Below, in pieces: positions 1 through 64,000 of a stretch of 64,000 nt of DNA. Position numbers and translations under genes: made by a program. The stretch lies in the IMG/VR virus record IMGVR_UViG_3300008116_003012, positions 32,001-96,000 of that record; one strand, written 5' to 3'. The stretch comes from a virus. The notes below the pieces were generated by a model. The model saw only the letters and a list, made by a program, of their open reading frames with translations, did not search any database and was not told where the DNA came from. How positions within the stretch are numbered: position 1 is the stretch's first letter; each line of letters begins with the position of its first letter.

Positions 1-599
1 TTGCTACGACGGCCCATTGCCAATGCTACATTCTCAAGTTCTTCTACACGACCGATAACTGGATCAATCTTGTTTTTCTTAACAGCTTCGTTAAGGTTAG
101 TTGTAAAACTCTTTAGAGCACGATCACTTTGATTGTCACGCGGCTCTTCTTCTTGTTCTACAGTAGAGTCCATCTCGTTGTTGAGATAGTCTGCAAATTT
201 GTCTTTATCAATGTTAGCTTGCTGAATGTAGTAAGCTGCAAAGCTACGTTTCTCACTCATCATAGCAAGGAATACATCAGTACTTTCAATACGTTGACGG
301 CCATTAAACAGAACCTGTGTAAACGCACGATTGAGTACACGTTCTACAGTTTGTGTTTTACGAGGTTTAGCATCAGACTCACTAATAATATCGTCACATT
401 TATTTTTTAAATAATGTTCTAGATTTTTCTTAATAAATTCCGGATCACTTCCGTACCCTTGAACGCATTTGGTAAAAGTTTCTTCGCATAGCATAGCAAA
501 AAGCAAATGCTCCAAAGTCAAGTATTCGTGTTTAAGTTTCTTAGCAACATCGATTGCTTTTTCAAATACTAGTTGCAGTTCGTTACTTGGTTCTACCAT
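1..599 (-). CDS. clpA: ATP-dependent Clp protease ATP-binding subunit ClpA (N-terminal part, runs off the window)
   Basis: Own translation from ATG at 599: MVEPSNELQLVFEKAIDVAKKLKHEYLTLEHLLFAML...RVLNRAFTQVLF...KIDPVIGRVEELENVALAMGRR. This is a Clp N-domain followed by the DPVIGR start of AAA-1. GAGG RBS upstream. Not in the ORF track because there is no stop in the window. Confidence 0.9.
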   Translation of the reverse strand, partial: MVEPSNELQLVFEKAIDVAKKLKHEYLTLEHLLFAMLCEETFTKCVQGYGSDPEFIKKNLEHYLKNKCDDIISESDAKPRKTQTVERVLNRAFTQVLFNGRQRIESTDVFLAMMSEKRSFAAYYIQQANIDKDKFADYLNNEMDSTVEQEEEPRDNQSDRALKSFTTNLNEAVKKNKIDPVIGRVEELENVALAMGRRS

Positions 600-623
600 A
601 AATTTCCTCGTTGTAATTAATTT

Positions 624-651
624 ATTATACAGTATTATTTTGATTTGTCAA
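624..651 (-). promoter_or_regulatory. sigma70-type promoter for clpA
   Basis: TTGACA (651-646), 16 nt spacer, TATAAT (629-624) on the minus strand, overlapping the 3' end of dnaJ. Confidence 0.6.
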
Positions 652-1474
652 TTAGTTCGGCGTAGAGTTCTTCAAATTTAATTTTAAGATCTGGATCAGT
701 TAAAACAGGAATATCAATACCCACTATAATAATAAGATTTCCAGACTGTCCTCTTAGGTTAGTAAATCCTAAATTGCTACTGACATATTCGGTACCATGT
801 TGAACACCGGGCCGAATATTAAATCTAATCCCAGTGCCATTTAAATGATTAACAATTTTAGTACATCCAGTCATTGCTTCAATTGGATTAATAACACAAT
901 AGGCAATTAAATCATTTCCTCTACGGTCAAACTCTTGACTACGTTGTACCATAACAGTTACATTAAGATCTCCCCGCGGCAAATTAGGTGAACTGTCGTC
1001 CCCCATGCCTTGATATCTAATAACTTGTCCTGATTCTACTCCTGCAGGAACTTGTATTATAACTGTTTGTTTTTTACCATTAGGCAATTGATAGCTTGCT
1101 TCTAAATCCGCTCCGAGATAACTTTGTTTAAAGTTAACGTTTACTCTAATGTTTAGATCTCTATTTTTTCTTCTGTTAGGTTGTTGTGTTTGCCTAAAGA
1201 ATTGTTCAAACGGATTTCCGCCGAACATAGAACTTACATCATGCCATCCTTGTCCGCTACCTTGTGTAAATGGATCAAAGCTGTGTTGCGGAGAATCGTA
1301 TTGTGCTCTTTTAACAGGATCACTTAGTGTGTCATATGCCTGTGCAATGGACTGAAAAGTTGCAGTATCTCCTCCTTTGTCAGGATGATGCTTTGTTGCT
1401 AACTTTCTATAGGCCTTTTTGATTTCGTCCTGACTTGCAGTTTTTGAAACACCTAACGTTTGATAATGATCCAT
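635..1474 (-). CDS. dnaJ: DnaJ/CbpA-type co-chaperone (class II, no Zn finger)
   Basis: J domain (YQTLGV...[17 protein letters not shown]), G/F-rich linker, C-terminal DnaJ domain ([14 protein letters not shown]). Confidence 0.93.
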
Positions 1475-1480
1475 ATTGAT

Positions 1481-1526
1481 AAAAAAAGGTATAGTGTATT
1501 ATACTATACCTTCTTATATATGTCAA
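1481..1526 (-). promoter_or_regulatory. Intrinsic terminator hairpin fused with a sigma70 promoter for dnaJ
   Basis: TTGACA (1526-1521)-17 nt-TATAAT (1503-1498). Stem AAGGTATAGT/ACTATACCTT (1486-1495/1503-1512) is followed by a T run on the minus strand. Confidence 0.75.
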
Positions 1527-1538
1527 GTAAAAAAATGT

Positions 1539-1769
1539 TTATTTTTTCTTGGCGTCTTCGACTTTAGTACCTTCAAACTTTTTGTGAACTTTAACAGTTT
1601 TACAATCTTGTTTTGGTTGTTTAGTTTTTGGATCGATAACTGGCTTGCCGTCTTTGCCCTGAATATCAACACAAACTTTTTTAGTTTCTGGTGCTGCTTT
1701 ATCATCGGCTGCATAAGCAGAACCTGCTGCTAAAAATCCTGCTACGAATAATGTTGTTAAAAATTTCAT
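1539..1769 (-). CDS. Small secreted/periplasmic protein with a Cys pair
   Basis: Signal peptide (MKFLTTLFVAGFLAAGSAYA), two Cys, AGGA RBS. Confidence 0.7.
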   Translation of the reverse strand: MKFLTTLFVAGFLAAGSAYAADDKAAPETKKVCVDIQGKDGKPVIDPKTKQPKQDCKTVKVHKKFEGTKVEDAKKK

Positions 1770-1780
1770 TTTATATTCCT

Positions 1781-2311
1781 TTATAGTTCTGGGAAATTTG
1801 GTTGTTGTGGGCCAATCTTTCCGCTTCTTGATGTGAGTATGGTTGCTGGAGGTACTGCGCCGTAGCCTGGGTGACTTGTGCCAAATGAGCCTCCATTGTT
1901 AAATCCGCTTCCCATTGATTGGAGTTGTTCGAATGATTGTGTAAAGGTCGTTGCCATTGGTGTACCAATGTTGCCGCCGGGTTGCTGTCCAACTGTCGCC
2001 GGAGGTGTATATGTTGTATTGACATTTGATGGTAGGGCGGGTCCGCCATTGTTTGCTCCTCCTAGTTTCTCTTGTGTTCGACCATATGCAGCAACTCCTA
2101 GTACTGCACCCATTGCAATATGGTACAAACCTGCGCCTTGTAGTGTAATAGGTTGCCATTGTATAGTAACGCTTCCCTTATCTAAAGCCTGCAACAGACT
2201 CCACAATATTGGAAAAATAACAAAGTCTGCAATACAAGTTAACATGTAACTCCAACCCATAGCTGGACGCCATTTAGAATTCATCCAATCTTCTTTACTA
2301 TGGGCTTTCAT
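1781..2311 (-). CDS. Holin-like membrane protein (GTA 3TM-holin-like) with a low-complexity tail
   Basis: SKWRPAMGW...GAVLGVAAYGRTQEK resembles the WRP.IGW...LG...R..EK pattern of 3TM holins; located in the lysis cassette. Confidence 0.65.
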   Translation of the reverse strand: MKAHSKEDWMNSKWRPAMGWSYMLTCIADFVIFPILWSLLQALDKGSVTIQWQPITLQGAGLYHIAMGAVLGVAAYGRTQEKLGGANNGGPALPSNVNTTYTPPATVGQQPGGNIGTPMATTFTQSFEQLQSMGSGFNNGGSFGTSHPGYGAVPPATILTSRSGKIGPQQPNFPEL

Positions 2312-2317
2312 AATATA

Positions 2318-2902
2318 TTACAGTTCGGGATGATCTGGTTGCATCGGCATTGGTTTACCTGTGCTAGACATCATTGGCGCACTTGGAGGATTGAAGCTTT
2401 GCGCTGGCGCTGCTCCAAATCCAATAGGTGCTCCGAAGCCTGTTGATACATTATTTCCAAAACTGCTAGTTGGTGTAGCACCAAACGCAGGTCCTGCTCC
2501 AAATCCCGATGACATAGATCCAAAGCCACCGTTGTTTGTTGAAGAAATAGTCTGAGCACCGAATGGTCCACTAATTGTTGTTGATGAGCTTTTTGGTCCT
2601 CTATCCCATCCAGAATTTGCCGCCTTTAATGCTTCTTTCTGTGCTTCTTTGTCACCTGGACTAGCTAACATGATACCACTTAGTGTACCAGTTAAGAATG
2701 TAGCAATAGGAATGATCAGTTCAAAGAACTTTTGATCAATTGGGCTAATAGCGTTCAGCGGTTGTGTAACAAATATCAATGAATATAGCACAACAAATAC
2801 AATACCGAACAATGTCAATGATAGGCAAATTCCGATGAAAAATTTCAATCGGGCCATTAATTCTTCTTCAGTATAAATGTGTTCAGGTTGATTATTTTCC
2901 AC
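2318..2902 (-). CDS. Two-TM membrane protein with a G/S/F-rich tail (lysis cassette)
   Basis: Probable GTG start at 2902 after GGAG. Two hydrophobic helices, then GFG/SFG-rich repeats. Confidence 0.65.
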   Translation of the reverse strand: MENNQPEHIYTEEELMARLKFFIGICLSLTLFGIVFVVLYSLIFVTQPLNAISPIDQKFFELIIPIATFLTGTLSGIMLASPGDKEAQKEALKAANSGWDRGPKSSSTTISGPFGAQTISSTNNGGFGSMSSGFGAGPAFGATPTSSFGNNVSTGFGAPIGFGAAPAQSFNPPSAPMMSSTGKPMPMQPDHPEL

Positions 2903-3179
2903 AACTGACTCCTTGTGTGTTAGGCGCCATAGCCGGCGCAGAAATTGTTTTAGCTGGTTCATCTTTTGGAGGTCCTAATCTTGGGTCACGTTGACCTTTA
3001 AAAATATGCTCGGGACATGTGCGAGTTACATCACATGTTGGCAACTTGCATATTTGTTTATCCCAGTTATCTGGATTTTGGCAAGGGTAACGAAAACTGT
3101 CACCGTTACTAAAATATGCTAACGCAAGAGGTGCTAATAGTAATACAAACACCCACTTGAGTAATTTTTTATCTTGCAT
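2892..3179 (-). CDS. Membrane-anchored Cys-rich small protein
   Basis: N-terminal TM helix, FRYPCQNP..W....C..PTC.VT.TCP, AGGAG RBS. Confidence 0.65.
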   Translation of the reverse strand: MQDKKLLKWVFVLLLAPLALAYFSNGDSFRYPCQNPDNWDKQICKLPTCDVTRTCPEHIFKGQRDPRLGPPKDEPAKTISAPAMAPNTQGVSCGK

Positions 3180-3201
3180 TACTCAGCTCCTTTATATACT
3201 A

Positions 3202-3468
3202 TTATTTAACAGTTTCAAACTGTTTTTTCTGCTTGTCGTACCACTCATTCCATCCATCTACTTTGTTAGCACATTCATAGTATAAGCCGTAATTTTTAAC
3301 TACAGTTTTTAACAAATCTGTTATTGGTACGTTTGTACCTTCAATAGTGTTTAATGTTGGACATTTTTCTTGTAGAGTAGGTACTGCATCTGGAAAGTTT
3401 CTTTTAACTGGAGTAGGTGTGCTACATCCTGCTAATAACACAACAACGCCTAAAATAATTGCTTTCAT
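3202..3468 (-). CDS. o-spanin (Rz1-like lipoprotein)
   Basis: Lipobox LLAGC, Pro-rich N-region with Cys, directly after the i-spanin candidate. Confidence 0.75.
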   Translation of the reverse strand: MKAIILGVVVLLAGCSTPTPVKRNFPDAVPTLQEKCPTLNTIEGTNVPITDLLKTVVKNYGLYYECANKVDGWNEWYDKQKKQFETVK

Positions 3469-3959
3469 TTCTTAGGCCCCTCCGCTGCTTTGTTCATAAC
3501 TGCCGCTGCATTATGTGCATCAATAATAGGTTGAGGTACAGGACAACGTTCTACATACTTGATAACTTCTTCTTTTTTAACAACTTCTTTATCTATGTAT
3601 TGAGTAATGTATTCAGTTTTGCCTTTGATAAACTCTTTTTGTTTTACAATTTTTTCTTGTATAACAACATTTTCTTTCTTAGACTCAGCTTCTGCCGCCG
3701 CTACTTTAGCTTCTAACTCTTTAACTCGATCACGCCACATCATTTCTGTAGTGTAACCACCTTTGAAATAGATTCCCGCAGTTAATAGTACAGCACTACC
3801 AATTTGAATTACTGTTACATATTTTGATAGGCCGGGAATTTTGTTTAAGATTTTGTGAAGTACAAAAAATGCTAGAATGAAACTGACCACTCCTGCAATC
3901 AACACTATGTTGACTATGTACATTAACAAAGTGTCAGGTAAGAATGACAGTAACCACAT
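3465..3959 (-). CDS. i-spanin (Rz-like)
   Basis: N-terminal TM helices, coiled coil, C-terminal Cys; lies between the endolysin and the lipoprotein. Confidence 0.7.
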   Translation of the reverse strand: MWLLSFLPDTLLMYIVNIVLIAGVVSFILAFFVLHKILNKIPGLSKYVTVIQIGSAVLLTAGIYFKGGYTTEMMWRDRVKELEAKVAAAEAESKKENVVIQEKIVKQKEFIKGKTEYITQYIDKEVVKKEEVIKYVERCPVPQPIIDAHNAAAVMNKAAEGPKK

Positions 3960-3960
3960 A

Positions 3961-4593
3961 TTAATGTACTCCGAGAACGTGCAGAGCGTGATTGTAGTGT
4001 TTAATACGATCTTCTAAGCCAATAGTACCACCGTTAATACGCTTGGTTAGTGTAAGGATATCACCTGCATCTGCCCATTGATTTAGATTATTTTGTTCCC
4101 AGAAGAAACATGCACTTTGTACGGCACCTTCGAATGTTCCTAAGTACTCTACACATTCTTCCATGTTTTCAATACCTACACTGGCTGCAAAGAATGTATA
4201 ATTATTCTTACCAGTTAATTGAATTAGTCCACGTCCTAGGTAGCGATATCCGTCACCTGACGCTTCGTCACCGTTGCCCATACGATTGGCATAGACCTTG
4301 TTGGCAATCATTTGAGGATTTTTAGCATAAGGCTGTGCAGACTCTAGTGTAGGAAAGTATTTCTTAAAAGTTTTAGTTAAACTTTCTGCTTTGTAATTTA
4401 AATTCTCTTGTAGGAATTTAAAATTGCCACTTTCGTGAGCGCACTGAGCAATAAACGCTGCTACTCTTTCAGGAGTATTAATTTTATACTCTGGAAGAAT
4501 TTGATTCAATGCATCGTACCAATAGTCTAGATAAGGGTTCTTACCTATCATTTCCGCTAAATGTGCTTTTTTAAATTCAAATGTAAAACTCAT
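3961..4593 (-). CDS. Glycoside hydrolase family 19 endolysin
   Basis: FIAQCAHESG..LQENLNY, GDGYRYLGRGLIQLTGKNNY, TKRINGGTIGLEDR motifs. Confidence 0.93.
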   Translation of the reverse strand: MSFTFEFKKAHLAEMIGKNPYLDYWYDALNQILPEYKINTPERVAAFIAQCAHESGNFKFLQENLNYKAESLTKTFKKYFPTLESAQPYAKNPQMIANKVYANRMGNGDEASGDGYRYLGRGLIQLTGKNNYTFFAASVGIENMEECVEYLGTFEGAVQSACFFWEQNNLNQWADAGDILTLTKRINGGTIGLEDRIKHYNHALHVLGVH

Positions 4594-5309
4594 AGTTTCT
4601 CCAATGCTACGGCATAACCGCTGTTTTCAAATACATACACTCCGTTTACTTTAGTAATATTATAGTTACCGAGATATTTACTTAAAAATAGAACTTCTGC
4701 CATGTCTTTACTTTCTAGCATGATTCTTCCCGGCAAACTTTCATATACTGCCTGTGTTGTTCCAAATCCTTTTATACGCATTCTTAACGGATCAGAATAC
4801 ATTTTTTGAAAAATTAAATCTTCGTTGTCTGCACTAACTGCTTCAATAAAACTACGATTAAAAAAATTACTAAAGTTGTTTAGTGAATTTTCTTTAATTG
4901 TTACTTCGTAATCTTGTTTGCTAGTAGGAATATTCTCTGAAAGAGTTTCTTCACTAACTGGTATACTAGTAAAACTCTTATAGTATCGAAATTTAAAATC
5001 GTCAATACCAGTTAGTCTTTGTACACCGCTTAAAATCTCCATGATTTGTTCAGGTACATGCTTGTTACGTTCCATTTCAACAAACACTTTATAACGGCCA
5101 TCCTTTAATTCACCCGGAGTTGAATCAGCGTCAAGTACAAATTCATATCCTCTTTCGATAAAGTTAACAAGATCAGTTGCTGGTTCGTGATCTTCTACAG
5201 TAAAGCTCAATACAACAACATCGTTATCAGAGCCCATCTTACTAGCATAACTGTCTATTTCAAAAATATTACTAACAAGATGTACTAGATCATTTGAATG
5301 TAACGCCAT
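4590..5309 (-). CDS. Hypothetical phage protein
   Basis: 239-aa ORF overlapping the endolysin start; no motif recognised. Confidence 0.7.
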   Translation of the reverse strand: MALHSNDLVHLVSNIFEIDSYASKMGSDNDVVVLSFTVEDHEPATDLVNFIERGYEFVLDADSTPGELKDGRYKVFVEMERNKHVPEQIMEILSGVQRLTGIDDFKFRYYKSFTSIPVSEETLSENIPTSKQDYEVTIKENSLNNFSNFFNRSFIEAVSADNEDLIFQKMYSDPLRMRIKGFGTTQAVYESLPGRIMLESKDMAEVLFLSKYLGNYNITKVNGVYVFENSGYAVALEKL

Positions 5310-5310
5310 G

Positions 5311-5877
5311 TTATGCTGCTCCTGGTGTTACAGCAGGTGCTGCTGCTGGTGCAGCCGCTGTTGGTGCTGCTGGTGCGGCAGCAGCCGCAGTATCAGCTGG
5401 CTCGCTTGGTGCTGCTTGTGTTCCTTCAGTACGGCCAATACCCATATTTTCTTTCATCTTTGACATATAACCATTATAAATGTCAGCCGCTAGCTTCTTA
5501 GGCATATTAATTTCTACAACCCATACTGGTTTTCTATCCAGTTTTCCTTTTTGTGTGTTTGGTCTCAAATCGTCATGTGTTTCTACTTTTCGAGGTTCTA
5601 CTAAAAAGGTCTTTTCATATTTGACTTTACATCCGTAATCTAATAGGCGTTTACCTCCCATCGGATTCGGCATTTTATCTTGGGGCCACATGAAACTAGC
5701 CTTGATCCAATGACGATCTATATGAGGACCACTACATAGTTCCCCATCTTCCCAGTTTTCGTAGACATACATATCCATCTCGTCCAACACTCTTTCAAAG
5801 TCTTTTAACACTGAAAGATTGCTGTTTGTGTTGTATATTGACTCTACGTTTTTGATAACTTCTAAAATATCTAGCAT
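5311..5877 (-). CDS. Hypothetical phage protein with an Ala/Pro-rich tail
   Basis: Long ORF, TAAATA box at 5907-5902 upstream; the start could be GTG at 5889. Confidence 0.7.
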   Translation of the reverse strand: MLDILEVIKNVESIYNTNSNLSVLKDFERVLDEMDMYVYENWEDGELCSGPHIDRHWIKASFMWPQDKMPNPMGGKRLLDYGCKVKYEKTFLVEPRKVETHDDLRPNTQKGKLDRKPVWVVEINMPKKLAADIYNGYMSKMKENMGIGRTEGTQAAPSEPADTAAAAAPAAPTAAAPAAAPAVTPGAA

Positions 5878-5965
5878 AATGACTTCCACAATTGTTACAG
5901 TTATTTATCTAGCCTAAAATGATATCTTATGTTATTACTTTAGCCCAAAAGAACTAAGTAATAGT

Positions 5966-6027
5966 GTAGGACCTCTGTAGTTACTGGGCGGTCACTACAT
6001 TGTCCTACTTTACTTTTAAAAAGTGGG
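5966..6027 (+). promoter_or_regulatory. Structured 5' leader of phoH
   Basis: Nested inverted repeats GTAGGAC/GTCCTAC and TGTAGT/ACTACA, then a weak ACTTTT/AAAAGT hairpin next to the GGGAGA RBS. Confidence 0.45.
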
Positions 6028-6035
6028 AGAACTGA

Positions 6036-6755
6036 ATGAGTAAAAACCGCGTAAAAAAACGTTTTACTTCAAATGTCAATGTAATTGACTTTCAAAACTA
6101 TGCACCTCAAAAGAAGCATAAAGTAACACTATTGCCTCGCAATAAAAACCAAGAAACTTACCTACAAAAACTACAAGATGATAAAAAAAGCATTGTCTTT
6201 GCTATCGGCCCTGCTGGTACGGGTAAAACAATCATGGCTGTTATGCATGGCATTAAATTACTTCAAGAAGGCATTATTGAAAAAATTATAGTGACAAGAC
6301 CCGCCGTTTCCGTTGATGAAGATTTAGGATTCTTGCCAGGTACGCTTAATGAAAAGATGGCACCTTGGACAAGACCTATTTTTGATGTTTTAGGAGAATA
6401 CTATCAAACTAAAGAGATAGCAGCCATGCTAGAAGATGGAATTATCGAAATAAGCCCACTTGCATATATGCGCGGCCGTACGTTTAAAAATGCGTACATT
6501 ATTGCAGACGAAATGCAAAACGCCACGCAGAATCAAATGAAAATGTTATTAACCCGTCTTGGAGAAAATTCTAAGATGGTAGTTACAGGAGATTTAGCTC
6601 AAGCAGATAGATTAAAAGACAATGGTTTGATTGATTTTATTACTCGAGTCGAAGACAGGAGATATCAACATATTGATGTTGCTAGATTTGATCATAAAGA
6701 TATTGAACGACACAAAGCAGTTGCCGAAGTTTTAAAAATTTACGGCGATGAATAA
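6036..6755 (+). CDS. phoH: PhoH-family ATPase
   Basis: GPAGTGKT Walker A, LGFLPG, LAYMRGRTF, DEMQN, VTGDLAQ. Confidence 0.95.
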   Translation: MSKNRVKKRFTSNVNVIDFQNYAPQKKHKVTLLPRNKNQETYLQKLQDDKKSIVFAIGPAGTGKTIMAVMHGIKLLQEGIIEKIIVTRPAVSVDEDLGFLPGTLNEKMAPWTRPIFDVLGEYYQTKEIAAMLEDGIIEISPLAYMRGRTFKNAYIIADEMQNATQNQMKMLLTRLGENSKMVVTGDLAQADRLKDNGLIDFITRVEDRRYQHIDVARFDHKDIERHKAVAEVLKIYGDE

Positions 6756-6760
6756 GAGAT

Positions 6761-6788
6761 AAAAAAGGGCGCTTTATGCGCCCTTTTG
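6761..6788. terminator. Bidirectional intrinsic terminator
   Basis: AAAAGGGCGC-TTTAT-GCGCCCTTTT between the convergent phoH and dCMP deaminase genes. Confidence 0.8.
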
Positions 6789-7292
6789 TATTTGTGTAAC
6801 TGTGATTCCTGATTTTTCTAGGAACTCTATTCCTGCGGTGTCTCTATAACTATTTCTATAATATACGCTAGATATGCCGCTTTGATATATAAGTTTGGCG
6901 CAATCCAAACAAGGAGCATGAGTAATAAAAATATCAGCATTACTGCCGCTTTGGCTTGAGCGGGCTAGCTTGGCAATGGCATTAGATTCGGCATGTAATA
7001 CCTCAGGTTTCGTTTTTAATCCGTAACGAACATTTCGTTGAGCACCTTCGTGCCATCCTTCGTAAGGATACTTAGCCTCAATCTCTTCAGGATCTAGCCA
7101 GCCACCTGCACCGTTATCCCATACCTTGTCTTCGCAAGTGTTGTCCCATCCAGCAGGCATACCATTGTAGCCGTAGCTAATAACTGAATCGTCTTTAACA
7201 ATCACAGCACCGACTTGTAGTCTAACGGCATGACTGAGATCTGATGCACGACTCGCCCAGTCCATATATAAATCTATATATTTTTGTTTCAT
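6774..7292 (-). CDS. dCMP deaminase
   Basis: GYNGMP, HAESNAI and PCLDC zinc-deaminase motifs. Confidence 0.93.
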   Translation of the reverse strand: MKQKYIDLYMDWASRASDLSHAVRLQVGAVIVKDDSVISYGYNGMPAGWDNTCEDKVWDNGAGGWLDPEEIEAKYPYEGWHEGAQRNVRYGLKTKPEVLHAESNAIAKLARSSQSGSNADIFITHAPCLDCAKLIYQSGISSVYYRNSYRDTAGIEFLEKSGITVTQIQKGA

Positions 7293-8209
7293 ACGTTAGC
7301 AAGACGAATTAATGTAGCAGCCAAGTTAATTTCAGGATCAATAACCAATGTATGATCAACAAGACCTTGTTTAATAATCAACACAGCTTTGTCTTGGCTT
7401 GCTTCATCACCGAAGATTTCAATGTTATCATATAACCAACGATAAATTTCATCCATCTCTTCAGGGCGAGCCTGTCCGCAAACAAGTTTACGAGCCTCTT
7501 GAATCTTGCCCTTCTTAAACAGTTCAACCATTTCAATCTTATAGTCAGCACCGCCGCTGTCTCCTTTTTCAGGAGTATGAAGGGCACCTTCCATACTGTT
7601 CATCTGTACCATATTAATACACTTACGAAGATCTGGGTAAGTTGCTTTGACAAAGGTATCTAGAGTGTCAAGATCAAACTGTACGTTTTCTTCCATAAGG
7701 ATAGTTGCCATACGAGCAGTGAACTCTGTTTGATCAACTTTTGCAATGTGAAAGCCTTGGCAGCGACTGTGAATAGCTGGAATGATCTTGTTAGGATAGT
7801 TGCAAGTTAGGATGAACCTTGCAGTAGTATGATACTCCTCCATCACACCACGAAGTGCTGCCTGTGCGTTTGGACTCAAATAGTCTGCTTCGTCTAGAAG
7901 TACAACCTTGAAGTCTCCGAATGGAATCATCTGTACAAAGTTAACAATCTTATCACGAACATCATCAACTGAGTTAGTACGACTTGCGTTAATCTCTAAG
8001 ATGTCAAACTCTTGAACTTTGAGTTCGTTAAACAAAATCTTAGCAAGTGTAGTTTTGCCGATACCAGCATTACCGCTTAACAGCAAGTGAGGAATACTTC
8101 CGTCTTTAATCCATTGTTGGATCTGTGCTTTTTGATGTTCATCTCTAAATACATATCCTTCGACAGTTTTAGGACGATACTTTTCTACCCATAATTCTTT
8201 CATTTTCAT
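7289..8209 (-). CDS. Sliding-clamp loader AAA+ subunit (T4 gp44 / RFC-small-like)
   Basis: WVEKYRP, GNAGIGKTT, LDEAD, FILTCN, SRC. Confidence 0.93.
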   Translation of the reverse strand: MKMKELWVEKYRPKTVEGYVFRDEHQKAQIQQWIKDGSIPHLLLSGNAGIGKTTLAKILFNELKVQEFDILEINASRTNSVDDVRDKIVNFVQMIPFGDFKVVLLDEADYLSPNAQAALRGVMEEYHTTARFILTCNYPNKIIPAIHSRCQGFHIAKVDQTEFTARMATILMEENVQFDLDTLDTFVKATYPDLRKCINMVQMNSMEGALHTPEKGDSGGADYKIEMVELFKKGKIQEARKLVCGQARPEEMDEIYRWLYDNIEIFGDEASQDKAVLIIKQGLVDHTLVIDPEINLAATLIRLANV

Positions 8210-8351
8210 TTACCTTATAAAGTTCGTGTGTCTGCATAAATCCGACCCTATACACGCTGTATGTCACAGCTTCATGTAAGGTTAGAAATGTTTTACTTAC
8301 CAGTGTTCCGCCAGTTAAAAAATATCTAAGCTTATACAATTTCTTCAACAA
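8169..8351 (-). CDS. Small hypothetical protein
   Basis: ORF fills the gap in a tightly packed minus-strand run. Confidence 0.45.
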   Translation of the reverse strand: MLKKLYKLRYFLTGGTLVSKTFLTLHEAVTYSVYRVGFMQTHELYKVNENERIMGRKVSS

Positions 8352-8583
8352 TGCCTAATATTTCTGCCATAATAAGGCAAACGCCTGCCATTAGAATATT
8401 GCCTGTAATTAAGCAACCTCCTGCAACAATTCGAATACCGCTTTTTACAAGGCTCACATAAAAGTGACCTTTACTTGTGTCTTTTGGTTGTATATTAATC
8501 ATAGGTGGATGGTGAGGACAACGTCCTTGGTTATAATCACAGTTTGCGCTGTATTGTTTATTGCAAGTTTTACAATGGTCCAT
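8332..8583 (-). CDS. Small protein, Cys-rich N-terminus plus TM hairpin
   Basis: CxxC...C...C followed by a hydrophobic C-terminus. Confidence 0.55.
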   Translation of the reverse strand: MDHCKTCNKQYSANCDYNQGRCPHHPPMINIQPKDTSKGHFYVSLVKSGIRIVAGGCLITGNILMAGVCLIMAEILGIVEEIV

Positions 8584-9016
8584 TATGAGCTTTCATCATT
8601 TTATTTGCTTCTGCTTCTACTACTCGGTGTCTTAATTCAGTTGTAGAAAAGCTGTGTTCTCGAGTGTTGAAATAAAACTTAATACCATGCTGTATGCATT
8701 CTGCCCTACCGGTAAAGTCTCTATCTTCATACTCTCCTCCTAGTATTCTAACATCAATAGGATAACTAAGCAAGATGTCAACTAGCTCTTTTTCGGTTGC
8801 ATATACTACAATTTCGTCAATATACTTACATGCTTGTAGTTGTGCAAAGCGTTCAAACACTGATTGTACAGGTTTGTTTTTTTCTTTTCTATCAATAGTC
8901 GGGTCAGTTTGCAATCCAACAATAAGATAATCACATTGAGTTTTTGCTTCTTTCAACATGATAACGTGTCCTGCATGAAACAAGTCAAAGGTTGAACAGG
9001 TAAAACCTACTGTCAT
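8570..9016 (-). CDS. Cytidylyltransferase (TagD/glycerol-3-phosphate CT family)
   Basis: FDLFHAGH (HxGH) motif, LIVGLQTD, C-terminal STTELR. Confidence 0.9.
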   Translation of the reverse strand: MTVGFTCSTFDLFHAGHVIMLKEAKTQCDYLIVGLQTDPTIDRKEKNKPVQSVFERFAQLQACKYIDEIVVYATEKELVDILLSYPIDVRILGGEYEDRDFTGRAECIQHGIKFYFNTREHSFSTTELRHRVVEAEANKMMKAHNGPL

Positions 9017-9156
9017 TTGTTTAATTCTTTCTTCATTCTATCTCGCCACATTATTGCATCTTCTTCGTAATCAAAGTGAGGGCTTAACTCTAAGTCTTCG
9101 TTATGGTCTTCAACCCAGACCCAACAGTCGTTATACTCATCGTTAATTAATCTCAT
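9013..9156 (-). CDS. 47-aa hypothetical protein
   Basis: Own translation MRLINDEYNDCWVWVED...RMKKELNK; abuts or overlaps both neighbours. Confidence 0.5.
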   Translation of the reverse strand: MRLINDEYNDCWVWVEDHNEDLELSPHFDYEEDAIMWRDRMKKELNK

Positions 9157-9404
9157 TAGTTGTCCTCTGGTAACATCTCATCAACAATAACATTCTCTCC
9201 AGGAAACGTTGTTAGGTGATATTCTGTTTGACCTATCATGTAGTACTCTGTAAAACTGTGCTGATTGTTAGTAGCCTTAAACGGTTCTGTCATTGCTAGC
9301 AGTAATAGAATATCATCTCGTTCTTTACCTTCTAACGTTTTAATAGGAGGACCCATAACTTTACGTATAAAGGCACGAGCTTCTTCTTTGGTCATTTCCT
9401 TCAT
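9156..9404 (-). CDS. Hypothetical protein
   Basis: 82-aa ORF directly behind a consensus promoter. Confidence 0.6.
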   Translation of the reverse strand: MKEMTKEEARAFIRKVMGPPIKTLEGKERDDILLLLAMTEPFKATNNQHSFTEYYMIGQTEYHLTTFPGENVIVDEMLPEDN

Positions 9405-9409
9405 ATCTT

Positions 9410-9446
9410 ATTATAAAGGTAAAAAAAGGGTCTGTCAAGACCCTTT
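9410..9446 (-). promoter_or_regulatory. dUTPase terminator with the -35 box in its loop, plus sigma70 promoter
   Basis: Stem AAAGGGTCT/AGACCCTTT then a T run. TTGACA (9438-9433) spans the loop, with TATAAT (9415-9410) 17 nt downstream. Confidence 0.75.
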
Positions 9447-9450
9447 GGCA

Positions 9451-9885
9451 TTACTTAGTACCAGTACTGCCCATACCACCACTGCCCCGGGCAGTATCAG
9501 ATAGTTCATCTGCTAGAATGAGTTGAACTTGAGGAACTGGAACGATCATTGCTTGTGCAATGCGCTCGCCTGCGGAAACATGCACAGCTGACGATCCGTC
9601 GTTGTGCATCTTAACCATTACTTCGCCGCGATAGTCACTGTCAATGACTCCAGTACCATTGGCTAAACGAATACCATTTTTAAAGCCGTGTCCACTTCGG
9701 CTGTAAACCATCATTACATAGCCTTCTGGGATTTCAAAAGCTAATCCTGTTCGAAGAGCAACGTGCTCGCGTCCAGGAGTGATTGTTACATCATTAACAC
9801 ACACTAGATCAAAACAGGCCGCGCCTGCGGTTGCGTACTGCGGCAATACCGCATTATCATTTAATTTCTTAACTCTAACTTGCAT
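9451..9885 (-). CDS. dut: Trimeric dUTPase
   Basis: AACFDL, SRSG, GVIDSDYRGE, ERIAQ, RGSGGMGSTG. Confidence 0.95.
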   Translation of the reverse strand: MQVRVKKLNDNAVLPQYATAGAACFDLVCVNDVTITPGREHVALRTGLAFEIPEGYVMMVYSRSGHGFKNGIRLANGTGVIDSDYRGEVMVKMHNDGSSAVHVSAGERIAQAMIVPVPQVQLILADELSDTARGSGGMGSTGTK

Positions 9886-10268
9886 TACATGAAGTCCTCT
9901 GGTCTGGATGTTATTGGTTTACTAGTGTCGTGTTCTTGTCCAATGTAAAAATCATTAGGCCTTTCGGCTGCGGTACACATGACGCTAATATTTTCTACTC
10001 GACGGATAAGAATTTCTTTACCATCTTCTCTCACAGTAACACCTCTAGTCCATCGACCGTGTTCTACAAGAATCCATTCGCCTACTTTAACATCTTTTTG
10101 TGTAGGGCCAACAGCCCAAACACGGCACCAACGAGGTTTAACTCCGTGTGCCTTGCCATCATCACTTTGAACAATGATTCCTGAAGCAGTCTTCATTTCA
10201 TCAAAGCTCATGTCAGTAACTAAGATATTATCGTTTAAAGGCCTAATTTTTCCTTCAACTATATTCAT
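9885..10268 (-). CDS. groES: Co-chaperonin GroES-like protein
   Basis: IRPLNDNILV...TASGIIV...VWAVGP...VKVGEWIL. Confidence 0.85.
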   Translation of the reverse strand: MNIVEGKIRPLNDNILVTDMSFDEMKTASGIIVQSDDGKAHGVKPRWCRVWAVGPTQKDVKVGEWILVEHGRWTRGVTVREDGKEILIRRVENISVMCTAAERPNDFYIGQEHDTSKPITSRPEDFM

Positions 10269-10277
10269 TTATTCCTC

Positions 10278-10493
10278 TTATTGGTTTTCTTGACGACCAG
10301 TATAGTACTCAGAAACAATGTCTTCACGCTTTTTGACAATCTTGCCACCTGGGCCTAGTTCATCACCTCTAGCGTTCATACGAACATTTCCTACTGCTAA
10401 GGTCATTTCATTTTTTTGACGTAGTTGATCAATGTCAATTTCTCGTCCTTGCATACTTTTATGTACGACTTTTGCTTGCGGTTTCATTGCCAT
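10278..10493 (-). CDS. Hypothetical protein
   Basis: 71-aa ORF, AAGGAG RBS, TAAATA at 10523-10518. Confidence 0.7.
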   Translation of the reverse strand: MAMKPQAKVVHKSMQGREIDIDQLRQKNEMTLAVGNVRMNARGDELGPGGKIVKKREDIVSEYYTGRQENQ

Positions 10494-10520
10494 GATAGCA
10501 TCTCCTTTATGTGCGTATAT

Positions 10521-11024
10521 TTATCTTAAAAATTCCTGCCAATCTAAGTTATATTTTATGCTATCTATTTTATGAACACCTAGTAAAAATAAAACATAAC
10601 TGGCAACACTACTTCCTCTGCCGACACCCCAGACAATATTATTTTGTCTTAATGTGTCTACCAAATATTTAAGAGATTGTAGTAACGGCAACATATTTCT
10701 TGCTCGAAACTCTTGTAACTCATCTATAAGACGTTGATAATTTTCTTTAGGGCATTCATTTACAAGAAACCCTTCAATATCCATATTTTTATACTCGTCA
10801 GGAACTAACCAATCTGACTGCATTGCAGAATCAAAATCTTTGATCGAAATGTCATAAATGGTAGGATCGAGCTTTTTTAAAGTTGTGTTTGTAGAATCCT
10901 CAAACTTTTTAATGTCATCTGAAGGTTCTACAAATATATTGTTGAAATCTAATTGACCCTTGTAGAAAAGATCAAGCAAATCTTTAGATTGATAAATTAC
11001 ATTGCCAAATTTGTCGTAGATCAT
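10521..11024 (-). CDS. Stand-alone fragment of a DNA polymerase III alpha (DnaE)-like polymerase
   Basis: RL..EL..F....L...L..LVD......VWGVGRGSSVASYVLFLLGVHKIDSIKYNL matches the DnaE GRGS segment; only 167 aa. Confidence 0.8.
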   Translation of the reverse strand: MIYDKFGNVIYQSKDLLDLFYKGQLDFNNIFVEPSDDIKKFEDSTNTTLKKLDPTIYDISIKDFDSAMQSDWLVPDEYKNMDIEGFLVNECPKENYQRLIDELQEFRARNMLPLLQSLKYLVDTLRQNNIVWGVGRGSSVASYVLFLLGVHKIDSIKYNLDWQEFLR

Positions 11025-11030
11025 TCATTG

Positions 11031-11059
11031 ATTTTAACTGACTTTAATAAGTTTGTCAA
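11031..11059 (-). promoter_or_regulatory. sigma70-type promoter for the DnaE fragment
   Basis: TTGACA (11059-11054)-17 nt-TAAAAT (11036-11031); ATG lies 6 nt downstream. Confidence 0.65.
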
Positions 11060-11267
11060 GATCTTTATCACGCTTTTGGTACTGTTGCTCAATTGCTTTT
11101 GCCCTACGAGCAGATAACTCAGTTCGATATATATCGATAAAAATAGCTATCTGCTGTTTAACGGCAGGATTATGAGTTTGAAAATATTTTTTGCTGAGGT
11201 CTTGAAGTCTAGTTTCAATCTCAGCGTCTTTAAGTTTGCTGTAATCCTCAGCTAAAGGGTGCATCAT
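11034..11267 (-). CDS. Hypothetical helical protein
   Basis: 77-aa ORF overlapping the stop of the upstream fibre gene. Confidence 0.65.
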   Translation of the reverse strand: MMHPLAEDYSKLKDAEIETRLQDLSKKYFQTHNPAVKQQIAIFIDIYRTELSARRAKAIEQQYQKRDKDLDKLIKVS

Positions 11268-13063
11268 GCGAAGGTTGCTCCGTTGTTACCAATGCAGTAC
11301 CATTTGCTGTTTATGTAATGCAAAGTACACGCTTGTCCAATTGTATCAAATGTAACAGTTCCGGAACCGCTAGCTTTCCATCCAGCATTAGCTACAGTAA
11401 TAACCATATCGCCGTTGTCAGCTGCCATAGCAAATACTTTAACTTGTCCTGGTGAACCTGCAGCAAGCGTTGCAGTTTCAGCAGCACCTGTTGAAAAATA
11501 AGATGTACTTAATATAGCACTTGCTTCTGCTGCATTTGCTAAGTCTTCACTACCAGTATAGAAACCGTCCTTAATAACTGCAATAGGAACATTTTGACCT
11601 AGAGGGAACGGTCCAGCACCTTCAGTTCCTGGTCCTCCGTATATGTATAACGGAGTAGGTGTATCTTTAGTTATTTCAATTTCAATATAACTTCCCACAG
11701 TACCTTCAGTTCCTGATGTTCTAACATTAGTAGTATAAGGTTGTGTTCCAGCAGCGTCAGTTGAAAACTTTAATGTAGACTGTGCATTTAGCGGATTATC
11801 TAAATTAAATCTGTATATATTGCCTACATGGAAGGTTAGTAACCCTTCTTCAATGACAGTGCCATCTATTTCATATCCGTCATTTCCGTCAAAGTTAGGA
11901 GGTAAGTCAACAGCATAAACATAGATGTTAGGATCGGACTCATTCCTCCAAGCTTGAGAAATAGGATTATATCTTACAACATCTCCTACCGCAGGTGTTG
12001 CAATAGAAACATTTTTTAATTCGCCTAATTCTAATTTGATATTAACCCAGTTAGTTCCATCGTATTTTAATACTTGAGCAGTATTAAGTGTATTAAGTGG
12101 ATCACCGCCGATAACTACATCACTTAAATCATTTATTGGAAGTGCTCCTGAAATCCAGTTAGTTCCGTCATACTTTAACAAATTACCAGTAACAGCTAAA
12201 CTAACATTAACATTAGGAATATCGTCAAGAGCAGAAATAGTAGGATCGTTTGCAAATGACCATTTAGTTCCATTCCATTTTAGAATATCACCGTTAGTTA
12301 AACTGCCAGCAGTATAATCAGTGACATCGCCTACATTTTCTAAACTGGCAATTGCACCTACAGTAACAGTTCCGTTAACCCATTTAGTTCCGTCGTATTT
12401 TAATACTTGGTTAGTTGTTAGTGATGTAAGTGTAACATCTGACAAAGTATCTAAGTCTAGTGATGTATCAAAACCGCCAACAGATCCAACAAAGAAATTT
12501 TGTCCGTCAGTTGTCCATACTTCAACAACAGTACTTAAAGTAGGATTGTTTCCGATATTAATTGCAGGATTTTCTCCTACTTGAGTAAATCCCACAGTTC
12601 CGATTACTGAACCTCCGTTACCTGATATAAAACTTACAATATATCCTATAGATGGAACTCCTACGTTAGGTTTAAGTTCAATTCTAATTTTTGAATATTT
12701 TCCGTCAGTTGGATTTCCAGCAGGGAATTCTAATAGTCTTAGAGAATGATTTCCGCCTACAATAAATTTTTGGTATTCTCCATTTTCGTATACTACAGAT
12801 GTAACACCTGTAGTCGGACTTGTGCTTGAATAAACTGTACCGTAAAGTCTATTAGTTTGTGCGTTATCAATTAATGTGCCGTTAAAGTTGTTTGCAACAT
12901 TTAATCTTGCAGAATTGGTTTGAAGATCAGTAACTTCACTAGTTGCTGTAGCTAGTGCTGTTTTAATAATTGCAAAATTATCTCTGAATCCTTGGCTGTC
13001 ATTATCTTGCCCAGCAACTGGAAAATTTTCGTCGATGGTCGTTGATACAATTTGGCTTGTCAT
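11264..13063 (-). CDS. Virion structural/fibre protein
   Basis: N-terminal IDENFPVAGQDNDSQGFRDNF; about five L..L.DV......GDVLKYDGT.W.N fibre repeats. Confidence 0.75.
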   Translation of the reverse strand: MTSQIVSTTIDENFPVAGQDNDSQGFRDNFAIIKTALATATSEVTDLQTNSARLNVANNFNGTLIDNAQTNRLYGTVYSSTSPTTGVTSVVYENGEYQKFIVGGNHSLRLLEFPAGNPTDGKYSKIRIELKPNVGVPSIGYIVSFISGNGGSVIGTVGFTQVGENPAINIGNNPTLSTVVEVWTTDGQNFFVGSVGGFDTSLDLDTLSDVTLTSLTTNQVLKYDGTKWVNGTVTVGAIASLENVGDVTDYTAGSLTNGDILKWNGTKWSFANDPTISALDDIPNVNVSLAVTGNLLKYDGTNWISGALPINDLSDVVIGGDPLNTLNTAQVLKYDGTNWVNIKLELGELKNVSIATPAVGDVVRYNPISQAWRNESDPNIYVYAVDLPPNFDGNDGYEIDGTVIEEGLLTFHVGNIYRFNLDNPLNAQSTLKFSTDAAGTQPYTTNVRTSGTEGTVGSYIEIEITKDTPTPLYIYGGPGTEGAGPFPLGQNVPIAVIKDGFYTGSEDLANAAEASAILSTSYFSTGAAETATLAAGSPGQVKVFAMAADNGDMVITVANAGWKASGSGTVTFDTIGQACTLHYINSKWYCIGNNGATFA

Positions 13064-16000
13064 ACTATAGTTGTCCTATCATTTCTAAATACGAGATATT
13101 TATCCTCGTAATAACCGTCTACAGAATCTATTATGTAGCGATCTATGGTGTAATCTAGCAGTTTAAAATCAAAACTGCTGTTTTTAATATTTAAAATAAT
13201 CTCGTCTGCGCTGCCGGGTTTGCAGAAACAAATTGGAATTGCAGGTACCCAGTCTAATTCAGTGTAGCTGTTTTCTTGTATACTACGCATCCAAAGAGGC
13301 AAATAGTTTCTTTCTCTTCGAGCAGTTTCTATTCCTCGTAATCTTTTCCTCCAGATACTAATACTTGATGGAAATTTAACTCCTGTACCAGGATCTCCAG
13401 CAATAACATCAGTTCTGTCCACAGTAGAATTAAAAGGAATTGGTCTGTTCCAGAAAGGGTTGTCTAAGCTAAAGTTAGGTCCTTCATAGAACTGATTATT
13501 ATTATCAGCAGTTACATTTAATCTAGTAGGAGTGTGTATTACTTTAAATGGTAGATATTCCTTGCCTTTTTCTAAAGGATCTATCAAATCAACATACACT
13601 ACTTCGTAAAGAACATTATTTGTACCTGGTTCTTTTGCCACTGCTTTTTTAACTTGCCCTAATTTAAATCTTTTTGGCTTATGATTTAGACCCATTGCGC
13701 TGACATATTCTACAGCTCTTTTTGTTTCTATTCCTGCATAAACTAAAGTAGTTAAATTTCTTTGAACTCCAAAGTTAGAATCTCCTAATCTATAGATATA
13801 TCTAGGATCGAATACATCGTTGTTATCTATAAACTCTTTCCAATGCTGTCGCTGACTTTGTTTCATAAACGGTCTAGCTGTTATATTGCTATAGTAAGTG
13901 TTACTTGGAATATTGATTCTTAAATTAAATGTTTTAGTAACAGCACTATAACCTATTTGATCTCTAGCTTTTACAGTAAAAGTATAAACTTTGTCTATTG
14001 TAGTATCGTCACCGTCTATAAGAGTTGTGTTTTTATCTAATACAGCGAGTGACTCGTCTGTTTCTGGAAAGGTATATTCTCTCCAATTATCATCTGTAAA
14101 CTCAATATCACTTATATGATCAGCGGTAGCAATGTAGAATATAGGACTTCCTATTAAAGATCCTGATGCAGCTTTCATACTTACCGTAGGTTTTGCAATA
14201 GGATAATCGAAAGAGTTTGTAGGAGTTAGTTGAGTTTGTCCTTCAACTACCCCAGCGTTTGTAAGAACACTAATTAGTCCTGTTCCAAATGTTCCAGGAA
14301 TCTGAGGGAACGTCAACGTAATAGTATTGGATGTTGAATTAGTTGCAAAAAATCTTCCGTTGAATTTAGAATTTGAATTCCCGTTAATTCTATAATAAAA
14401 TTCTAATCCGCTTGAAGTTATAAATGTTAAATCGTTAACTCCGTCAACACCTCCCAAATTACTTCCTGAGATGGTAATTCTATCACCAGGTAGATATCCT
14501 GTTCCAGGATCTATTAACACAATAGAAGTAACACCTACATAGGTAGCAGGAAATCCTGTACCGTTAAATCCTTTAACAACTTTAAATCTAGCACCTGTTC
14601 CATTACCTGATGTACTTTTAACTCCTACGTTAATATATGTAGCATCGCTTGTAGAAACTGCTGCGCCTTCTATTAATGTGAAAACAGGAGCCAATGGAGC
14701 CGTCTTTTGATTAGGTATTGAAAACTTAACTCTATAAGGTCCTGATCCTTCTACTTCTAATACGCTATTAAGCTTAAGATTATTAATTTTTATTTCAATA
14801 CCGTTGTAAAAATTAAAGTCTAGTGCTGTTGAATTTATTTTAACAATATCGTTATTTTTAAAATTATGATCTGATTGAGTAACAACAGTTGCAATATTTC
14901 TTCTTCTTATAACAGACTTCACTTGATTAACTACATCAGTTTTAATAATGTCTTTAACTTTATAATCTGTTACAGGTTTCCAATAACTTCTATATCTATT
15001 TTGATCTCTAAATTGATTTACTTTACCAATTATTTCTCCGTCTAGATTTAAATCTAAGCCAGGAGGTAAACTTCCTTCTTCAATTGTATAAAGTATAGAC
15101 GCATTTTGAAAAGTTGAGTTAGCTGACACAAAGTAGGTACTAGGAAATCCTACGTCAATAGTTCCGAGGTCACTAGGACTAATCCAAGTCATTACACTAT
15201 CTACTTCTCCAAGTATGTCAACAGTGAACACTCTCCTACTAATAGAAGTTTCGCTTCCTTGACCTACTCTAGTTGCTTTAATTGTAAAACTGTAGGATTT
15301 TGTAATAGCAGGTTGGTAGGGCACAGTACCAAATATTTCTCCTGTAGTAGAATCAAATAACATTCCAGGAGGAAGAACACTGTCTGTACCTAGGTAAACT
15401 ACTTGATCTAAAGGAACATTAACATCTAAAGTATTGTTTAGGGTTAATCTATAAGAGTCTCCTCCTAGTACATCAATATCTTCTACAGTGTAAATTGTTC
15501 CAGTTGCTCCTAAAAATTCATTATTAAAAGTTAACTTCTGTCCTACTTCTGGAACTGCGGTAGTTTTTTCTAATCTAAGTTTATTAGATCCTATTCTGTT
15601 GTCTGAAGACAATTCTTTTTTAGCTATGCCATTTACTATTGCGTTAACTGTGCTTAGTTCGTAAACTACTCCGCCAAGTTCACTTGCACCTTCGTAGATA
15701 TCAATCTTAAATGTTTGATAATTATTGGCTCTTCTTAATCCTAAATATTTAGGTGTTGTAAAGATAGGAGCTCTAACATAAGTTACATCAGCAGTATATG
15801 CTCCAGTTCCTGCTTGCATAATAACATTATCAGAACGGAAGAAATCATCACCTACTACAAATATTCTAAACTTACGCTTAGTAACAGTATCACCATCAGT
15901 AATAGTTGCAATAAATTCGTAGTTCCTATTTAATTTTCTAGGCTTTAATGTTCCTACACTAAAATCATAAGTAAAAAGATCATAAACAAATGTATCATAC

Positions 16001-16599
16001 CCGTTTGTAGGTCTGTATCCAAAATCATATGATACGCTATCATATAATCCGCTGTCATAAAATCCTTGATCTTGATTTTTAGGAACAGCTAGTAAGGGTT
16101 GAACAAACCCAGTTATTCTTCCATTTGGTAACAATACTAGTCCTGGAGGAAGCTCTCCTTCTTGACTAGCTATAAAAAAGTTTAGTTTTTGGCCGGCAGC
16201 AGTATCTATATCACTAGCTGCTAATTGAAAATCTATAAAACTACTGTCAATTATAAAGTAAGCATCGTTTGCACCTACAGGAAGAAGACCAGCAGGAGTA
16301 AGCCAATTAGGCTCATCACTTCCTTCTATAGTCATTAAGAAAGTTCTATCTGAAATTTGTCCGTTTGCACTGGCTCTTATAACAAATTTATATTCAGTTG
16401 TTCTAGTAACTTCAAAAGGAGTACCTAGAATAGTTGAACTTATAAGTTTTAGGCCAGGAGGTAATGTACCAGAAATCACTTTGTAACTAACTACAACACC
16501 AGGAGGTGGGGTTACTGGCAGTTGTAAAGTTACTGTATTTCTTTCATTAAAAAATCCTAGATGATATCCGGATGCTAAATTCCATACTGATAACGCCAT
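13060..16599 (-). CDS. Large virion (baseplate-region) protein with putative Ig-like repeats
   Basis: Four LPPG(L/M).(L/F) motifs typical of putative Ig domains; located in the structural block. Confidence 0.7.
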   Translation of the reverse strand: MALSVWNLASGYHLGFFNERNTVTLQLPVTPPPGVVVSYKVISGTLPPGLKLISSTILGTPFEVTRTTEYKFVIRASANGQISDRTFLMTIEGSDEPNWLTPAGLLPVGANDAYFIIDSSFIDFQLAASDIDTAAGQKLNFFIASQEGELPPGLVLLPNGRITGFVQPLLAVPKNQDQGFYDSGLYDSVSYDFGYRPTNGYDTFVYDLFTYDFSVGTLKPRKLNRNYEFIATITDGDTVTKRKFRIFVVGDDFFRSDNVIMQAGTGAYTADVTYVRAPIFTTPKYLGLRRANNYQTFKIDIYEGASELGGVVYELSTVNAIVNGIAKKELSSDNRIGSNKLRLEKTTAVPEVGQKLTFNNEFLGATGTIYTVEDIDVLGGDSYRLTLNNTLDVNVPLDQVVYLGTDSVLPPGMLFDSTTGEIFGTVPYQPAITKSYSFTIKATRVGQGSETSISRRVFTVDILGEVDSVMTWISPSDLGTIDVGFPSTYFVSANSTFQNASILYTIEEGSLPPGLDLNLDGEIIGKVNQFRDQNRYRSYWKPVTDYKVKDIIKTDVVNQVKSVIRRRNIATVVTQSDHNFKNNDIVKINSTALDFNFYNGIEIKINNLKLNSVLEVEGSGPYRVKFSIPNQKTAPLAPVFTLIEGAAVSTSDATYINVGVKSTSGNGTGARFKVVKGFNGTGFPATYVGVTSIVLIDPGTGYLPGDRITISGSNLGGVDGVNDLTFITSSGLEFYYRINGNSNSKFNGRFFATNSTSNTITLTFPQIPGTFGTGLISVLTNAGVVEGQTQLTPTNSFDYPIAKPTVSMKAASGSLIGSPIFYIATADHISDIEFTDDNWREYTFPETDESLAVLDKNTTLIDGDDTTIDKVYTFTVKARDQIGYSAVTKTFNLRINIPSNTYYSNITARPFMKQSQRQHWKEFIDNNDVFDPRYIYRLGDSNFGVQRNLTTLVYAGIETKRAVEYVSAMGLNHKPKRFKLGQVKKAVAKEPGTNNVLYEVVYVDLIDPLEKGKEYLPFKVIHTPTRLNVTADNNNQFYEGPNFSLDNPFWNRPIPFNSTVDRTDVIAGDPGTGVKFPSSISIWRKRLRGIETARRERNYLPLWMRSIQENSYTELDWVPAIPICFCKPGSADEIILNIKNSSFDFKLLDYTIDRYIIDSVDGYYEDKYLVFRNDRTTIV

Positions 16600-16638
16600 T
16601 GTATCTCCATTTACAGTATTTACCGTAAATAGCCTAAG

Positions 16639-18285
16639 TTATCTTCTACCAAAAGTTCTTTTTCTTGGCCATAGAATACCTGAACTAGGCCTAGTTTTAT
16701 AGTTTAATTTTGGATATACACTACCTTGACTTCTTCTTTCTTGATTGTAATAAAGAAATAAATTAGGAGCTCCCTGCAAACTAGTAATATCATCATACGT
16801 TCCGTTTGTATCTGTAATTTGATTTACTTTAGCATATTTTGTAACATATTCTAACGCTTCTGCAGGAGTCATGTCAGGATAAATTTCTAATATACACGCA
16901 AGAACTCCGCAGACTTGCGGGCTTGCCATACTAGTTCCGCTGTATTTGTTTAAAAATCCAACGCCTCTAGGGTCGTTAATTCCGCCACTATTAGTTGAAC
17001 TAATAATATCTGTACCGGGCGCCCATATATCTATTCTAGGACCAGTATTGCTGTAGTCTGCTTTTAAATCTGTAGATTGAGAATCTATACTTCCTACACA
17101 AATGCTTCCTATTGCGTTACCTGGGCTGCTTCCTCTATGGTAATAGTCGATGTAGGGGGCTCCTGAAAAAATTATTGTAAAAGTATTATCATAATCTAAT
17201 CCGCCTGGTACATCTACTTTTGTAAAATCATTTGCAGCAGCAGAAACCATTATAATACCATCAGCAATAGCATCCTCTGCATCTGCATTTAGTGCAGGAT
17301 AATCTGCCGGCATATAAACCGTAGTATTAACAGCATCTATGCCATAGCTTTTTAATTCAGCATTTGTAAAAGGTCCATTAATAGTTGCACCCCTATAATT
17401 TATACTTGTTATAGGAAGTGATGTTTGATCAAGCGTGTATCCATATCCCCAACTGTGATTCATAATAGTTGGGTTACGTCTTCCTGTAGCTAAGTTTATA
17501 GGTTTAGAAGCATGAAATGCTCTAATGTAATCAAATAGAACTAACTCATCGAGTCCGTTAGGATTATTACTATAAGGGTTAATATTATAAATGTTTGCTT
17601 TTCTAGCCCATCCTTGGGTAATACCTGCAACAGTTCCTGCAACATGGCATCCGTGATTATTGTTGTTACCATCATAGGGGCTATAAACATATGATGTTGT
17701 TAACAATTGAGCAACGTCGTCATCAATTCCGGCAACAGTCGGTGTAAGAGTATGCCAATCTAATTGTATTACTCTGCTGCCTCCAGTTCCGTCAGGATTA
17801 ACTGCAAACTCAGAATGGTCTGGATTTATATGACCGTCAACAATTATTACATCAACATTTCGTCCTTCTTCGTTTACTGTAATAGTTGCTGTTTGATTTA
17901 CAACGTTATCGCTACCCCAATTTTCGATTTGCTGCCCTTCTAATACTCTAAGCAGTCCCCAGTTGATGTGTGTAGCACTAGTAACACTAGATTTATTCCA
18001 TTCTGCACTAGTTTGGGTCCAGTAAGGTCGGACTGTTAATCCTAATTCTTTAGGAAGTAAAGACACTGCTACGATTCTAGGATCTTTTCTTAATGATTCA
18101 GCTTCTTCTGCAGTCAACAAGTAATGAGTATTTCTACTTAAAGGTCTTCGCAGTTGACAATCAACTGCACGTTCTGGCATGCAGTTATAAAGAGTAGAAC
18201 GCAGAGTTTCCATATCTTTATAAAATTCAGATAGATCATCTCTATTTTTTAGAGTTATAATATACTCTTTTAGCTGATCATCCAT
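16639..18285 (-). CDS. Subtilisin-like serine protease (S8)
   Basis: Triad motifs VIIVDG, HGCHVAG, GTSMASPQV; N-terminal propeptide-like region. Confidence 0.92.
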   Translation of the reverse strand: MDDQLKEYIITLKNRDDLSEFYKDMETLRSTLYNCMPERAVDCQLRRPLSRNTHYLLTAEEAESLRKDPRIVAVSLLPKELGLTVRPYWTQTSAEWNKSSVTSATHINWGLLRVLEGQQIENWGSDNVVNQTATITVNEEGRNVDVIIVDGHINPDHSEFAVNPDGTGGSRVIQLDWHTLTPTVAGIDDDVAQLLTTSYVYSPYDGNNNNHGCHVAGTVAGITQGWARKANIYNINPYSNNPNGLDELVLFDYIRAFHASKPINLATGRRNPTIMNHSWGYGYTLDQTSLPITSINYRGATINGPFTNAELKSYGIDAVNTTVYMPADYPALNADAEDAIADGIIMVSAAANDFTKVDVPGGLDYDNTFTIIFSGAPYIDYYHRGSSPGNAIGSICVGSIDSQSTDLKADYSNTGPRIDIWAPGTDIISSTNSGGINDPRGVGFLNKYSGTSMASPQVCGVLACILEIYPDMTPAEALEYVTKYAKVNQITDTNGTYDDITSLQGAPNLFLYYNQERRSQGSVYPKLNYKTRPSSGILWPRKRTFGRR

Positions 18286-18286
18286 A

Positions 18287-20995
18287 TTATTTCTTTTTAA
18301 TCAGTGGACGAGGATACATTAAGCCAGAATCTGGTCTAATATAACGAACATTTTTCGGAATTAACACTCCGTTATCTGGTCTCTCTTTTCTATAGTAAGC
18401 AAATCTGTTGGCACTTCCTTGCAAGCTAGTGTTATCATCGTAACTTCCTCCAGTGTCAAGTAAGTTTGATCTTGCAAATTTAGTTACAAATGCTTTTGCT
18501 TCAGCTGGTGTCATATTAGGATAAGCTTCTAACGCTAGGGCAAGTATTCCTGTAACTTGAGCACAGGCCATACTAGTACCACTACGTTTTTGATATAAGT
18601 ATCCTTTATGGATTTCTCCAGTTACTGAAGTTGTTGTTACATCAGTACCAGTTTGTGCATAGCTGAACGTTGTTTGATCTACTACAGTAACCTGTACATT
18701 GCTAACATTAAATTGTGTAATTACATTAAATTCCGTAGTAACAATATCGCCAGTTGTTAAATTATGATCTGCAGATGTTACTATTGTAACAACACCGCTA
18801 GATCTAGCAGCAGATTGAGCAGTAGTTATCAATGCATCCCCAACAATGTCAGCAGCTATTCCAGTATTATCATATACTGCTGAAGTAATATTTCTTCCAG
18901 GAGCATAGATATCTACTCTAGGACCAGTATTACTAGTTTGCGCTTTAGTTTCAGTGCTGGCACTGTCTATTGAACCTACACAAATTGCATCAGGATGACT
19001 CGCTGCTGGACTACTACCTCTTTGGTAATAAAGAGGCAATCCATTATCAATAACATAATTGTCGTAATCTAACCCGCCTTGGTTATCAATTTTAAGACCT
19101 GCATTACCTGCACTACCTACAAATATAACTCCTGCATCTATGGTATCTGAAATGTCAGCATCTATAGCAGTGCTTCTAATAGGACTAGGTCCTAATTCGT
19201 TTATACTTAATCCTCTACTGAGAATTTCAAAATCTGTAAACTCTCCTCTGTAGTTAGCATTTGATACAATTTGTAATTCAAAAGTATTAGGAGTAGCTTC
19301 AAAGAATTTCATTTCCCAAACGGTTGTAGGAGTAGTTTCGTAGGTAGTGCTGTAAGCACCTTCGTATCCTTCCCAACGTACTATAAATGTTCTACTACCT
19401 GTAGTACCAAAAGTTCCAGTCCATAAATTTTCGCAACTTCTATCGCCTGTAGAAACAAATATTTTTCTAATAGCAGGATTAGTAGCACCAAACGAAAGTG
19501 CATTACTTGGGCCGCCGAATGTAATGTGACTGTTAGAACTTACATAAACTGATCCAGTATTATATGTCTGGGTGCAGTAACTAATACCGAACGGTATTGA
19601 AAGTTGCCAGTATGCTTCATCATTTTCACTAACACTAACTCCGGAATTAACAAATGTAGGGGCAACTTGTGTAAGGCCAGTTCTTCCATTAGGAGAATAA
19701 GTAGTAGTTGTTACAGTTCCAGTTTCAATACCCGTTGTCTGGATCGTACAAGCTGTACCAGGTGCAACACTAGACAATCCGGCAATTAATGCATTTGATG
19801 TAAAAATTCCACTAATGCCTGTATCTACAGGACTAGTTGTAGGAGTAATGTCAGCTCCTCTGTAATTAATTTTTGGAAAATCGTAACTGGATGTTCCTGT
19901 ATAGGGATTTCTCCTAGTGTATAAAGTTATACCTAAGCCCCAACTGTTATTAACAATTGTTGGATTTTTTCTTCCAGTCTCTGGATTGATCGATTTGTTA
20001 TTATGAAATTCTTTTATATAGTTAAAAATTAAATCATTAGGTATAGACGTTTCTGCATCTACTCCTATTGCATTATGTTTTAAGTTATATATGTTTGCAT
20101 CTCTAGCCCAACCTTGTGTGTTGCCCGCAGCAATAGCTGCTACGTGAGTTGCGTGATTATTTTCTTGAGTGAACTCAGTGTATTGGTAAACACCTCTCCA
20201 AAATCCTTCTCCGGTAGTTCTTGTTACGTTACCTGAAGTGACACTGATATAACTTATGGTGTTGACAGTAAGACCGTCTCCGCCGTTTCCTATTGATGTT
20301 ACTCCAACCGCAGTAACAGTTACACCTGTTGCTGTAAATGAGCTGTCTGTTGTGCATACAACATTGATAACAGCGCCAGGATTTATATTGTGTGCAGTTT
20401 GAGTTGTTATAGTTGCTGTAGTTCCTGATCTTGAAATGTGCGTTATCACACAGCCAGTTCCTCTTACAGCAGCATCATGCTGACCAAACCAATCATACTG
20501 TACAAATCTTTCTCCAAATTCTGCATGATCTGGCCAAACAGTATCGTCAACTATAATTATGTCAACATTTTTACCAGTTGCATCTAAGGTTATATCTCTA
20601 GTTATAGTGCTGTTAAGAATTACATCAGAACCCCATTGAGCTTCGTTTTCAGTTACAAGGCTGCGATACAATCCCCAGTTTTTATTTCCTACTGAAATAT
20701 TGTCGCCCCTACTCCAATCACCAGTTTGGGTTGCATGTGGTTCTATTTTAATTGATGGGTCTTTTAATCTTAGTTCAACTGATTGAACTCTTTCGTCTTT
20801 AATTAATTCTCTAGCTTCATGCCTTGTGAGCAAATAATGCGTATTTCTACTTACAGGTCGCCTGTCAACACAAGGAATTGCCGCAGAAGGAATGAACGAT
20901 TTTGTTGTTCCTTCTGTTTCCATGTCTAGATAAAAATTTTCTAATTCATTGTAATTTTTTAATGTTACAATAAATTCTTGACGAAAGTCTGACAT
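18287..20995 (-). CDS. Subtilisin-like serine protease (S8) with beta-rich insertions
   Basis: IIIVDD, HATHVAA, GTSMACAQV; paralog of the adjacent S8 gene. Confidence 0.9.
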   Translation of the reverse strand: MSDFRQEFIVTLKNYNELENFYLDMETEGTTKSFIPSAAIPCVDRRPVSRNTHYLLTRHEARELIKDERVQSVELRLKDPSIKIEPHATQTGDWSRGDNISVGNKNWGLYRSLVTENEAQWGSDVILNSTITRDITLDATGKNVDIIIVDDTVWPDHAEFGERFVQYDWFGQHDAAVRGTGCVITHISRSGTTATITTQTAHNINPGAVINVVCTTDSSFTATGVTVTAVGVTSIGNGGDGLTVNTISYISVTSGNVTRTTGEGFWRGVYQYTEFTQENNHATHVAAIAAGNTQGWARDANIYNLKHNAIGVDAETSIPNDLIFNYIKEFHNNKSINPETGRKNPTIVNNSWGLGITLYTRRNPYTGTSSYDFPKINYRGADITPTTSPVDTGISGIFTSNALIAGLSSVAPGTACTIQTTGIETGTVTTTTYSPNGRTGLTQVAPTFVNSGVSVSENDEAYWQLSIPFGISYCTQTYNTGSVYVSSNSHITFGGPSNALSFGATNPAIRKIFVSTGDRSCENLWTGTFGTTGSRTFIVRWEGYEGAYSTTYETTPTTVWEMKFFEATPNTFELQIVSNANYRGEFTDFEILSRGLSINELGPSPIRSTAIDADISDTIDAGVIFVGSAGNAGLKIDNQGGLDYDNYVIDNGLPLYYQRGSSPAASHPDAICVGSIDSASTETKAQTSNTGPRVDIYAPGRNITSAVYDNTGIAADIVGDALITTAQSAARSSGVVTIVTSADHNLTTGDIVTTEFNVITQFNVSNVQVTVVDQTTFSYAQTGTDVTTTSVTGEIHKGYLYQKRSGTSMACAQVTGILALALEAYPNMTPAEAKAFVTKFARSNLLDTGGSYDDNTSLQGSANRFAYYRKERPDNGVLIPKNVRYIRPDSGLMYPRPLIKKK

Positions 20996-20998
20996 AAA

Positions 20999-22078
20999 TT
21001 AAGCCTCTAGTTGAATTGCAGTGAGTGTAACAGTAATTGATGCAGTAGCACCGCTTTTGTTTGTTACTCTTACAGGTATATTAGTTGTTACAGGGCTTTC
21101 GTTATTAAATCCAATTGTTGCTGGACTAATTAAAACTGTTTCTGCTCCAGTAGTAATAACTTCAGCAATAACTCCACTTCCTGGTGTTGGATCAACACCT
21201 TCAAGTCTGCTAGCGTCAGCAATTCTTGCTGCTTCACTAACATAAATTCTTACCCATGCTGCTGCACTAGTTTCTAATTTAAGTAAAGTATAAGACTTAT
21301 ATCCTACTATATTAATAGGGCCAGTTGCAGCATCTGCTAAAGAACTAGTAGATCCTGATACCGTTTGTCTAGTAAAAATAGTAGAAGAAAGATCTTGTCC
21401 GTTAACCCAAGAACTAGTTCCGCTATCATATTTTAATACTTGCCCGTCAGTCGGTGTACCAGTAATAACAACATCACTTAGTTCGTCTAGTGCAGCAGCA
21501 CCACCGCCAGTACCAACAGCATCAGTTCCGTTAACCCAATTAGTACCATCAAACTTTATAACTTGACCAGTAGTTGGTGTGCCAGTAATGACAACATCGC
21601 TTAGTCCATCTAACGTAGTTGCACCACTAGTAGCAGTTGATGCAATAGTAATTGTATCAGCGTCAGTTCTAGTAATAGTTACGTTAGATCCTGCTGCTAG
21701 TTTAACACTGTCTGTAGAACTATCACTACCTGTTAGTGTTAAATTAGCACCTCCTGATACAGTTTCTGCACTAATAGCATATGTTGCACCAGTACCACCG
21801 CCGCCTGTTGCGTCAGCAGCAGGTGCCCAGGCAGTACCGTTCCACTTTAGTACCTGCCCAGTAGAAGGTGCAGTACCTGCAACATCTAATAAATCTTGTA
21901 ATCTTAGACTTTCGGGGCCTGCAACATACGCAGTAATAGAATTCCAAGCTGTAGTTCCATCACCAATTTTAAACTTTTTAGTATCTGTTTCGAACCCTAA
22001 TTCGCCTGCGCCCAATGTAGGATTAGCACTTGTCCAGTCTGCTGCTAGTCCTCTTCTTAATAAAATCTGCACGGCCAT
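20999..22078 (-). CDS. Fibre protein with an Mtd_N/hyaluronidase-type N-terminus
   Basis: QILLRRG.AADWTSANPTL..GELGFETDT.KFKIGDG.TAWN plus LSDV..GQVLK.DG..WVNG repeats. Confidence 0.8.
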   Translation of the reverse strand: MAVQILLRRGLAADWTSANPTLGAGELGFETDTKKFKIGDGTTAWNSITAYVAGPESLRLQDLLDVAGTAPSTGQVLKWNGTAWAPAADATGGGGTGATYAISAETVSGGANLTLTGSDSSTDSVKLAAGSNVTITRTDADTITIASTATSGATTLDGLSDVVITGTPTTGQVIKFDGTNWVNGTDAVGTGGGAAALDELSDVVITGTPTDGQVLKYDSGTSSWVNGQDLSSTIFTRQTVSGSTSSLADAATGPINIVGYKSYTLLKLETSAAAWVRIYVSEAARIADASRLEGVDPTPGSGVIAEVITTGAETVLISPATIGFNNESPVTTNIPVRVTNKSGATASITVTLTAIQLEA

Positions 22079-22110
22079 AAAAAACTCCTTTGATAATATA
22101 TTTATTTGTT

Positions 22111-23505
22111 TTAAGTAACTATTCCGCCGTCATAAACTTCAGTAGGACTGCTAGAAGGGTTACCACCTTCTAAACTTTCTAAGAACACTGTTCCAGGTGC
22201 ACCACCGTCTGTAATAGTAGCAGTAAATTCTGGGCCGCCACCTTCTACAATCACTGTAACAGCAGAACCAGGACCTTCTCCGTCTACAGTTACCGTCATA
22301 GTAGAACTAGGTGTACCCCCGTCTATACTTGCATCAATTAATGGATTACTTGGATTTAAAATTGTAACTGATACCGAAACAACAGGTACTATTCCATCTA
22401 AAGTCAATACAAATGTTTCAGTTTCAATAAATTCATCTAATGTTGCAGTAAATGTAAAACTTGCAAATCCGTTGTTTACAACAAATGTTCCGTTTAAATT
22501 TGCTTCGTTAATATCATCTGAGCTAACGCCTGTGATAGTGTACGGAATAGAAGTGCCATTTGCAACATTGATTGTTGTTAACGATATAGTAAATGTATTT
22601 CCTTCAACTACACTAGATGTTGACGCTTCTAAAGCATAAAGCGATGCATTAGCATCTATAGATCCTAAATCAAGTTTAATAGAAGTTCCGTCGTATATAG
22701 GACCAAAGTCTACGTTAGTAAACTGCATTACTAGGTCAAACGGATCTCTTACTCCAGATAATAGTCCAAAGTCGTAGTTAGTTATTGTAAATCCACTACT
22801 CCCAGTAGCATTAATAGTAACTTCGCCTGTTCCATTTTCTGGCGTTATTGTTACATTATTGCCTGCAATAATCTTAGTAACACCGTTGGTTGCTATAATA
22901 TTTCCAGGAGCCCAAGAATTGCCAGTCCATATTAGTGCTTGACCGTTACTAGGAATACTTGCAGTGACATCTGCTAAATCTGATAAAGTATGATTGCTTA
23001 TATCACTTACTTGACCAATCACATTTCCAGTTAGATTACCAATAACGTTTCCAGTTAAGTTACCAGTAATATTTCCTGAGATATCTCCGCTAAAGTTTCC
23101 TTCAAAAGTTCCTGTGATTATATTAGCAGTGATATCACCGTTAATAACAATATCTCCAACACCTTCAATATTGTAACCATTTAAAGTTAAATCGCCGCCA
23201 AGCCTAGGATTAGGATCTTCTATTAAACTGTTGATAGAATCTTGTACATTAAAAGTTACACTGTTAGAATCATAACTTAGAGACAGATTGTTGTTAGCAC
23301 TTGCTATACTTCTAAATCTTAGAGTATTAAGAACTTTATCAAGAAAAATAGGGCTGCCGTTGCCTAAATTTTCTGCATATAAAACAACATTGTTTTTTAT
23401 ATTTTGAAAATTTTGATTTGATTTTTCAAAAGCAGTTCGTAAGTCATCACCCGTGCCGTCATTAGGGTAACTGCCTAAATCAACTAGATTAATCTGCAGC
23501 GTCAT
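22111..23505 (-). CDS. Virion structural protein (gp9/gp10-like N-terminal motif)
   Basis: DLGSYPNDGTGDDLRTAFEKSN.NF; GN(L/V)TGN repeats; C-terminal DGGxP repeats. Confidence 0.75.
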   Translation of the reverse strand: MTLQINLVDLGSYPNDGTGDDLRTAFEKSNQNFQNIKNNVVLYAENLGNGSPIFLDKVLNTLRFRSIASANNNLSLSYDSNSVTFNVQDSINSLIEDPNPRLGGDLTLNGYNIEGVGDIVINGDITANIITGTFEGNFSGDISGNITGNLTGNVIGNLTGNVIGQVSDISNHTLSDLADVTASIPSNGQALIWTGNSWAPGNIIATNGVTKIIAGNNVTITPENGTGEVTINATGSSGFTITNYDFGLLSGVRDPFDLVMQFTNVDFGPIYDGTSIKLDLGSIDANASLYALEASTSSVVEGNTFTISLTTINVANGTSIPYTITGVSSDDINEANLNGTFVVNNGFASFTFTATLDEFIETETFVLTLDGIVPVVSVSVTILNPSNPLIDASIDGGTPSSTMTVTVDGEGPGSAVTVIVEGGGPEFTATITDGGAPGTVFLESLEGGNPSSSPTEVYDGGIVT

Positions 23506-23552
23506 ATGTTTCCTTAGTTGTACTATATTTATGCACCATTTTTAAATATCCT

Positions 23553-24671
23553 TTAAGCGAATGTAGCATTTAGAGTGTACCATTTGCCGCTTTGAACACC
23601 AGGAATAGAGTCTCTAGTGCAAACAAATTCTAGTGAAGTTTGACTGCTTAGTCTAAATCCAATATTTTCTCCTAGAGTGTTAATTTCATATCCGTCATTA
23701 GGATAAACACTTACATTTAAAAGACTATCATTTCTAACGATAATTCTATACCCCTTTGGAGCACCGTTAGGTAAAATTACTCCTGGAGCAGGATTTCCCG
23801 GAGCAGGAGCACTTACATTAGTAATTACACTAACACTCTTTGTTAGTTGATAGGCTCCTGCTTGAGTAGCTCCTGATGCTGTAATATTGTCTTCTACACT
23901 GTATGTTATTAATCCAGAGACTTCTAATTCTCCTAGAATTCCTACACTAGTTAAGCTAGAATTTAGTACATTAGCAGCTAATGTATTACCGGTTAGAGTG
24001 TTTGCGGCTGCGGTAAATGTTCCTGAGCCGCCTAGCGTTATAACTTGGCCGTTAACTGTAATACTACTGTTAGCCAGCATTGTGTTAGTCACTGTGCCAG
24101 TGTCAGTTGTATAAACACCGTTTGTAACAGTTGCAGCATTTCCTGTTAAGTTACCGTTAAAAATATTTGCAAATATTTTATTAAATCTAGTTCCGCCTGT
24201 GCCTAAGTTACTTTCAATGTCAGTCTTAACAATAGTATTAGGTTGAGCAGTTATACTAGTTTTTTGTAGGCCAACAGAGACATTGTTATCTATGTTGTTG
24301 CCTGTTGTTTGAATAGTGAATTTAATGTCATTAGTTGGACTAACTCCGCTGGCTCCAAGCTGAGTTCCGTAAACTATTAACTGATCTCCTTCAGTGTATC
24401 CATTGCCGCCATTAACTACTACGACTCCCGTGTACCTAGGAACGTTAGGACCGCCGCTGAACAACGGAACATCTGTGTAAGACACATTAACTACAGCACC
24501 GTAACCATTTCCTGTTACTGTAGTAACAGCAGCTTGAACCGTTCCAACACCAGCAACTGGAACACCGCTGTCTATTGTAAATGTAGTTGATAATTTTAAA
24601 GCATTTTGTCTTCTTGAAAGAACAGTTGCGCCATCTTCAAAATCTTCAAATAATTGATTGACACCTGCTAG
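23553..24671 (-). CDS. C-terminal segment of the giant virion protein (second frame)
   Basis: The frame of ORF 23553..24485 stays open upstream to about 24671 (AGVNQLFEDFEDGATVLSRRQNALKL...) with no convincing RBS/start. It continues the upstream giant ORF after a +1 shift. Confidence 0.65.
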   Translation of the reverse strand, partial: LAGVNQLFEDFEDGATVLSRRQNALKLSTTFTIDSGVPVAGVGTVQAAVTTVTGNGYGAVVNVSYTDVPLFSGGPNVPRYTGVVVVNGGNGYTEGDQLIVYGTQLGASGVSPTNDIKFTIQTTGNNIDNNVSVGLQKTSITAQPNTIVKTDIESNLGTGGTRFNKIFANIFNGNLTGNAATVTNGVYTTDTGTVTNTMLANSSITVNGQVITLGGSGTFTAAANTLTGNTLAANVLNSSLTSVGILGELEVSGLITYSVEDNITASGATQAGAYQLTKSVSVITNVSAPAPGNPAPGVILPNGAPKGYRIIVRNDSLLNVSVYPNDGYEINTLGENIGFRLSSQTSLEFVCTRDSIPGVQSGKWYTLNATFA

Positions 24672-27600
24672 CTATTTGTGCCGGTGCCGCTGCACCTGTT
24701 CCTAAATTACCTACAAAACTGTTAGCATTGATGTTTTGAATTTCTGCTAGAGATACACCTGCATTTTTAATGCCTACCCAACCGTCAGTAACTTCAAAGT
24801 TTGCACTGTCAAAACTTGCTAGGCCACTTAATGCTTGTTTTTGTGCTGCTGTACCTGTAGGAGCAGCGCCAGCAGTTGCAGACAGTTGCATTGAAAGTTT
24901 GGATTGAACTATTCCTGCTGTTGCACTAATGTCATCATTGACAATGCTGTTATTGGCTATTTGGAAATCAATATAAGAATTGTTTAGACTTTCAACAGTT
25001 GCACCAGTAGAATGTACAGCGCCAGCAGTTTCAAATTTAGCTCTTGTAACATTATCAAATCTATTAGCAACAGTAGTAATAGCTCCATAAGAAAATATTT
25101 CATTTCCTATTCTTAAGAATCCATTGTTAGGGAATCCTGTAACATCGTCTACTACAATACCTCCGCTTACACTAGATTGAGTAGTTCCTATTATTCCAGA
25201 ATCTATAACAGGCAATACTGTAATACCTCCTACAAGTAAAGCTGTTACAGTAGTGTCAACAGTTGCACTAAGCACACCTCCGACTGTGCTACTAATAATT
25301 GCAGGACCAGCTCCAGTAAACACTGGTAACTGACCTTTGTTAGTAGATATTACAGCAACATCTTTTAATTCTGCAAAAGTATCAGACTGTTCAACTAAAT
25401 TGTCAACATATCCTTTTGTTGCAGCATCGGTGTCTGATGAAGGTAATGCTAGGTTAATAATTCTATGAGGAGTAGGAGGATCACCGCCTCCCATATTTAG
25501 ATCCCCGCCCATTGGTAAAGTACCTTGTAGATCTAAGAATCCGCTACCAGCAGGTATTCTTTGACTGTCAGTAACAACACCTCCGTTGTGTGTAATACCT
25601 AAACGTCGATCAATATAACCCCTAACTGCACTTTCTGTTGGAACAGTATCTTCAGCATTGTCAGTCATAGTGACATCTGTAGAGAATTCTTTTACAGTAG
25701 TACCTCTCTTAAATCCAATACCGTCTAAGTTACTTAGAGCAATACTTGCAGCAAAAGTAACAGTGCCTGTTCCTTGGTCTACGCTAAAGAATCGTCCTAC
25801 ACGGAATATACCGTCTTGGTCTGTACTTACATAGAATACGCGACCTTGTGTTTCTTCTCTAACTTCTTGTGTAGGTTCCGGAGGTGAAGCAGGAGAACCA
25901 AACACGTTGTTAGGATAGTTACTACTGTTGTAACCGCCAGTACCAATATCTAAAAAGTCATGTCCTGTTGCACGGCAAGTACTAATATTAACAGTAATTT
26001 CTGCAGGAGATTCTGCTTTTACACCTGCTCTTAAAACAGTTGATTGTACTGTTGGCAAACTTTGATAGAGGCCGGTGCCAGTAACAACACTTCCGGATCC
26101 GTATGCTATATCTTCTAAATCAACATATGCAGACTCTGCTCCGCTTTCGTCAGTGTAACCTGTAATTCTAAATGTTTTTCCAGCATGTGCTAAAATAAGA
26201 TTTCCTGAATTTAATCTTCCTTTGGTAAAATCGCTCTGTATAGTTTTTATAGCAATTCTAGTATCGCCTACTTTTGAGCCCATAGTTTTTAAACCACCGT
26301 CTACATAGTCAACGTCGTTTAATTTTAATTCATTAGATTGTAATATGGCATAATTATAACTTGTATCAAAAGTTAATATTGCTGTGTCACCGTAAGAAAC
26401 AGTACCTGTTCCTGGAGTTGCAGCAAGAACATTATCACCGGGATTGTTGTATGTAAAACTGTTAGGAGTCGGAACAGAAATAATAGTTATAGAAACATCA
26501 TTAAACGTATCATCTGTTGTACATCTAACTTCGTCAATAGAATCTCCAGGATTTAATCCATGGGGTTCTGAAACTGTTACTGTTGCAGTATTACTAGCAC
26601 GTGAAACAGTTGAAATTGCCTTTTGGATTAATAAATTTCCTTCAATTGGGCTATTTCTAGTATAAGCAAGTGTTCTATATACTGTTCCTTCTTCAGCAGG
26701 GTCAGTAAATTCTAATGCTGTCGAAGGTCGTGTAGGTCTAATTACATTTATTCCGGTAAATTTAAAATTCTGTAAACTTCTTATAATTACCAATTGTCCG
26801 TCAGTTAATGGAGCACTTATTCCGCCTGTTACCGCATCAGCATTTAAATTTAATTTAAGCACAGGTCTAGTACCTAATACACCACCTGTGTCAACACCTT
26901 CTCCTACAGAAGTAGTAAGTTCAACATTACTTACTTCATATCTAACAATGTCGCCTAAGTATGTTATGTCAAACGTTGCACCAGTTCCGGTTCCGCCATC
27001 GGAAAGAGTAGTTACTGTTCCTTTGACAGTCGGGTATCCACCAACGGGATTTATGCTGTAATCTCCAACTTCAATAATTTCAAATCTAGTAATTATACCG
27101 TCGCTAGGTCCTGTAGGTGCTAGTTTTACAGGATCATTATCAATTTCTATTACCCTGATTCTAGTAGTTTTTCCATTAGGATATAATGTGCCGCCTACTA
27201 CATCTATAAATTCTTCCTTAGAATATCCTAAACCTCCGCTAACAATAGTTACATTGTTTGGATTAGTTGGAGTATTAACAACTGCACCTGATCTAGTATT
27301 TGAAGTATCTATTTCAATTTCAGATACATTCTGAGGTGCAAAACTATAATTGTCAACATATATACTAATTTCTCCTGCTACGTTTTTAGCAGCAAAACTT
27401 CCTCTTCTATATATCTTAGCAACTTGTTGAGTGTCATTGGCTAATGCTACTGGATCAGGAACCTCATTAGGATCACGTCCTGCTGCCCTCATTCCGTACT
27501 TACCGTATGAGCTATTACCTGCAACACTTCGAATTTGAGAACCGTTTAATGCATAGTAACTAGTCCAGTTATAGTAGGTAAACACAGATACAAGTTCTGC

Positions 27601-30600
27601 AATACCGTTGTTGGTACAAATTACTCCGTAGCCTAAATCGTTAACCTGTGTATAGTCGTTAGCCAACATACTTCTGTTTCCAGGAGTTTCGATAATTATA
27701 TCAATTCCTTTTATATCAAAAGTAATAGAACCTGTTGTTGTATGAGCTTTGTCTAGTGTAATAAAATCTTCTGTAACAGAAACAATTTTTGCTCCGGCTG
27801 CAAGAACACCTGTTCCGCTAACTTTAGTTAATCGCATTCCTTTAACTAGCCCAAGCGTACTGTCCATAGGAATGGTAAATTGACCAACAGTAATGTTTGC
27901 ATTAGATGTTAAATTAGTTGCATCTGGAGTTATTTCAGAACCTAAATAATCTATAAATGGAGTTGAATCATCTAAGATTACTTCAGCAGTAGCAGTGCCA
28001 GGATCGTAAGTAGATACGTTAATCTGATATCTTTCTCCATTTATGTAAAATGCATTAGGAACTTGAATCTCTCTAACATTAAGTCCGCCTATAGTTAGAT
28101 TGTATTGATCAGTAGTTGACAATACTTTGGCAGGAAGATTTCCACTGAATCCGTCAATAAACATTCCTCCCCTAAAGCTTTGTTCGTTAACGCTTCCGCT
28201 CAAGCTGGTTGCAGTTTGGCAGTATGGAGATTTAGTTTGAATTTGACCTTCTGGATCAAGAACCATCATAAAGCCGCCGTGACCTTGGCAAGTAATGTTA
28301 CGCAGGATAGTTCCGTCGTTCATTAAGAACACATCCATGTCTTTATTTTCTTTAGGAGGATTGTTAACTCCTATAATAATGTTCTGTATACCTGCAATTA
28401 AATCTGCTACAATAGCTGCAACTGTAGGGCTAGCAGAAAGCAATGGTTGTACCAAAGTATTGATGCGTCCGATGCCTGCAAGAGTTTCTGTTAGTTGAGC
28501 TGTTATTGCAATTCTAGAACTGGCGTTTCTCTTGTAGGAATAACCTGCTCCTAAAGATCGTTCAATACCTCCATCGGTTATATCGTCAGCTAATGCTTCT
28601 ACAATATAGCCTACATCTCTTGCACACAACACACTGTCATAATCTAAATCTGGATAAGTTGCGTTTATATAAGACACAACTTGATTGGAAATATTTGTTT
28701 TAGCAGCCAATAAGATTCCTGCCTCAACAGTATGGCCGCCAGTTTTTGCAATAGTATCATCGAAAATACCGCTGAGTCCAGTTGGGTCAGATAGATAGTG
28801 ATATCCAAATTTGTTGTCTTTTGGAGCTAGACCTGAACTGTTTAAACCTCTTATAGTTGCCCCAACTAATTTAGTTTGCGGAACTTTATCAATTTCAAAA
28901 CTAGTATCATCTCTAAATCTAGTCACTCTGGTTAAATTCTGGAATCGGCCTGTGCCTGACATTACTCTTAAGTACATGCCAACGGTTAACTTGTTTACTG
29001 TTCCAGTAGACAATGTTATTACATTTCCTTTAATTGTGCCAGGGGACGTTTGAGCATCAATCGCTTCACAACTAAAGCTGACAGAACTTGTTGTTCCAGT
29101 TATTACAGTGTATGTACCGTTGTATGCAGATGGCACTGCACCGCTAACGGTTATAGTAGTACCGTCCGGGAATGGAATACTAGCTTGCGGAGCAAATGAC
29201 AAAGTTGCAATGCTACCAGTACCAGTTGCACCTGTACTAACTAATTCGTTTGAAGATGCTGCTGCTGTTTGAGATAAGAATGTTCTTGACAAGCCGTCAA
29301 ACTCGTCATCTCTATAGAAGTAGATATTAGCCCATGGACTTAAACTTTGTCCTGCAGCCGGTCTAATAATTACACGTCTAAATTCATCGCCCTTGATAGA
29401 TACGTTAGTAGCTATTCTAATTGGCAATTGTTCGTAATACACTCCACTTTCTATTCTAATTGTCACTTGTTGTTCAGGAACAGGCTGACCGTACTCTAAT
29501 TCTTCGCCTGGAATAAATTCTAAAGGAGTTCCAGGTTGCGCTGTTCCGTTAGCTACAATGTCGCTTATCGATGCAAAAAATTTAGTTATTAAAGGTAATG
29601 TTCCTTCTTCTGCTTCGTTTCCAGCTGTAGATTGGCTAATAGTTCCCCTCTTTCCAAATGCTCCGGCAGTTGTAGTTGAACTGATTGTATTATTCACTAA
29701 TATTTGTTGCATTAACAATTTTATGTAATTAATACCATCTAATGTTTGAGAAAGTTGCTCTGTAGGTAATGCAGAAGCTGCGCCTCTTCTATAAGCTTTT
29801 GCAGCTTTGATAACATTTGAATTTCCGCCGTAAAGCACATCTTTTTTAACTGCTTCTACAATATAGCCTACATCTCTTGCACACTTAACTTGATCGTAAT
29901 CAACTGTAGTAAGTTTAGAATCTATGTACAAAACAACTTCGTTTTTTATAAATTCTAAATTACTTTCTAATTTTGAAGCAGCATCTATGTAGCCAGTTTG
30001 AAAATAAACTATATCTTTAGTATCATGTAGTAATTCTACAATATATTGATCGTTAACACCACTGACTCCTACATAGTTTATTACTTTACCTGTAGCTCCG
30101 CTTCCTAATCCTTTAATGATACTGCCTTCTCTTAAATCTCGGTTTTCAACATTTATACTTTGATCAACACCTTGACCGTCAGTAAACACGTTCAATGTTC
30201 TAATTGATCCAATACCTGAAGTTAAAGAATTAATATAAGCTTTATATGCGTTGCTTCCGTATGTTAGGGGTTGTCTATAAGGACCTGGTTCAGTCTCACT
30301 TATTCTTATCATTTCTTCTGCTTTTTCGCAAGCCTTGCTTAGGCTAGCATAAGCAGAAGAAAATGCTCTTCCTTGTCTTTCTTCTGGAATGTTTAGTTGT
30401 TCATCACTTCCTGTTGTAGAAACAAAAAGATTGTTAGGACTTACATAGCTTGAACTATCAACATAAAGTTTAGTTGCTGCTTGAAGGTCATCTAAGCCAA
30501 AAGGTGTTCCTACTCCTGAAAAACTTCCTGGGTGATCAAATAAAATTAAATCACCTTCCATGTTATCACCTTGTCGACGAACAGTGCTCTTACGAGGCAA

Positions 30601-31806
30601 GGATTCATCGCTTATCCAGTTTCCAGAAAGTGTAGGATCGTATGCAGCATCTACAAGTTGTTCATCTCCTCTAAATTGAGAAACTAAACTAAATGTTAGG
30701 TCTTGTCCTGGACTTACGCCGCCTAGACTTGTTCCAAGTATTTTAAGATCATCACCTTGAACATATTCATCATCCCCAAAATCAACAAAAGTAATAATAA
30801 TATTATTTTCAGAGTATATAGGATTGTTATTAGTTTTTTCTACTCGTACTGTTGCTCCAGATCCGATGCCAGTAACAGTTGTTACGTTTAATTCTTCATA
30901 GATAAACGGAACAGATAGCCCTGTTCCAGAAATACTAGTAGGATCAACATTGTATACAGTTTGACTAATCTCAGGATCAATGTTAACAACTATGCGAGTG
31001 TTGTTAAAATTAACATCATCAATGGCTTGCTCTCTAGAAGGATATACTGCTAATCTATCATCATCGTAATATCGAAGATAGTAAGTGTCTTCGGTGATTA
31101 GTCCAGTTGCCGGAGTGTTTCCTGTATTTACATAAACAAATGCTGCACCGTTAATTGAAGTATTAAATCCATGTCCAGGTATAACGGCATACCCGTCTTG
31201 ATCCCAATTATCAACTGTTAAAGAATATTCAGATACATCTTCAGGTTCAGAACGAACTCTGATGCGTCCACCTATACCTGTAAAACCTCCTGTTTGCACA
31301 TATCTACGATCAGCATATCCTCTAGTTATTACTAGGTCATCTTCACCTATAGATGTATTGTGTAACGTATTGAATAAGTTTCTAGCTTCTGCACTAGGGT
31401 TTGCAATATTGCCTATAGCAAATTGATTACCATTTAGGTGATTTCCTAAAACTGGTTCGTCGTCATTAACTAATCTTCCGCCGGTTGTAGTAATGACAAT
31501 TTCATTTTCGTCAGCATGATTAACCAGTATTCCTTCTCCGCCTACTAATTTCTTAGCAACTAATGCATCGGCAAATTCACTTGAAACAATAACTTTATCA
31601 GCATCAGAACCGAGGTCTCCTCTTGGTACTCCATTAGGGAATCCGTCCGGTGTATCATCCAAATCTCCGAAAGATATCGTATCGCCTGATCCAAATATTG
31701 CAAAAAGTTGTGTAAAATTATCGTTTACTTTTCGAAAAGATTCACGAATACTATCACCAGTTCCGTCGTTACCCTGTGTACCAATGTCGATAGTTTGTCT
31801 TGCCAT
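24646..31806 (-). CDS. Giant virion structural protein (N-terminal 2386 aa, interrupted by a frameshift)
   Basis: IDIGTQGNDGTGDSIRESFRKVNDNF N-terminus, AATK.YVD fibre motifs, parallel beta-helix-like region (GVYYEQLPI...SIKGDEFRR), GGAG RBS and TAAATA upstream. Confidence 0.8.
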   Translation of the reverse strand: MARQTIDIGTQGNDGTGDSIRESFRKVNDNFTQLFAIFGSGDTISFGDLDDTPDGFPNGVPRGDLGSDADKVIVSSEFADALVAKKLVGGEGILVNHADENEIVITTTGGRLVNDDEPVLGNHLNGNQFAIGNIANPSAEARNLFNTLHNTSIGEDDLVITRGYADRRYVQTGGFTGIGGRIRVRSEPEDVSEYSLTVDNWDQDGYAVIPGHGFNTSINGAAFVYVNTGNTPATGLITEDTYYLRYYDDDRLAVYPSREQAIDDVNFNNTRIVVNIDPEISQTVYNVDPTSISGTGLSVPFIYEELNVTTVTGIGSGATVRVEKTNNNPIYSENNIIITFVDFGDDEYVQGDDLKILGTSLGGVSPGQDLTFSLVSQFRGDEQLVDAAYDPTLSGNWISDESLPRKSTVRRQGDNMEGDLILFDHPGSFSGVGTPFGLDDLQAATKLYVDSSSYVSPNNLFVSTTGSDEQLNIPEERQGRAFSSAYASLSKACEKAEEMIRISETEPGPYRQPLTYGSNAYKAYINSLTSGIGSIRTLNVFTDGQGVDQSINVENRDLREGSIIKGLGSGATGKVINYVGVSGVNDQYIVELLHDTKDIVYFQTGYIDAASKLESNLEFIKNEVVLYIDSKLTTVDYDQVKCARDVGYIVEAVKKDVLYGGNSNVIKAAKAYRRGAASALPTEQLSQTLDGINYIKLLMQQILVNNTISSTTTAGAFGKRGTISQSTAGNEAEEGTLPLITKFFASISDIVANGTAQPGTPLEFIPGEELEYGQPVPEQQVTIRIESGVYYEQLPIRIATNVSIKGDEFRRVIIRPAAGQSLSPWANIYFYRDDEFDGLSRTFLSQTAAASSNELVSTGATGTGSIATLSFAPQASIPFPDGTTITVSGAVPSAYNGTYTVITGTTSSVSFSCEAIDAQTSPGTIKGNVITLSTGTVNKLTVGMYLRVMSGTGRFQNLTRVTRFRDDTSFEIDKVPQTKLVGATIRGLNSSGLAPKDNKFGYHYLSDPTGLSGIFDDTIAKTGGHTVEAGILLAAKTNISNQVVSYINATYPDLDYDSVLCARDVGYIVEALADDITDGGIERSLGAGYSYKRNASSRIAITAQLTETLAGIGRINTLVQPLLSASPTVAAIVADLIAGIQNIIIGVNNPPKENKDMDVFLMNDGTILRNITCQGHGGFMMVLDPEGQIQTKSPYCQTATSLSGSVNEQSFRGGMFIDGFSGNLPAKVLSTTDQYNLTIGGLNVREIQVPNAFYINGERYQINVSTYDPGTATAEVILDDSTPFIDYLGSEITPDATNLTSNANITVGQFTIPMDSTLGLVKGMRLTKVSGTGVLAAGAKIVSVTEDFITLDKAHTTTGSITFDIKGIDIIIETPGNRSMLANDYTQVNDLGYGVICTNNGIAELVSVFTYYNWTSYYALNGSQIRSVAGNSSYGKYGMRAAGRDPNEVPDPVALANDTQQVAKIYRRGSFAAKNVAGEISIYVDNYSFAPQNVSEIEIDTSNTRSGAVVNTPTNPNNVTIVSGGLGYSKEEFIDVVGGTLYPNGKTTRIRVIEIDNDPVKLAPTGPSDGIITRFEIIEVGDYSINPVGGYPTVKGTVTTLSDGGTGTGATFDITYLGDIVRYEVSNVELTTSVGEGVDTGGVLGTRPVLKLNLNADAVTGGISAPLTDGQLVIIRSLQNFKFTGINVIRPTRPSTALEFTDPAEEGTVYRTLAYTRNSPIEGNLLIQKAISTVSRASNTATVTVSEPHGLNPGDSIDEVRCTTDDTFNDVSITIISVPTPNSFTYNNPGDNVLAATPGTGTVSYGDTAILTFDTSYNYAILQSNELKLNDVDYVDGGLKTMGSKVGDTRIAIKTIQSDFTKGRLNSGNLILAHAGKTFRITGYTDESGAESAYVDLEDIAYGSGSVVTGTGLYQSLPTVQSTVLRAGVKAESPAEITVNISTCRATGHDFLDIGTGGYNSSNYPNNVFGSPASPPEPTQEVREETQGRVFYVSTDQDGIFRVGRFFSVDQGTGTVTFAASIALSNLDGIGFKRGTTVKEFSTDVTMTDNAEDTVPTESAVRGYIDRRLGITHNGGVVTDSQRIPAGSGFLDLQGTLPMGGDLNMGGGDPPTPHRIINLALPSSDTDAATKGYVDNLVEQSDTFAELKDVAVISTNKGQLPVFTGAGPAIISSTVGGVLSATVDTTVTALLVGGITVLPVIDSGIIGTTQSSVSGGIVVDDVTGFPNNGFLRIGNEIFSYGAITTVANRFDNVTRAKFETAGAVHSTGATVESLNNSYIDFQIANNSIVNDDISATAGIVQSKLSMQLSATAGAAPTGTAAQKQALSGLASFDSANFEVTDGWVGIKNAGVSLAEIQNINANSFVGNLGTGAAAPAQIASRCQSII
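28594..29884. repeat. 34-bp perfect direct repeat (28594-28627 and 29851-29884)
   Basis: TGCTTCTACAATATAGCCTACATCTCTTGCACAC occurs twice and encodes CARDVGYIVEA in both copies. Confidence 0.85.
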
Positions 31807-31882
31807 GTATTACTCCGTTAGAAGATTTTCATCTCTTTTCAATATTTACCAAATTTTTTTGTAAACTTAATGTAAATAAACG

Positions 31883-32170
31883 ATGTATCTTAAAGAAGAA
31901 ATAGAAACTGTCTCGTATACTAGAAAAAGTAAATTAGGAATAGAACATGCGTATGTTCGATCTAAGAAAATATGTATTTTTCGTTGCGACAATTGCGGAT
32001 TGGTATTCCAAAGAGAACGTGCTAAAATGAGTCCTAAAAGGCTAAGCAACAACTATTTTCATTGTTGTAGTAATTGCGATGCTAAACGCTTTGCTCAAAA
32101 GAAAGGTACTGATAGACGCACTATGTGGGATAAACCTGCAAGTAGTTTAGATGATATAAGTAAATTATGA
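31883..32170 (+). CDS. Small zinc-binding protein
   Basis: CDNC ... HCCSNC; basic; TAAATA ends 4 nt before the ATG. Confidence 0.7.
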   Translation: MYLKEEIETVSYTRKSKLGIEHAYVRSKKICIFRCDNCGLVFQRERAKMSPKRLSNNYFHCCSNCDAKRFAQKKGTDRRTMWDKPASSLDDISKL

Positions 32171-33051
32171 ATAATCTATTTGTTTATGGAGATAGTTTTG
32201 CTTCTCCGTCTGCTATCACAAAAGAAACATGGGTTAATATTTTAGCTGATAGTCTTAATTATCAAGTAGTCAACAATGCTGTTTTAGGAAGTAGCACAGA
32301 GTATTCTTTTTTTAAATTTGTAAAAGATGCTCAAAATGATATTTTTAAAGAAGAAGATATAATTATTTTTGTAATAAGCAGTCCAGGGCGCTTATATTTT
32401 AACTATCAATTATTTGATGATCCGTCAACTGGATCTAGATTTTTAGGTCCTATAAGAAAGACAGATCTTTCAAATTTATGGTATAAAGAAAATAAAGATA
32501 ATATTAAATGGTATGTAAGAAATACAAATCAAGAATTAAATCAAATTAATCATGAATCTTATATTGAAGTTTTAAAGTCTTTTGCTAGAAAAAATCCTAA
32601 ACTAACGTTTTTTGTAATGCATAATCCTGAACCTTTAAATCTTTTTAAACTAGATCAATGCCCTCCTAATTTTTTCATGCCGGATATTTGTTTAGTTGAA
32701 ATATCAAATAGAGAAATTATCGATCAAACTAACTGTGATTTTTCCAGCTGGACTAGATATACAGATATAGATTGTAGATTAAATCATTTAACTAATCCAA
32801 ATCATAAAATTTTAGCTAATTCTATAAAAAATACTATAACCAAAAAAACTATAGATTTTTGGAATTATGATTTATTTCATCAAGGAATAATTAAACAAAT
32901 TACAGATTTAGCAGAATACAAACATTTTGTTGATAAACAGATTTTATTTCAATTTCCGAGAATTGAAAAAAAATTATCTAAAAAAGTTTCAATATTTAGA
33001 CAGTGTATAAATAAAATCACGAAAGGGGAACATTATGTTCACATTTATTAA
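32167..33051 (+). CDS. SGNH-hydrolase-like hypothetical protein
   Basis: VYGDSF, N.A..GSS and a late NH motif; very AT-rich. Confidence 0.55.
   Translation: MNNLFVYGDSFASPSAITKETWVNILADSLNYQVVNNAVLGSSTEYSFFKFVKDAQNDIFKEEDIIIFVISSPGRLYFNYQLFDDPSTGSRFLGPIRKTDLSNLWYKENKDNIKWYVRNTNQELNQINHESYIEVLKSFARKNPKLTFFVMHNPEPLNLFKLDQCPPNFFMPDICLVEISNREIIDQTNCDFSSWTRYTDIDCRLNHLTNPNHKILANSIKNTITKKTIDFWNYDLFHQGIIKQITDLAEYKHFVDKQILFQFPRIEKKLSKKVSIFRQCINKITKGEHYVHIY
33006..33013 (+). promoter_or_regulatory. T4-type late promoter
   Basis: Exact TATAAATA upstream of an AAGGGG RBS and the ATG at 33035. Confidence 0.65.
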
Positions 33052-33346
33052 AAAATTATTTGGTTTCGATCAAGAAACTATTAAGGCAGCTGGAGTACAA
33101 ATTGAACAGGCACCTTACAAAGTACCTGAGCCAGTAGCTCCGACTCCAATCCCACTAGTACCAGAGGCAGTACCAATGGTAGCAGTAGAAAAGCCAGCAC
33201 CTGTTGTTGAAGCTGCTCCCGCAAAGCCAGCTCGTAAACCACGTGCTCCAAAAGCGCCTGTCGCAGAAAAAGCAGCCCCTGTTAAGAAGGCTGCTGCAAT
33301 TAAGGCTGCTCCAAAAGCTAAAACACCTCGTTCAAAGAAGGTTTAA
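33035..33346 (+). CDS. Pro/Ala/Lys-rich basic protein (histone H1-like tail)
   Basis: PAKPARKPRAPKAP...KKAAAIKAAPKAKTPRSKKV. Confidence 0.7.
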   Translation: MFTFIKKLFGFDQETIKAAGVQIEQAPYKVPEPVAPTPIPLVPEAVPMVAVEKPAPVVEAAPAKPARKPRAPKAPVAEKAAPVKKAAAIKAAPKAKTPRSKKV

Positions 33347-34357
33347 TTGTTTAGCCTGCTGATGTAGGCTAAAACTGGCAATATTTTTGCCTTTGCTTTC
33401 ACACATGATATCATGTGTACCCAAAAAGCTCAGTGCCCATTCGTTCACTGCTGTATTCCAGTAGAAGTTTGAATGTGCTCTGAGCTTTTGTTTTTTGTGC
33501 CCAGCTTCTAGCAATGCTGTATAAGCAGGTAGTGTTTTATCGCAATGTCCTGGCAACCATTCTTCACGACTGACTGAATAATGTACTACAGGACGAACGC
33601 CGCGCCAAGAGTCAATTACACGTAGAACTCTATCGTCGGAGGGTTGAATGTAGTCTCCTGTACGGACCCAGTGATGGTGTATATCAAGCACGAGGGCGCA
33701 ATGCTTTTGCAGTTCGAGACTGCTTTCGATTCCCCATGCGTTTTCGTCATTTTCGATGGTAATGCAGTTTCTTGCTTCTGGAGTGAGTCGTGAAAGAGCG
33801 TCGATGATACCGGCTGGACCTCTTCGACCCGAGATGTGGACATTGATTTTAAAGTCCTGAAACGATTTACCAAATCCCATCCATCGGGCCATATCCACAT
33901 GATATTCAAATTCCTCAATAGATCGATTTACAATATCATCTGACTCAGATGCCAACACGCAAAACTGCCCAGGATGCATACTAAGCCGAACACCCATCTT
34001 GCGAGCCAAATCGCCCACGGTTCCAAAGTGCTTTTCTGCATAGGCTCTAACATCGGATAGCCCATAGAAGAACTTCCAGCTAGGCTCAGTGTATACAGGA
34101 AGTATATCGCTGCTGAGTCGTACCATTCTAAGATTTTCATCAAGTGCTCCTACACGTTCTACCAGCTTGCGAACAGCTTCAATGTTACCTTTCATTAGGT
34201 CCCATAGTTTTTCTTCAGCTACGCTCTGGCTCTGTCTATTTAACCAACTGACAGTAGTACTGCCAGTATTATACTGTTTAGCATCATCTTTGGGTTTAAT
34301 ACCGTTAACTTGATCAGGAGTGTCAATCCACTTGCAAGCAAAACCAATACGCTTCAT
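33332..34357 (-). CDS. uvsE: UV damage endonuclease UvsE/UvdE
   Basis: RIGFAC, RLSSD, RLSMHPGQF, NVHISG, IENDE, LDIHH, HYS, AHS, MCESK. Confidence 0.93.
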   Translation of the reverse strand: MKRIGFACKWIDTPDQVNGIKPKDDAKQYNTGSTTVSWLNRQSQSVAEEKLWDLMKGNIEAVRKLVERVGALDENLRMVRLSSDILPVYTEPSWKFFYGLSDVRAYAEKHFGTVGDLARKMGVRLSMHPGQFCVLASESDDIVNRSIEEFEYHVDMARWMGFGKSFQDFKINVHISGRRGPAGIIDALSRLTPEARNCITIENDENAWGIESSLELQKHCALVLDIHHHWVRTGDYIQPSDDRVLRVIDSWRGVRPVVHYSVSREEWLPGHCDKTLPAYTALLEAGHKKQKLRAHSNFYWNTAVNEWALSFLGTHDIMCESKGKNIASFSLHQQAKQLNLL

Positions 34358-34373
34358 AAAAATTAATCAAATA

Positions 34374-34417
34374 AAAAGGACATAATGTATTATAACATCT
34401 ATGTCCTTTTAAGTCAA
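34374..34417 (-). promoter_or_regulatory. Hairpin whose loop is the -10 box of the uvsE promoter
   Basis: TTGACT (34417-34412)-17 nt-TATAAT (34394-34389). Stem AAAAGGACATA(g)ATGT/ACATTATGTCCTTTT encloses exactly TATAAT. Confidence 0.75.
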
Positions 34418-35602
34418 TCAATCTACTAGCCGAACTAGTTTCATTGCAGTAGCAGGACTCAGTGTCCAACCTAGGTGCCCATGTCCTGTATGATAATAGA
34501 CATCGGGTGTGTTAGATGCCTGCACTATGGGCATCATGTTTGGAGTCATAGGCCGTAAGCAAGCCCAACTTGAATAGTCACTAGTATTAATTTTTGGAAA
34601 GTTTTCATGAACCCAATTTAACAAAGGTTCAATTCGATCTCTGCGTATGTCATAATTTTCGCCTGCAAGTTCCGCAGTGCCTGCAACACGGAAACGATTG
34701 CCTAATGTGCTGGTAACAATCTTAGCTTGATCATCTAGTAGACTAACTTTAGGCACATGCCGCATGTCTTCTTCTTGAATATTGATAGTGATACTATATC
34801 CCTTGACTGGGTATATAGGCAAACTATCTCCGAACATACTAGCAATCTTTACGGATCCAACACCTGCGGAAACTACTACAGTGTCAAACTGATCGAATAA
34901 GTCTTGAGAAAAACTGCTGTTTATTTCTAAGTCAAAAATAAACTCTACACCATATTTCTTTTCTAATACGTTTGACAGTTCAATGCAGAATTTGTGTATG
35001 TCTCCAGTCCAATCGCTAGGAGTCCATGCACCGCCTATTACATCTTCTAAGTCTCCAAGTGCGGGATCTAAACTAGTAGCTTGTAATGGACTTAGCATAT
35101 TCCATTCGCAACCGTAGGCATTATACAGTTCTTTTACATCGTGAGCATTCTGTAGGTACTGCGGATCTTTATAGAAGTGCAATATGCCGCAGTAACTTTG
35201 ATCAAACGCAAGACCTTCTTCCTCTATAATTTGTTTGTAGAGTTTTCTAGATTCGATACCTAATCTAATAGTTTCAGCAGTGTTTCTGGCATAGTCACCT
35301 TTAACAGTATTCCAGAGAAAACTAGTCATCCATTTGATCTTGCTAATGCTAGGGGTAGGACGAATCAGTAACGGAGCATCTTTTTGAAACATCCATTTCA
35401 TACCTTTCCAAACATTGCTCCAAGTAGTCCATGTTTCACTGTTGCTGACAGAAACTTGTCCACCGTTGGCAAAGCTAGTACGCATAGCAGGATGACGCTC
35501 TTGTTCAAGTACAGTGACCTTGTGACCTGCCCGTGCTAGATAATAGGCTGCTAATATGCCTGTAATGCCTGCACCAATTACTGCTATTGATCTATTAGTC
35601 AT
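34418..35602 (-). CDS. dadA: FAD-dependent D-amino acid dehydrogenase (DadA-like)
   Basis: GAGITG Rossmann motif, TSFANGGQVS, PIYPVKGYSIT, RVAGTAE, WACLRPMTP, TGHGHLGWT. Confidence 0.88.
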   Translation of the reverse strand: MTNRSIAVIGAGITGILAAYYLARAGHKVTVLEQERHPAMRTSFANGGQVSVSNSETWTTWSNVWKGMKWMFQKDAPLLIRPTPSISKIKWMTSFLWNTVKGDYARNTAETIRLGIESRKLYKQIIEEEGLAFDQSYCGILHFYKDPQYLQNAHDVKELYNAYGCEWNMLSPLQATSLDPALGDLEDVIGGAWTPSDWTGDIHKFCIELSNVLEKKYGVEFIFDLEINSSFSQDLFDQFDTVVVSAGVGSVKIASMFGDSLPIYPVKGYSITINIQEEDMRHVPKVSLLDDQAKIVTSTLGNRFRVAGTAELAGENYDIRRDRIEPLLNWVHENFPKINTSDYSSWACLRPMTPNMMPIVQASNTPDVYYHTGHGHLGWTLSPATAMKLVRLVD

Positions 35603-36253
35603 TTAATACTTTCCGCTAGCCAATACAATTTTACAAATATGCTCTAGTCGTTCGATATGTTCATAGGCACGCCATGGTGAGGTATCAATTGCTACAACAC
35701 CGTGTCCTTTAATACCTACAATATCATAGGCAATGTTGCCGTCTCGATCTAATTGTAATTGTTTGTGACATTGGTCCGCAAGCTCTTGACTTATAGGAGG
35801 TACATCTCCTACGTTAGGTGCTACCCGAGTATATCGATTGAGTTCTGGAAATGCGGCACTTACCGTACTCAAATCAATGCCGGCATGCATAGCCGCAATA
35901 CAGTAAGTAGGATGCACATGTACTACTACACGGACTTCCCCTGTATGCTGTCCCATTTCTTTTTGTAAACCAAAATGTAATGGTAGCTCTCCACTGGGCT
36001 TTAGGTTGGCGCTGATCTCAGTGTAGGGCAATTCTTTAACTGCATGATACAGGCGAGGAGGTTGATCCCAGTATCCTTTCTCGATGCCAATCTTTTTAAA
36101 TTGATCAGGTTGCAGTGTTTGTTTACGCACACCACTAGGTGTAATGTAAAAGTGATCCCTGTCGTGATGGCGAATACTTACATTACCATCACGACTTGTG
36201 ATCCAGTTACGCTTATAAGCGTCAACCATTATATCGCAAATTGTTTCTAACAT
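35603..36253 (-). CDS. Class II aldolase/adducin-family protein
   Basis: DGNVS, ITPSG, KPSGE.PLH, VVHVHP, GHGVV. Confidence 0.9.
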   Translation of the reverse strand: MLETICDIMVDAYKRNWITSRDGNVSIRHHDRDHFYITPSGVRKQTLQPDQFKKIGIEKGYWDQPPRLYHAVKELPYTEISANLKPSGELPLHFGLQKEMGQHTGEVRVVVHVHPTYCIAAMHAGIDLSTVSAAFPELNRYTRVAPNVGDVPPISQELADQCHKQLQLDRDGNIAYDIVGIKGHGVVAIDTSPWRAYEHIERLEHICKIVLASGKY

Positions 36254-36585
36254 TAATGATTTCTCTTCCCGTCAAATACGCAAACAAAGTAAAGATTATT
36301 AGATTTTGATTTGTTATGAACACGATGAAATGCACCGTCTGGAATTAATACAACGTCACCTTCTAAAACATTAAATCGCTTGTCGTCTATTTCTATCTCT
36401 CCTATACCCAATACAAAATAATAAACTTCTTCTTGTCCCGGATGACTATGACCTCTAGTGCTTTGTCCTGCCTTTAAGTCAGTAGAACTTAGCACTAGAT
36501 TGTTTAAAGTTTTATTATCTTTGAGCACATAGGTTTCGTTGTCTTTGACAATTTCCCCTCCTACATTGTATATGCTCAATTTCAT
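36253..36585 (-). CDS. Cupin domain protein
   Basis: GHSHPGQEEVYY...GDVVLIPDGAFHRV. Confidence 0.85.
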   Translation of the reverse strand: MKLSIYNVGGEIVKDNETYVLKDNKTLNNLVLSSTDLKAGQSTRGHSHPGQEEVYYFVLGIGEIEIDDKRFNVLEGDVVLIPDGAFHRVHNKSKSNNLYFVCVFDGKRNH

Positions 36586-36586
36586 A

Positions 36587-37114
36587 TTAGCCCTCGTAGA
36601 TTGCCGAATTACCTGCGTGTTCAAACACTTCCGCTGACTTTAATCTAACACCCGCACCTACTGGATAGCGAGCTTCAAACACACGACCGTCAGGGTGTGT
36701 CCAACCGCGACCTTCTTGATATGCAGTTAGAATTTCGTTCATAGTCTTGTATACTAATTCAGCAAACATTTCGCAGCCTACACCATCTACAATGCGTAGA
36801 TCAATGATACCCATGTTTTTAAATCCGCCTTGGATTTTGTTTAGTTCTACAAATGTGCCACGTTCCGGATCGTCTTTGCCAATTACCAATGTATGGTCAA
36901 ATTGCCATTCACTCCATTCTTTAAATGCTTTTAATCCACCGAAGTCCATAACCCAATTACGATCATCTAGTGTTTCAGATTCAAAGATTAATTTGATACC
37001 AATTGAGTATCCGTGTAGCATAGAGCAATGACTATGTGTGCTTTTCCACTGTCTAAAACAGCATGAGAGTCCTCTATCGTTACCGTATGTTTTTGTTGAA
37101 AGATATTTTGCCAT
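36587..37114 (-). CDS. queD: 6-pyruvoyl-tetrahydropterin synthase / QueD family
   Basis: HC..LHGY, WVMDFGGLK, FDHT, CE.FA, VFEH..NSAIY. Confidence 0.85.
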   Translation of the reverse strand: MAKYLSTKTYGNDRGLSCCFRQWKSTHSHCSMLHGYSIGIKLIFESETLDDRNWVMDFGGLKAFKEWSEWQFDHTLVIGKDDPERGTFVELNKIQGGFKNMGIIDLRIVDGVGCEMFAELVYKTMNEILTAYQEGRGWTHPDGRVFEARYPVGAGVRLKSAEVFEHAGNSAIYEG

Positions 37115-37193
37115 CTCTAGTCTCCTTATGTATGAGCAAGTTTGACGACATGCAGAGTTTATAAAGCGGGATGAATGACGTTAAAGACCGCTA
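37115..37193 (-). ncRNA. Candidate preQ1-I-like riboswitch / cis-regulatory RNA
   Basis: AGCGG-UC-loop-C-CCGCU-UUAUAAA, then a second hairpin GCAUGU/ACUUGC whose loop can pair with loop 1; sits just before the AAGGAG SD of queD. Confidence 0.55.
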
Positions 37194-37204
37194 TGATACT
37201 TATC

Positions 37205-38380
37205 TCAAGCTACCTTGAGCAAGATAATTTCTTCGTTAATGCGTCCGTTCATCTTAGTGTCAGTTGCATTAATTTCGTCTAGAAACTTTCGCAGTGCAAT
37301 TTTGCCAGCCGCTTTAAACTCTTTCAGTTTCTCTTCTGGCTTGCGAAGTGTCTTGCAAATGCTCTTAGTCTCATCAAAGCCTGTAATGGTAGTACCTTTG
37401 ATGCCTAGTGTGTTAAACTCTGAGGCCACATACTTGCCCAACTTACGGCTCTTGGTGTTGTAAATCCAAAGTTCGCCTGCGCCAATAATGTCAACAGGAT
37501 TAACACTAACAAGTTTCAAAGGTTCGTTAGTCTTCATGAACTTGAGTTTAGCAACCAACTTGTCCTTAGGCACTGCCTTGGTCTTACGAGGCGCACGATT
37601 GACTTTGGCTTCTTGCATCAACATTGTGCAGGCAGTTTGAATCTCAGTTAAGAAGATAATAAAATTCTTAATCTGTTTGCGGCTACGATGCTTGTATGCT
37701 TCTTTAAGTTGCTCGTCTGCCGAACCACTGGCCAGTTCTTCAAGTTCTGCCAAATCTCGAGCGTAGAAGTCACGAATGATACGTGCGTGAGCAGCCTTTG
37801 CGCCTTTGCCTTTCAGCAAGTTCAGCATCTTAAATGCTTTAGGATCAAAGTTTTCTGGATCATTCTGAAAGTTTTGATACGCTTCTTCAATCTCTTCTGT
37901 CATCAACATGGCAGCATCACGTACTCGTTCTTGAATAGTGACAACAGGACCTGTAGGCTTTGCTTCTACAACAACACCGCTTTCGTCAATGTCGTCTTTG
38001 CCTTCGTCGATAATTTTAGCAATCTCAGAACCTAACCAAGTGGCAGTGTCGCGACCTTTGTTAAAGTCAGGACGATTACTTTGCATACCACGAAGCAGAC
38101 AAGCGGCAACTGCACCGACTGTCATGCCGCAACGATTATCTTTTGTTTTCTTAAAACTTTGAACAGTCTTTTTGTCGTAACCGTTCTTGTTCATCCACTC
38201 GATGACTTTAACTTTGAGTTCTTTACCGCTAGACTCCATTCGGTAGTATTGCATAGCACCGTGAAAATAACGAAGAAACTTAGTTTCATCCCAAGTTTCG
38301 CAACCTGTCCAATCTGGACTATAGTCACGTTTAGCTTTTTCGCGGATTGCAATAGATGCTTTTTTAAGTTTAGTTGCCAT
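37205..38380 (-). CDS. Hypothetical phage protein
   Basis: 391-aa ORF with an AGGAG RBS behind a consensus promoter. Confidence 0.75.
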   Translation of the reverse strand: MATKLKKASIAIREKAKRDYSPDWTGCETWDETKFLRYFHGAMQYYRMESSGKELKVKVIEWMNKNGYDKKTVQSFKKTKDNRCGMTVGAVAACLLRGMQSNRPDFNKGRDTATWLGSEIAKIIDEGKDDIDESGVVVEAKPTGPVVTIQERVRDAAMLMTEEIEEAYQNFQNDPENFDPKAFKMLNLLKGKGAKAAHARIIRDFYARDLAELEELASGSADEQLKEAYKHRSRKQIKNFIIFLTEIQTACTMLMQEAKVNRAPRKTKAVPKDKLVAKLKFMKTNEPLKLVSVNPVDIIGAGELWIYNTKSRKLGKYVASEFNTLGIKGTTITGFDETKSICKTLRKPEEKLKEFKAAGKIALRKFLDEINATDTKMNGRINEEIILLKVA

Positions 38381-38409
38381 TAGGCGCTCCTGTGTTAAAC
38401 AATACTTAT

Positions 38410-38438
38410 ATTATAACATCAAAATAGTGCTGTGTCAA
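38410..38438 (-). promoter_or_regulatory. Consensus sigma70 promoter
   Basis: TTGACA (38438-38433)-17 nt ending GATGT-TATAAT (38415-38410). Confidence 0.8.
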
Positions 38439-39280
38439 GTCCAAAGACTGCCACGAATTTTAACCAAACGGCATAACATTTCGGTATCTTCTTGCTCGTA
38501 TGCTTGCTCAATTTCATGAGTTTTGGCTAGAGCAGTGTCGCCCAAAGCACGTAATTCTGGATTCTTGCTTTCTTTCATAAAACTCAATCCAGTGTCGCCG
38601 TGTTCTTGACGCTTGCGTTCGCAGTACTCTGACCAGCCGCTGGCATCGTGCGGATCTGGACGATTTGGATAAACTTCCGTCCACCATTTGTACAAAGCCA
38701 AAATTTCCAAAGCTCGTTCAGCTTGCGGAGTAGGTTGTCCAATATGCGGGTCTCCAGTTTCAAAACCTTCGTCTTCTCCCCAGCGAAGTTTGCTTTGCCA
38801 ATCTAAGTTATCTAGACCTGCCTGCGGACAACGCCAAGTTCTCCAACGCCACCAACCAGTAGCCCAGAATGGAGCATTGTATTTTGCCTTTTCTTCTTTG
38901 TCAGCCCAAGCAATGTGCCACCAGGCTAGTTCAACTTCGACGAATTCAACAAGTTCGTTGAATAGGCAAGGGAGGAACCGGTTGCCCACGTCGCACCAGT
39001 TACCGGGCTTGATGTCACGAGGGTGAGCGGTAAGACTATGAGTGCGAGTAACCCAACGGTTATTAATATAGTACTTAATAGCATGTAATGTATCCGTAGG
39101 CCAGTATACGACCTTTTGTAAGTAATCGAGTCCTTCTTCTGCTAACCAGTAACGAAAGCTGTGTTTCATTTGGGCCGCAGTAGTCCATTCATCCCAACCT
39201 TCAGCAGTCTTGGCTCCGCCCTTAGCGGTACCTCGAAGCCAGTCAGCGAACTTTGAGTTGGTCCAATAGTGGTTACGCAT
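38435..39280 (-). CDS. Trp-rich hypothetical phage protein
   Basis: 281-aa ORF in a packed operon. Confidence 0.7.
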   Translation of the reverse strand: MRNHYWTNSKFADWLRGTAKGGAKTAEGWDEWTTAAQMKHSFRYWLAEEGLDYLQKVVYWPTDTLHAIKYYINNRWVTRTHSLTAHPRDIKPGNWCDVGNRFLPCLFNELVEFVEVELAWWHIAWADKEEKAKYNAPFWATGWWRWRTWRCPQAGLDNLDWQSKLRWGEDEGFETGDPHIGQPTPQAERALEILALYKWWTEVYPNRPDPHDASGWSEYCERKRQEHGDTGLSFMKESKNPELRALGDTALAKTHEIEQAYEQEDTEMLCRLVKIRGSLWT

Positions 39281-39723
39281 TATAGTTTCTCGTATGTTTG
39301 TTTAAAAATATCTAACTTAACTACACCGTAGTCGTTTTCACCGTGACGAACAATAACATCTTCGTCTGGATTATAGTGTAACTTCTCACCCCATGATGTG
39401 TCAACACTTCCAGAGTGATCTGCTAGTTTAGCCACTTTGATAATCTTCTTTGGTGTGCAAACACTGTTGCCTAAATCATCTTTAAGATCGTTAAACTTCT
39501 CTGGACTGATAGGATACTGTTCACCTTTAGGTCCAGTCATGATATAGAATCCTTTTGGATACTTAACTGGACCTTCAAGAGTGTCAATGGTGCCAGGCTC
39601 GTTGGCAATCTCATAACGCTCTTTGGCAGGACGTTTGTAAGTTTTAAATCCACCGTCCTTGAACCATTCGTCGTTAATGCCCTTGCCCATTCCTTCTACA
39701 ATATTGATAAACTCTCGAATCAT
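39280..39723 (-). CDS. PGDYG-like protein
   Basis: I.TLEG......G.YI.TG.KGE.YP....F motif, present as two degenerate halves. Confidence 0.55.
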   Translation of the reverse strand: MIREFINIVEGMGKGINDEWFKDGGFKTYKRPAKERYEIANEPGTIDTLEGPVKYPKGFYIMTGPKGEQYPISPEKFNDLKDDLGNSVCTPKKIIKVAKLADHSGSVDTSWGEKLHYNPDEDVIVRHGENDYGVVKLDIFKQTYEKL

Positions 39724-39724
39724 T

Positions 39725-40396
39725 TTATTTTCTTTCGCCAAACAGTTGTAACAAGTTTAAAAACAAGTTAATGAAGTTAAGGTATAGTGTCAATGCACCT
39801 GCAACTTCGCCATTGCCAATTTGATCATAACTGAGCATTTCTCGAATACGCTGTGTGTCGTAAGCAGTAAGACCAAGGAAGATGATAATAGCCAATGCTG
39901 AGATTACCATTTGAAATACAGTACTACCGATAAAGATGTTAATAATGCTAGCAATGATAATTGCAATCAATCCAACAAACAATAAACTGCCTAGTTCAGA
40001 TAGATCCTTTTTAGTAAAGTATCCATAAAAACTCATAACTCCAAATAATACTGCGGCACCCATAAAGGCTGTAACAATACTGCCCATATTGTAAACTACA
40101 AAGATTGTAGCAAAACTTAGACCCATTAGTGCGGCAAATCCGTATAGCAAGAAGTATGCTACAGATTTACTCACTTTCTCCAAAGCAAAACTAATACCAA
40201 ACACTAATACTAGAGGTGCAAAAATTACTAACCATTTCATTGCACCAGTAAAGAAAAATGTCATCAGTGCCGCATTGGTTCCTACAAAATGACTGACTAG
40301 CATAGAAACAATAACTGCTAATCCCATATTTTTATAAACGCCAGCCATTGCTGTATTAATAGCACTAGCGTCTCGATAATTTGCTGTTGTGTACAT
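39725..40396 (-). CDS. Bax inhibitor-1/YccA family membrane protein
   Basis: About 7 TM helices, GLTAYDTQ, ALTLYLNFINLF. Confidence 0.9.
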   Translation of the reverse strand: MYTTANYRDASAINTAMAGVYKNMGLAVIVSMLVSHFVGTNAALMTFFFTGAMKWLVIFAPLVLVFGISFALEKVSKSVAYFLLYGFAALMGLSFATIFVVYNMGSIVTAFMGAAVLFGVMSFYGYFTKKDLSELGSLLFVGLIAIIIASIINIFIGSTVFQMVISALAIIIFLGLTAYDTQRIREMLSYDQIGNGEVAGALTLYLNFINLFLNLLQLFGERK

Positions 40397-40406
40397 AAAG
40401 TTCTCC

Positions 40407-40589
40407 TTATCCTTTATTTAATACGATTTTAAATCGTTGTTCAAAAGCTGGTGCAAGGCAGCTATAAGTTTGTTGAGTAAACGTATTAGTATAAAAGACC
40501 CAAGTCCTTCCGTCTAACTCTCTTACATCATCTACATAAAACTCTGTACGGTTATCCCCTGTCCATACTTGGTGTCTTTCTATTTTCAT
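40407..40589 (-). CDS. Small hypothetical protein
   Basis: MKIERHQVW...YSCLAPAFEQRF; ATGA overlap with the upstream gene. Confidence 0.55.
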   Translation of the reverse strand: MKIERHQVWTGDNRTEFYVDDVRELDGRTWVFYTNTFTQQTYSCLAPAFEQRFKIVLNKG

Positions 40590-40810
40590 CTTAATGCGTC
40601 CATTGTTAATTCTTTGCCGTAAACATGTGCTACAGGTTTGAGCCATCCTCGATCAATACAGGTAGCAATAATCTGTCGATATTCTCGTGGGCAGTGTTCA
40701 TTAATTTCAAATCCTGCCCTAGGGCATATCACTAAACCGTCGTTGAGCATAAACTTACTATCACCTTGTCTCACTGTTCGTATTTTTGATACTTGTTGAA
40801 TAAATTTCAT
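40586..40810 (-). CDS. Small hypothetical protein
   Basis: 74-aa ORF with ATGA overlaps on both sides. Confidence 0.6.
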   Translation of the reverse strand: MKFIQQVSKIRTVRQGDSKFMLNDGLVICPRAGFEINEHCPREYRQIIATCIDRGWLKPVAHVYGKELTMDALR

Positions 40811-41055
40811 CGTAGTGCCTCAAGTGTTTGTTGTTTGGCTTCTTCTTTAACTTCTTGATTATGAATAGTTTGAAGTCCTCGGAACATGTCTTCAATTACA
40901 TGTATGATAGCATCTTTGCCTTCTTCAGTCAAATGACTATACTCCGGACTGACAGAACTTTCGTGCCAAACACTTTTGTTCCGACTGAGTTCTAACAAGG
41001 CACCATAAACAATGTCCTTGTTCATACTTCGTCGCAGATTAAATTTTTTCGCCAT
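40807..41055 (-). CDS. Small hypothetical protein
   Basis: Probable start MAKKFNL after GAGG; the longer track ORF overlaps the ligase. Confidence 0.55.
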   Translation of the reverse strand: MAKKFNLRRSMNKDIVYGALLELSRNKSVWHESSVSPEYSHLTEEGKDAIIHVIEDMFRGLQTIHNQEVKEEAKQQTLEALR

Positions 41056-42352
41056 GATCAAAGCCTCGGAAACGGAGGAACCGCGGAAAGCGTAGAGAAT
41101 AAGTACCATCTTGGTTTTGCGTGATAGCGTCTGCACGGACTTCCACAATGTCGCCCACAATCTTATCACGGGCGGCCCAAAAAGCAATACGCTGATCATC
41201 AGTAAACCCAGAACCAACATTGACCAAAATCCTACGTCCGTCATCTTCGCCTTCACAAACTAACGCACCTAAGCGTCCAATATTTTTACCAGTACCTTCT
41301 TCAACTGCGGTTACAGTTAGACTCACTTCAATAAATGGCTTTAACTTGAGCCATGCCACTGAACGTTTGCACTTGTAACCTGCGTTGGCGTCTTTCAACA
41401 TAATGCCTTCATAGCCGCCAGCAATGGCCAGAGCGTTAATTTCTTTATAACGCTTTTGTCCGGCAGCAGTGTCTAAGTCTACAGTTTCTTGCGCCACAAC
41501 TGTTACATTGGGCAGTACAGATTCATTAGCTGTAAACCAAGTCTTGAGCCATTCACTCCGTGCTTCTTGTGTAGTAGCACTTTCGCCAGTTTCAAACTCA
41601 GCCAACGGCAATGCATCAAACAAGTTAAGAACAGCATCGTTAGCCTTTGCACTACTCTTGCGGTGAATCTGCTTCATCAAATCTTGAAATGTCCCGCTCA
41701 TGATCTCACCGTCAAGCACCATAGGCTCAGTAAAGCCCTTGGCAATTTTTGCCAACTGTTCTTTGACATGAGGAAAGTTTACCAGCTCTTTGCCATTGCG
41801 ACTAAACTGATCAACACGACCATCCGGGTAGACAATTGTAATAACTCGTACACCGTCCAGTTTAACTTCAATGATCTTTTTACCTACGACTTTGCTTTCA
41901 TGATTGGCACTGTCGTGTGCAAGCTGACAACTAAACACAGGAACGCTATAGTGGACATAATCTTTTTCCGTTACACGATTGATTGTTGCTTCGCTGAATC
42001 CTGCTCGCATGTCTTTAATAAGAATGCGTCGGTACCATCCATTCCATTGTGCCTTAGTGGCTGTCTTCATCAAGTTAGCAACAGTGTCACGGGCAAGGTT
42101 GCCGGTGAGTGAGCGATTAACAAAGCCAGTAACAATGAGGCTAAAACTATCCCAATCCAAACCAGGCCCATCTTCATCTTTTTTCTCCGGGATCTGTTTC
42201 AATCCAAAGGTGATCATAGAGTCCAATGCCAATCGACACCCGTCGAAAAACTCTGTGTTGCCTGCCACTGCTTCTTTTAGCACTTCGGCTTCTTTAGCCA
42301 AACGACTGTTATCTGCTTCAATGGCTGCGATTACTTCCCAAGGTTTACGCAT
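41039..42352 (-). CDS. lig: ATP-dependent DNA ligase
   Basis: EVKLDGVR (KxDG), VLDGE, YEGIMLK, WLKLKP, NVGSGF, SLRFPRF. Confidence 0.95.
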   Translation of the reverse strand: MRKPWEVIAAIEADNSRLAKEAEVLKEAVAGNTEFFDGCRLALDSMITFGLKQIPEKKDEDGPGLDWDSFSLIVTGFVNRSLTGNLARDTVANLMKTATKAQWNGWYRRILIKDMRAGFSEATINRVTEKDYVHYSVPVFSCQLAHDSANHESKVVGKKIIEVKLDGVRVITIVYPDGRVDQFSRNGKELVNFPHVKEQLAKIAKGFTEPMVLDGEIMSGTFQDLMKQIHRKSSAKANDAVLNLFDALPLAEFETGESATTQEARSEWLKTWFTANESVLPNVTVVAQETVDLDTAAGQKRYKEINALAIAGGYEGIMLKDANAGYKCKRSVAWLKLKPFIEVSLTVTAVEEGTGKNIGRLGALVCEGEDDGRRILVNVGSGFTDDQRIAFWAARDKIVGDIVEVRADAITQNQDGTYSLRFPRFLRFRGFDHGEKI

Positions 42353-42381
42353 TTAAACTCCTAATCTTTTACAATGCTTGT

Positions 42382-42410
42382 ATTGTAACATCAAAAGTTT
42401 AGTAAGTCAA
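42382..42410 (-). promoter_or_regulatory. sigma70 promoter for the ligase
   Basis: TTGACT (42410-42405)-17 nt ending GATGT-TACAAT (42387-42382). Confidence 0.7.
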
Positions 42411-43124
42411 GTGTTTGTCTGTTTTAAATGGCTTACCTATTTGGGCATACGGTAAATTCCTGATGATTTTCTTTTTGAGAGAACGGATTACAGGGTGTGT
42501 ATGATCCCAATCAAATGCTTTGAGTATCTTATGATATGTTGTCTTTTTGCTACGTTTTGCTCGATTACTGTCCAAATATTGTTTGGCAGAATCAAAGTCG
42601 TCGCCAAAACGATTATACAGTTCACAGGCAATGTTAAAGCTAAATGCGCCCATTTCGTCTGGATGTCCGTAATACTCTTGTTCTTTACGGTCACGGGCAT
42701 AGTAGGCAGTGCTTTCGTAGCCTGGTATTGCTTTGAACTGTCTTGTGCGATATTGTCTTAGGTGTATTATTTCGTGTAACATTGTGTCTGCAAACAACAT
42801 ACACATTCTTTGCCAGCGAGTCTCAGACACTTTGATCTCGCCATCGGTATCCTTGTAACTAAACACTATTTCTATTTGACGCTTGCCTTCAACATCGTAG
42901 TCTGCATAGTAAGTTCCGCCGATGTAAACTAATCCTGCTTCGTGTGTAGGATCGTGATCCATACGAACTTTAATGGGCAAATACTGTTTAATATGGCTGC
43001 TTAGGAGTTTTTGTAGATCTTTGACAGAAAATCTCTTGCCTACTATAGAAGGTTTAAGCCCGTACAACATAGTGTACAGGCTTTTTCTGTCCAATAATGA
43101 CCAGTTAAACGGTTTTCTTGACAC
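42399..43124 (-). CDS. HExxH putative metallopeptidase
   Basis: HEIIHLRQ...YYGHPDEMGAF; GTG start with AGGAG RBS. Confidence 0.6.
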   Translation of the reverse strand: MSRKPFNWSLLDRKSLYTMLYGLKPSIVGKRFSVKDLQKLLSSHIKQYLPIKVRMDHDPTHEAGLVYIGGTYYADYDVEGKRQIEIVFSYKDTDGEIKVSETRWQRMCMLFADTMLHEIIHLRQYRTRQFKAIPGYESTAYYARDRKEQEYYGHPDEMGAFSFNIACELYNRFGDDFDSAKQYLDSNRAKRSKKTTYHKILKAFDWDHTHPVIRSLKKKIIRNLPYAQIGKPFKTDKHLTY

Positions 43125-43181
43125 AGGACTCTCCTATTTTATATATTTAAGTCCTATACTAAAGTACATAATGTGCGTAGT

Positions 43182-43802
43182 TTATGGCCGCTTGTCGATA
43201 ACTTTATCAGCAAGTCCATAGGCTACAGCTTCTTCTGCGCTTAAAAATGTGTCAAACTTCATAGTTTCAAACAGTTCTTCGTACTTTTTACCTGCTGTGT
43301 TGTGCTTAACATACAGTTGAGTCAGTCGTTCGTTCAATCGTTTGCTTTCGCCCATGGCACGAACAGCGTCTTCGAACTGTAATTCTTGCACATGAACTGA
43401 CCCACGGGTTCCTGGAGTACCTGAGCTAACACGGTGAATCATAGTTCGACTTTCGGGCAATACAAAACGCTTACCCGGAGCACCTGCTTGTGCTAAAAAT
43501 GAACCCATACTACAGGCTTGTCCAAGAACAATGGTGCTAACAGCAGGCTTAATAAACTGCATGGTATCGTAGATAGCCAACCCAGCAGTCACTGACCCAC
43601 CGGGACTGTTGATAAAGAACTGAACATCTTCAGTACCTTGACTTTCAAGAAACAACAGTTGAGCAACAATGATACTAGATGTATGCTCGTTAACATCAGT
43701 GTCCAGCATAACAATGCGATCTTTCAGCAAGCGGCTGTAGATGTCGTAAGCACGTTCACCTCGGGCTTCTGTTTCGATAACGGTTGGAATAAGATTAGGC
43801 AT
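43182..43802 (-). CDS. clpP: ATP-dependent Clp protease proteolytic subunit
   Basis: YDIYSRLLKDRI, INSPGG, GQACSMG, MIHR, FLSAEEA..YGLAD. Confidence 0.95.
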   Translation of the reverse strand: MPNLIPTVIETEARGERAYDIYSRLLKDRIVMLDTDVNEHTSSIIVAQLLFLESQGTEDVQFFINSPGGSVTAGLAIYDTMQFIKPAVSTIVLGQACSMGSFLAQAGAPGKRFVLPESRTMIHRVSSGTPGTRGSVHVQELQFEDAVRAMGESKRLNERLTQLYVKHNTAGKKYEELFETMKFDTFLSAEEAVAYGLADKVIDKRP

Positions 43803-43822
43803 TGTGATCCTTTAAAATTTTA

Positions 43823-43851
43823 AGTATATGTTCATTGATACTTGTCGTCAA
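43823..43851 (-). promoter_or_regulatory. sigma70 promoter for clpP
   Basis: TTGACG (43851-43846)-17 nt-TATACT (43828-43823). Confidence 0.65.
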
Positions 43852-44278
43852 GCTCAACATTAGTCAAACCTGCAACAGTTTGAAACTTCTCCCATGCTGC
43901 CTTGGCCGCTGGGTTCTTCTCCAGTTCGATACTGGGCAACACTGCTTCAAGCCAAATTTCAGGACGACGAGCAGGCCGAGCACCAAACTTACGAGGCTGA
44001 TGCAGTTTGCCAGTTTCCCAAAGTTCGATAGTCACTGAACGAAAAAGATCTTCATCTTCATCTCCGTAATCTGACCACTCTGGATTACTACCACCAAAGA
44101 ATCCACGCATTAAATTAGCGTCAGATCCTCCAGCATAACCTTGCCAAATTGCCTGCCATTGATCGTTATTATTTGGATCAAAATCTGTGCGAGTAATAAT
44201 AACCAGCACATCGTCAATCATTACTTTACCGTCAACAATGTCTTTAACACAACGGCTATAACTTAGTCCAATTTTCAT
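43832..44278 (-). CDS. Hypothetical phage protein
   Basis: 148-aa ORF, MKIGLSYSRCV...GKLHQPR. Confidence 0.7.
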   Translation of the reverse strand: MKIGLSYSRCVKDIVDGKVMIDDVLVIITRTDFDPNNNDQWQAIWQGYAGGSDANLMRGFFGGSNPEWSDYGDEDEDLFRSVTIELWETGKLHQPRKFGARPARRPEIWLEAVLPSIELEKNPAAKAAWEKFQTVAGLTNVELDDKYQ

Positions 44279-44505
44279 CTTCTACCTTGTTTAACGTTTC
44301 TAACTAAAGGACCTTCTGTAGTAAAACTCAGTCCTGCACTCTTGCCTTCGTACACTACACCATTCCATTTCATATCGAGTTTAATGGTACGATTAATACT
44401 GACTGCACAATGATCATGTTCTCGGAAACTTAACATTTCTCCGACCATTCTACGTCCGTTGTCTTCGCACATGATTTCGCAAGTATTTTCAACGACCTGC
44501 CTCAT
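44275..44505 (-). CDS. Small hypothetical protein
   Basis: 76 aa, ATGA overlaps. Confidence 0.6.
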   Translation of the reverse strand: MRQVVENTCEIMCEDNGRRMVGEMLSFREHDHCAVSINRTIKLDMKWNGVVYEGKSAGLSFTTEGPLVRNVKQGRR

Positions 44506-44792
44506 GATAACTCAAACCTTACTTCTTTAATACTATCCCATCGAAAACTTTTCCAAGCTTTGGATTCTAGGTCATACACTGGCATAACCTCTTCGTTAAC
44601 TTTCTTTTCTTTCTTGGGCTCTGTACTTTCTACAATTTCAACAGCAGGAACAAGTTCTGGATTGGTTGTACAATTCATTACTCGTTCCGTACCATCTTTT
44701 TTTGTAAAGACCACAGTAGTAGGACCGTAAGCCAAATGACTTTTCAGCCAACGCTTAAAGATTTTAACATCTTTCTCACTTAGATTCTGCAT
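44502..44792 (-). CDS. WYL_2 / SH3-like beta-barrel protein
   Basis: V.FTKKDGTER.M.CT...VYDLE...WKSFR.D. Confidence 0.75.
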   Translation of the reverse strand: MQNLSEKDVKIFKRWLKSHLAYGPTTVVFTKKDGTERVMNCTTNPELVPAVEIVESTEPKKEKKVNEEVMPVYDLESKAWKSFRWDSIKEVRFELS

Positions 44793-44919
44793 CGTGTGCC
44801 TCTAATTTTTGTTTAAGTTCTGCATTCTCTGCTTCTAATGTTTCGATATGACTTGCTAGTTGCATCATCATTTCGTACATATTTTTAGCAGTTGTTTTTG
44901 TAATGTCAGCAATATTCAT
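44776..44919 (-). CDS. 47-aa coiled-coil protein
   Basis: Own translation MNIADITKTTAKNMYEMMMQLASHIETLEAENAELKQKL; GAGG RBS. Confidence 0.55.
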   Translation of the reverse strand: MNIADITKTTAKNMYEMMMQLASHIETLEAENAELKQKLEAHDAESK

Positions 44920-45774
44920 TTATACCTCGATAATTTTAGTAATGTCCCAGCCACTTTGCTCACTGTAGCCATCGGACTCGTATCCCCTCGGGTTGCAGAC
45001 AATACGAGTTTCACCTATGACATAGTCAAAAGGATGATGTGTATGACCATGTGTCCACAGTTTGATCTGCGGATGATCTAGAATGAACTCACTAAGATCG
45101 CTACTGTAAGCACCGTTCATTAGATATTGATCCTTGTAGTTTTCATGTGTGCTGAGCTTACTGGGCGAATGATGTCCAACTACAACAAACTTTTCGTCAT
45201 GCTTTTCAGCAACAATAGTCTTGATGTATTGTAACATCTTTATGTGTCGAACTACAGTGTCTTCTGGACGAACTTTACGATAGTCGGCATTTTCTACTCG
45301 AATGATACGGAAATCGTTCATCATGTCGCGCACCGCCTGCAGAGTCAAACTGTCTTGACGATTCATGTCAGTCCACAGTGTACCACCGATAAACGTAATG
45401 TCATCGATCTTCTTGCTTTCACATTCTAAGAAATAGACATTGTCAAACTTAGCACACTCGTTACGCAACACTTCTAGTGTCTGAAACCATTTGCCGTTAT
45501 AGAACTCATGATTACCTGCAACGTAGATAACGTGAGGAAACTGAAAGCTACAACGCTTTAGAAAGTCGCGAAACCGCTGAACTCGAATTTGCTTTTTACC
45601 TAATTCGGCAAATGCACCTTGACTGTAGGGATTAAAATCCGCAGCCGGGTGACTGTGCAAATCGTCAGCAATCATAATGTCGCCTCCAAGTATCAGAACA
45701 TCTGCACCTTCGTCATTTTTAATATTGATATCGGAAAACTCTAAATGGAGGTCCGATACTAGTTTAATCTTCAT
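44920..45774 (-). CDS. Calcineurin-like metallophosphoesterase
   Basis: SDLHLE, GGDI, AGNHE, HHSP, HGHTH, NPRGY; likely start MKIKLV at 45774. Confidence 0.9.
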   Translation of the reverse strand: MKIKLVSDLHLEFSDINIKNDEGADVLILGGDIMIADDLHSHPAADFNPYSQGAFAELGKKQIRVQRFRDFLKRCSFQFPHVIYVAGNHEFYNGKWFQTLEVLRNECAKFDNVYFLECESKKIDDITFIGGTLWTDMNRQDSLTLQAVRDMMNDFRIIRVENADYRKVRPEDTVVRHIKMLQYIKTIVAEKHDEKFVVVGHHSPSKLSTHENYKDQYLMNGAYSSDLSEFILDHPQIKLWTHGHTHHPFDYVIGETRIVCNPRGYESDGYSEQSGWDITKIIEV

Positions 45775-46195
45775 TTGGAAATCTCTCTGCATAACGTGCA
45801 TCTGCTTCTGCTCGATGCACTGGACATAATGTTTTAATCCAACCTTTACCCCCAGCTGTGCCAGGAGCTCCACATTCTTCACAACTGCGTTCAGCCCATG
45901 CTTCTGCCATACGCACCATACCGCTAATTTGGTCATCACCTCCGGTGTAATAGAAACGTAGTCCACCGAACTTTTCTTTAATCTGTTCTACAACTACCTG
46001 TTCAACTACAGGACGAGTTTCTCGATTCTTGTTCCACCAATCAATATGACTTTGGATGTTAGCGCATAGGCTTTCAATAATAGGCCACCAGCCTGCTCCT
46101 ATTGCAAATCCGCCATAGGGAGTTGCAAACATTTTGGGATACTTCTCTTCCATACGTTTGGCAAACTCATCATATTGTTGTTCAGTATATCTCAT
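45764..46195 (-). CDS. Hypothetical phage protein
   Basis: GW..I, QIKEKFGGLRFY, CEECG...LC..H zinc motif. Confidence 0.75.
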   Translation of the reverse strand: MRYTEQQYDEFAKRMEEKYPKMFATPYGGFAIGAGWWPIIESLCANIQSHIDWWNKNRETRPVVEQVVVEQIKEKFGGLRFYYTGGDDQISGMVRMAEAWAERSCEECGAPGTAGGKGWIKTLCPVHRAEADARYAERFPNED

Positions 46196-46884
46196 TGTGC
46201 AATCTTTACATAATTAAGTCGAGTTTCAATTTTCTTACACAACCAATTCTCAGCATGTTGTTTTACTTTGGCTTTGATTACCACAGCCGGGCCTACTCGG
46301 GGCTCTTTATTACTCATCCAGCTGACAATCTTATTGTCTATTATAGCAAGAATATTCCAAGCATCAAAGTTTTTTGAACGATTGACTTGCAGGACCTCGC
46401 AGTCCTTGTCGAGCAACATGTCTCCAATTTCTGCTAACCCTGCATTATCTGCAACACGAAACATTTTTTCAAGTTTGTTTTTGCTCACATCTCGAGCATA
46501 CACACTGGGCAAACATGCAATAAACCCAATCTTGTTAGAAGGCATGTGCTCAGTCATTAGCAAACTAAAAACTTCAGTTTGGAACTCGTTATCTCCTTTG
46601 ACAGCAGAAAACATTAACCGTTTGTAATAGTTGCGGATCTCGTCGCTCAATTCGGCATCTTGAGTTTCTAAAGCCAATGACATAGGTCGAAATTCTTGTT
46701 CAGCTTTATCGTACTTGTCAATACCTAAGGCATGTCGAATTAGTGTTTTGTTGTCGTGCTTGACAAAGAGAAACTTGCCTTGGTTGTCGTGGACATACTC
46801 GGCAGTTTTTATGTATGCTTTGTTAGTACGTTGAGCGGCACAGGCCAACTCAAGGACTTTTTGGACGGGGAATTCTGCGCTCAC
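46192..46884 (-). CDS. Hypothetical protein (possible C-terminal OB fold)
   Basis: Long ORF; GTG start preferred because the track ATG abuts the -10 box; C-terminal IKAKVK.H......TRLNYV. Confidence 0.6.
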   Translation of the reverse strand: MSAEFPVQKVLELACAAQRTNKAYIKTAEYVHDNQGKFLFVKHDNKTLIRHALGIDKYDKAEQEFRPMSLALETQDAELSDEIRNYYKRLMFSAVKGDNEFQTEVFSLLMTEHMPSNKIGFIACLPSVYARDVSKNKLEKMFRVADNAGLAEIGDMLLDKDCEVLQVNRSKNFDAWNILAIIDNKIVSWMSNKEPRVGPAVVIKAKVKQHAENWLCKKIETRLNYVKIAQ

Positions 46885-46926
46885 TTCTAGAAACTTTCCA
46901 GTAGGATTATCGTTGCTGATGATCAT

Positions 46927-46955
46927 ATTTTACACGAAAATGTGTCTGCTGTCAA
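46927..46955 (-). promoter_or_regulatory. sigma70 promoter
   Basis: TTGACA (46955-46950)-17 nt-TAAAAT (46932-46927). Confidence 0.65.
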
Positions 46956-47589
46956 GTGTTTCCAAATGTTTATAAACCTTTTTGGCTAGCTTTTTAAGTA
47001 GCGCATTGTCTTTGAAGTAGGCAATGTAACAGTTTAAGTTAGGACTTACTAACATATCTCCCCGTTTCATTTTACCCAAAATAGTCATTTTAACCATATT
47101 TCGTTTGGCTCGAGACGCAGGCATGGCTCGCAACAGTTCGATAGCAATGCTTAGTGCATAAGCATCTAACTCGTCTGGATCAGCTAGATACTTGCTAAAT
47201 GGCTCGTGTGCATGTTCACTGTAGCTTTCAAAATACCTTTGACTACTCTGAGTTTGGTGACGCATTTCATGTACTACCGCATCAAAGATTTGAATTAAAA
47301 AATCTGTAATTTGATTATGTTGAAACTTGTTGTCACCTAAAAAGTTGTGATGCACTACAACTTCTATTGCTGTTTCATTATTAAAATCATCTTCAGGATC
47401 ATAATATGCCATAACATAAAAATGATCGTGATCTAATGTCTTGTCCTTCTTAGTTTTAATGGCAAGATCTATGTCGTTGTTTTTAAATTCTTTTTTAGTA
47501 GCAAATACTAACTTGCGAAAGCTAGTTGACGGATGACTCTTTCGAACGTTTTGACATACATTATTAACACGTTCGATAATTGAGTTCAT
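46930..47589 (-). CDS. HExxH putative metallopeptidase, distant paralog of 42399..43124
   Basis: HEMRHQTQ...YLADPDELDAYALSIA.EL. Confidence 0.6.
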   Translation of the reverse strand: MNSIIERVNNVCQNVRKSHPSTSFRKLVFATKKEFKNNDIDLAIKTKKDKTLDHDHFYVMAYYDPEDDFNNETAIEVVVHHNFLGDNKFQHNQITDFLIQIFDAVVHEMRHQTQSSQRYFESYSEHAHEPFSKYLADPDELDAYALSIAIELLRAMPASRAKRNMVKMTILGKMKRGDMLVSPNLNCYIAYFKDNALLKKLAKKVYKHLETLDSRHIFV

Positions 47590-47590
47590 G

Positions 47591-47809
47591 TTACATCCTG
47601 TAAATGATACGACCTTTAGTTAGATCGTATGGACTCATTTCTAGTTTAACTTTATCACCCATGATAACTTTAATTTTGTGTTGCTTGAGTTTACCGCCCA
47701 TGTAACACAATACTTCATGTTCCATATTGTCTACTCTAACTCGAAATGTAGAGTTAGGTAACACCTCTTCTACTTTGCCTGTGATTTCTAATAGTTCTTC
47801 TTTAGCCAT
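47591..47809 (-). CDS. infA: Translation initiation factor IF-1
   Basis: [22 protein letters not shown]...GK....[23 protein letters not shown]. Confidence 0.95.
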
Positions 47810-47975
47810 TTTTTGAAATTGATATTGCTCCGTCTACTACAGACACTGTTAACGTGTCTCCTTCTTTCCAGCCTGTTTGCTCCAACACTTCGGGAGGAAA
47901 TTTTAGAATAACATTGTCAGGATCTCCCGGAATGTCTTCAAAAATATCTTCAGCCTTAAATGTTAATACTGTCAT
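47802..47975 (-). CDS. AbrB/MazE-like small DNA-binding protein
   Basis: Own translation ...[31 protein letters not shown] (57 aa). Confidence 0.6.
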
Positions 47976-48529
47976 TATATATCCTTAGTGTCATCGTATT
48001 TAACCACTAACCAACCTAACCGGTGTAAATCACTTTCAATTTCCTCAGTTACTACACTTTCGGAAACATAACCAGTTCTAGCTTTCCATTGCTTGTCAGT
48101 TTCTTCACTAGTATAATCAGCAATTTGGCCGCCGATTCCACTACAGTACCAATCAATGTAGTCGCCTTCTTGTCGCATGTCTGCAATTATACCGCCAGCT
48201 GATCTCCAACTGCAACTCCATTTCTCTTCTTTTAAAATGGACCACATTTCACGTTTGATAAAATCGTTGTTGCACATTGCCGCATATAAATTCTGTGCAT
48301 AAGATTCGCTAGCTCGAACTTTCTCTAGTATCCAATCAGTAGTCACTAGATCGTATTCCATATTATTTTTCATAGATTCAGGAGTTTGCCATTTTTTATC
48401 AGCATCTTCGACAATCTTTTGAAACATATCTAAGTAATCTTGATTAGGCTCTTCGCCATTTTCTTCCATGCGTTTTAGATAACCTTCCTTTTGAAAGGTG
48501 TGTCGTTCAGGGCTTTTGCTTGGTTTCAT
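47975..48529 (-). CDS. Hypothetical phage protein
   Basis: YAQNLYAAMCNN...WSCSWR.AGGIIAD...DYIDWYCSG. Confidence 0.7.
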   Translation of the reverse strand: MKPSKSPERHTFQKEGYLKRMEENGEEPNQDYLDMFQKIVEDADKKWQTPESMKNNMEYDLVTTDWILEKVRASESYAQNLYAAMCNNDFIKREMWSILKEEKWSCSWRSAGGIIADMRQEGDYIDWYCSGIGGQIADYTSEETDKQWKARTGYVSESVVTEEIESDLHRLGWLVVKYDDTKDI

Positions 48530-48569
48530 ACTTTGTTGAATTGTTTTATAAACCTGTTAAATATAATCA

Positions 48570-49556
48570 ATGAACTTTACAGAAATACCATTTGAAAAAA
48601 TTGTGCGTTTTGGACAACGAACAATGTTGACTCGCCCGTTGTTTTCCACAAGCTGGATACTAGGACGTTTTTGCAATTACAAATGTAGTTATTGTTGGCC
48701 TTATGCACGTAGCGATCAACTTGATTATCAAAGTTTAGACGTATATAAGTGTACAGTAGATCAAATAAAAAGTCAAGCTCGTTTGAACGGATTTACCGAA
48801 TTTCATTGGAGTTTCAGTGGAGGAGAACCTACTGCTTACAAAGGGCTATTAGAACTAACCAAATATTTAGATGATGGTGTGCAGACTCCTTATCAAAGTG
48901 TACACATGACTACCAATCTATCACCTGGATTAGAATGGTGGAAACGTTGGTCTAATGCTACTTCTATGTTAGCTAGACGCAGTATTACAGCAAGCCATCA
49001 CGCAGAGTTTGCTAAAGAACAAGAGTTTGGTGATAAGATTTTACATCTAACAGACGAAAATGTTTTTGTCACTATCAATCAAGTAATGGTACCTGAGTTA
49101 TTTTTTCAACTGTACGAAAAACTAGAACGCTTTCATCGAAGAGGAATAAACGTAACGTTGAAGCCGCAAAGCGATCCTACAGCTAGTCGTATAGTTGATG
49201 GGTACACTGACGAAATGACGCAGTTGATGCGTACAGGTTTCCCGCAACAGTCACAAGGTGAAGATATATATCAAATATCACTGTTTGATAAAAGTAATGA
49301 AGAATACCTATTTGATCAAGCTGAGAGATTCAACGCATTTGGATTTAATAAGTTTAAGGACTGGTCTTGCAATAGCGGATATCAAAGTGTTATTATAAGA
49401 AGTAACGAAGTTAAAAGAAGTTATAGTTGTCATGACGGAGCATTAGGAACGTTAACAGAAGGGTTTAATCTTTTTAAATCTCCTAAGGTTTGTATAACTC
49501 CTACTTGTGTAAGTTCTGCAGACAGTAAAATACCAAAAATAAAAAATGAATATTGA
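48570..49556 (+). CDS. Radical SAM protein
   Basis: CNYKCSYC, FSGGEP, C-terminal Cys cluster (C.SG...SC...C....C). Confidence 0.9.
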   Translation: MNFTEIPFEKIVRFGQRTMLTRPLFSTSWILGRFCNYKCSYCWPYARSDQLDYQSLDVYKCTVDQIKSQARLNGFTEFHWSFSGGEPTAYKGLLELTKYLDDGVQTPYQSVHMTTNLSPGLEWWKRWSNATSMLARRSITASHHAEFAKEQEFGDKILHLTDENVFVTINQVMVPELFFQLYEKLERFHRRGINVTLKPQSDPTASRIVDGYTDEMTQLMRTGFPQQSQGEDIYQISLFDKSNEEYLFDQAERFNAFGFNKFKDWSCNSGYQSVIIRSNEVKRSYSCHDGALGTLTEGFNLFKSPKVCITPTCVSSADSKIPKIKNEY

Positions 49557-50145
49557 CACAGAACATTTACATCATTGGATGCAGGCTATTAGGCAAAGTC
49601 CTGATCCTATGCGTACAATGGACGCCTTTTGGAGTGGACAGCTTCGCAGCAAAGAATGGCTTATAGATTGTTTAGATGAGCATGTACACCACAGTTCTAG
49701 TATAGACATTCACGGAGGATGGGTAGGTGTACTGGCTAGTATGATTTTTCAAAGCAACATACCTGTTACTACTATTAGAAGTATAGACATTGATTCGTCG
49801 TGTGAATCTATTGCCAACATGATGAACAGACAAGAATATTTGAATAATAAATTTAGAGCTGTAACTGCTAACATGTGTGAGATTCGTAGCGACGCTGATA
49901 TTTCTATTAACACTAGTTTTGAACACATATCTCAAGACGATTATGATTTATGGTTAAGCGGATTGAAGCACAACAGTTTAATAGTACTGCAAACAAATAA
50001 TTACAAAATACCTGAGCATATTAGAATTTCTAAAAATTTAGAAGAATTTAAAGAACAAGCAGGTTTAGAAAAAGTTTTATATTCTGGAGAATTAGAGTTA
50101 CCTTTATATAAAAGATTTATGATTATAGGATATAAGAATGTTTAA
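49546..50145 (+). CDS. Class I SAM-dependent methyltransferase-like protein
   Basis: IHGGWVG, SIDID, INTSFEH. Confidence 0.7.
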   Translation: MNIDTEHLHHWMQAIRQSPDPMRTMDAFWSGQLRSKEWLIDCLDEHVHHSSSIDIHGGWVGVLASMIFQSNIPVTTIRSIDIDSSCESIANMMNRQEYLNNKFRAVTANMCEIRSDADISINTSFEHISQDDYDLWLSGLKHNSLIVLQTNNYKIPEHIRISKNLEEFKEQAGLEKVLYSGELELPLYKRFMIIGYKNV

Positions 50146-51229
50146 ATTTTCAGAACTACACGCAGTTCATTTAGAAATTACTAATAATTGTCAAGCAAAA
50201 TGTCCTATGTGTTCTAGGAACTACAGGGGAGGATTAGAAAATCCGTACATCAAAGTTAATGAATGGTCACTTGAAGATTTTTCTACAATCTTCAATCAAG
50301 AAGTATTAGATCAATTAAAGAGTATTTTCTTTTGCGGAAATTTTGGAGATCCTATTATCAACAACGACCTAGCAGAAATGTGTGGGTACGCTACTAACGG
50401 AAATCCAAATTTACAAATAAGAATACATACTAACGGCGGAGCACGATCTAAAGAATGGTGGAGGTCATTGCCCGCAAAACTTCCTAGAAATCATTTTGTT
50501 ATATTTGGGATTGATGGACTAGAAGATACTCATCACATTTACAGAGTTGGTACTAAGTATCAACAGGTTATCGATAATGCCAAAGCATTTATAGATGCCG
50601 GAGGGATTGCAGAATGGGTCTTTATTAAATTCAAACATAACGAACACCAAGTAGAAGAAGCAAGGAAAAGAGCTAAAGAATTAGGATTCAAACTATTTAC
50701 AGTTAAAAACAGTACTAGATTTTTAGAAGAAAAATTTAAAGTCCTTGATAAAAATGGAAACACTGATTATTACTTAGAACCTCCTACAAACAATCAAGTG
50801 ACTTTAATTTCACCTGATATGATTAAAAATTATAAGGTATGGGTTGATGATTCTAACATTGAATGTTACGTTCAACAAAATAGAGAAATATACATAGACG
50901 CATACAAAAATTTATTTCCCTGCTGTTTCCTTGCATCTACTCCTTATAATTATACAGAAGAAAATGACTTTACGTTCCCTGTAAGACAAGAAGTAAAAAA
51001 ACAGTATTCTAAATTAGTAGAATCGCTAGGCGGAATAGAAAATCTAAGTGCCACAAAGGTAGGTGTAAAAAATATACTAGAATCTAATTCTTGGCAAACT
51101 GTTTGGGATTATTACTGGAATGAATATAAACTAATTGTTTGTGCTAGAACTTGCGGAGTTAGTGCAAGCAAACCAATTTCAAAACCTAAAGATCAGTTCG
51201 TAGAAAGATCTAACCTTAAGGAAGAATGA
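50138..51229 (+). CDS. Radical SAM protein with a SPASM/twitch-like C-terminus
   Basis: CQAKCPMC, CGNFGDP, TNG, FGIDG, C...PCC...C..TC. Confidence 0.9.
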   Translation: MFKFSELHAVHLEITNNCQAKCPMCSRNYRGGLENPYIKVNEWSLEDFSTIFNQEVLDQLKSIFFCGNFGDPIINNDLAEMCGYATNGNPNLQIRIHTNGGARSKEWWRSLPAKLPRNHFVIFGIDGLEDTHHIYRVGTKYQQVIDNAKAFIDAGGIAEWVFIKFKHNEHQVEEARKRAKELGFKLFTVKNSTRFLEEKFKVLDKNGNTDYYLEPPTNNQVTLISPDMIKNYKVWVDDSNIECYVQQNREIYIDAYKNLFPCCFLASTPYNYTEENDFTFPVRQEVKKQYSKLVESLGGIENLSATKVGVKNILESNSWQTVWDYYWNEYKLIVCARTCGVSASKPISKPKDQFVERSNLKEE

Positions 51230-52385
51230 TATCTCTAGAGTGAAGACTTAATAAATGATTTCTATTCCAGTCTAACACACTGTACATTTCTTTATAAAGA
51301 CAGTGTAATTGATCGTTAGACAGGCTGTTAATGTAATCAATAAGTTTAAAAATCTTTAATAATCTTTCTGCATGATCAGATTCTTCATCGTAAGACTCGT
51401 CCCACCATTTATCAAAAGTTTTAAACCCTAGTTCTTTCAAATACTGTAAAGTAAATGGGGCACCTATCATTATAAAAGGTGTTAGTGTAACCATAGAGTT
51501 AAATGTTTTTTCAGTAATTGTAGCAGTAGGTTGAAAAAATACTGATTCAGTAACTATTGCTGCAAACGAATCTTCAAAACTTTTTAAAAAGTTTTCTAAA
51601 TTTCCATCCCAAGTCCACGGAAAGTTTGCAATTTTAGGAAATTTATAATTTTCAATTACAATTTTATCAATCTTATTATCAATGAAAAAATCTGTTTGAT
51701 TTAAAATTTTATTTCCTTCTTTTAGATAGTACCAAGGTAAAGTTTTAAGCCAAGTGATATCTTCGCATATATTGTTACAGGAAAACGGCCAACTGTACTT
51801 CCCTGGCTTATCAGCTAGATAACACATTAGTAAGTGTCTATGATTAGTAAATCTATTTGCAGAACACCAAAACTTATATTTGATTTCATTTTTGGGCTTA
51901 AACAATTCTGCGTTATACTTATAACCAATTGATTCGGTTTGATTTTGAAAATCTAAACACTGTAATGTTAAATTAGGATAATTTTGAAAAATATATTTTG
52001 TTGTATTGTATTCACAACAATGAACAGTTATGCTAATTTCTTCTTCTCTAGCAAACTTATCTGCAACATCTAACACAGGAGTTCGCAATTCTGTATGAAG
52101 CTGGTCGTTGTATTCTAGTTCATTGTATTCTTTTACAGTTTTATCAGTATCTGAATAATATCTAAACCATTCAAACAAATATATTTCTATCCCAGTTTCT
52201 TTAAGTAAATGTTTGTTTAAATTGTGTTTAATGTTGTCTAAAGAAAATTCTTTTCCTTGTCCTATATAAACAATTGAAGGAACTTTAGTTCTTCCCAAAG
52301 CGGTAGATTCAATTATTTCATTGTCTAGTACAATAGTAGAAGATAACTCAAAAGGAAAGTTATGATAATAAATGTTTTCCCGCAT
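51216..52385 (-). CDS. Putative glycosyltransferase-like protein
   Basis: IVTES......TEKT......PF...G....L..L..LGFKTF..WWDESYD motif, common in phage sugar-modification islands; the function is inferred. Confidence 0.5.
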   Translation of the reverse strand: MRENIYYHNFPFELSSTIVLDNEIIESTALGRTKVPSIVYIGQGKEFSLDNIKHNLNKHLLKETGIEIYLFEWFRYYSDTDKTVKEYNELEYNDQLHTELRTPVLDVADKFAREEEISITVHCCEYNTTKYIFQNYPNLTLQCLDFQNQTESIGYKYNAELFKPKNEIKYKFWCSANRFTNHRHLLMCYLADKPGKYSWPFSCNNICEDITWLKTLPWYYLKEGNKILNQTDFFIDNKIDKIVIENYKFPKIANFPWTWDGNLENFLKSFEDSFAAIVTESVFFQPTATITEKTFNSMVTLTPFIMIGAPFTLQYLKELGFKTFDKWWDESYDEESDHAERLLKIFKLIDYINSLSNDQLHCLYKEMYSVLDWNRNHLLSLHSRDIILP

Positions 52386-52386
52386 A

Positions 52387-53373
52387 TCAATGACTTCTAA
52401 ATAAATCTAATGTGACACAATGGAACCCGCCTCCTAGTGTACGTTGTTGTCTTGCTGGCAGCATTGCACATTCTATTTTGTGCTTCTCTAATTCTTTTCT
52501 AAGTTCGTGTTGATGATCTGGTATTGCCGCTAGATTAGGATTGACAGAAAAGATATTCATAGCAACCCATTTGCTACTGTTACAATAGCCAGGGTAGTGT
52601 GCGACTTCGCCAGGGTCAGGTGCCCATACAACATCCCAATTTTGCAACGGCTTTGGTAATTGTTCGACACTTTTTATCCTGCTGGGATTTAACAGCATTA
52701 ATCCTTCTCTTAGTAATGTAATAGTACTGTCAATGTGCATGTAACTATAGACACCTTCTAGTGTCCATACACGCTTGTTACCTACTAGATTTTGTAGATA
52801 TTCTGCACCTTTTTTATTTCCGCTGTTGCTGACAAGATATATTAAGTCATCATTTACTTTTAAAACATTTGCAGCATCAAAACAAGGTTGTGTTTCATTT
52901 AATGCAAGAGTGTCTTTATCTCCTAAGCAATTTAGGTTGTATAATTCTTTATTGTAATTAATAGGTGCTTCAATATATTTTGCACCTAATCGCTCTAAAG
53001 GTTCAAAATGTTCATGCATAGCAAGATATTCTTTATGTCTTGCACGTAAAGGTTGCGGCGTTGCTAAAATTGTATCGTTATATACTATGACGCTGTCTCT
53101 AGGACAATAATTGTAATAATTAGGTAACGGAGTGCGTTTTGGTCTTAATACTTCTACACTTTCTCCTTTAAGAAAGTTGCAAAATGTTTCTAAGTCTTCA
53201 TTGGCTTCGTCTATTACTTGTTGAGGATATAATCCTTCAGGAATGTCACTAGAATCTTTTTTATCTGCGTAATTTACAACTCGAAGACTTACATCAAGTT
53301 TAGGTATTCTTGCACCATCAGCAACACCTACAATAACTGTTTTAAGAGTATCCCACTCGTTTTTGCTTAACAT
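52387..53373 (-). CDS. Amidinotransferase (glycine / inosamine-phosphate amidinotransferase family), copy 1
   Basis: NEWD.L..VIVG, CPRD, FDAAN, SGN..G, HIDST, GGGFHCVTLD (Asp-His-Cys triad). Confidence 0.9.
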   Translation of the reverse strand: MLSKNEWDTLKTVIVGVADGARIPKLDVSLRVVNYADKKDSSDIPEGLYPQQVIDEANEDLETFCNFLKGESVEVLRPKRTPLPNYYNYCPRDSVIVYNDTILATPQPLRARHKEYLAMHEHFEPLERLGAKYIEAPINYNKELYNLNCLGDKDTLALNETQPCFDAANVLKVNDDLIYLVSNSGNKKGAEYLQNLVGNKRVWTLEGVYSYMHIDSTITLLREGLMLLNPSRIKSVEQLPKPLQNWDVVWAPDPGEVAHYPGYCNSSKWVAMNIFSVNPNLAAIPDHQHELRKELEKHKIECAMLPARQQRTLGGGFHCVTLDLFRSH

Positions 53374-53432
53374 TTAATTACCTCGGACAAATAAAAGATT
53401 AAATAGTAGCAGTTATTTAATTGAATACTACT

Positions 53433-53846
53433 ATGCTTACACAAATTTTTTCAAAAGTAAACCCAGAAAAACTGTTACATTCTGTATATAGGCCCACTGT
53501 TAAGTCTAACAGAATAGACTTAGCACCTCCAGAACAGTTTTTGCAATTGTCAATAATCAATCCTTCACATGGAAAAAAATATGATAAGCACTATCATATA
53601 TGGAAAACTCCTTCATTTGATAAGACTATTGCACAAGAATCATGGGTTATAATATCTGGTTCAGTAAGAGTCAGCTTTTATGATACAGATAATCAATTAC
53701 TACAAGAAGAAATAATAGGGCCTGGAGAGTGTTCTATGACTTTTGAAGGAGGTCATACTTACGAAATCCTTGAAGAAAACACTTCAATCTACGAATTTAA
53801 AACAGGTCCTTATAACGGAAGAGAAAATGACAAACAGTTTTTTTGA
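53433..53846 (+). CDS. WbuC-like cupin
   Basis: KHYH...QESW...G...V.FYD...GGH...YEFKTGPY. Confidence 0.7.
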   Translation: MLTQIFSKVNPEKLLHSVYRPTVKSNRIDLAPPEQFLQLSIINPSHGKKYDKHYHIWKTPSFDKTIAQESWVIISGSVRVSFYDTDNQLLQEEIIGPGECSMTFEGGHTYEILEENTSIYEFKTGPYNGRENDKQFF

Positions 53847-54591
53847 TAATAAAACAGTAGGTATAGCAGGCTACGGATTTGTTGGAAAAGCCACGCATCG
53901 AGGTATTCTCAACGACATGCCTGTATTAATTCACGACCTACAAAGAAATACAAACTTATCTGATCTCCAAGATGCTAGTACAGTATTTTTCTGTGTACCT
54001 ACTGATAATCAAAATGATGTAAATCGTTTACTTAATGAGATTAAAAAATTAAAAGAAATTAATAAAGAATGTAAGATTATTATTAGAAGTACAATTCCCT
54101 TAGGAACATCTAAACGTATAGAAGAACTAATACAAGACAAAATTATCTATATACCAGAATTTTTCCGCCAGCGCATTTGGGAAGAAGAGTGCGGTCGCAG
54201 ACCATTGATAGTAGGTCACAACGGAATAAATGTCAAAGAGTGGATCGGAGACGATGACTTTTTAGAATGTTCCTTAGAAGAAGCAGAACTAATAAAAATG
54301 TTCAGCAATAATTTTGCTGCATTAAGAGTTGTCTTTGCAAATCATTTCTACGAGTTAGCTGAACAAAGTAATTGCAACTACGATGTAATTACAAAATTAT
54401 TTTCTAAAGTCATGCATCCTGAATCCTATCTTGAAGTAAATGAAGATTTAAGAGGATTCGGAGGGAAGTGTTTGCCAAAAGATTTAGATTTTATAATCAA
54501 CACTTTCAATCAATTAGGATTGTCTCAAACATTATTTGATTCTGTTAAGAAAGATAACGAACAATGGAAAATTACCGTAAGAGAATCTTAA
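53827..54591 (+). CDS. UDP-glucose/GDP-mannose dehydrogenase family (short form)
   Basis: GYGFVG, CVPT, IRST, PEF.R, AELIK, GFGGKCLPKD. Confidence 0.88.
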   Translation: MTNSFFDNKTVGIAGYGFVGKATHRGILNDMPVLIHDLQRNTNLSDLQDASTVFFCVPTDNQNDVNRLLNEIKKLKEINKECKIIIRSTIPLGTSKRIEELIQDKIIYIPEFFRQRIWEEECGRRPLIVGHNGINVKEWIGDDDFLECSLEEAELIKMFSNNFAALRVVFANHFYELAEQSNCNYDVITKLFSKVMHPESYLEVNEDLRGFGGKCLPKDLDFIINTFNQLGLSQTLFDSVKKDNEQWKITVRES

Positions 54592-55466
54592 TAACTGGTG
54601 CTGCGGGTCTTATAGGTAGAGAACTTTGTAATAAGTTATCTCTCAAGCATCATGTTGTAGGAGTTGATAATAATTTTAGATTTAATGACTACACTCCAGA
54701 AAACTGCTACTATGTTAAGAAAGATTTAAAAGAATTTATAGCATCTGCTGACAATGACTTTGACTACGTATTTCACATGGCGGCTATAAATGGTACAAGT
54801 CATTTCTATGACATGCCTCTAAATGTATTAGAAAATAATATTACTACAGATTTAGAAATATTCAATTTTGCCGGAAAAAATAAAAACTGCAAATTAATAT
54901 ATGCCAGCAGCAGCGAAATTGTTGCAGATTCAAAAAACTTTCCTACGGCTGAAGAAACAGATGTTGTTATAAAAGACATACACAATTCAAGATGGAGTTA
55001 TCGATTACCAAAAATTGTATCTGAAAATTATCTATTCAACAGCAACTTAGATTTTTTAATTGTGAGATTTTTCAATGTCTACGGTGCTAACAGTACCAAA
55101 GGACATTTTATAGGTGATATTTTAGAAAAAATAAATTCTAATGTATTTGAAATACATGGGTCTAACGAAACAAGATCTTTCTGTTATATAGATGATGCTA
55201 TTACTGCACTGTTATCTATATACGAACAAGTCAGCAGAGAAGTAATCAATATAGGAGCACAGGAAGAAATATCTATTCTAGATGCTGCAAATCAAATTGC
55301 AGAGTGCATGGGTATTAAAGATCCTAACTGGAAAATAGTTCCTAGCAGATATGGCAGTGTTGATAGAAGAATTCCTGATATAACAAAACTTAAATTTTAT
55401 TTTAAGCAATATAATCCTATATCTTTTAAACAAGGTATAGAGTTGATTCTAAAGTCTCGTCAATAA
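54564..55466 (+). CDS. NAD-dependent epimerase/dehydratase (UDP-glucuronate decarboxylase-like)
   Basis: TGAAGLIG, HMAA, ASSSE, Y...K (YRLPK), RFFNVYG, TRSFCYIDD. Confidence 0.9.
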   Translation: MENYRKRILITGAAGLIGRELCNKLSLKHHVVGVDNNFRFNDYTPENCYYVKKDLKEFIASADNDFDYVFHMAAINGTSHFYDMPLNVLENNITTDLEIFNFAGKNKNCKLIYASSSEIVADSKNFPTAEETDVVIKDIHNSRWSYRLPKIVSENYLFNSNLDFLIVRFFNVYGANSTKGHFIGDILEKINSNVFEIHGSNETRSFCYIDDAITALLSIYEQVSREVINIGAQEEISILDAANQIAECMGIKDPNWKIVPSRYGSVDRRIPDITKLKFYFKQYNPISFKQGIELILKSRQ

Positions 55467-56263
55467 CACTTAGTAAAAATAGTTATTCCGCTTTTTTCTT
55501 TATGTGTGCCAGCGCCCGCATGTAGTCTGTTTCGTTCAAACACAATTACATTGCCTGGAGTCCATTCTACTATATTTGAAACAGTTAGTCCATGAAGACT
55601 TTCTATATCAATATGATTTAAGTATTTGCTGTGCATTGCTTGATCAAACAATTTACTTTTATCATAGTTAACAATTTGAGAATAATCATAGCAACGATTA
55701 TCAACTTTGCCAATTTTTTTATCAGACCTAGCTTCTATTAAGTATTCTAGTTCTTTTATCAGTTTGCTGTCCACGTTAAAGTCTGTTATAGATTCTGGAG
55801 AATCTATACATTGTTTATAAAATTCTCTAATATCTTTTACAGTTTGAAATTGTTCTTGTTTGTTGGGCAGTTGATATTCAAAAGGCGAGTTTTCTTTTTT
55901 GCTAAATTTTGCACTGTGTCCGTTCCAAAAGTTATCAAAGAATACAGTGTAAGATTCTCCGTTATTGTAAAGAGGAATTATTATTCCATGTCCAGTACTT
56001 TGTTCTTCAGTATCTCCGCTGTCAACATGTAACTTAAAGCTTATTTTAAATAGATTAAAAATTACTTCATCAACTTGATAATTGTAATCTAATACTGAGT
56101 CTAGTACTTTTTTAACAATATGTTGAGGCCATTGGTCCATATCCCACCTAGGATGCTTACTAGCAACATCTGGTCTTATATCAGACCGATGATCTAAAAT
56201 ATTTTGATAATAAATTAGTTCATTGATCTCTGCCGGAGTAAGGACATTTTTTATTTCAAACAT
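55460..56263 (-). CDS. 2OG-Fe(II)/DSBH-like oxygenase with a large insertion, copy 1
   Basis: LHVDSG...IIIPL ... W.PG.VIVFER.RLH.G (HxD...H). Confidence 0.55.
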   Translation of the reverse strand: MFEIKNVLTPAEINELIYYQNILDHRSDIRPDVASKHPRWDMDQWPQHIVKKVLDSVLDYNYQVDEVIFNLFKISFKLHVDSGDTEEQSTGHGIIIPLYNNGESYTVFFDNFWNGHSAKFSKKENSPFEYQLPNKQEQFQTVKDIREFYKQCIDSPESITDFNVDSKLIKELEYLIEARSDKKIGKVDNRCYDYSQIVNYDKSKLFDQAMHSKYLNHIDIESLHGLTVSNIVEWTPGNVIVFERNRLHAGAGTHKEKSGITIFTKCY

Positions 56264-56272
56264 ATAAAATAT

Positions 56273-57259
56273 TTATGGCTTAGATCTAATTAAATCTAGT
56301 GTAACGCAGTGAAATCCACCGCCTAGTGTTCTTTCGTGACGCATTGGTAACATAGCACAATCTATTTTATATTTTTCTAATGCTTTTCTTAAAGGTTCTT
56401 GACTTTCTTCTACAACAATTAAGTTAGGATTAATCGAAAAAACGTTCATGTTCATCCATATGCTGGCATTGCAATAACCAGGATAATGTCCTATATCTAT
56501 AGGCTCAGATGCCCAAATGTAATCCCAACTTTGTAACGGCTTAGGTAGTTGATCTATGCTTTTTATTCTGCTGGGGTTCAACAACATTAGACCTTCTCTA
56601 AGGAGGGCAATGGTGCTGTCAATGTGCATGTAACTATAGACACCTTCTACTAAATGTACTTTAGCATTGTTTCCTACTAACTCTTGTAGATAGGCAGCTC
56701 CTTGTTTATTGCCACTATTGCTGACCAAATAAAACAGATCTTGATTGCATTTTAAAACATTAGCTGCATCAAAACTAGCTGTAGTTTCTGTTAGTGCCAA
56801 GACATCTTTGTCTTGTACACAAGCTTCGTTGTATAGACTATCTGGATGGTCTGGTCTATTTTTAATATATCTAACTTCTGGATATTTTAAAAAGCAGTGT
56901 TCTAAGGCAAGATGTTCATTCTTTCTTGCTCTCAGCGGTTGAGGTGTTGCAAGTATTAAGTCATCATAGACTAATACGCCATCCCTTGGGCAATAGTTAT
57001 AGTATTCTGGAATAACACCGTCGTCGGGTCTAAGAACTTCTATGTTTTCTTTTTTTAAAAAATCACAGAACACTTCTAAATCTTCATTGGCTTCATCTAT
57101 AACTTGTTTTGGATAGAGTCCTGTTGGGATGTCATTTATGTCAGTGACATTTGCATAATTAACTGTTCTAAGGCTTAAATCTACTTTAGGAATAGCGGCG
57201 TTTGTTGCACTACCTACAATTACAGTTTTTAAAGGATCCCATTCATTTAAACTTAGCAT
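56273..57259 (-). CDS. Amidinotransferase, copy 2
   Basis: Same motifs as 52387..53373, triad intact. Confidence 0.9.
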   Translation of the reverse strand: MLSLNEWDPLKTVIVGSATNAAIPKVDLSLRTVNYANVTDINDIPTGLYPKQVIDEANEDLEVFCDFLKKENIEVLRPDDGVIPEYYNYCPRDGVLVYDDLILATPQPLRARKNEHLALEHCFLKYPEVRYIKNRPDHPDSLYNEACVQDKDVLALTETTASFDAANVLKCNQDLFYLVSNSGNKQGAAYLQELVGNNAKVHLVEGVYSYMHIDSTIALLREGLMLLNPSRIKSIDQLPKPLQSWDYIWASEPIDIGHYPGYCNASIWMNMNVFSINPNLIVVEESQEPLRKALEKYKIDCAMLPMRHERTLGGGFHCVTLDLIRSKP

Positions 57260-57286
57260 TTATCATTTTCCTTGTTAAATACATTT

Positions 57287-57784
57287 ATGCAAAATTTTGG
57301 AAAAACACCTGTGTCTTGGAATATAGAAAATTTTAAAAAATTACCATATAAACTCGATCCTGATTTAATAATGTGTGAAGAATACGTAGCCGTAGGTCAC
57401 CATTTAGAATCTATGAAGTTTTACAATTGTTTTGAAACAGACATAGGATTTCCTTTAGATAGTATTGTTAAAAATTTTGATTTTTTATCTAACATTCGGA
57501 TCGCAGTAAATCTGTTTACACCCGGACAGTACATTCCGTTGCACTCTGACAAGTACGAAAGATTTAGCAAACTTAACAAGCTTTCAAACTTAGATTCTGT
57601 TGTTAGAATTATTCTAATGTTAGAAGACAATGTGCCTGGACAGTTTTTACAAATTGAAGATAAAGTAATTTATTCTTGGCAAGCAGGAGATTGGTTTGCG
57701 TGGAAGTCTACTGCCCAACATGCCTTTTATAATTTTAGCAAGCAGAACAGATATTCTCTACAGATAACCGGAACATTAAATTAA
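57287..57784 (+). CDS. 2OG-Fe(II) oxygenase-like protein
   Basis: PGQYIPLHSD ... H...N.....RYSLQITG. Confidence 0.7.
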   Translation: MQNFGKTPVSWNIENFKKLPYKLDPDLIMCEEYVAVGHHLESMKFYNCFETDIGFPLDSIVKNFDFLSNIRIAVNLFTPGQYIPLHSDKYERFSKLNKLSNLDSVVRIILMLEDNVPGQFLQIEDKVIYSWQAGDWFAWKSTAQHAFYNFSKQNRYSLQITGTLN

Positions 57785-58371
57785 TTAAAAATAGGTAATA
57801 AAGAAAGATCAGGGTAGTCTGTATAGTCTACTGTTCTTGGAGCAATGTCTTTAACTTTATTAAATTTTTCTATACCAGCAGCAGCAGTTTCTGGAGTCAT
57901 ATAATAATGATATCCCATGGTGTAAATTTTCTGTTCAGCCCATAACACATCGCGATCTCTACCATCATAGCTCATTCTTACTAGTTGATCTCTATCTTCT
58001 TTATTATCTAATAGAATCATCCCTCCTCGGCCTAGTCCCAAATGCTTACGAAACTGAAAACTTAAACACATATTTGTTCCGGAAATGTAACTTTGTTCTT
58101 TCCAAAGAACCGCAGCATCTATTATGTTTGTATTAGACAAATAATAATAGTCTTGCCATTGCTCGTCCTTCCATTGCCATTCTATGTTTAATTTCTTTAA
58201 AGTCATAGGCACTGAAACATATGTATGTTTTGGACTACTGCTTGTTTTGATGTCTTGTAATCTAAGACATAGTTCTATTGCATGAGTGCAACAATCTGTA
58301 GCAACTGCATATTTAGAACCATAGTACTCGGCTATGGTATTTTCAAATTGGGTTATAGTATTAAAGCTCAT
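57781..58371 (-). CDS. DegT/DnrJ/EryC1/StrS PLP aminotransferase, minimal form
   Basis: FE..IAEY.G..YAVA.DCCT.AI.L, IIDAA, SFQFRK.L..GRGGMI, GY.Y.M. Confidence 0.85.
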   Translation of the reverse strand: MSFNTITQFENTIAEYYGSKYAVATDCCTHAIELCLRLQDIKTSSSPKHTYVSVPMTLKKLNIEWQWKDEQWQDYYYLSNTNIIDAAVLWKEQSYISGTNMCLSFQFRKHLGLGRGGMILLDNKEDRDQLVRMSYDGRDRDVLWAEQKIYTMGYHYYMTPETAAAGIEKFNKVKDIAPRTVDYTDYPDLSLLPIFN

Positions 58372-58442
58372 GACAATATTTATTGTTTATAATTTAGAGC
58401 ATTTTTTTTAATGTTAAATAATGGTATCAACAGGAAGAATAA

Positions 58443-59249
58443 ATGATTAGTATCCATAATAAAATTCTAAGCAACGAAGAAGTAAAAATTTTATTAGACT
58501 ATTTTCAAAAAGACGATGAAAAAGTAGATGCAAGGCCGGATGTAAGAAGTAAGCATCCTATATGGGAAGAGACAGATTGGCCAGAATATATTATTCAAAA
58601 TGCATTAACTAGAATATTAAACTACGATTACAAGGTAGAAGAAGTTGTATTTTTTGAATCTAAAATAAGCTATAGCCTTCATGTTGATAGCGGAAAATGT
58701 CCTAAATCTAGAACAGGAAATGTTGTTATATTTCCGTTAACAGTTGAAGGTCTTGGTACAACTGCGTTGTTTAACAATTTTTGGAATAAAGACAGCACTA
58801 GATTTAGTAGAGTAATACTAGAACCTTTTGAATATAATTTACCTAATAAATTTAATGAATTGACTTATGTAAAAGATTTAAGAGAGTTGCTAGTAAAGTG
58901 TAAAACTGATCCGTTGTCAATTGAAGATTTTAATGTAGATAGTGCATTTATATCTACTATAGAATATCTTATTGATGCTAGACAAGACAAAAAAGTTAGT
59001 AAAACCGACGGAAGGTGTTACGACTATACTGATATTGTTAATTGGAAAGCTGATGAAGAGTTTGATAAAACATTGCATCAACAACATTTAAGTCATATAC
59101 CAATTGAAACTTTACAAGGTCTTACTTTGAATTCAATTGTAAATTGGAACATAGGAGACTGCTTTTGTTTTGAAAGAACAAGATTACATTGTGCAGGATC
59201 TGGTCACAAAGTAAAAACAGGATTAACAATTTTTACTCAACGTGCTTGA
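58443..59249 (+). CDS. 2OG-Fe(II)/DSBH-like oxygenase with a large insertion, copy 2
   Basis: Colinear paralog of 55460..56263 (RPDV.SKHP.W, LHVDSG, RCYDY, FER.RLH, GLTIFT). Confidence 0.55.
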   Translation: MISIHNKILSNEEVKILLDYFQKDDEKVDARPDVRSKHPIWEETDWPEYIIQNALTRILNYDYKVEEVVFFESKISYSLHVDSGKCPKSRTGNVVIFPLTVEGLGTTALFNNFWNKDSTRFSRVILEPFEYNLPNKFNELTYVKDLRELLVKCKTDPLSIEDFNVDSAFISTIEYLIDARQDKKVSKTDGRCYDYTDIVNWKADEEFDKTLHQQHLSHIPIETLQGLTLNSIVNWNIGDCFCFERTRLHCAGSGHKVKTGLTIFTQRA

Positions 59250-61128
59250 CTGTACATTTCCAATATTGATTTTTTCTTTGATAGTGATATGCAACTCTAA
59301 AGAACTCTTCTTCTGAAAGAATACGATGATCACCTGTATGATTTATTTCAATCACTGATGATTCTTGCCCTAATACTATTTTCGTAGTTTCAATATCTTG
59401 GCTGTTGTAAGTAATAGGATATTCTGTGTCTTTATCAACACAAAGTAAAATATTTAAATCTTCTAATGTTTTATTATTTAGATTGTATGTAACTTTTAAA
59501 AAATTACTTAGTTCATCAACAAACTGTTGTCGGTTTCTATGAAATTTAACACACGTAGCTGACTTGTATTCCCAATAGGTGTTATTTAATTTCGTTCCCC
59601 AAAACTCTCCGTTAAGTATAACATTTTCTATATTTTCTTTAGTTAAAGTATGCTCAGAGTAAAACAGCTTAGGTTTAGCTTGTTCTATGTAGTTTATAAG
59701 ATCAGATGTAAAACGAGTTTCATTAATTTTTAAAACATTCTTAACATACTTTATTATGTGATGAGCCCATCCGTAATAATACATCACAATTATCCAATGT
59801 GAAAACATGTAACCTTTTATTACTTCTTCAAATGTTAAATGCTTTGTTGAACAAACAGTTCCCATAGTTTCAGTAATATAATTTTCTTCATCTTCTACAT
59901 TTAACCAAAATGTGTCTAATGGAACTATCTTAGAAACTATATCTTTGCTTTTTAAATACTCAGGATTACTCATTGGAGCATTAGGAGTTAATGACAGTGG
60001 ATGAATCATTAAGAAATTTTCTTGCCCCATATCAATTAATTTTTGTATGCCTGTTATAAAGCTATCAAGAGTCTCTTCAGGCATAGGCCATATTAATTCA
60101 GAGTATGTTTTTATATCATTTTCTTTAAAAAAATCCATTGACTCTTTAATAGTTTTTTCTTGAAGATTAAATCTATCAATGGCTTCTAATGTTTTTTCAT
60201 TTAAGCTTTGTAGTGCAAATGTAATTCCTTTGAACAAGTTAGTGCCTGCTTTTTTGTCCAAGGAAGATATTTTTTTAATTCTTTCTGTATTATTTTTTGC
60301 CCAGTCTACATCCCATACATTAGGATATCCAGTTTCTAATTTTTTCTTTATAACATAGGCAGTTATATCATAATCTCTTTCAAGCATTCCCCAGTTACTA
60401 TCGCATATTGACACGTATTCAATTTTGTTTTCTGAAATCCAATCAATTTCTTTATAAACTCTTTCAAGGTCAAACAGCTTTACTTTATTCCAATAGGAAC
60501 TGCCTATATCGCAAAAGCTACAATGATAAGGGCAACCTCTTAGTGTTTCATAAGTTACTTGCCATAGAAACTTTTTATTATGTCTTTTTTCATAATTTTC
60601 CATAATAAAATTATAGAACCCCGATAATATAGGACTAGGCAGTTTATTAAGATTCTCAGTTCGATTTATTCCAGGTATAATTTTTCCAGGAAGAGAAATT
60701 CCGCCAATGTCATCAAAGTTTTTAGAATCTAAATTGTTTAAAATAGATGTTAATGCGTTTTCGTTTTCCCCTAAAACTGCTATGTCAAAACACTTATTAG
60801 TTTTTAATAAAAAGGGATCTGTTGTACTAACTTGAGGCCCGCCTATAATTATAAAACTTTCAGGCCATTTTTCTTTAATTCTTTTTGCAAGTTTTCGATT
60901 ATAGTTCCAATTCCAGATATAGCAACTCATAATAACAACGTGAGGTGTATCTATTCTAGAAACAAATGACTCAATTGATTCTTTTTCTATTAGTACGTCT
61001 TTTAAAATAAAATTATTCTTAACAAAGTCGTTTTCAATCGCAGTAAGCCAATGATAAGATATAGCAAGTGGCAAAAATTTATTAGGGCCGTAACTGTCAA
61101 CGACTTGAATCAAATATACATTTTTCAT
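59233..61128 (-). CDS. B12-binding-domain radical SAM enzyme (class B methyltransferase-like)
   Basis: LPLAI, S.YIWN, IIIGGPQ cobalamin domain; ETLRGCPYHCSFC. Confidence 0.88.
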   Translation of the reverse strand: MKNVYLIQVVDSYGPNKFLPLAISYHWLTAIENDFVKNNFILKDVLIEKESIESFVSRIDTPHVVIMSCYIWNWNYNRKLAKRIKEKWPESFIIIGGPQVSTTDPFLLKTNKCFDIAVLGENENALTSILNNLDSKNFDDIGGISLPGKIIPGINRTENLNKLPSPILSGFYNFIMENYEKRHNKKFLWQVTYETLRGCPYHCSFCDIGSSYWNKVKLFDLERVYKEIDWISENKIEYVSICDSNWGMLERDYDITAYVIKKKLETGYPNVWDVDWAKNNTERIKKISSLDKKAGTNLFKGITFALQSLNEKTLEAIDRFNLQEKTIKESMDFFKENDIKTYSELIWPMPEETLDSFITGIQKLIDMGQENFLMIHPLSLTPNAPMSNPEYLKSKDIVSKIVPLDTFWLNVEDEENYITETMGTVCSTKHLTFEEVIKGYMFSHWIIVMYYYGWAHHIIKYVKNVLKINETRFTSDLINYIEQAKPKLFYSEHTLTKENIENVILNGEFWGTKLNNTYWEYKSATCVKFHRNRQQFVDELSNFLKVTYNLNNKTLEDLNILLCVDKDTEYPITYNSQDIETTKIVLGQESSVIEINHTGDHRILSEEEFFRVAYHYQRKNQYWKCTVKHVE

Positions 61129-61167
61129 ATGTATTATTTATTAACGCATTTTTTTAGAAGTAAATAT

Positions 61168-61728
61168 ATGATGTTAACTACAAAAAATTTAATAGATTGG
61201 GATAAAATCATTTTCAACATCAGTCCTGAAAGCGGTGATCCAATCACTATGTCTGCTGTGCTAAACAAATCAGAGCACTCAAGGACTGACAAACAACTTA
61301 TGTCAGACTATGAAGAAATAGCAAAGACATGGCTAAATGCAGGTTACAACTTAGAAAATATCAAATGGTATGATTATTATCCAGGGGAACATTTTGATAA
61401 AAGTATAGAAACTGCTTTTGAAAATTTAGTAAATGCCAAAGCTAGAAGAGTTTGGATTAGTGAAATAATGCCTGGAATAACTTCGCCTTATCACTGGGAC
61501 GTAGAAGACTATGAGCAACAATGGCTTAGTGAAGGCAATCTAGTTAGATATACTTGTTTTATAGAACAGCCTACTGATGGTCACATTTTTGTATTAGAAG
61601 ATCAACACTTTTATAATCCCGAACAGCATTCAGTAATCAAATGGGAAAATCATCGTCACTATCACGCTGGATCAAACTGCGGATTTAAACCCTTTTATCT
61701 TTTTCATTTTGTAGGAACTCCTAGATGA
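61168..61728 (+). CDS. Asp/Asn beta-hydroxylase-like 2OG-Fe(II) oxygenase
   Basis: WIS...PG...PYHWD ... HAG.NCG..P.YLF. Confidence 0.7.
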   Translation: MMLTTKNLIDWDKIIFNISPESGDPITMSAVLNKSEHSRTDKQLMSDYEEIAKTWLNAGYNLENIKWYDYYPGEHFDKSIETAFENLVNAKARRVWISEIMPGITSPYHWDVEDYEQQWLSEGNLVRYTCFIEQPTDGHIFVLEDQHFYNPEQHSVIKWENHRHYHAGSNCGFKPFYLFHFVGTPR

Positions 61729-62270
61729 TCAATTATATAGGAAACTCTAGTTCTATTATTAATTGGCAAGCACTGATAGACAATTTAAAAAATCAAGAGC
61801 CTGCTTATGTAGGCCCTAGTCACAGTAGAAAAGATAATATTCCTGGAGTTCATAACATTTTAGATAAGTGGGATGCCGCAGGATATGTGTTACAAGAAAA
61901 TGGCGGCACTGTTGGATGGGATATGTTTCTCCCTCATAAAAATTTTGACGTTGAAATAGTTAACAAATTTGCTAAGTTCGTAGGACTTACATCTTATAAC
62001 AGTGCATGGGTCAGCAGAGTTAATCCAGGTATGGTTGTTCCTTATCATTGGGATGTTCATGACAATGAAGAAGAACTTTCTAGAATGGGAAATTTTAAAA
62101 GATGGCATTGTCACATTAGTGCCTCGAGTTTTGGTCATGCATTTTTTGCAGACAATCAATGTTTTTATAATCAAGAGCAGGGTGCGGTTTACGAATGGGA
62201 CGATAGGCGACATTGGCACGGTGGAATAAATTGCGGACTAGTGCCAAAGTATGTTTTTAATTTTTGGTAA
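61725..62270 (+). CDS. Asp/Asn beta-hydroxylase-like 2OG-Fe(II) oxygenase (tandem paralog)
   Basis: WVS...PG...PYHWD ... HGG.NCG..PKYVF. Confidence 0.7.
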   Translation: MINYIGNSSSIINWQALIDNLKNQEPAYVGPSHSRKDNIPGVHNILDKWDAAGYVLQENGGTVGWDMFLPHKNFDVEIVNKFAKFVGLTSYNSAWVSRVNPGMVVPYHWDVHDNEEELSRMGNFKRWHCHISASSFGHAFFADNQCFYNQEQGAVYEWDDRRHWHGGINCGLVPKYVFNFW

Positions 62271-62273
62271 TAT

Positions 62274-63692
62274 ATGGAAGAAATAAACGAATACTGGGAA
62301 CAACCAGAAGAAACTAAAATTGGTCATTGGCAAAATGTCATAAAAGAAAAAACAGGAAGTTCTACTTTCTGTGCTTTACCTTGGGTACACTTTGCTACAC
62401 GACCAAACGGAGATATGCGTCTTTGCTGTTCTGCTAACGCTAGTGGTGCTGGTACTGATCATGAAGTAGGTCTAGTTAAAAATGAAAGAGGAGTTCCTGC
62501 AAACTTTGGCAAAGAAACACCTATGAGTGCATGGAACAATGAATACATGAAGGATGTACGTTTGACTATGTTAGAAGGAAAAATTCCTGCTAGTTGTCAA
62601 AAGTGTTACAAAGAAGAAAGCAAAGGTGTTGCTAGTAAACGTATTTGGGAAACAGCTTATTGGACGTTAGACGGTGTTGACCTAGAAGAACTAGTAAAGC
62701 AAACAGAAGAAGATGGAACTATACCAGAAAAACTAGTTTATCTAGATTTAAGACTAGGGCATACTTGCAATCTAAAATGTGTTATGTGCAGTCCTCATGA
62801 CAGCAGCTTATGGGTTCAAGATCATAAAAAAATCTATCCTTTGTTACAGCATGATGCTTTAAAAAATCAAATGGGATGGGATCAAAAGAGTTTTAATAAC
62901 TATTGGCATGAGAATCCAGACTTCTGGAAAGAAATGTATGCACAGATTCCTAATCTTAAACAGGTGTACTTTGCAGGCGGTGAACCTCTTTTAATTAAAG
63001 AACATAAAACTTTCTTAGAAGAAATTATTCGTCAAGGATATGCTGACAAAATATTGATTAGATATAACACCAACGGACTGCTAATAGATGATACTATAAT
63101 AGAGCTATGGAAAAAATTTAAAAAAGTTAAAGTTGGGTTTAGTATAGACGCATTAACTGATAGAAATTACTATATTAGATTTCCTAGCGAATGGAGTAAG
63201 ATAGAAAAGAATCTTCATATATTAGACAACACTCCTAGCAATATAGAAGTTAGCATTGCTACTGCTATACAAATTTTAAATATAAAACATTTACCAGAAT
63301 TTGCCAAATGGAAGATTCAACAGAACTTTAAGAAAGTAAACTTTGAAAACGTTACAGGAGGCATACAAGCCGGCGGCGGAATTTTTAATATGCATTTGTT
63401 GTATATTCCTACTTTTTTAAGTATACGCTGCTTACCTAACGAAGATAAAGCAGAAGTTAGAAAACTTTTTGGAGAGCTTGCTAATTGGTTGTATGTAAAC
63501 TATAGACAAGATGAAGATTTTTGGAAGATTAATCCTTACGGATGGAAACGTTGGCAAGCTGTGTTAGATTTTATGGATGCCGAAGATCACACACATTTGC
63601 TGCCTGCGTTTAAAGAATACATTGAAAATTTAGATCCAATTAGAAAAACTAATTTTAAAAACTATTTTCCTGAACTAGCTCACTTAATATAA
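62274..63692 (+). CDS. Radical SAM protein with an N-terminal twitch/SPASM-like domain
   Basis: FCALPW...LCC...C..C, then CNLKCVMC, FAGGEP, YNTNG, FSID. Confidence 0.9.
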   Translation: MEEINEYWEQPEETKIGHWQNVIKEKTGSSTFCALPWVHFATRPNGDMRLCCSANASGAGTDHEVGLVKNERGVPANFGKETPMSAWNNEYMKDVRLTMLEGKIPASCQKCYKEESKGVASKRIWETAYWTLDGVDLEELVKQTEEDGTIPEKLVYLDLRLGHTCNLKCVMCSPHDSSLWVQDHKKIYPLLQHDALKNQMGWDQKSFNNYWHENPDFWKEMYAQIPNLKQVYFAGGEPLLIKEHKTFLEEIIRQGYADKILIRYNTNGLLIDDTIIELWKKFKKVKVGFSIDALTDRNYYIRFPSEWSKIEKNLHILDNTPSNIEVSIATAIQILNIKHLPEFAKWKIQQNFKKVNFENVTGGIQAGGGIFNMHLLYIPTFLSIRCLPNEDKAEVRKLFGELANWLYVNYRQDEDFWKINPYGWKRWQAVLDFMDAEDHTHLLPAFKEYIENLDPIRKTNFKNYFPELAHLI

Positions 63693-64000
63693 TGAAAAGA
63701 AAGATTATAAAAATTACCAACAATGTAAGTCCTAATGTTTTTAGGCTTGAATGGGTAGTGGGTAATTTGTGCAATCGTAAATGCTGGTATTGCTTTCCCG
63801 GAGCAAATGAAGGAACTTATCCTTTTCCTTCTGATATAGAGCTCATAAAGAAGAACTTTACTACCATGTTTGACAGTTACAAGGAAAACGGTATAGATAC
63901 GTTTGAAATATTACTTACAGGAGGAGAGCCTACTTTATGGAAAGAATTTCCTGAAGTACTAAACTTTTTTAAAGAAAACTATAATGTTGTAATACGCACA
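63692..64000 (+). CDS. Radical SAM protein (partial, runs off the window)
   Basis: Own translation MKRKII...GNLCNRKCWYCFP...LTGGEPTLW. Confidence 0.85.
   Translation, partial: MKRKIIKITNNVSPNVFRLEWVVGNLCNRKCWYCFPGANEGTYPFPSDIELIKKNFTTMFDSYKENGIDTFEILLTGGEPTLWKEFPEVLNFFKENYNVVIRT

Follow-up and report, generated by a model that had tools for sequence, protein, structure and literature searches.

The window analyzed here, i.e., the whole stretch of 64,000 nucleotides that spans positions 32,001 to 96,000 of the IMG/VR record IMGVR_UViG_3300008116_003012, is part of a 119-kb virus record with an estimated completeness of 33%. Its ORFs include tail fibres, an endolysin, a head protease, a clamp loader and a ligase, which points to a large tailed phage, and near-identical DNA is present in lake and freshwater metagenome runs. 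The window also carries a 2386-aa ORF (24646-31806, minus strand) with matches to tail-fibre PHROGs, a block of large structural ORFs (11264-24485), and a Bax1-I family membrane protein (39725-40396, minus strand; Pfam E 1.4e-52) that adjoins an ORF with a weak PGDYG domain. Three radical-SAM-like ORFs (at 48570-51229 and 62274-63692, plus strand), with sugar-nucleotide enzymes nearby (53743-55466), hint at another pathway, for modification or for glycans.

The element under study lies in a 90-nt gap on the minus strand, between the ORF 38380-37205 and the start, at 37114, of a 175-aa ORF (Table 1). The initial annotation had named the downstream gene queD, and the ATG does open a PTPS/QueD-like ORF. 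The protein scored 49.8 bits with Pfam PTPS (cut-off 22.4), matched the "QueD-like" phrog_2389 with an E of 2e-32, and shared 45% identity with the protein annotated as QueD in Pseudomonas phage Iggy, a phage whose DNA is described as carrying dPreQ0 (PMC10484667). With TIGR03367, the NCBIfam QueD equivalog, it reached 36.2 bits for a cut-off of 89.25. A C-x3-HGY signature was observed in 106 of the 106 proteins that follow a copy of the leader motif; the same HGY is found in Iggy QueD, and the solved QueD 7v0f has HGH at the place where the window protein has HGY. On the 3′ side of the QueD-like gene (33332-36624, minus strand) there are genes for a cupin, a class II aldolase/MtnB-like protein, a DAO-family FAD oxidoreductase (466 bits vs the 494-bit cut-off of the D-amino-acid dehydrogenase equivalog) and a UvdE endonuclease. 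In relatives other cargo follows the QueD-like gene, namely 2OG-Fe oxygenases in G001 and a B12-radical-SAM methyltransferase plus QueE in G002; since the downstream genes vary between genomes, the element goes with the QueD-like gene alone. In G002, a complete relative, a gene for a HIT-family protein is located between FolE and the motif (L211 2288-2683).

Table 1. Features of the leader and its flanking genes, in the order in which they are met on the minus strand (positions are those of the window)
Feature	Positions	Strand	Remarks
Upstream ORF	38380-37205	-	phrog_11903, function unknown; stop 12 nt before the element
P1 5′ strand, AGCGG	37188-37192	-	pairs with 37165-37169
L1, N-C-U (UCU here) and linker (UUA here)	37182-37187	-	linker length varies
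P2a 5′ strand, ACGUCAU	37175-37181	-	inside the P1 loop; pairs with AUGUCGU, 37145-37151
P2b 5′ strand, CA	37172-37173	-	C-G and A-U pairs with G37153 and U37154
L2, U37171 and invariant C37170 (candidate specificity base)	37170-37171	-	C in 42/42 and 54/54
P1 3′ strand, CCGCU	37165-37169	-	pairs with 37188-37192
L3, A-rich tail (UUAUAAAC) and invariant UC	37155-37164	-	three As invariant in the protein-ascertained alignments
P2 3′ strand, UG (P2b), C37152 (mismatch) and AUGUCGU (P2a)	37145-37154	-	covariation; shared with the sequestor
Sequestor 5′ strand, UGUCGUC	37144-37150	-	overlaps the P2 3′ strand; pairs with GAUGGCA, 37115-37109
Shine-Dalgarno, AAGGAG	37122-37127	-	inside the long imperfect sequestor hairpin
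Sequestor 3′ strand, GAUGGCA	37109-37115	-	contains the start codon, 37114-37112
Regulated gene, QueD-like PTPS-family protein, 175 aa	36587-37114	-	Pfam PTPS, phrog_2389

The initial annotation had read the minus-strand letters from 37193 to 37115 as a preQ1-I-like riboswitch variant with an additional kissing hairpin. The letters that it quoted are exact, and the 5-bp P1, the C directly before the P1 3′ arm, the A-rich tail after P1 (37164-37157) and the Shine-Dalgarno (SD) sequence 7 nt before the ATG were all found where it had placed them. The fold energy of this one leader equals that of shuffled sequences (MFE of -17.4 kcal/mol vs -17.98 kcal/mol for the shuffles; z 0.19; 109 of 200 shuffles folded as well), so that significance can come from comparison only. 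When the whole window was searched with Rfam at the gathering score no match was obtained, and the Infernal search against the Rfam preQ1 models, which the annotation had proposed as a check, was negative: at E≤10 the Rfam covariance models matched neither the window leader (37000-37320) nor the motif in 20 diverse copies.

The spread of the motif was then followed in IMG/VR. With the window protein as query 452 relatives were found, and in the best 80 of these 452 (78-98% identity), which were fetched, the motif was present before the QueD-like gene in 74 loci. One of the six other loci ends inside the motif at a contig end, and the remaining five, which retain the full upstream region and encode a protein 78-80% identical to the query, have a different leader and lack the motif. 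For a paralogue type that is ~40% identical (the L090 protein), the best 80 of 596 relatives were examined, and the motif was observed in 74 of the 75 testable loci; L573 is without it, and five loci have no upstream DNA. A pattern search with the conserved core yielded at least 120 matches, of which 80 were fetched. A covariance model built here (R1) was fitted by 76 of these 80 with E≤2e-8, and all 76 stand before a PTPS homologue (27-98% identity), the four matches that did not fit being also without the gene. Furthermore, one motif copy per genome was counted in five of five large phage records, of which two have a completeness of 97-100%. Two extra 20-bit hits of the covariance model (G002 and G003) were discarded as spurious; they lie inside coding frames and have no P1.

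In bacterial genomes the pattern gave at least 120 matches as well, and none of the 80 that were fetched was real (best covariance model score, 17.9 bits). The cultured phages ACP17, X1, vB_DshS-R5C, Phosso and Iggy have QueD-like genes and no motif (best score, 7.8 bits with the filters off). A blastn search with two aptamer variants against 50,697 GenBank phage records detected chance matches inside genes only (all E≥0.6), and blastn with the 2 kb around the leader detected no match. The motif is linked exclusively to QueD-like genes, and across IMG/VR, the bacterial-genome matches (80 fetched of at least 120) and the GenBank phages examined, its copies are found in uncultured phages only.

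The closest QueE (45.5% identity) is that of Synechococcus phage BUCT-ZZ01 (L580, 70505-72623), a cultured freshwater cyanophage with a cluster of QueE, a xanthine-guanine phosphoribosyltransferase-like gene, a hypothetical gene, QueD and FolE, without QueC; its QueD overlaps the preceding gene, and there is no leader before it. In lake DNA runs the summed contig depth has a peak of 154-209 at 37076-37177, i.e., over the leader and the first codons, vs 5-60 nearby, which fits many related strains sharing a conserved leader stretch.

The structure was analyzed in alignments of 42 (A1), 88 (A3) and 54 (A4) distinct leaders. P1 was paired in 100% (A1), 99.1% (A3) and 99.6% (A4) of the cases, and double changes were observed at 2-3 of its 5 pairs. 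In A1 the middle pair is CG in 29, AU in 7 and UA in 6 leaders, and the outer pair is AU in 37, UA in 4 and GU in one; in A4 a GC to CG change was detected at pair 2, too. The pair that closes P1 is G-C in 42/42, 88/88 and 54/54 leaders. The "UC" reported after the 5′ arm of P1 is really N-C-U: the C is invariant, and so is the U that follows it (42/42, 88/88 and 54/54, the invariance in A3 being partly forced by the search pattern, of which A1, A2 and A4 are free), and the first letter varies (A in 33, U in 32 and C in 23 of the 88 leaders). At the opposite end of the loop, the letter before the invariant C is U in 62, C in 17 and A in 9 of the 88 leaders.

The loop of P1 pairs with the 3′ tail to form P2, in which a mismatch (U37174 opposite C37152) separates a short part, P2b, from a longer part, P2a. 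P2a, which in the window phage has a U-U in the middle, showed double changes at 4 of its 7 pairs in A1 and at 7 of 7 in A3. The P2b letters CA and UG seem invariant at first, but they vary jointly. Among 86 pattern matches the U-A double variant was present in 11 flagged motif copies, 10 of which clearly belong to the family, and the C/A single variant was present in 0 of 77 pattern matches; likewise, a G-C double variant occurs in 4 of the 54 rows of A4, with no single variant. These double changes may represent few evolutionary events. When P2b is counted, L2 shrinks to N plus the invariant C37170, and L3 to 10 nt. P2 was only 70-83% paired in the alignment counts because the 3′ strand of one subgroup is shifted by 1-2 nt in the alignments; slid controls were 32-53% paired (A1, A3 and A4). 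The longest contiguous loop-tail helix (4.6 vs 3.5 for shuffled loops) tells little, since P2 is interrupted by a mismatch in many leaders. The covariation of the whole structure was 0.241 in A1, 0.305 in A3 and 0.190 in A4, vs 0.094, 0.140 and 0.100, respectively, in shuffles, and the observed value was reached by 0 of 500 shuffles in each alignment, a significance that is inflated by kinship, as in any shuffle test on related sequences.

A covariation check on aligned queD leaders, of the kind that the initial annotation had called for, thus upheld P1 and the pseudoknot helix P2 but not the second hairpin. This hairpin (GCAUGU/ACUUGC), taken together with the UU/AA kissing part, was 64.9% paired vs 62.6% in shuffles, and its covariation (0.065 vs 0.057) was reached by 47 of 500 shuffles. 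As for the loop-loop pairing that had been drawn, ACG/CGU persists as a part of P2, the UUU/AAA "kissing" extension falls away, and the long-range helix runs in another register. The annotation is upheld in that the phage leader, located immediately ahead of a QueD-like gene, is a structured RNA with conservation and covariation in the alignments, and we are practically certain that the motif is a real and widely conserved RNA pseudoknot. Its unpaired invariant letters, i.e., the N-C-U of L1, the C before the P1 3′ strand, three As within an 8-nt A/U-rich stretch of L3, and the UC, are typical of a binding pocket, and by analogy L3 may dock in the minor groove of P1.

The P2 3′ strand has an alternative partner in the start region of the gene. 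When the platform of the window leader was folded alone, the pairing UGUCGUC/GAUGGCA was seen in its MFE. The platforms of 107 distinct leaders, from UCUGC to codon 6, were folded in the same manner, and in 98% of the 107 MFEs the P2 3′ strand contributed 3 nt or more to a pairing with the SD or the AUG, vs 57% when the strand was shuffled; the AUG was fully paired in 68% of these leaders vs 37% with the P2 3′ strand shuffled. Of the 107 leaders, 50 have a CAU within this strand, and in these 50 the flanks of the CAU/AUG pairing covary: the pair next to the start codon is CG in 34, UA in 14 and AU in one, and at +5 it is UA in 34, AU in 4, UG in 3 and GU in 2. In other subgroups the SD is covered by a CCUAUG/CAUAGG hairpin, or the AUG by a 10-bp helix, and both of these start inside the P2 3′ strand. 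As judged by eye, several differently built platforms all reuse this strand.

As a read-out of the switch, the unpaired probability was dominated by weak local hairpins, and the opening energy was used instead. The mean energy to open the region from the SD to AUG+5 (107 leaders) was 8.35 kcal/mol with the P2 strand available and 4.45 kcal/mol with it withheld; the fall was of at least 2 kcal/mol in 73 of the 107, and in 8 of the 107 the energy rose. In the window's own leader it went from 6.95 to 6.38 kcal/mol only, because UUGCUCAU can re-pair with AUGGCAA. The energies averaged ~-5.9 kcal/mol for the P2 duplex and ~-9.4 kcal/mol for the platform. P2 and the sequestor share letters and are therefore mutually exclusive, from which we infer that a ligand-stabilised knot would turn translation on, i.e., that the leader is probably a translational ON switch. 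In the absence of the ligand the sequestor hairpin would hide the SD and the AUG, and the QueD-like protein would not be made; upon ligand binding the pseudoknot would hold the P2 3′ strand, the sequestor would lose its base, and translation could start. In one subgroup the P2 3′ strand would instead close a hairpin over the SD. In several loci (L004, L017, L021, L060, L080 and others) the P2 3′ strand contains an AUG in the reading frame of the gene, from which a 187-188-aa form would result; this AUG has no SD and was therefore taken as unused.

Regarding transcription, a TATAAT-like box (at least 5/6) was found in 54 of 102 distinct upstream stretches vs 5 of 106 coding controls, and in 30 of the 102 stretches it ends 6-10 nt before P1. 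The best box of the window, TATCAT (37198-37193), abuts P1, so that read-through from the upstream gene is as likely. A 12-of-12 match to a sigma-70-type promoter with a TG extension is located at 38438-38410 (minus strand), just before the ORF 37205-38380, and read-through from it could also supply transcripts of the queD leader. One 151-nt contig from a metatranscriptome library covers 37105-37239; as a contig only, for which DNA carry-over is possible, it is a weak hint that the leader is transcribed.

The genes of the pathway were also analyzed in motif-bearing records. FolE was found in 4 of 5 such records, the count for a QueE-like radical-SAM protein was also 4 of 5, and both genes are present in the record of the window phage, outside the window. 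In a set of 19 records with the motif, of which 5 reach a completeness of 97% or more, the Pfam TGT family had no match (0/19), and the Pfam QueC family had partial matches only, in 7 of the 19 (~17-30 bits, each covering less than half of the 210-position model), with no full-length QueC match in any of the 19. The DpdA and QueC proteins of Iggy had 0 matches in five records, a blank that shows little. Since neither a canonical QueC nor a TGT was found in the 19 records, the phage itself presumably does not make preQ1. The invariant C suggests, by analogy, a heterocycle with a guanine-like face as the ligand, the candidates being a 7-deazaguanine (preQ1, preQ0, CDG or DG) or a pterin, e.g., the QueD substrate dihydroneopterin triphosphate. 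The ON logic, when combined with the lack of a phage route to preQ1, argues against a simple end-product sensor and leaves room for the QueD substrate or for a CDG-type base.

We therefore favor, with moderate confidence, the reading that the leader is a riboswitch candidate, i.e., a small RNA that senses a ligand ahead of the QueD-like gene and combines the class I preQ1 fold plan with a sequestor-based ON switch; that it is a riboswitch at all is likely. The aptamer would consist of a 5-bp P1, closed by a G-C pair, whose loop pairs with the 3′ tail in an H-type pseudoknot, with a P2 of 2 near-invariant pairs, one mismatch and then 3-7 variable pairs, and with a 10-nt A-rich L3 after P1. Against the ON model it can be said that, for an end product as the ligand, biosynthetic genes are not usually switched on. 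A more specific proposal, which we make only tentatively, is that the motif constitutes a phage-only riboswitch class that has the preQ1-I fold plan, activates translation and senses something other than preQ1; the candidates would then be dihydroneopterin triphosphate produced by the phage's own FolE, or a CDG-type 7-deazaguanine. If this holds true, the phage would time the first committed enzyme in the pathway by which it modifies its DNA bases. Among the natural relatives of the preQ1 riboswitches the leader would then be the first of the ON type, and it would be one of very few virus-confined riboswitches.

The balance between knot and sequestor could also be set by a phage or host protein, e.g., the QueD-like enzyme itself, in which case the leader would be a translational operator that requires no small molecule. 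Both alternative structures were detected, whatever their effector may be, and the element goes with one protein family only, as would be expected from an autoregulatory site. We nevertheless regard an operator as unlikely, since the element is very small and its roughly one dozen invariant unpaired letters are placed as in the known small-molecule pocket described in PMC11625349; moreover, the element is kept before QueD-like proteins down to 27% identity, and a protein-RNA interface would have to track this divergence.

Less probable still is that the leader is an ordinary preQ1-I member, which would bind host-made preQ1 (or preQ0) and repress queD, and whose longer loop and P2 are missed by Rfam. 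In the class I preQ1 plan, as presented in the review PMC11625349, a 5-bp P1 is closed by a G-C pair, its 3′ strand is preceded by an invariant C and followed by an A-rich tail, and the loop pairs with the tail; this skeleton is common to both RNAs. Both preQ1-I (RF00522) and the leader motif are H-type pseudoknots of ~50 nt or less; in both the conserved G-C closing pair, which is the floor of the pocket in preQ1-I, is directly preceded on the 3′ side of the loop by a strictly conserved C (C37170 occupies the position of the specificity cytosine), a canonical pair (A-U, sometimes G-C) stands above the junction, L3 is A-rich and ~10 nt long, and the gene that follows belongs to the queuosine/7-deazaguanine pathway. 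The preQ1-I architecture that the initial annotation had recognized is thus retained in P1, its closing pair, the invariant C and the A-rich tail, but it does not extend to the L1 uridine, to an SD within P2 or to the Rfam score. The conserved U at the start of the preQ1-I L1 is replaced here by A, U or C, and the invariant C or U of N-C-U might have taken over its role. According to PMC11625349 the letter before the cytosine is U in type I and A in types II and III of preQ1-I, whereas the U, C or A found in the motif fits no single type. P2 has 5-10 layers vs ~4 in preQ1-I. Furthermore, in preQ1-I the SD letters or a terminator strand are part of P2, which results in an OFF switch, whereas the P2 3′ strand of the motif is without SD letters, pairs with the start region and competes with the sequestor of start codon and SD, and in the window phage the SD is at least 17 nt downstream of P2. 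The 0 Rfam matches at E≤10, for the window leader and the 20 diverse copies alike, and the lack of a canonical QueC and of a TGT in the 19 motif-bearing records also speak against ordinary membership. A ligand-independent structured leader, which would fix a translation level, make it temperature-dependent or stabilise the mRNA, is the least probable reading: the two states are similar in folding energy, and temperature or co-transcriptional folding alone could shift their balance, but helices alone leave the strict C and the invariant unpaired letters of L1, L2 and L3 unexplained, and thermometers rarely keep such letters.

If the leader binds a metabolite, as we favor, it is a riboswitch that lives only in viruses and controls an enzyme of the 7-deazaguanine pathway, and in it the smallest known riboswitch fold would have been rewired from OFF to ON by a P2 3′ strand that doubles as an anti-start strand. 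The proposal is readily testable, with an RNA of ~50-80 nt, natural compensatory variants at nearly every pair and a short panel of candidate ligands, and such an RNA could be of practical use as a compact ON-type part.

Phages are described as using the 7-deazaguanine pathway to protect their DNA from restriction (PMC6884629, PMC10516641). In Cellulophaga phage phiST and in Campylobacter phages, in which the pathway is reported to stop at CDG, FolE, QueD and QueE are present without QueC, as in the phages that bear the motif, and a distant DpdA3 transglycosylase is also carried (PMC10516641). The word "riboswitch" is absent from the main text of PMC10516641, "phage" occurs 0 times in the preQ1 riboswitch review PMC11625349, and a literature search conducted outside subscription journals and preprint supplements found no paper that describes the queD-leader pseudoknot. 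The leader has the plan of a class I preQ1 aptamer, but in three features of membership, i.e., the Rfam score, the L1 uridine, and the SD within P2 with its OFF logic, it departs from that class; the motif, for which Rfam 15 has no entry, is most fittingly classed as a variant that uses the preQ1-I plan. With respect to its expression platform, the counterpart is the adenine riboswitch of the "add" type, a translational ON riboswitch in which an aptamer strand doubles as the anti-SD/anti-start strand. In both RNAs one strand is common to the bound aptamer and to the hairpin that masks the ribosome-binding site, which the ligand frees in "add" and would free here; they differ in ligand class and host, and in that the "add" aptamer is a three-way junction and the one described here is a minimal pseudoknot.

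Follow-up and report, generated by a model that had tools for sequence, protein, structure and literature searches.

The window analysed here is a 64,000-nucleotide stretch of a viral record (IMG/VR IMGVR_UViG_3300008116_003012, positions 32,001 to 96,000), and genes are given by window position and strand. The source is a giant freshwater phage represented by a genome fragment only (119 kb searched; CheckV completeness 33%); its tail fibres, clamp loader, ligase and PolB bear out the phage origin presumed in an earlier note on this DNA. Between window positions 48570 and 64000 lie 17 complete ORFs and a further one that is cut; they are closely spaced, alternate between strands and nearly all look enzyme-like. 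The earlier note described at least 15 kb of almost nothing but enzyme genes. The island is larger still, ~32 kb with 38 ORFs and nine radical SAMs, and runs ~16 kb past the window end to about genome position 112,451. Four radical SAMs lie in this outlying part, together with further cupins, a TauD-type oxygenase, a nitroreductase-like protein and a second paralogue of the GT-B. GC content is 0.30-0.345 at 50-64 kb of the window versus 0.335-0.425 at 1-48 kb. A 695-aa Mtd_N tail-fibre-like gene adjoins the island.

Two StrB1-like amidinotransferases of 328 aa each are encoded at 52387-53373 (−) and 56273-57259 (−), and both are intact, as first read. The first matches StrB1 (1bwd) along its full length, over residues 4-326 (E 3.7e-60), and the second is 67% identical to it. 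The residues at the FDAAN Asp, the H-x-D and the GGGFHC Cys of StrB1, which we take to be catalytic, are invariant in an alignment of 11 phage sequences. Among PDB matches of amidinotransferase 1, StrB1 scores 207 bits versus 118 bits for AGAT, and the second-best match is HsvA (5wpi; E 1.4e-33), which presumably prefers polyamines. The pentein amidinotransferases characterised so far use free small amines as acceptors, inosamine phosphate, glycine and polyamines among them; none is known to modify an NDP-sugar or a glycan. The two phage enzymes fall into separate subclades that both have orthologues in further phages (92% identity to the L116 orthologue for the first, 75% to L104 for the second). 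They belong to two cassette types that are found apart in other loci. The pair is therefore a two-cassette mosaic rather than two steps of a single pathway.

The aminotransferase (57781-58371, −; Pfam DegT 2e-17) does belong to the DegT/StrS family, though not in its canonical form. It is a PLP-domain-only homologue of sugar aminotransferases with 196 aa, compared with roughly 360-400 aa in canonical DegT chains, and lacks the whole C-terminal domain. Its AF2 model (pLDDT 94.8) fits the large domain of GDP-perosamine synthase, ArnB, PglE, QdtB and BtrR, and the Foldseek match to 3dr4 (E 5.1e-10) covers about 216 of 366 target residues. D85 and K109, presumably the pyridine-binding residue and the PLP-lysine, are invariant in 35 sequences. 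Of 8000 metagenome proteins scored, 7980 match, at E<=0.001, this ‘mini-DegT’, and its relatives measure 194-221 aa among the 120 matches listed. Judged from these sequences, mini-DegT is a genuine conserved family and not a broken gene; it could nonetheless be non-catalytic. In Flavobacterium phage immuto, mini-DegT sits within a glycosyltransferase cluster.

Three further genes suggest carbohydrate chemistry. The glycosyltransferase-like protein noticed earlier (51216-52385, −) indeed has a GT-B fold, as seen in its AF2 model (pLDDT 92.8) and by fold search, and represents a phage-only family whose Atlas relatives lie in virus-only clusters. Its VIA Z scores are 11.6 for T4 DNA beta-glucosyltransferase (BGT; Foldseek E 2.4e-4), 10.7 for GtfC/TarM and 10.2 for an H. 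pylori fucosyltransferase, a spread of only about 1.4 Z units among the top matches that does not single out one GT family; T4 alpha-glucosyltransferase is also matched (Z 9.8). The presumed UDP-glucose-type dehydrogenase (53827-54591, +) keeps its family assignment (UDPG_MGDP_dh 1.7e-15; N-terminal domain 6e-5) but not its completeness. It ends after the central domain and so lacks the UDP-binding domain: a Pfam search did not find the C-terminal domain, and PDB matches to UDP-glucose dehydrogenases (UGDHs) stop around residue 283-289 of about 400. The reading frame is open from 53743, and translation probably starts at 53827, just ahead of a GxGxxG motif. The catalytic Cys motif of UGDHs aligns with this protein, which could also be non-catalytic. 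The 300-aa product of 54564-55466 (+), described earlier as an SDR epimerase/decarboxylase, is an extended SDR of the NDP-sugar epimerase/dehydratase family (Pfam Epimerase 8.6e-33), with all NCBIfam equivalogs far below their cut-offs. Since mini-DegT and the UGDH-like protein are both domain-trimmed, ordinary nucleotide-sugar chemistry cannot be assumed.

Only three of the five HxD...H oxygenases first proposed are upheld by a family match or a profile tie. A 170-aa cupin (‘cupin170’; 57272-57784, +) resembles Asp/Arg-hydroxylase-type Fe/2OG oxygenases (Pfam Asp_Arg_Hydrox 9.8e-6) and is a core partner of the amidinotransferase. The cupin at 61051-61728 (+) had no Pfam match and belongs to the cupin170 superfamily by hhalign (E 3.3e-13 to the cupin170 profile, from residue 88); translation probably begins some 40 codons further downstream. 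Its paralogue follows at 61725-62270 (+; E 1.3e-93 to the paralogue, 4e-11 to cupin170). The other two, of 267 aa (55460-56263, −) and 268 aa (58443-59249, +), match only each other (hhalign E 5e-161) and drew no match in Pfam, NCBIfam or PHROG; the HxD...H motif makes them putative oxygenases. Atlas places the former in virus-only clusters, led by DUF6445 at a 26% share. The supposed WbuC cupin (53421-53846, +) is a small cupin-like protein with a weak likeness to that family, its TIGR04366 score (3.1e-7, 30.3 bits) lying below the cut-off of 42 bits; a Pfam search gave no match.

Profile matches uphold the B12 radical SAM and the four other radical SAMs that the earlier note listed. The 631-aa cobalamin-dependent enzyme (59233-61128, −; B12-binding 1e-10, Radical_SAM 2.8e-11) is C-methyltransferase-like, with PDB matches to TokK (7kdx, 3.1e-56) and CysS (9n1b, 1.2e-47). 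It reaches the KedN5 family at 3.7e-62 and 210 bits, below the cut-off of 700, and is nearest to small-molecule methylases, RiPP methylases scoring weaker. A CNxxCxYC-type enzyme of 328 aa (48570-49556, +; Radical_SAM 3.2e-9) is one of five paralogues across the whole island and, counted as a family, has relatives in 36 of 80 viral loci; the 363-aa enzyme at 50138-51229 (+; Radical_SAM 2.2e-8, phrog_21308 1.2e-22) has them in 23. Between these lies a 199-aa conserved partner protein (49546-50145, +) with relatives in 25 of the 80, presumably the methyltransferase reported earlier; it is methyltransferase-like by motif, and neither Pfam, NCBIfam and PHROG nor a PDB search with its profile (A4) returned a match. 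The N-terminal-twitch enzyme at 62274-63692 (+) falls in NF033640 (N_Twi_rSAM 1e-121, 406.8 bits; cut-off 170), with no match in a PDB sequence search. The last enzyme (63692-64000, +; Radical_SAM 2.4e-8 on the fragment) is cut by the window end; the whole gene encodes 332 aa and extends to genome position 96690 (L002:1692-2690, Radical_SAM 8.5e-12). Two of the nine radical SAMs have N-terminal twitch/SPASM domains. With so many radical SAM/twitch enzymes and Asp/Arg-hydroxylase-type cupins, the gene set would be just as compatible with the modification of peptides or proteins.

The co-occurrence survey proposed in the earlier note reveals a non-random association. Across 80 IMG/VR loci holding this amidinotransferase, mini-DegT is found in 71, cupin170 in 66, GT-B in 42, the N-twitch radical SAM in 34, the B12 radical SAM in 24 and UGDH in 19. 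By contrast, mini-DegT and GT-B turn up in only 2 of 80 loci from bacterial genomes that contain the closest cellular amidinotransferases. In the first 13 viral loci, mini-DegT lay near the amidinotransferase in 13, GT-B in 11 and cupin170 in nine. Mini-DegT is within 830 bp of the amidinotransferase (AMT) in 61 of 71 loci, most commonly in the orders mini-DegT/cupin/AMT and mini-DegT/AMT/cupin/GT-B. Near-constant linkage and frequent gene overlap of the amidinotransferase with mini-DegT and cupin170 argue for one pathway. The conserved core comprises cupin170, mini-DegT, a StrB1-type L-arginine amidinotransferase and the phage-only GT-B.

Natural fusions connect parts of this core with sugar chemistry. 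Mini-DegT is fused to GT-B (P0210, P0248; in P0235, P0249 and P0250 as inferred from length and PF01041 only), to an SDR epimerase (P0252), to methyltransferases (P0241, P0243, P0246) and to a WavE domain (P0257), and a UGDH::GT-B fusion occurs at L012:4814-7186. A NodU-type carbamoyltransferase is present in three of seven annotated related loci, and related loci also encode an NDP-hexose C-methyltransferase-type protein and ‘sporadic carbohydrate cluster’ proteins. In L008, a kinase and a nucleotidyltransferase lie between mini-DegT and the amidinotransferase; in S-SCSM2R, the cassette sits among 13 annotated glycosyltransferases.

The best reading, at roughly an even chance, is that a sugar-type unit is tailored by the addition of a guanidino group. 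A keto position on the substrate would be generated by a cupin and/or the UGDH-like and SDR enzymes, transaminated by mini-DegT to an amine and converted by the amidinotransferase to a guanidine with arginine as donor. The TokK/CysS-like enzyme may C-methylate the unit, other cupins and radical SAMs may hydroxylate or otherwise rearrange it, and GT-B enzymes would attach it to an acceptor, which may be the virion, the host surface or DNA. The analysis establishes what the genes are, that catalytic residues are conserved, and the folds, synteny, fusions and distribution of the genes, whereas every chemical step, the step order, the carbohydrate nature of the substrate and the acceptor are inferred. 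Against this reading, no sugar-1-phosphate nucleotidyltransferase was found inside the island, one cytidylyltransferase-like gene (8570-9016) lies 40 kb from it, and the scanned ORFs include neither Wzx/Wzy nor any other gene for export or a lipid carrier. The whole island is best explained as a mosaic of phage carbohydrate-tailoring cassettes.

This reading retains part of the guanidino-decorated sugar or cyclitol envisaged earlier: the enzyme families point towards guanidinylation of a sugar-type substrate, the conserved core most likely adding this positively charged group to a sugar-type molecule. The streptidine-type route does not survive, and a logic ‘performed twice’ is not supported, there being one half-size transaminase for two amidinotransferases. 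Unlike the streptidine route of the streptomycin cluster, the island has one mini-transaminase and no inositol enzymes (neither inositol-phosphate synthase nor inositol dehydrogenase among the ORFs scanned), and its amidinotransferases come from two cassettes; it is therefore not a streptidine pathway. A DHQS-like cyclase was not found in this genome fragment either. Full-text literature searches returned no characterised phage pathway of this composition, in agreement with the earlier note, and no report of a measured product. The genes were noted in CP220/CPt10 (Timms 2010; PMC2853527) without chemistry, as they were in the available part of the S-SCSM2R paper (2025; PMC12801897), which terms them ‘antibiotic synthesis genes’.

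In a rival reading, the acceptor would be phage DNA, glycosylated by the GT-Bs and tailored post-replicatively by cupin, mini-DegT and amidinotransferase on a DNA-borne group; the guanidino-bearing base or sugar would block restriction. The T4 BGT match favours this idea but does not stand out from the matches to fucosyltransferases and to GT-Bs that glycosylate proteins or teichoic acid. The accessible text of a preprint (bioRxiv 10.1101/2023.12.21.572611) documents phage DNA glycosylated with sugars that depend on epimerases or are elaborated (hexuronic acid, heptose, Kdo), domain-trimmed enzymes could suit a polymer-bound substrate, and the genome has FolE and a PTPS/QueD-like gene. However, a thymidylate-synthase-type hydroxymethylase, a TET/JBP dioxygenase, TGT/DpdA and QueC were not found in the 119-kb fragment, absences that are weak evidence because it is only about 33% of the genome. 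ThyX, dCMP deaminase and dUTPase fit ordinary dTTP supply, and G002, a relative at 95% completeness, lacks TET/JBP and has just a high-scoring gene of the ThyA family (360 bits). Moreover, a Bdellovibrio-like MAG contig carries the cupin/mini-DegT/amidinotransferase trio among housekeeping genes, without DNA-modification partners. We consider DNA hypermodification unlikely.

Quite improbable is a diffusible aminoglycoside-, aminocyclitol- or nucleoside-antibiotic-like molecule made in the infected cell, which the S-SCSM2R authors themselves propose in the part of their paper available (PMC12801897). The nearest solved relatives (StrB1, TokK, CysS) do belong to secondary metabolism, NodU/TobZ-type carbamoyltransferases occur in related loci, and an AroB-like sugar-phosphate cyclase adjoins the island in a related phage contig (G001). 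Yet that cyclase is present in one of five records searched and absent from this fragment and from G002, and neither the inositol enzymes nor an exporter or self-resistance gene was recognised among scanned ORFs. Loci with several copies of a GT family, some of them fused to tailoring domains, are better explained by acceptor-bound assembly than by a free metabolite, and a lytic phage would have little time to gain from an antibiotic.

It is likewise improbable that the targets are side chains in a RiPP or in a protein of virion or host, altered by the radical SAM/twitch enzymes, the B12 methyltransferase and the cupins of Asp/Arg-hydroxylase type, with the amidinotransferase turning lysine- or ornithine-type amines into homoarginine or arginine. 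Nine radical SAMs, two with twitch/SPASM domains, Asp_Arg_Hydrox cupins and the neighbouring tail-fibre-like gene would suit such a role. Against it, window ORF coordinates alone leave no outstanding gap for a precursor peptide (four intergenic gaps of 13-72 nt), the B12 enzyme is not nearest to RiPP methylases, and the amidinotransferase's tightest partners are a sugar-type aminotransferase and a GT family, with UGDH and SDR fusions.

Very improbable, finally, is auxiliary primary metabolism unlinked to the neighbouring genes, with guanidinoacetate, homoarginine or a guanidino polyamine made to adjust the nitrogen or energy metabolism of the host: related phage genes are annotated ‘glycine amidinotransferase’, HsvA is the second-best PDB match and the accessible part of a survey of auxiliary metabolic genes carried by viruses across the global ocean draws attention to creatine-pathway genes in ocean viruses (PMC11360552), but StrB1 is matched far more strongly than AGAT and the near-constant linkage to mini-DegT and cupin170 argues for one pathway.

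The enzyme-gene island that begins at window position 48570 is an unusually large, mosaic instance of a widespread phage cassette, in which a StrB1-like amidinotransferase (AMT) stands beside a half-size DegT-type protein (mini-DegT), a 170-aa cupin (cupin170) and a GT-B protein. In the window, 17 complete ORFs and one cut ORF are closely packed, overlapping or spaced by a few dozen bases (four intergenic gaps read from the window ORF coordinates measure 13-72 nt), and there are eight strand switches within 15 kb. The island continues to about genome position 112,451, where a 695-aa Mtd_N tail-fibre-like gene begins. It is therefore real and larger than the 15 kb or more described in the earlier note, with ∼32 kb, 38 ORFs and nine radical SAMs in all. 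Past the window end, the radical SAM gene interrupted at 64000 is completed, and there are four others, one of which has an N-terminal SPASM/twitch domain. This part also holds three Asp/Arg-hydroxylase or 2OG cupins with Pfam support, a TauD-type dioxygenase, a nitroreductase-like protein, another member of the GT-like family and several proteins without any family. GC content is 0.30-0.345 in window 50001-64000 versus 0.335-0.425 in 1-48000, and this drop, together with the eight strand flips, fits a mosaic built by recombination. A promoter and terminator scan of the island scored close to shuffles (79 versus 73.4 promoter-like and 8 versus 6.5 terminator-like signals), and the unassigned ORFs gave only chance-level matches to Pfam at E≤5.

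The cassette itself recurs across viruses. A narrow IMG/VR scan with one AMT returned 12 loci, or 13 with the Synechococcus phage S-SCSM2R; beside the AMT, mini-DegT was present in 13/13, GT-B in 11/13 and cupin170 in 9/13. In a wider scan with an AMT alignment, at least 497 of 599 matched stretches encoded a relative, and neighbours were counted in 80 loci from these stretches. Mini-DegT accompanied the AMT in 71 of the 80 viral loci, cupin170 in 66, GT-B in 42, CNxxC radical SAMs in 36 and an N-twitch radical SAM in 34. Next came a 199-aa protein (25/80), a B12 radical SAM (24/80), a 363-aa radical SAM (23/80), a UDP-glucose dehydrogenase-like protein (UGDH; 19/80) and an SDR (10/80). Mini-DegT lay within 830 bp of the AMT in 61 of its 71 loci; in five of the nine loci that lack it, the AMT is <2 kb from a contig end. 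The commonest orders were mini-DegT/cupin/AMT (14 loci) and mini-DegT/AMT/cupin/GT-B. As a bacterial control, the same alignment was run over one genome per prokaryote species, and 80 loci were taken from 492 confirmed. Only two of these carried mini-DegT and GT-B beside the AMT, both on Pseudobdellovibrionaceae MAG contigs, one of which (L019) has plainly bacterial neighbours. The co-occurrence survey that had been proposed as a check thus points to a non-random association of AMT and DegT (71/80 viral loci, versus 2/80 bacterial loci with mini-DegT and GT-B). The cassette is also frequent, with at least 497 AMT-encoding stretches in IMG/VR and thousands of mini-DegT sequences in metagenomes.

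The two AMT genes of the window, AMT1 (52387-53373, minus strand) and AMT2 (56273-57259, minus strand), had been called intact amidinotransferases, and both look intact. Neither matches anything in Pfam or NCBIfam, and both fall in phrog_25854, annotated as ‘unknown function’ in PHROGs. In a search of PDB sequences, AMT1 aligned with StrB1 of the streptomycin pathway (1bwd) over almost its full length (E 3.7e-60, residues 4-326 against 7-339) and with HsvA, AGAT and SxtG at E 1e-33 to 1e-27. C318, H212 and D164, which we take to be the catalytic residues, show no variation across 11 phage homologues, and their columns coincide with the StrB1 motifs. Homology and residues place the proteins in the pentein amidinotransferase family (StrB1/AGAT type), with arginine-dependent amidino transfer as the predicted activity. 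In a tree of 128 amidinotransferases, built with the first 45 of 84 bacterial matches and without identical sequences, 75 viral sequences and the two window rows form one clade (SH-aLRT 100). Three Bdellovibrionales MAG sequences adjoin it as sisters, with Acidobacteriota/betaproteobacterial, Pseudomonas, cyanobacterial and actinomycete enzymes farther out. A third, divergent AMT-like gene (32-42% identity), outside the main phage clade and absent from the window, occurs in five related loci (L101:4383-5438, L102:1652-2707, L103:4383-5441, L136:13872-14900 and L111:5325-6380).

AMT1 and AMT2 share 67% identity, and each has closer relatives elsewhere. AMT1 is 92% identical to orthologues in six related loci (L109/112/114/116/117/119), and loci of this type run u198, mini-DegT, AMT, cupin, 199-aa protein, radical SAM. 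AMT2 is 75% identical to orthologues in L101-L104/L126, where the AMT stands beside a B12 radical SAM, a 268-aa protein, cupin170 and the 363-aa radical SAM. On gene order and identity, the ‘pair’ is a mosaic of two cassette types; both are present in the window, yet the island holds a single mini-DegT. Two or more AMTs were found in 9/80 viral loci. The joining of two cassette types with one mini-DegT speaks against a substrate that is amidinated twice in succession in the manner of streptidine.

That manner was what the earlier note had proposed, with oxidation, DegT-type transamination and amidino transfer performed twice. In the streptomycin system StrB1 is paired with the StsC transaminase, and the phage AMT is likewise paired with a DegT-family transaminase and shares with StrB1 full-length homology and conserved catalytic-residue columns. 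The phage AMTs, however, form their own clade, with Bdellovibrionales rather than actinomycetes as sisters, the partner transaminase is half-size, and searches of this genome turned up no inositol enzyme. The StrB1-type AMT of the streptidine pathway is present, but no Pfam family for inositol-phosphate synthase, inositol dehydrogenase or a cyclitol kinase/phosphatase appears among the scanned ORFs of the 119-kb contig. No DHQ_synthase-like cyclase was found in this genome, and full-length StsC-type transaminases for two aminations are missing, the island having one mini-DegT. A streptidine or aminocyclitol pathway is rejected for this genome, as neither a cyclase nor an inositol enzyme was recognised on the contig. 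The idea of streptidine logic performed twice also fails on the half-size transaminase and on AMTs that come from separate cassettes.

The mini-DegT (57781-58371, minus strand) has 196 aa, versus roughly 360-400 aa for canonical DegT chains. Its Pfam DegT match (2e-17) covers profile positions 165-241 of 360. In a collection of 5.8 billion proteins, 7980 of 8000 scored candidates matched it at E≤0.001, and the best 120 are all 194-221 aa long. K109 and D85, presumably the Schiff-base (PLP) lysine and the pyridine-binding aspartate, are invariant in a 35-sequence alignment. The AF2 model (pLDDT 94.8) resembles the large PLP domain of GDP-perosamine synthase, ArnB, PglE, QdtB, AHBA synthase and BtrR (Foldseek E 5e-10 to 1e-7, TMq 0.65-0.76), with only ∼216 of ∼366 target residues aligned; the C-terminal small domain and an internal segment are missing. 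A family of constant size, with invariant residues and a confident model, is not a truncation artefact; we regard it as a conserved ‘mini-DegT’. The phage form has the PLP large domain of the DegT sugar aminotransferases (GDP-perosamine synthase, ArnB, PglE, QdtB, BtrR) at half the size, and is filed as a truncated offshoot of DegT/DnrJ/EryC1/StrS, not as a standard member. The DegT/StrS assignment in the earlier note therefore stands for family and fold, and has to be amended for form, with 196 aa and no C-terminal domain.

The dehydrogenase is trimmed in a comparable way. The UGDH-like ORF (53743/53827-54591) has NAD and central domains (Pfam central domain 1.7e-15) and a Cys motif that aligns to 7kws, but its PDB matches extend no further than about residue 283-289 of ∼400, where solved UGDHs start the UDP-binding domain. 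The PF03720 C-terminal domain was not found in it, and the SDR gene that starts at 54564 leaves no room for one. The label of a UDP-glucose-type dehydrogenase is thus borne out for the NAD/central domains and the catalytic Cys motif and not for the UDP-binding domain. A second UGDH-like gene outside the window (genome 12043-12852, fetched locus L004), 269 aa with NAD and central domains only, indicates that the truncated form is recurrent in this phage.

The GT-like ORF (51216-52385, minus strand) has no family match, Pfam included. Its ESM Atlas neighbours form clusters of viral proteins alone, with as many as 967 members; a GT10 lead there scores only 0.79-0.80, and we take its C-terminal motif to resemble that of GT10. 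There are 331 homologues at E≤0.001, and the 120 listed carry no Pfam domain save two that also carry DegT. A model built from 44 sequences (pLDDT 92.8) has two Rossmann-like domains in a GT-B fold over residues 6-387. Its best Foldseek match is T4 beta-glucosyltransferase (BGT; E 2.4e-4). Alignment with VIA-align gave Z 11.6 for T4 BGT, 10.7 for GtfC/Gtf3 and TarM, 10.6 for EXT1/2 and 10.2 for the Helicobacter pylori alpha1,3-fucosyltransferase. In all, 219 chains reached Z≥8, the listed ones being GT-B enzymes. The top matches should be read as ties that show the fold at the level of a predicted model and single out no one CAZy family (GT10, GT63 or another); the two-domain fold is shared with T4 BGT, GtfC/Gtf3, TarM and the H. 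pylori enzyme at only 9-12% sequence identity. A BFVD fold search returned mostly uncharacterised phage proteins. The GT-like label therefore gains a predicted GT-B fold (Z 11.6) but no family match to known glycosyltransferases.

The remaining window enzymes fared unevenly. The B12 radical SAM (59233-61128) was confirmed by Pfam, with a B12-binding followed by a radical SAM domain, and by matches to TokK (3.1e-56) and CysS (1.2e-47); against KedN5 (NF033712, E 3.7e-62) its 210.4 bits fall below the cut-off of 700. It shares both domains with TokK/CysS/KedN5, and related phage loci have a longer form of ∼750 aa. The radical SAM at 62274-63692 is a bona fide N_Twi_rSAM (NF033640, 406.8 bits against a cut-off of 170) and had no match in the PDB sequence search. 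The extended SDR (54564-55466) is clear, but every NCBIfam equivalog falls far below its cut-off. The likeness to a WbuC cupin at 53421-53846 is sub-threshold (30.3 bits versus 42). For the putative methyltransferase at 49546-50145, the 199-aa protein, a Rossmann-like motif is all that was found, with no library or PDB profile match, so the label stays tentative. Of five proposed HxD...H oxygenases, three are supported: cupin170 (57272-57784, plus strand) by Pfam Asp_Arg_Hydrox, and the cupins at 61051-61728 and 61725-62270 by profile-profile links to it, as are three cupins beyond the window. The other two (55460-56263 and 58443-59249) match only each other and belong to Atlas clusters confined to viruses, where DUF6445 is a weak lead.

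Several observations tie these enzymes to carbohydrate. Mini-DegT is abundant in metagenomes, either on its own or joined to a GT-B, SDR or methyltransferase domain, and the mini-DegT and UGDH families are each found naturally fused to the phage-only GT-B. For example, the homologue P0210 joins mini-DegT (33% identity over the whole of it) to GT-B, and P0248 was also checked; from length and Pfam only, we infer the same of P0235, P0249 and P0250. Other fusions join mini-DegT to an SDR epimerase/dehydratase (P0252), a class-I or FkbM-type methyltransferase (P0241, P0246, P0243) or WavE (P0257). A full-length UGDH is fused to GT-B at L012:4814-7186 and in a BFVD entry, and P0157 is possibly a cupin-GT-B fusion (E 4.7e-4). 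Related loci encode a NodU-type carbamoyltransferase (L012, L013, L017) and an NDP-hexose C-methyltransferase-type protein (L012); in L008, a P-loop kinase and a nucleotidyltransferase lie between mini-DegT and AMT, and the locus also encodes ‘sporadic carbohydrate cluster’ proteins. In the Flavobacterium phage immuto, mini-DegT sits without an AMT inside a glycosyltransferase cluster, and in S-SCSM2R the cassette lies in a region rich in annotated glycosyltransferases. One of five records searched, phage contig G001 (the contig of L008), has an AroB-like sugar-phosphate cyclase (L099:1339-2400; aroB 215 bits against a cut-off of 305) at the island edge, next to an SDR.

Homology, synteny and fusions together suggest a route to a guanidino sugar. 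A keto group would be made on a sugar-type substrate, with cupin170, the constant partner, as the best candidate and the UGDH-like protein and the SDR as alternatives. Mini-DegT would aminate the keto position, and the AMT would move the amidino group of arginine onto the amine to give a guanidine. The TokK/CysS-like enzyme may then C-methylate the unit, other cupins and radical SAMs may alter it further, and the GT-B family would couple it to an acceptor. The nucleotide-handling parts lost from the aminotransferase and the dehydrogenase, and the GT-B fusions, leave room for tailoring after transfer, not at the nucleotide-sugar level. On a speculative version, to which we give little weight, the trimmed mini-DegT and UGDH would act on a sugar already attached to a macromolecule, in a new post-glycosylation mode of oxidation, amination and amidination. 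With the phage genome as acceptor, this mode would yield guanidino-glycosylated DNA, the first of its kind. The domain-trimmed aminotransferase and dehydrogenase are new to enzymology, as is the unannotated GT-B family with which other domains fuse. On virions, the host envelope or DNA, a glycan with a permanent positive charge would influence adsorption, evasion of defences or immune recognition. Sugar clusters encoded by phages have been described before, though what they make is seldom measured.

Hypermodification of the phage DNA is unlikely, but it is the strongest of the alternatives to a guanidino-sugar cassette. The GT-B protein resembles T4 BGT, a DNA glucosyltransferase and its best structural match, and elaborate phage DNA glycans are documented in the available part of one preprint (bioRxiv 10.1101/2023.12.21.572611). 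Against this, the fragment (∼33% of the genome) encodes no hydroxymethylase, TET/JBP, TGT or QueC, and in a 95%-complete relative, G002, a ThyA-family gene of canonical score (360 bits) was the sole find, TET/JBP being absent. A 7-deazaguanine route for the island was rejected, since FolE and a PTPS-like protein are present but TGT/DpdA and QueC are not in this fragment. A free antibiotic-like metabolite, the idea of the S-SCSM2R authors, would suit the StrB1, TokK and carbamoyltransferase relatives; we consider it improbable, with no cyclitol, export or resistance genes recognised on this contig. Modification of a protein or peptide would account for the many radical SAMs and hydroxylases, and the accessible text on S-SCSM2R places its second amidinotransferase in the virion proteome (PMC12801897), but the tight link with sugar enzymes makes this equally doubtful. 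Unlinked primary metabolism is contradicted by the synteny and very improbable.

Cassette genes are already in print without chemistry. The available text of Timms et al. (2010) describes, for Campylobacter phages CP220/CPt10, an interchangeable module in which a putative glycine amidinotransferase accompanies five radical SAM genes, and assigns it no function (PMC2853527). Its AMTs are homologous to ours at 24-26% identity over 98-99% of the query, a distant relationship, and mini-DegT matched seven phage records by tblastn, none of them Campylobacter. S-SCSM2R ORF305-310 is the same cassette (mini-DegT of 195 aa, 53% identical; cupin, 39%; AMT, 57%). Its labels, as given in the accessible text, are ‘AHBA synthase’, radical SAM, GT, 2OG oxygenase and ‘inosamine amidinotransferase’ (PMC12801897). 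In the same portion, the 2025 paper counts ‘AHBA synthase’, ‘inosamine amidinotransferase’ and radical SAM as genes for antibiotic synthesis, ‘never reported in cyanophage genomes’, a proposal made without experiments (PMC12801897). S-SCSM2R is a cultured cyanomyovirus of a different lineage, with one cassette among annotated GT2/GT25 genes, versus two types and nine radical SAMs here; this carrier makes the cassette open to experiment now. The available part of an ocean survey of virus-encoded auxiliary metabolic genes has creatine-pathway genes only (PMC11360552). In the full-text literature on phage or cyanophage amidinotransferases, guanidino sugars and this enzyme combination, we found no measured product and no guanidino sugar reported in any phage.

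The source contig, an IMG/VR virus record of class linear, is a single contig of 119,006 bases, with the window at bases 32001-96000 and a CheckV completeness estimate of 33%. Outside the island it encodes tail-fibre and baseplate-like proteins, including a 2386-aa fibre-like protein, and a clamp loader, ATP-dependent ligase, ThyX, dCMP deaminase, dUTPase, PhoH, ClpB, ClpP, DnaJ, Cpn10 and a family-B DNA polymerase (PolB). No close relative turned up when the island and its flank were compared by megablast with 50,697 phage records. In the same records, the jumbo phages Phosso, Atu_ph07 and the PBECO4 group have the closest PolB (45-48% identity). Thus, we regard the contig as part of the genome of an uncultured phage, probably a jumbo one. 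Near-identical DNA occurs in 20 DNA runs among the matches listed, under lake, freshwater, estuary and ‘fungus metagenome’ labels, and no RNA run is among them.

PolB is split into two adjacent ORFs outside the window (genome 19711-22306, L005:4711-7306), an exonuclease of 318 aa and a polymerase of 564 aa, and its tblastn matches in jumbo phages likewise come in two pieces. DnaJ, Cpn10, ClpP and a ClpB-like AAA+ protein make up a chaperone/protease set at window 635-1474, 9885-10268 and 43182-43802 and genome 30335-32599, and a Bax1-inhibitor-like membrane protein lies at 39725-40396. In the tail-fibre region, adjacent proteins of 548 and 902 aa (16639-18285 and 18287-20995, minus strand) have subtilase S8 domains and both match phrog_9158; the 2386-aa protein (24646-31806, minus strand) has tail-fibre PHROG matches and a weak N-terminal match to T4 gp9/10. 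A GTP cyclohydrolase I (FolE) is found elsewhere on the contig. Finally, a run of a DAO-type FAD oxidoreductase, class II aldolase, Cupin_2 and PTPS/QueD-like protein (34418-37114, minus strand, and genome 11293-11991 in L004) could be pterin- or 7-deazaguanine-related, or could serve in salvage of radical-SAM by-products.
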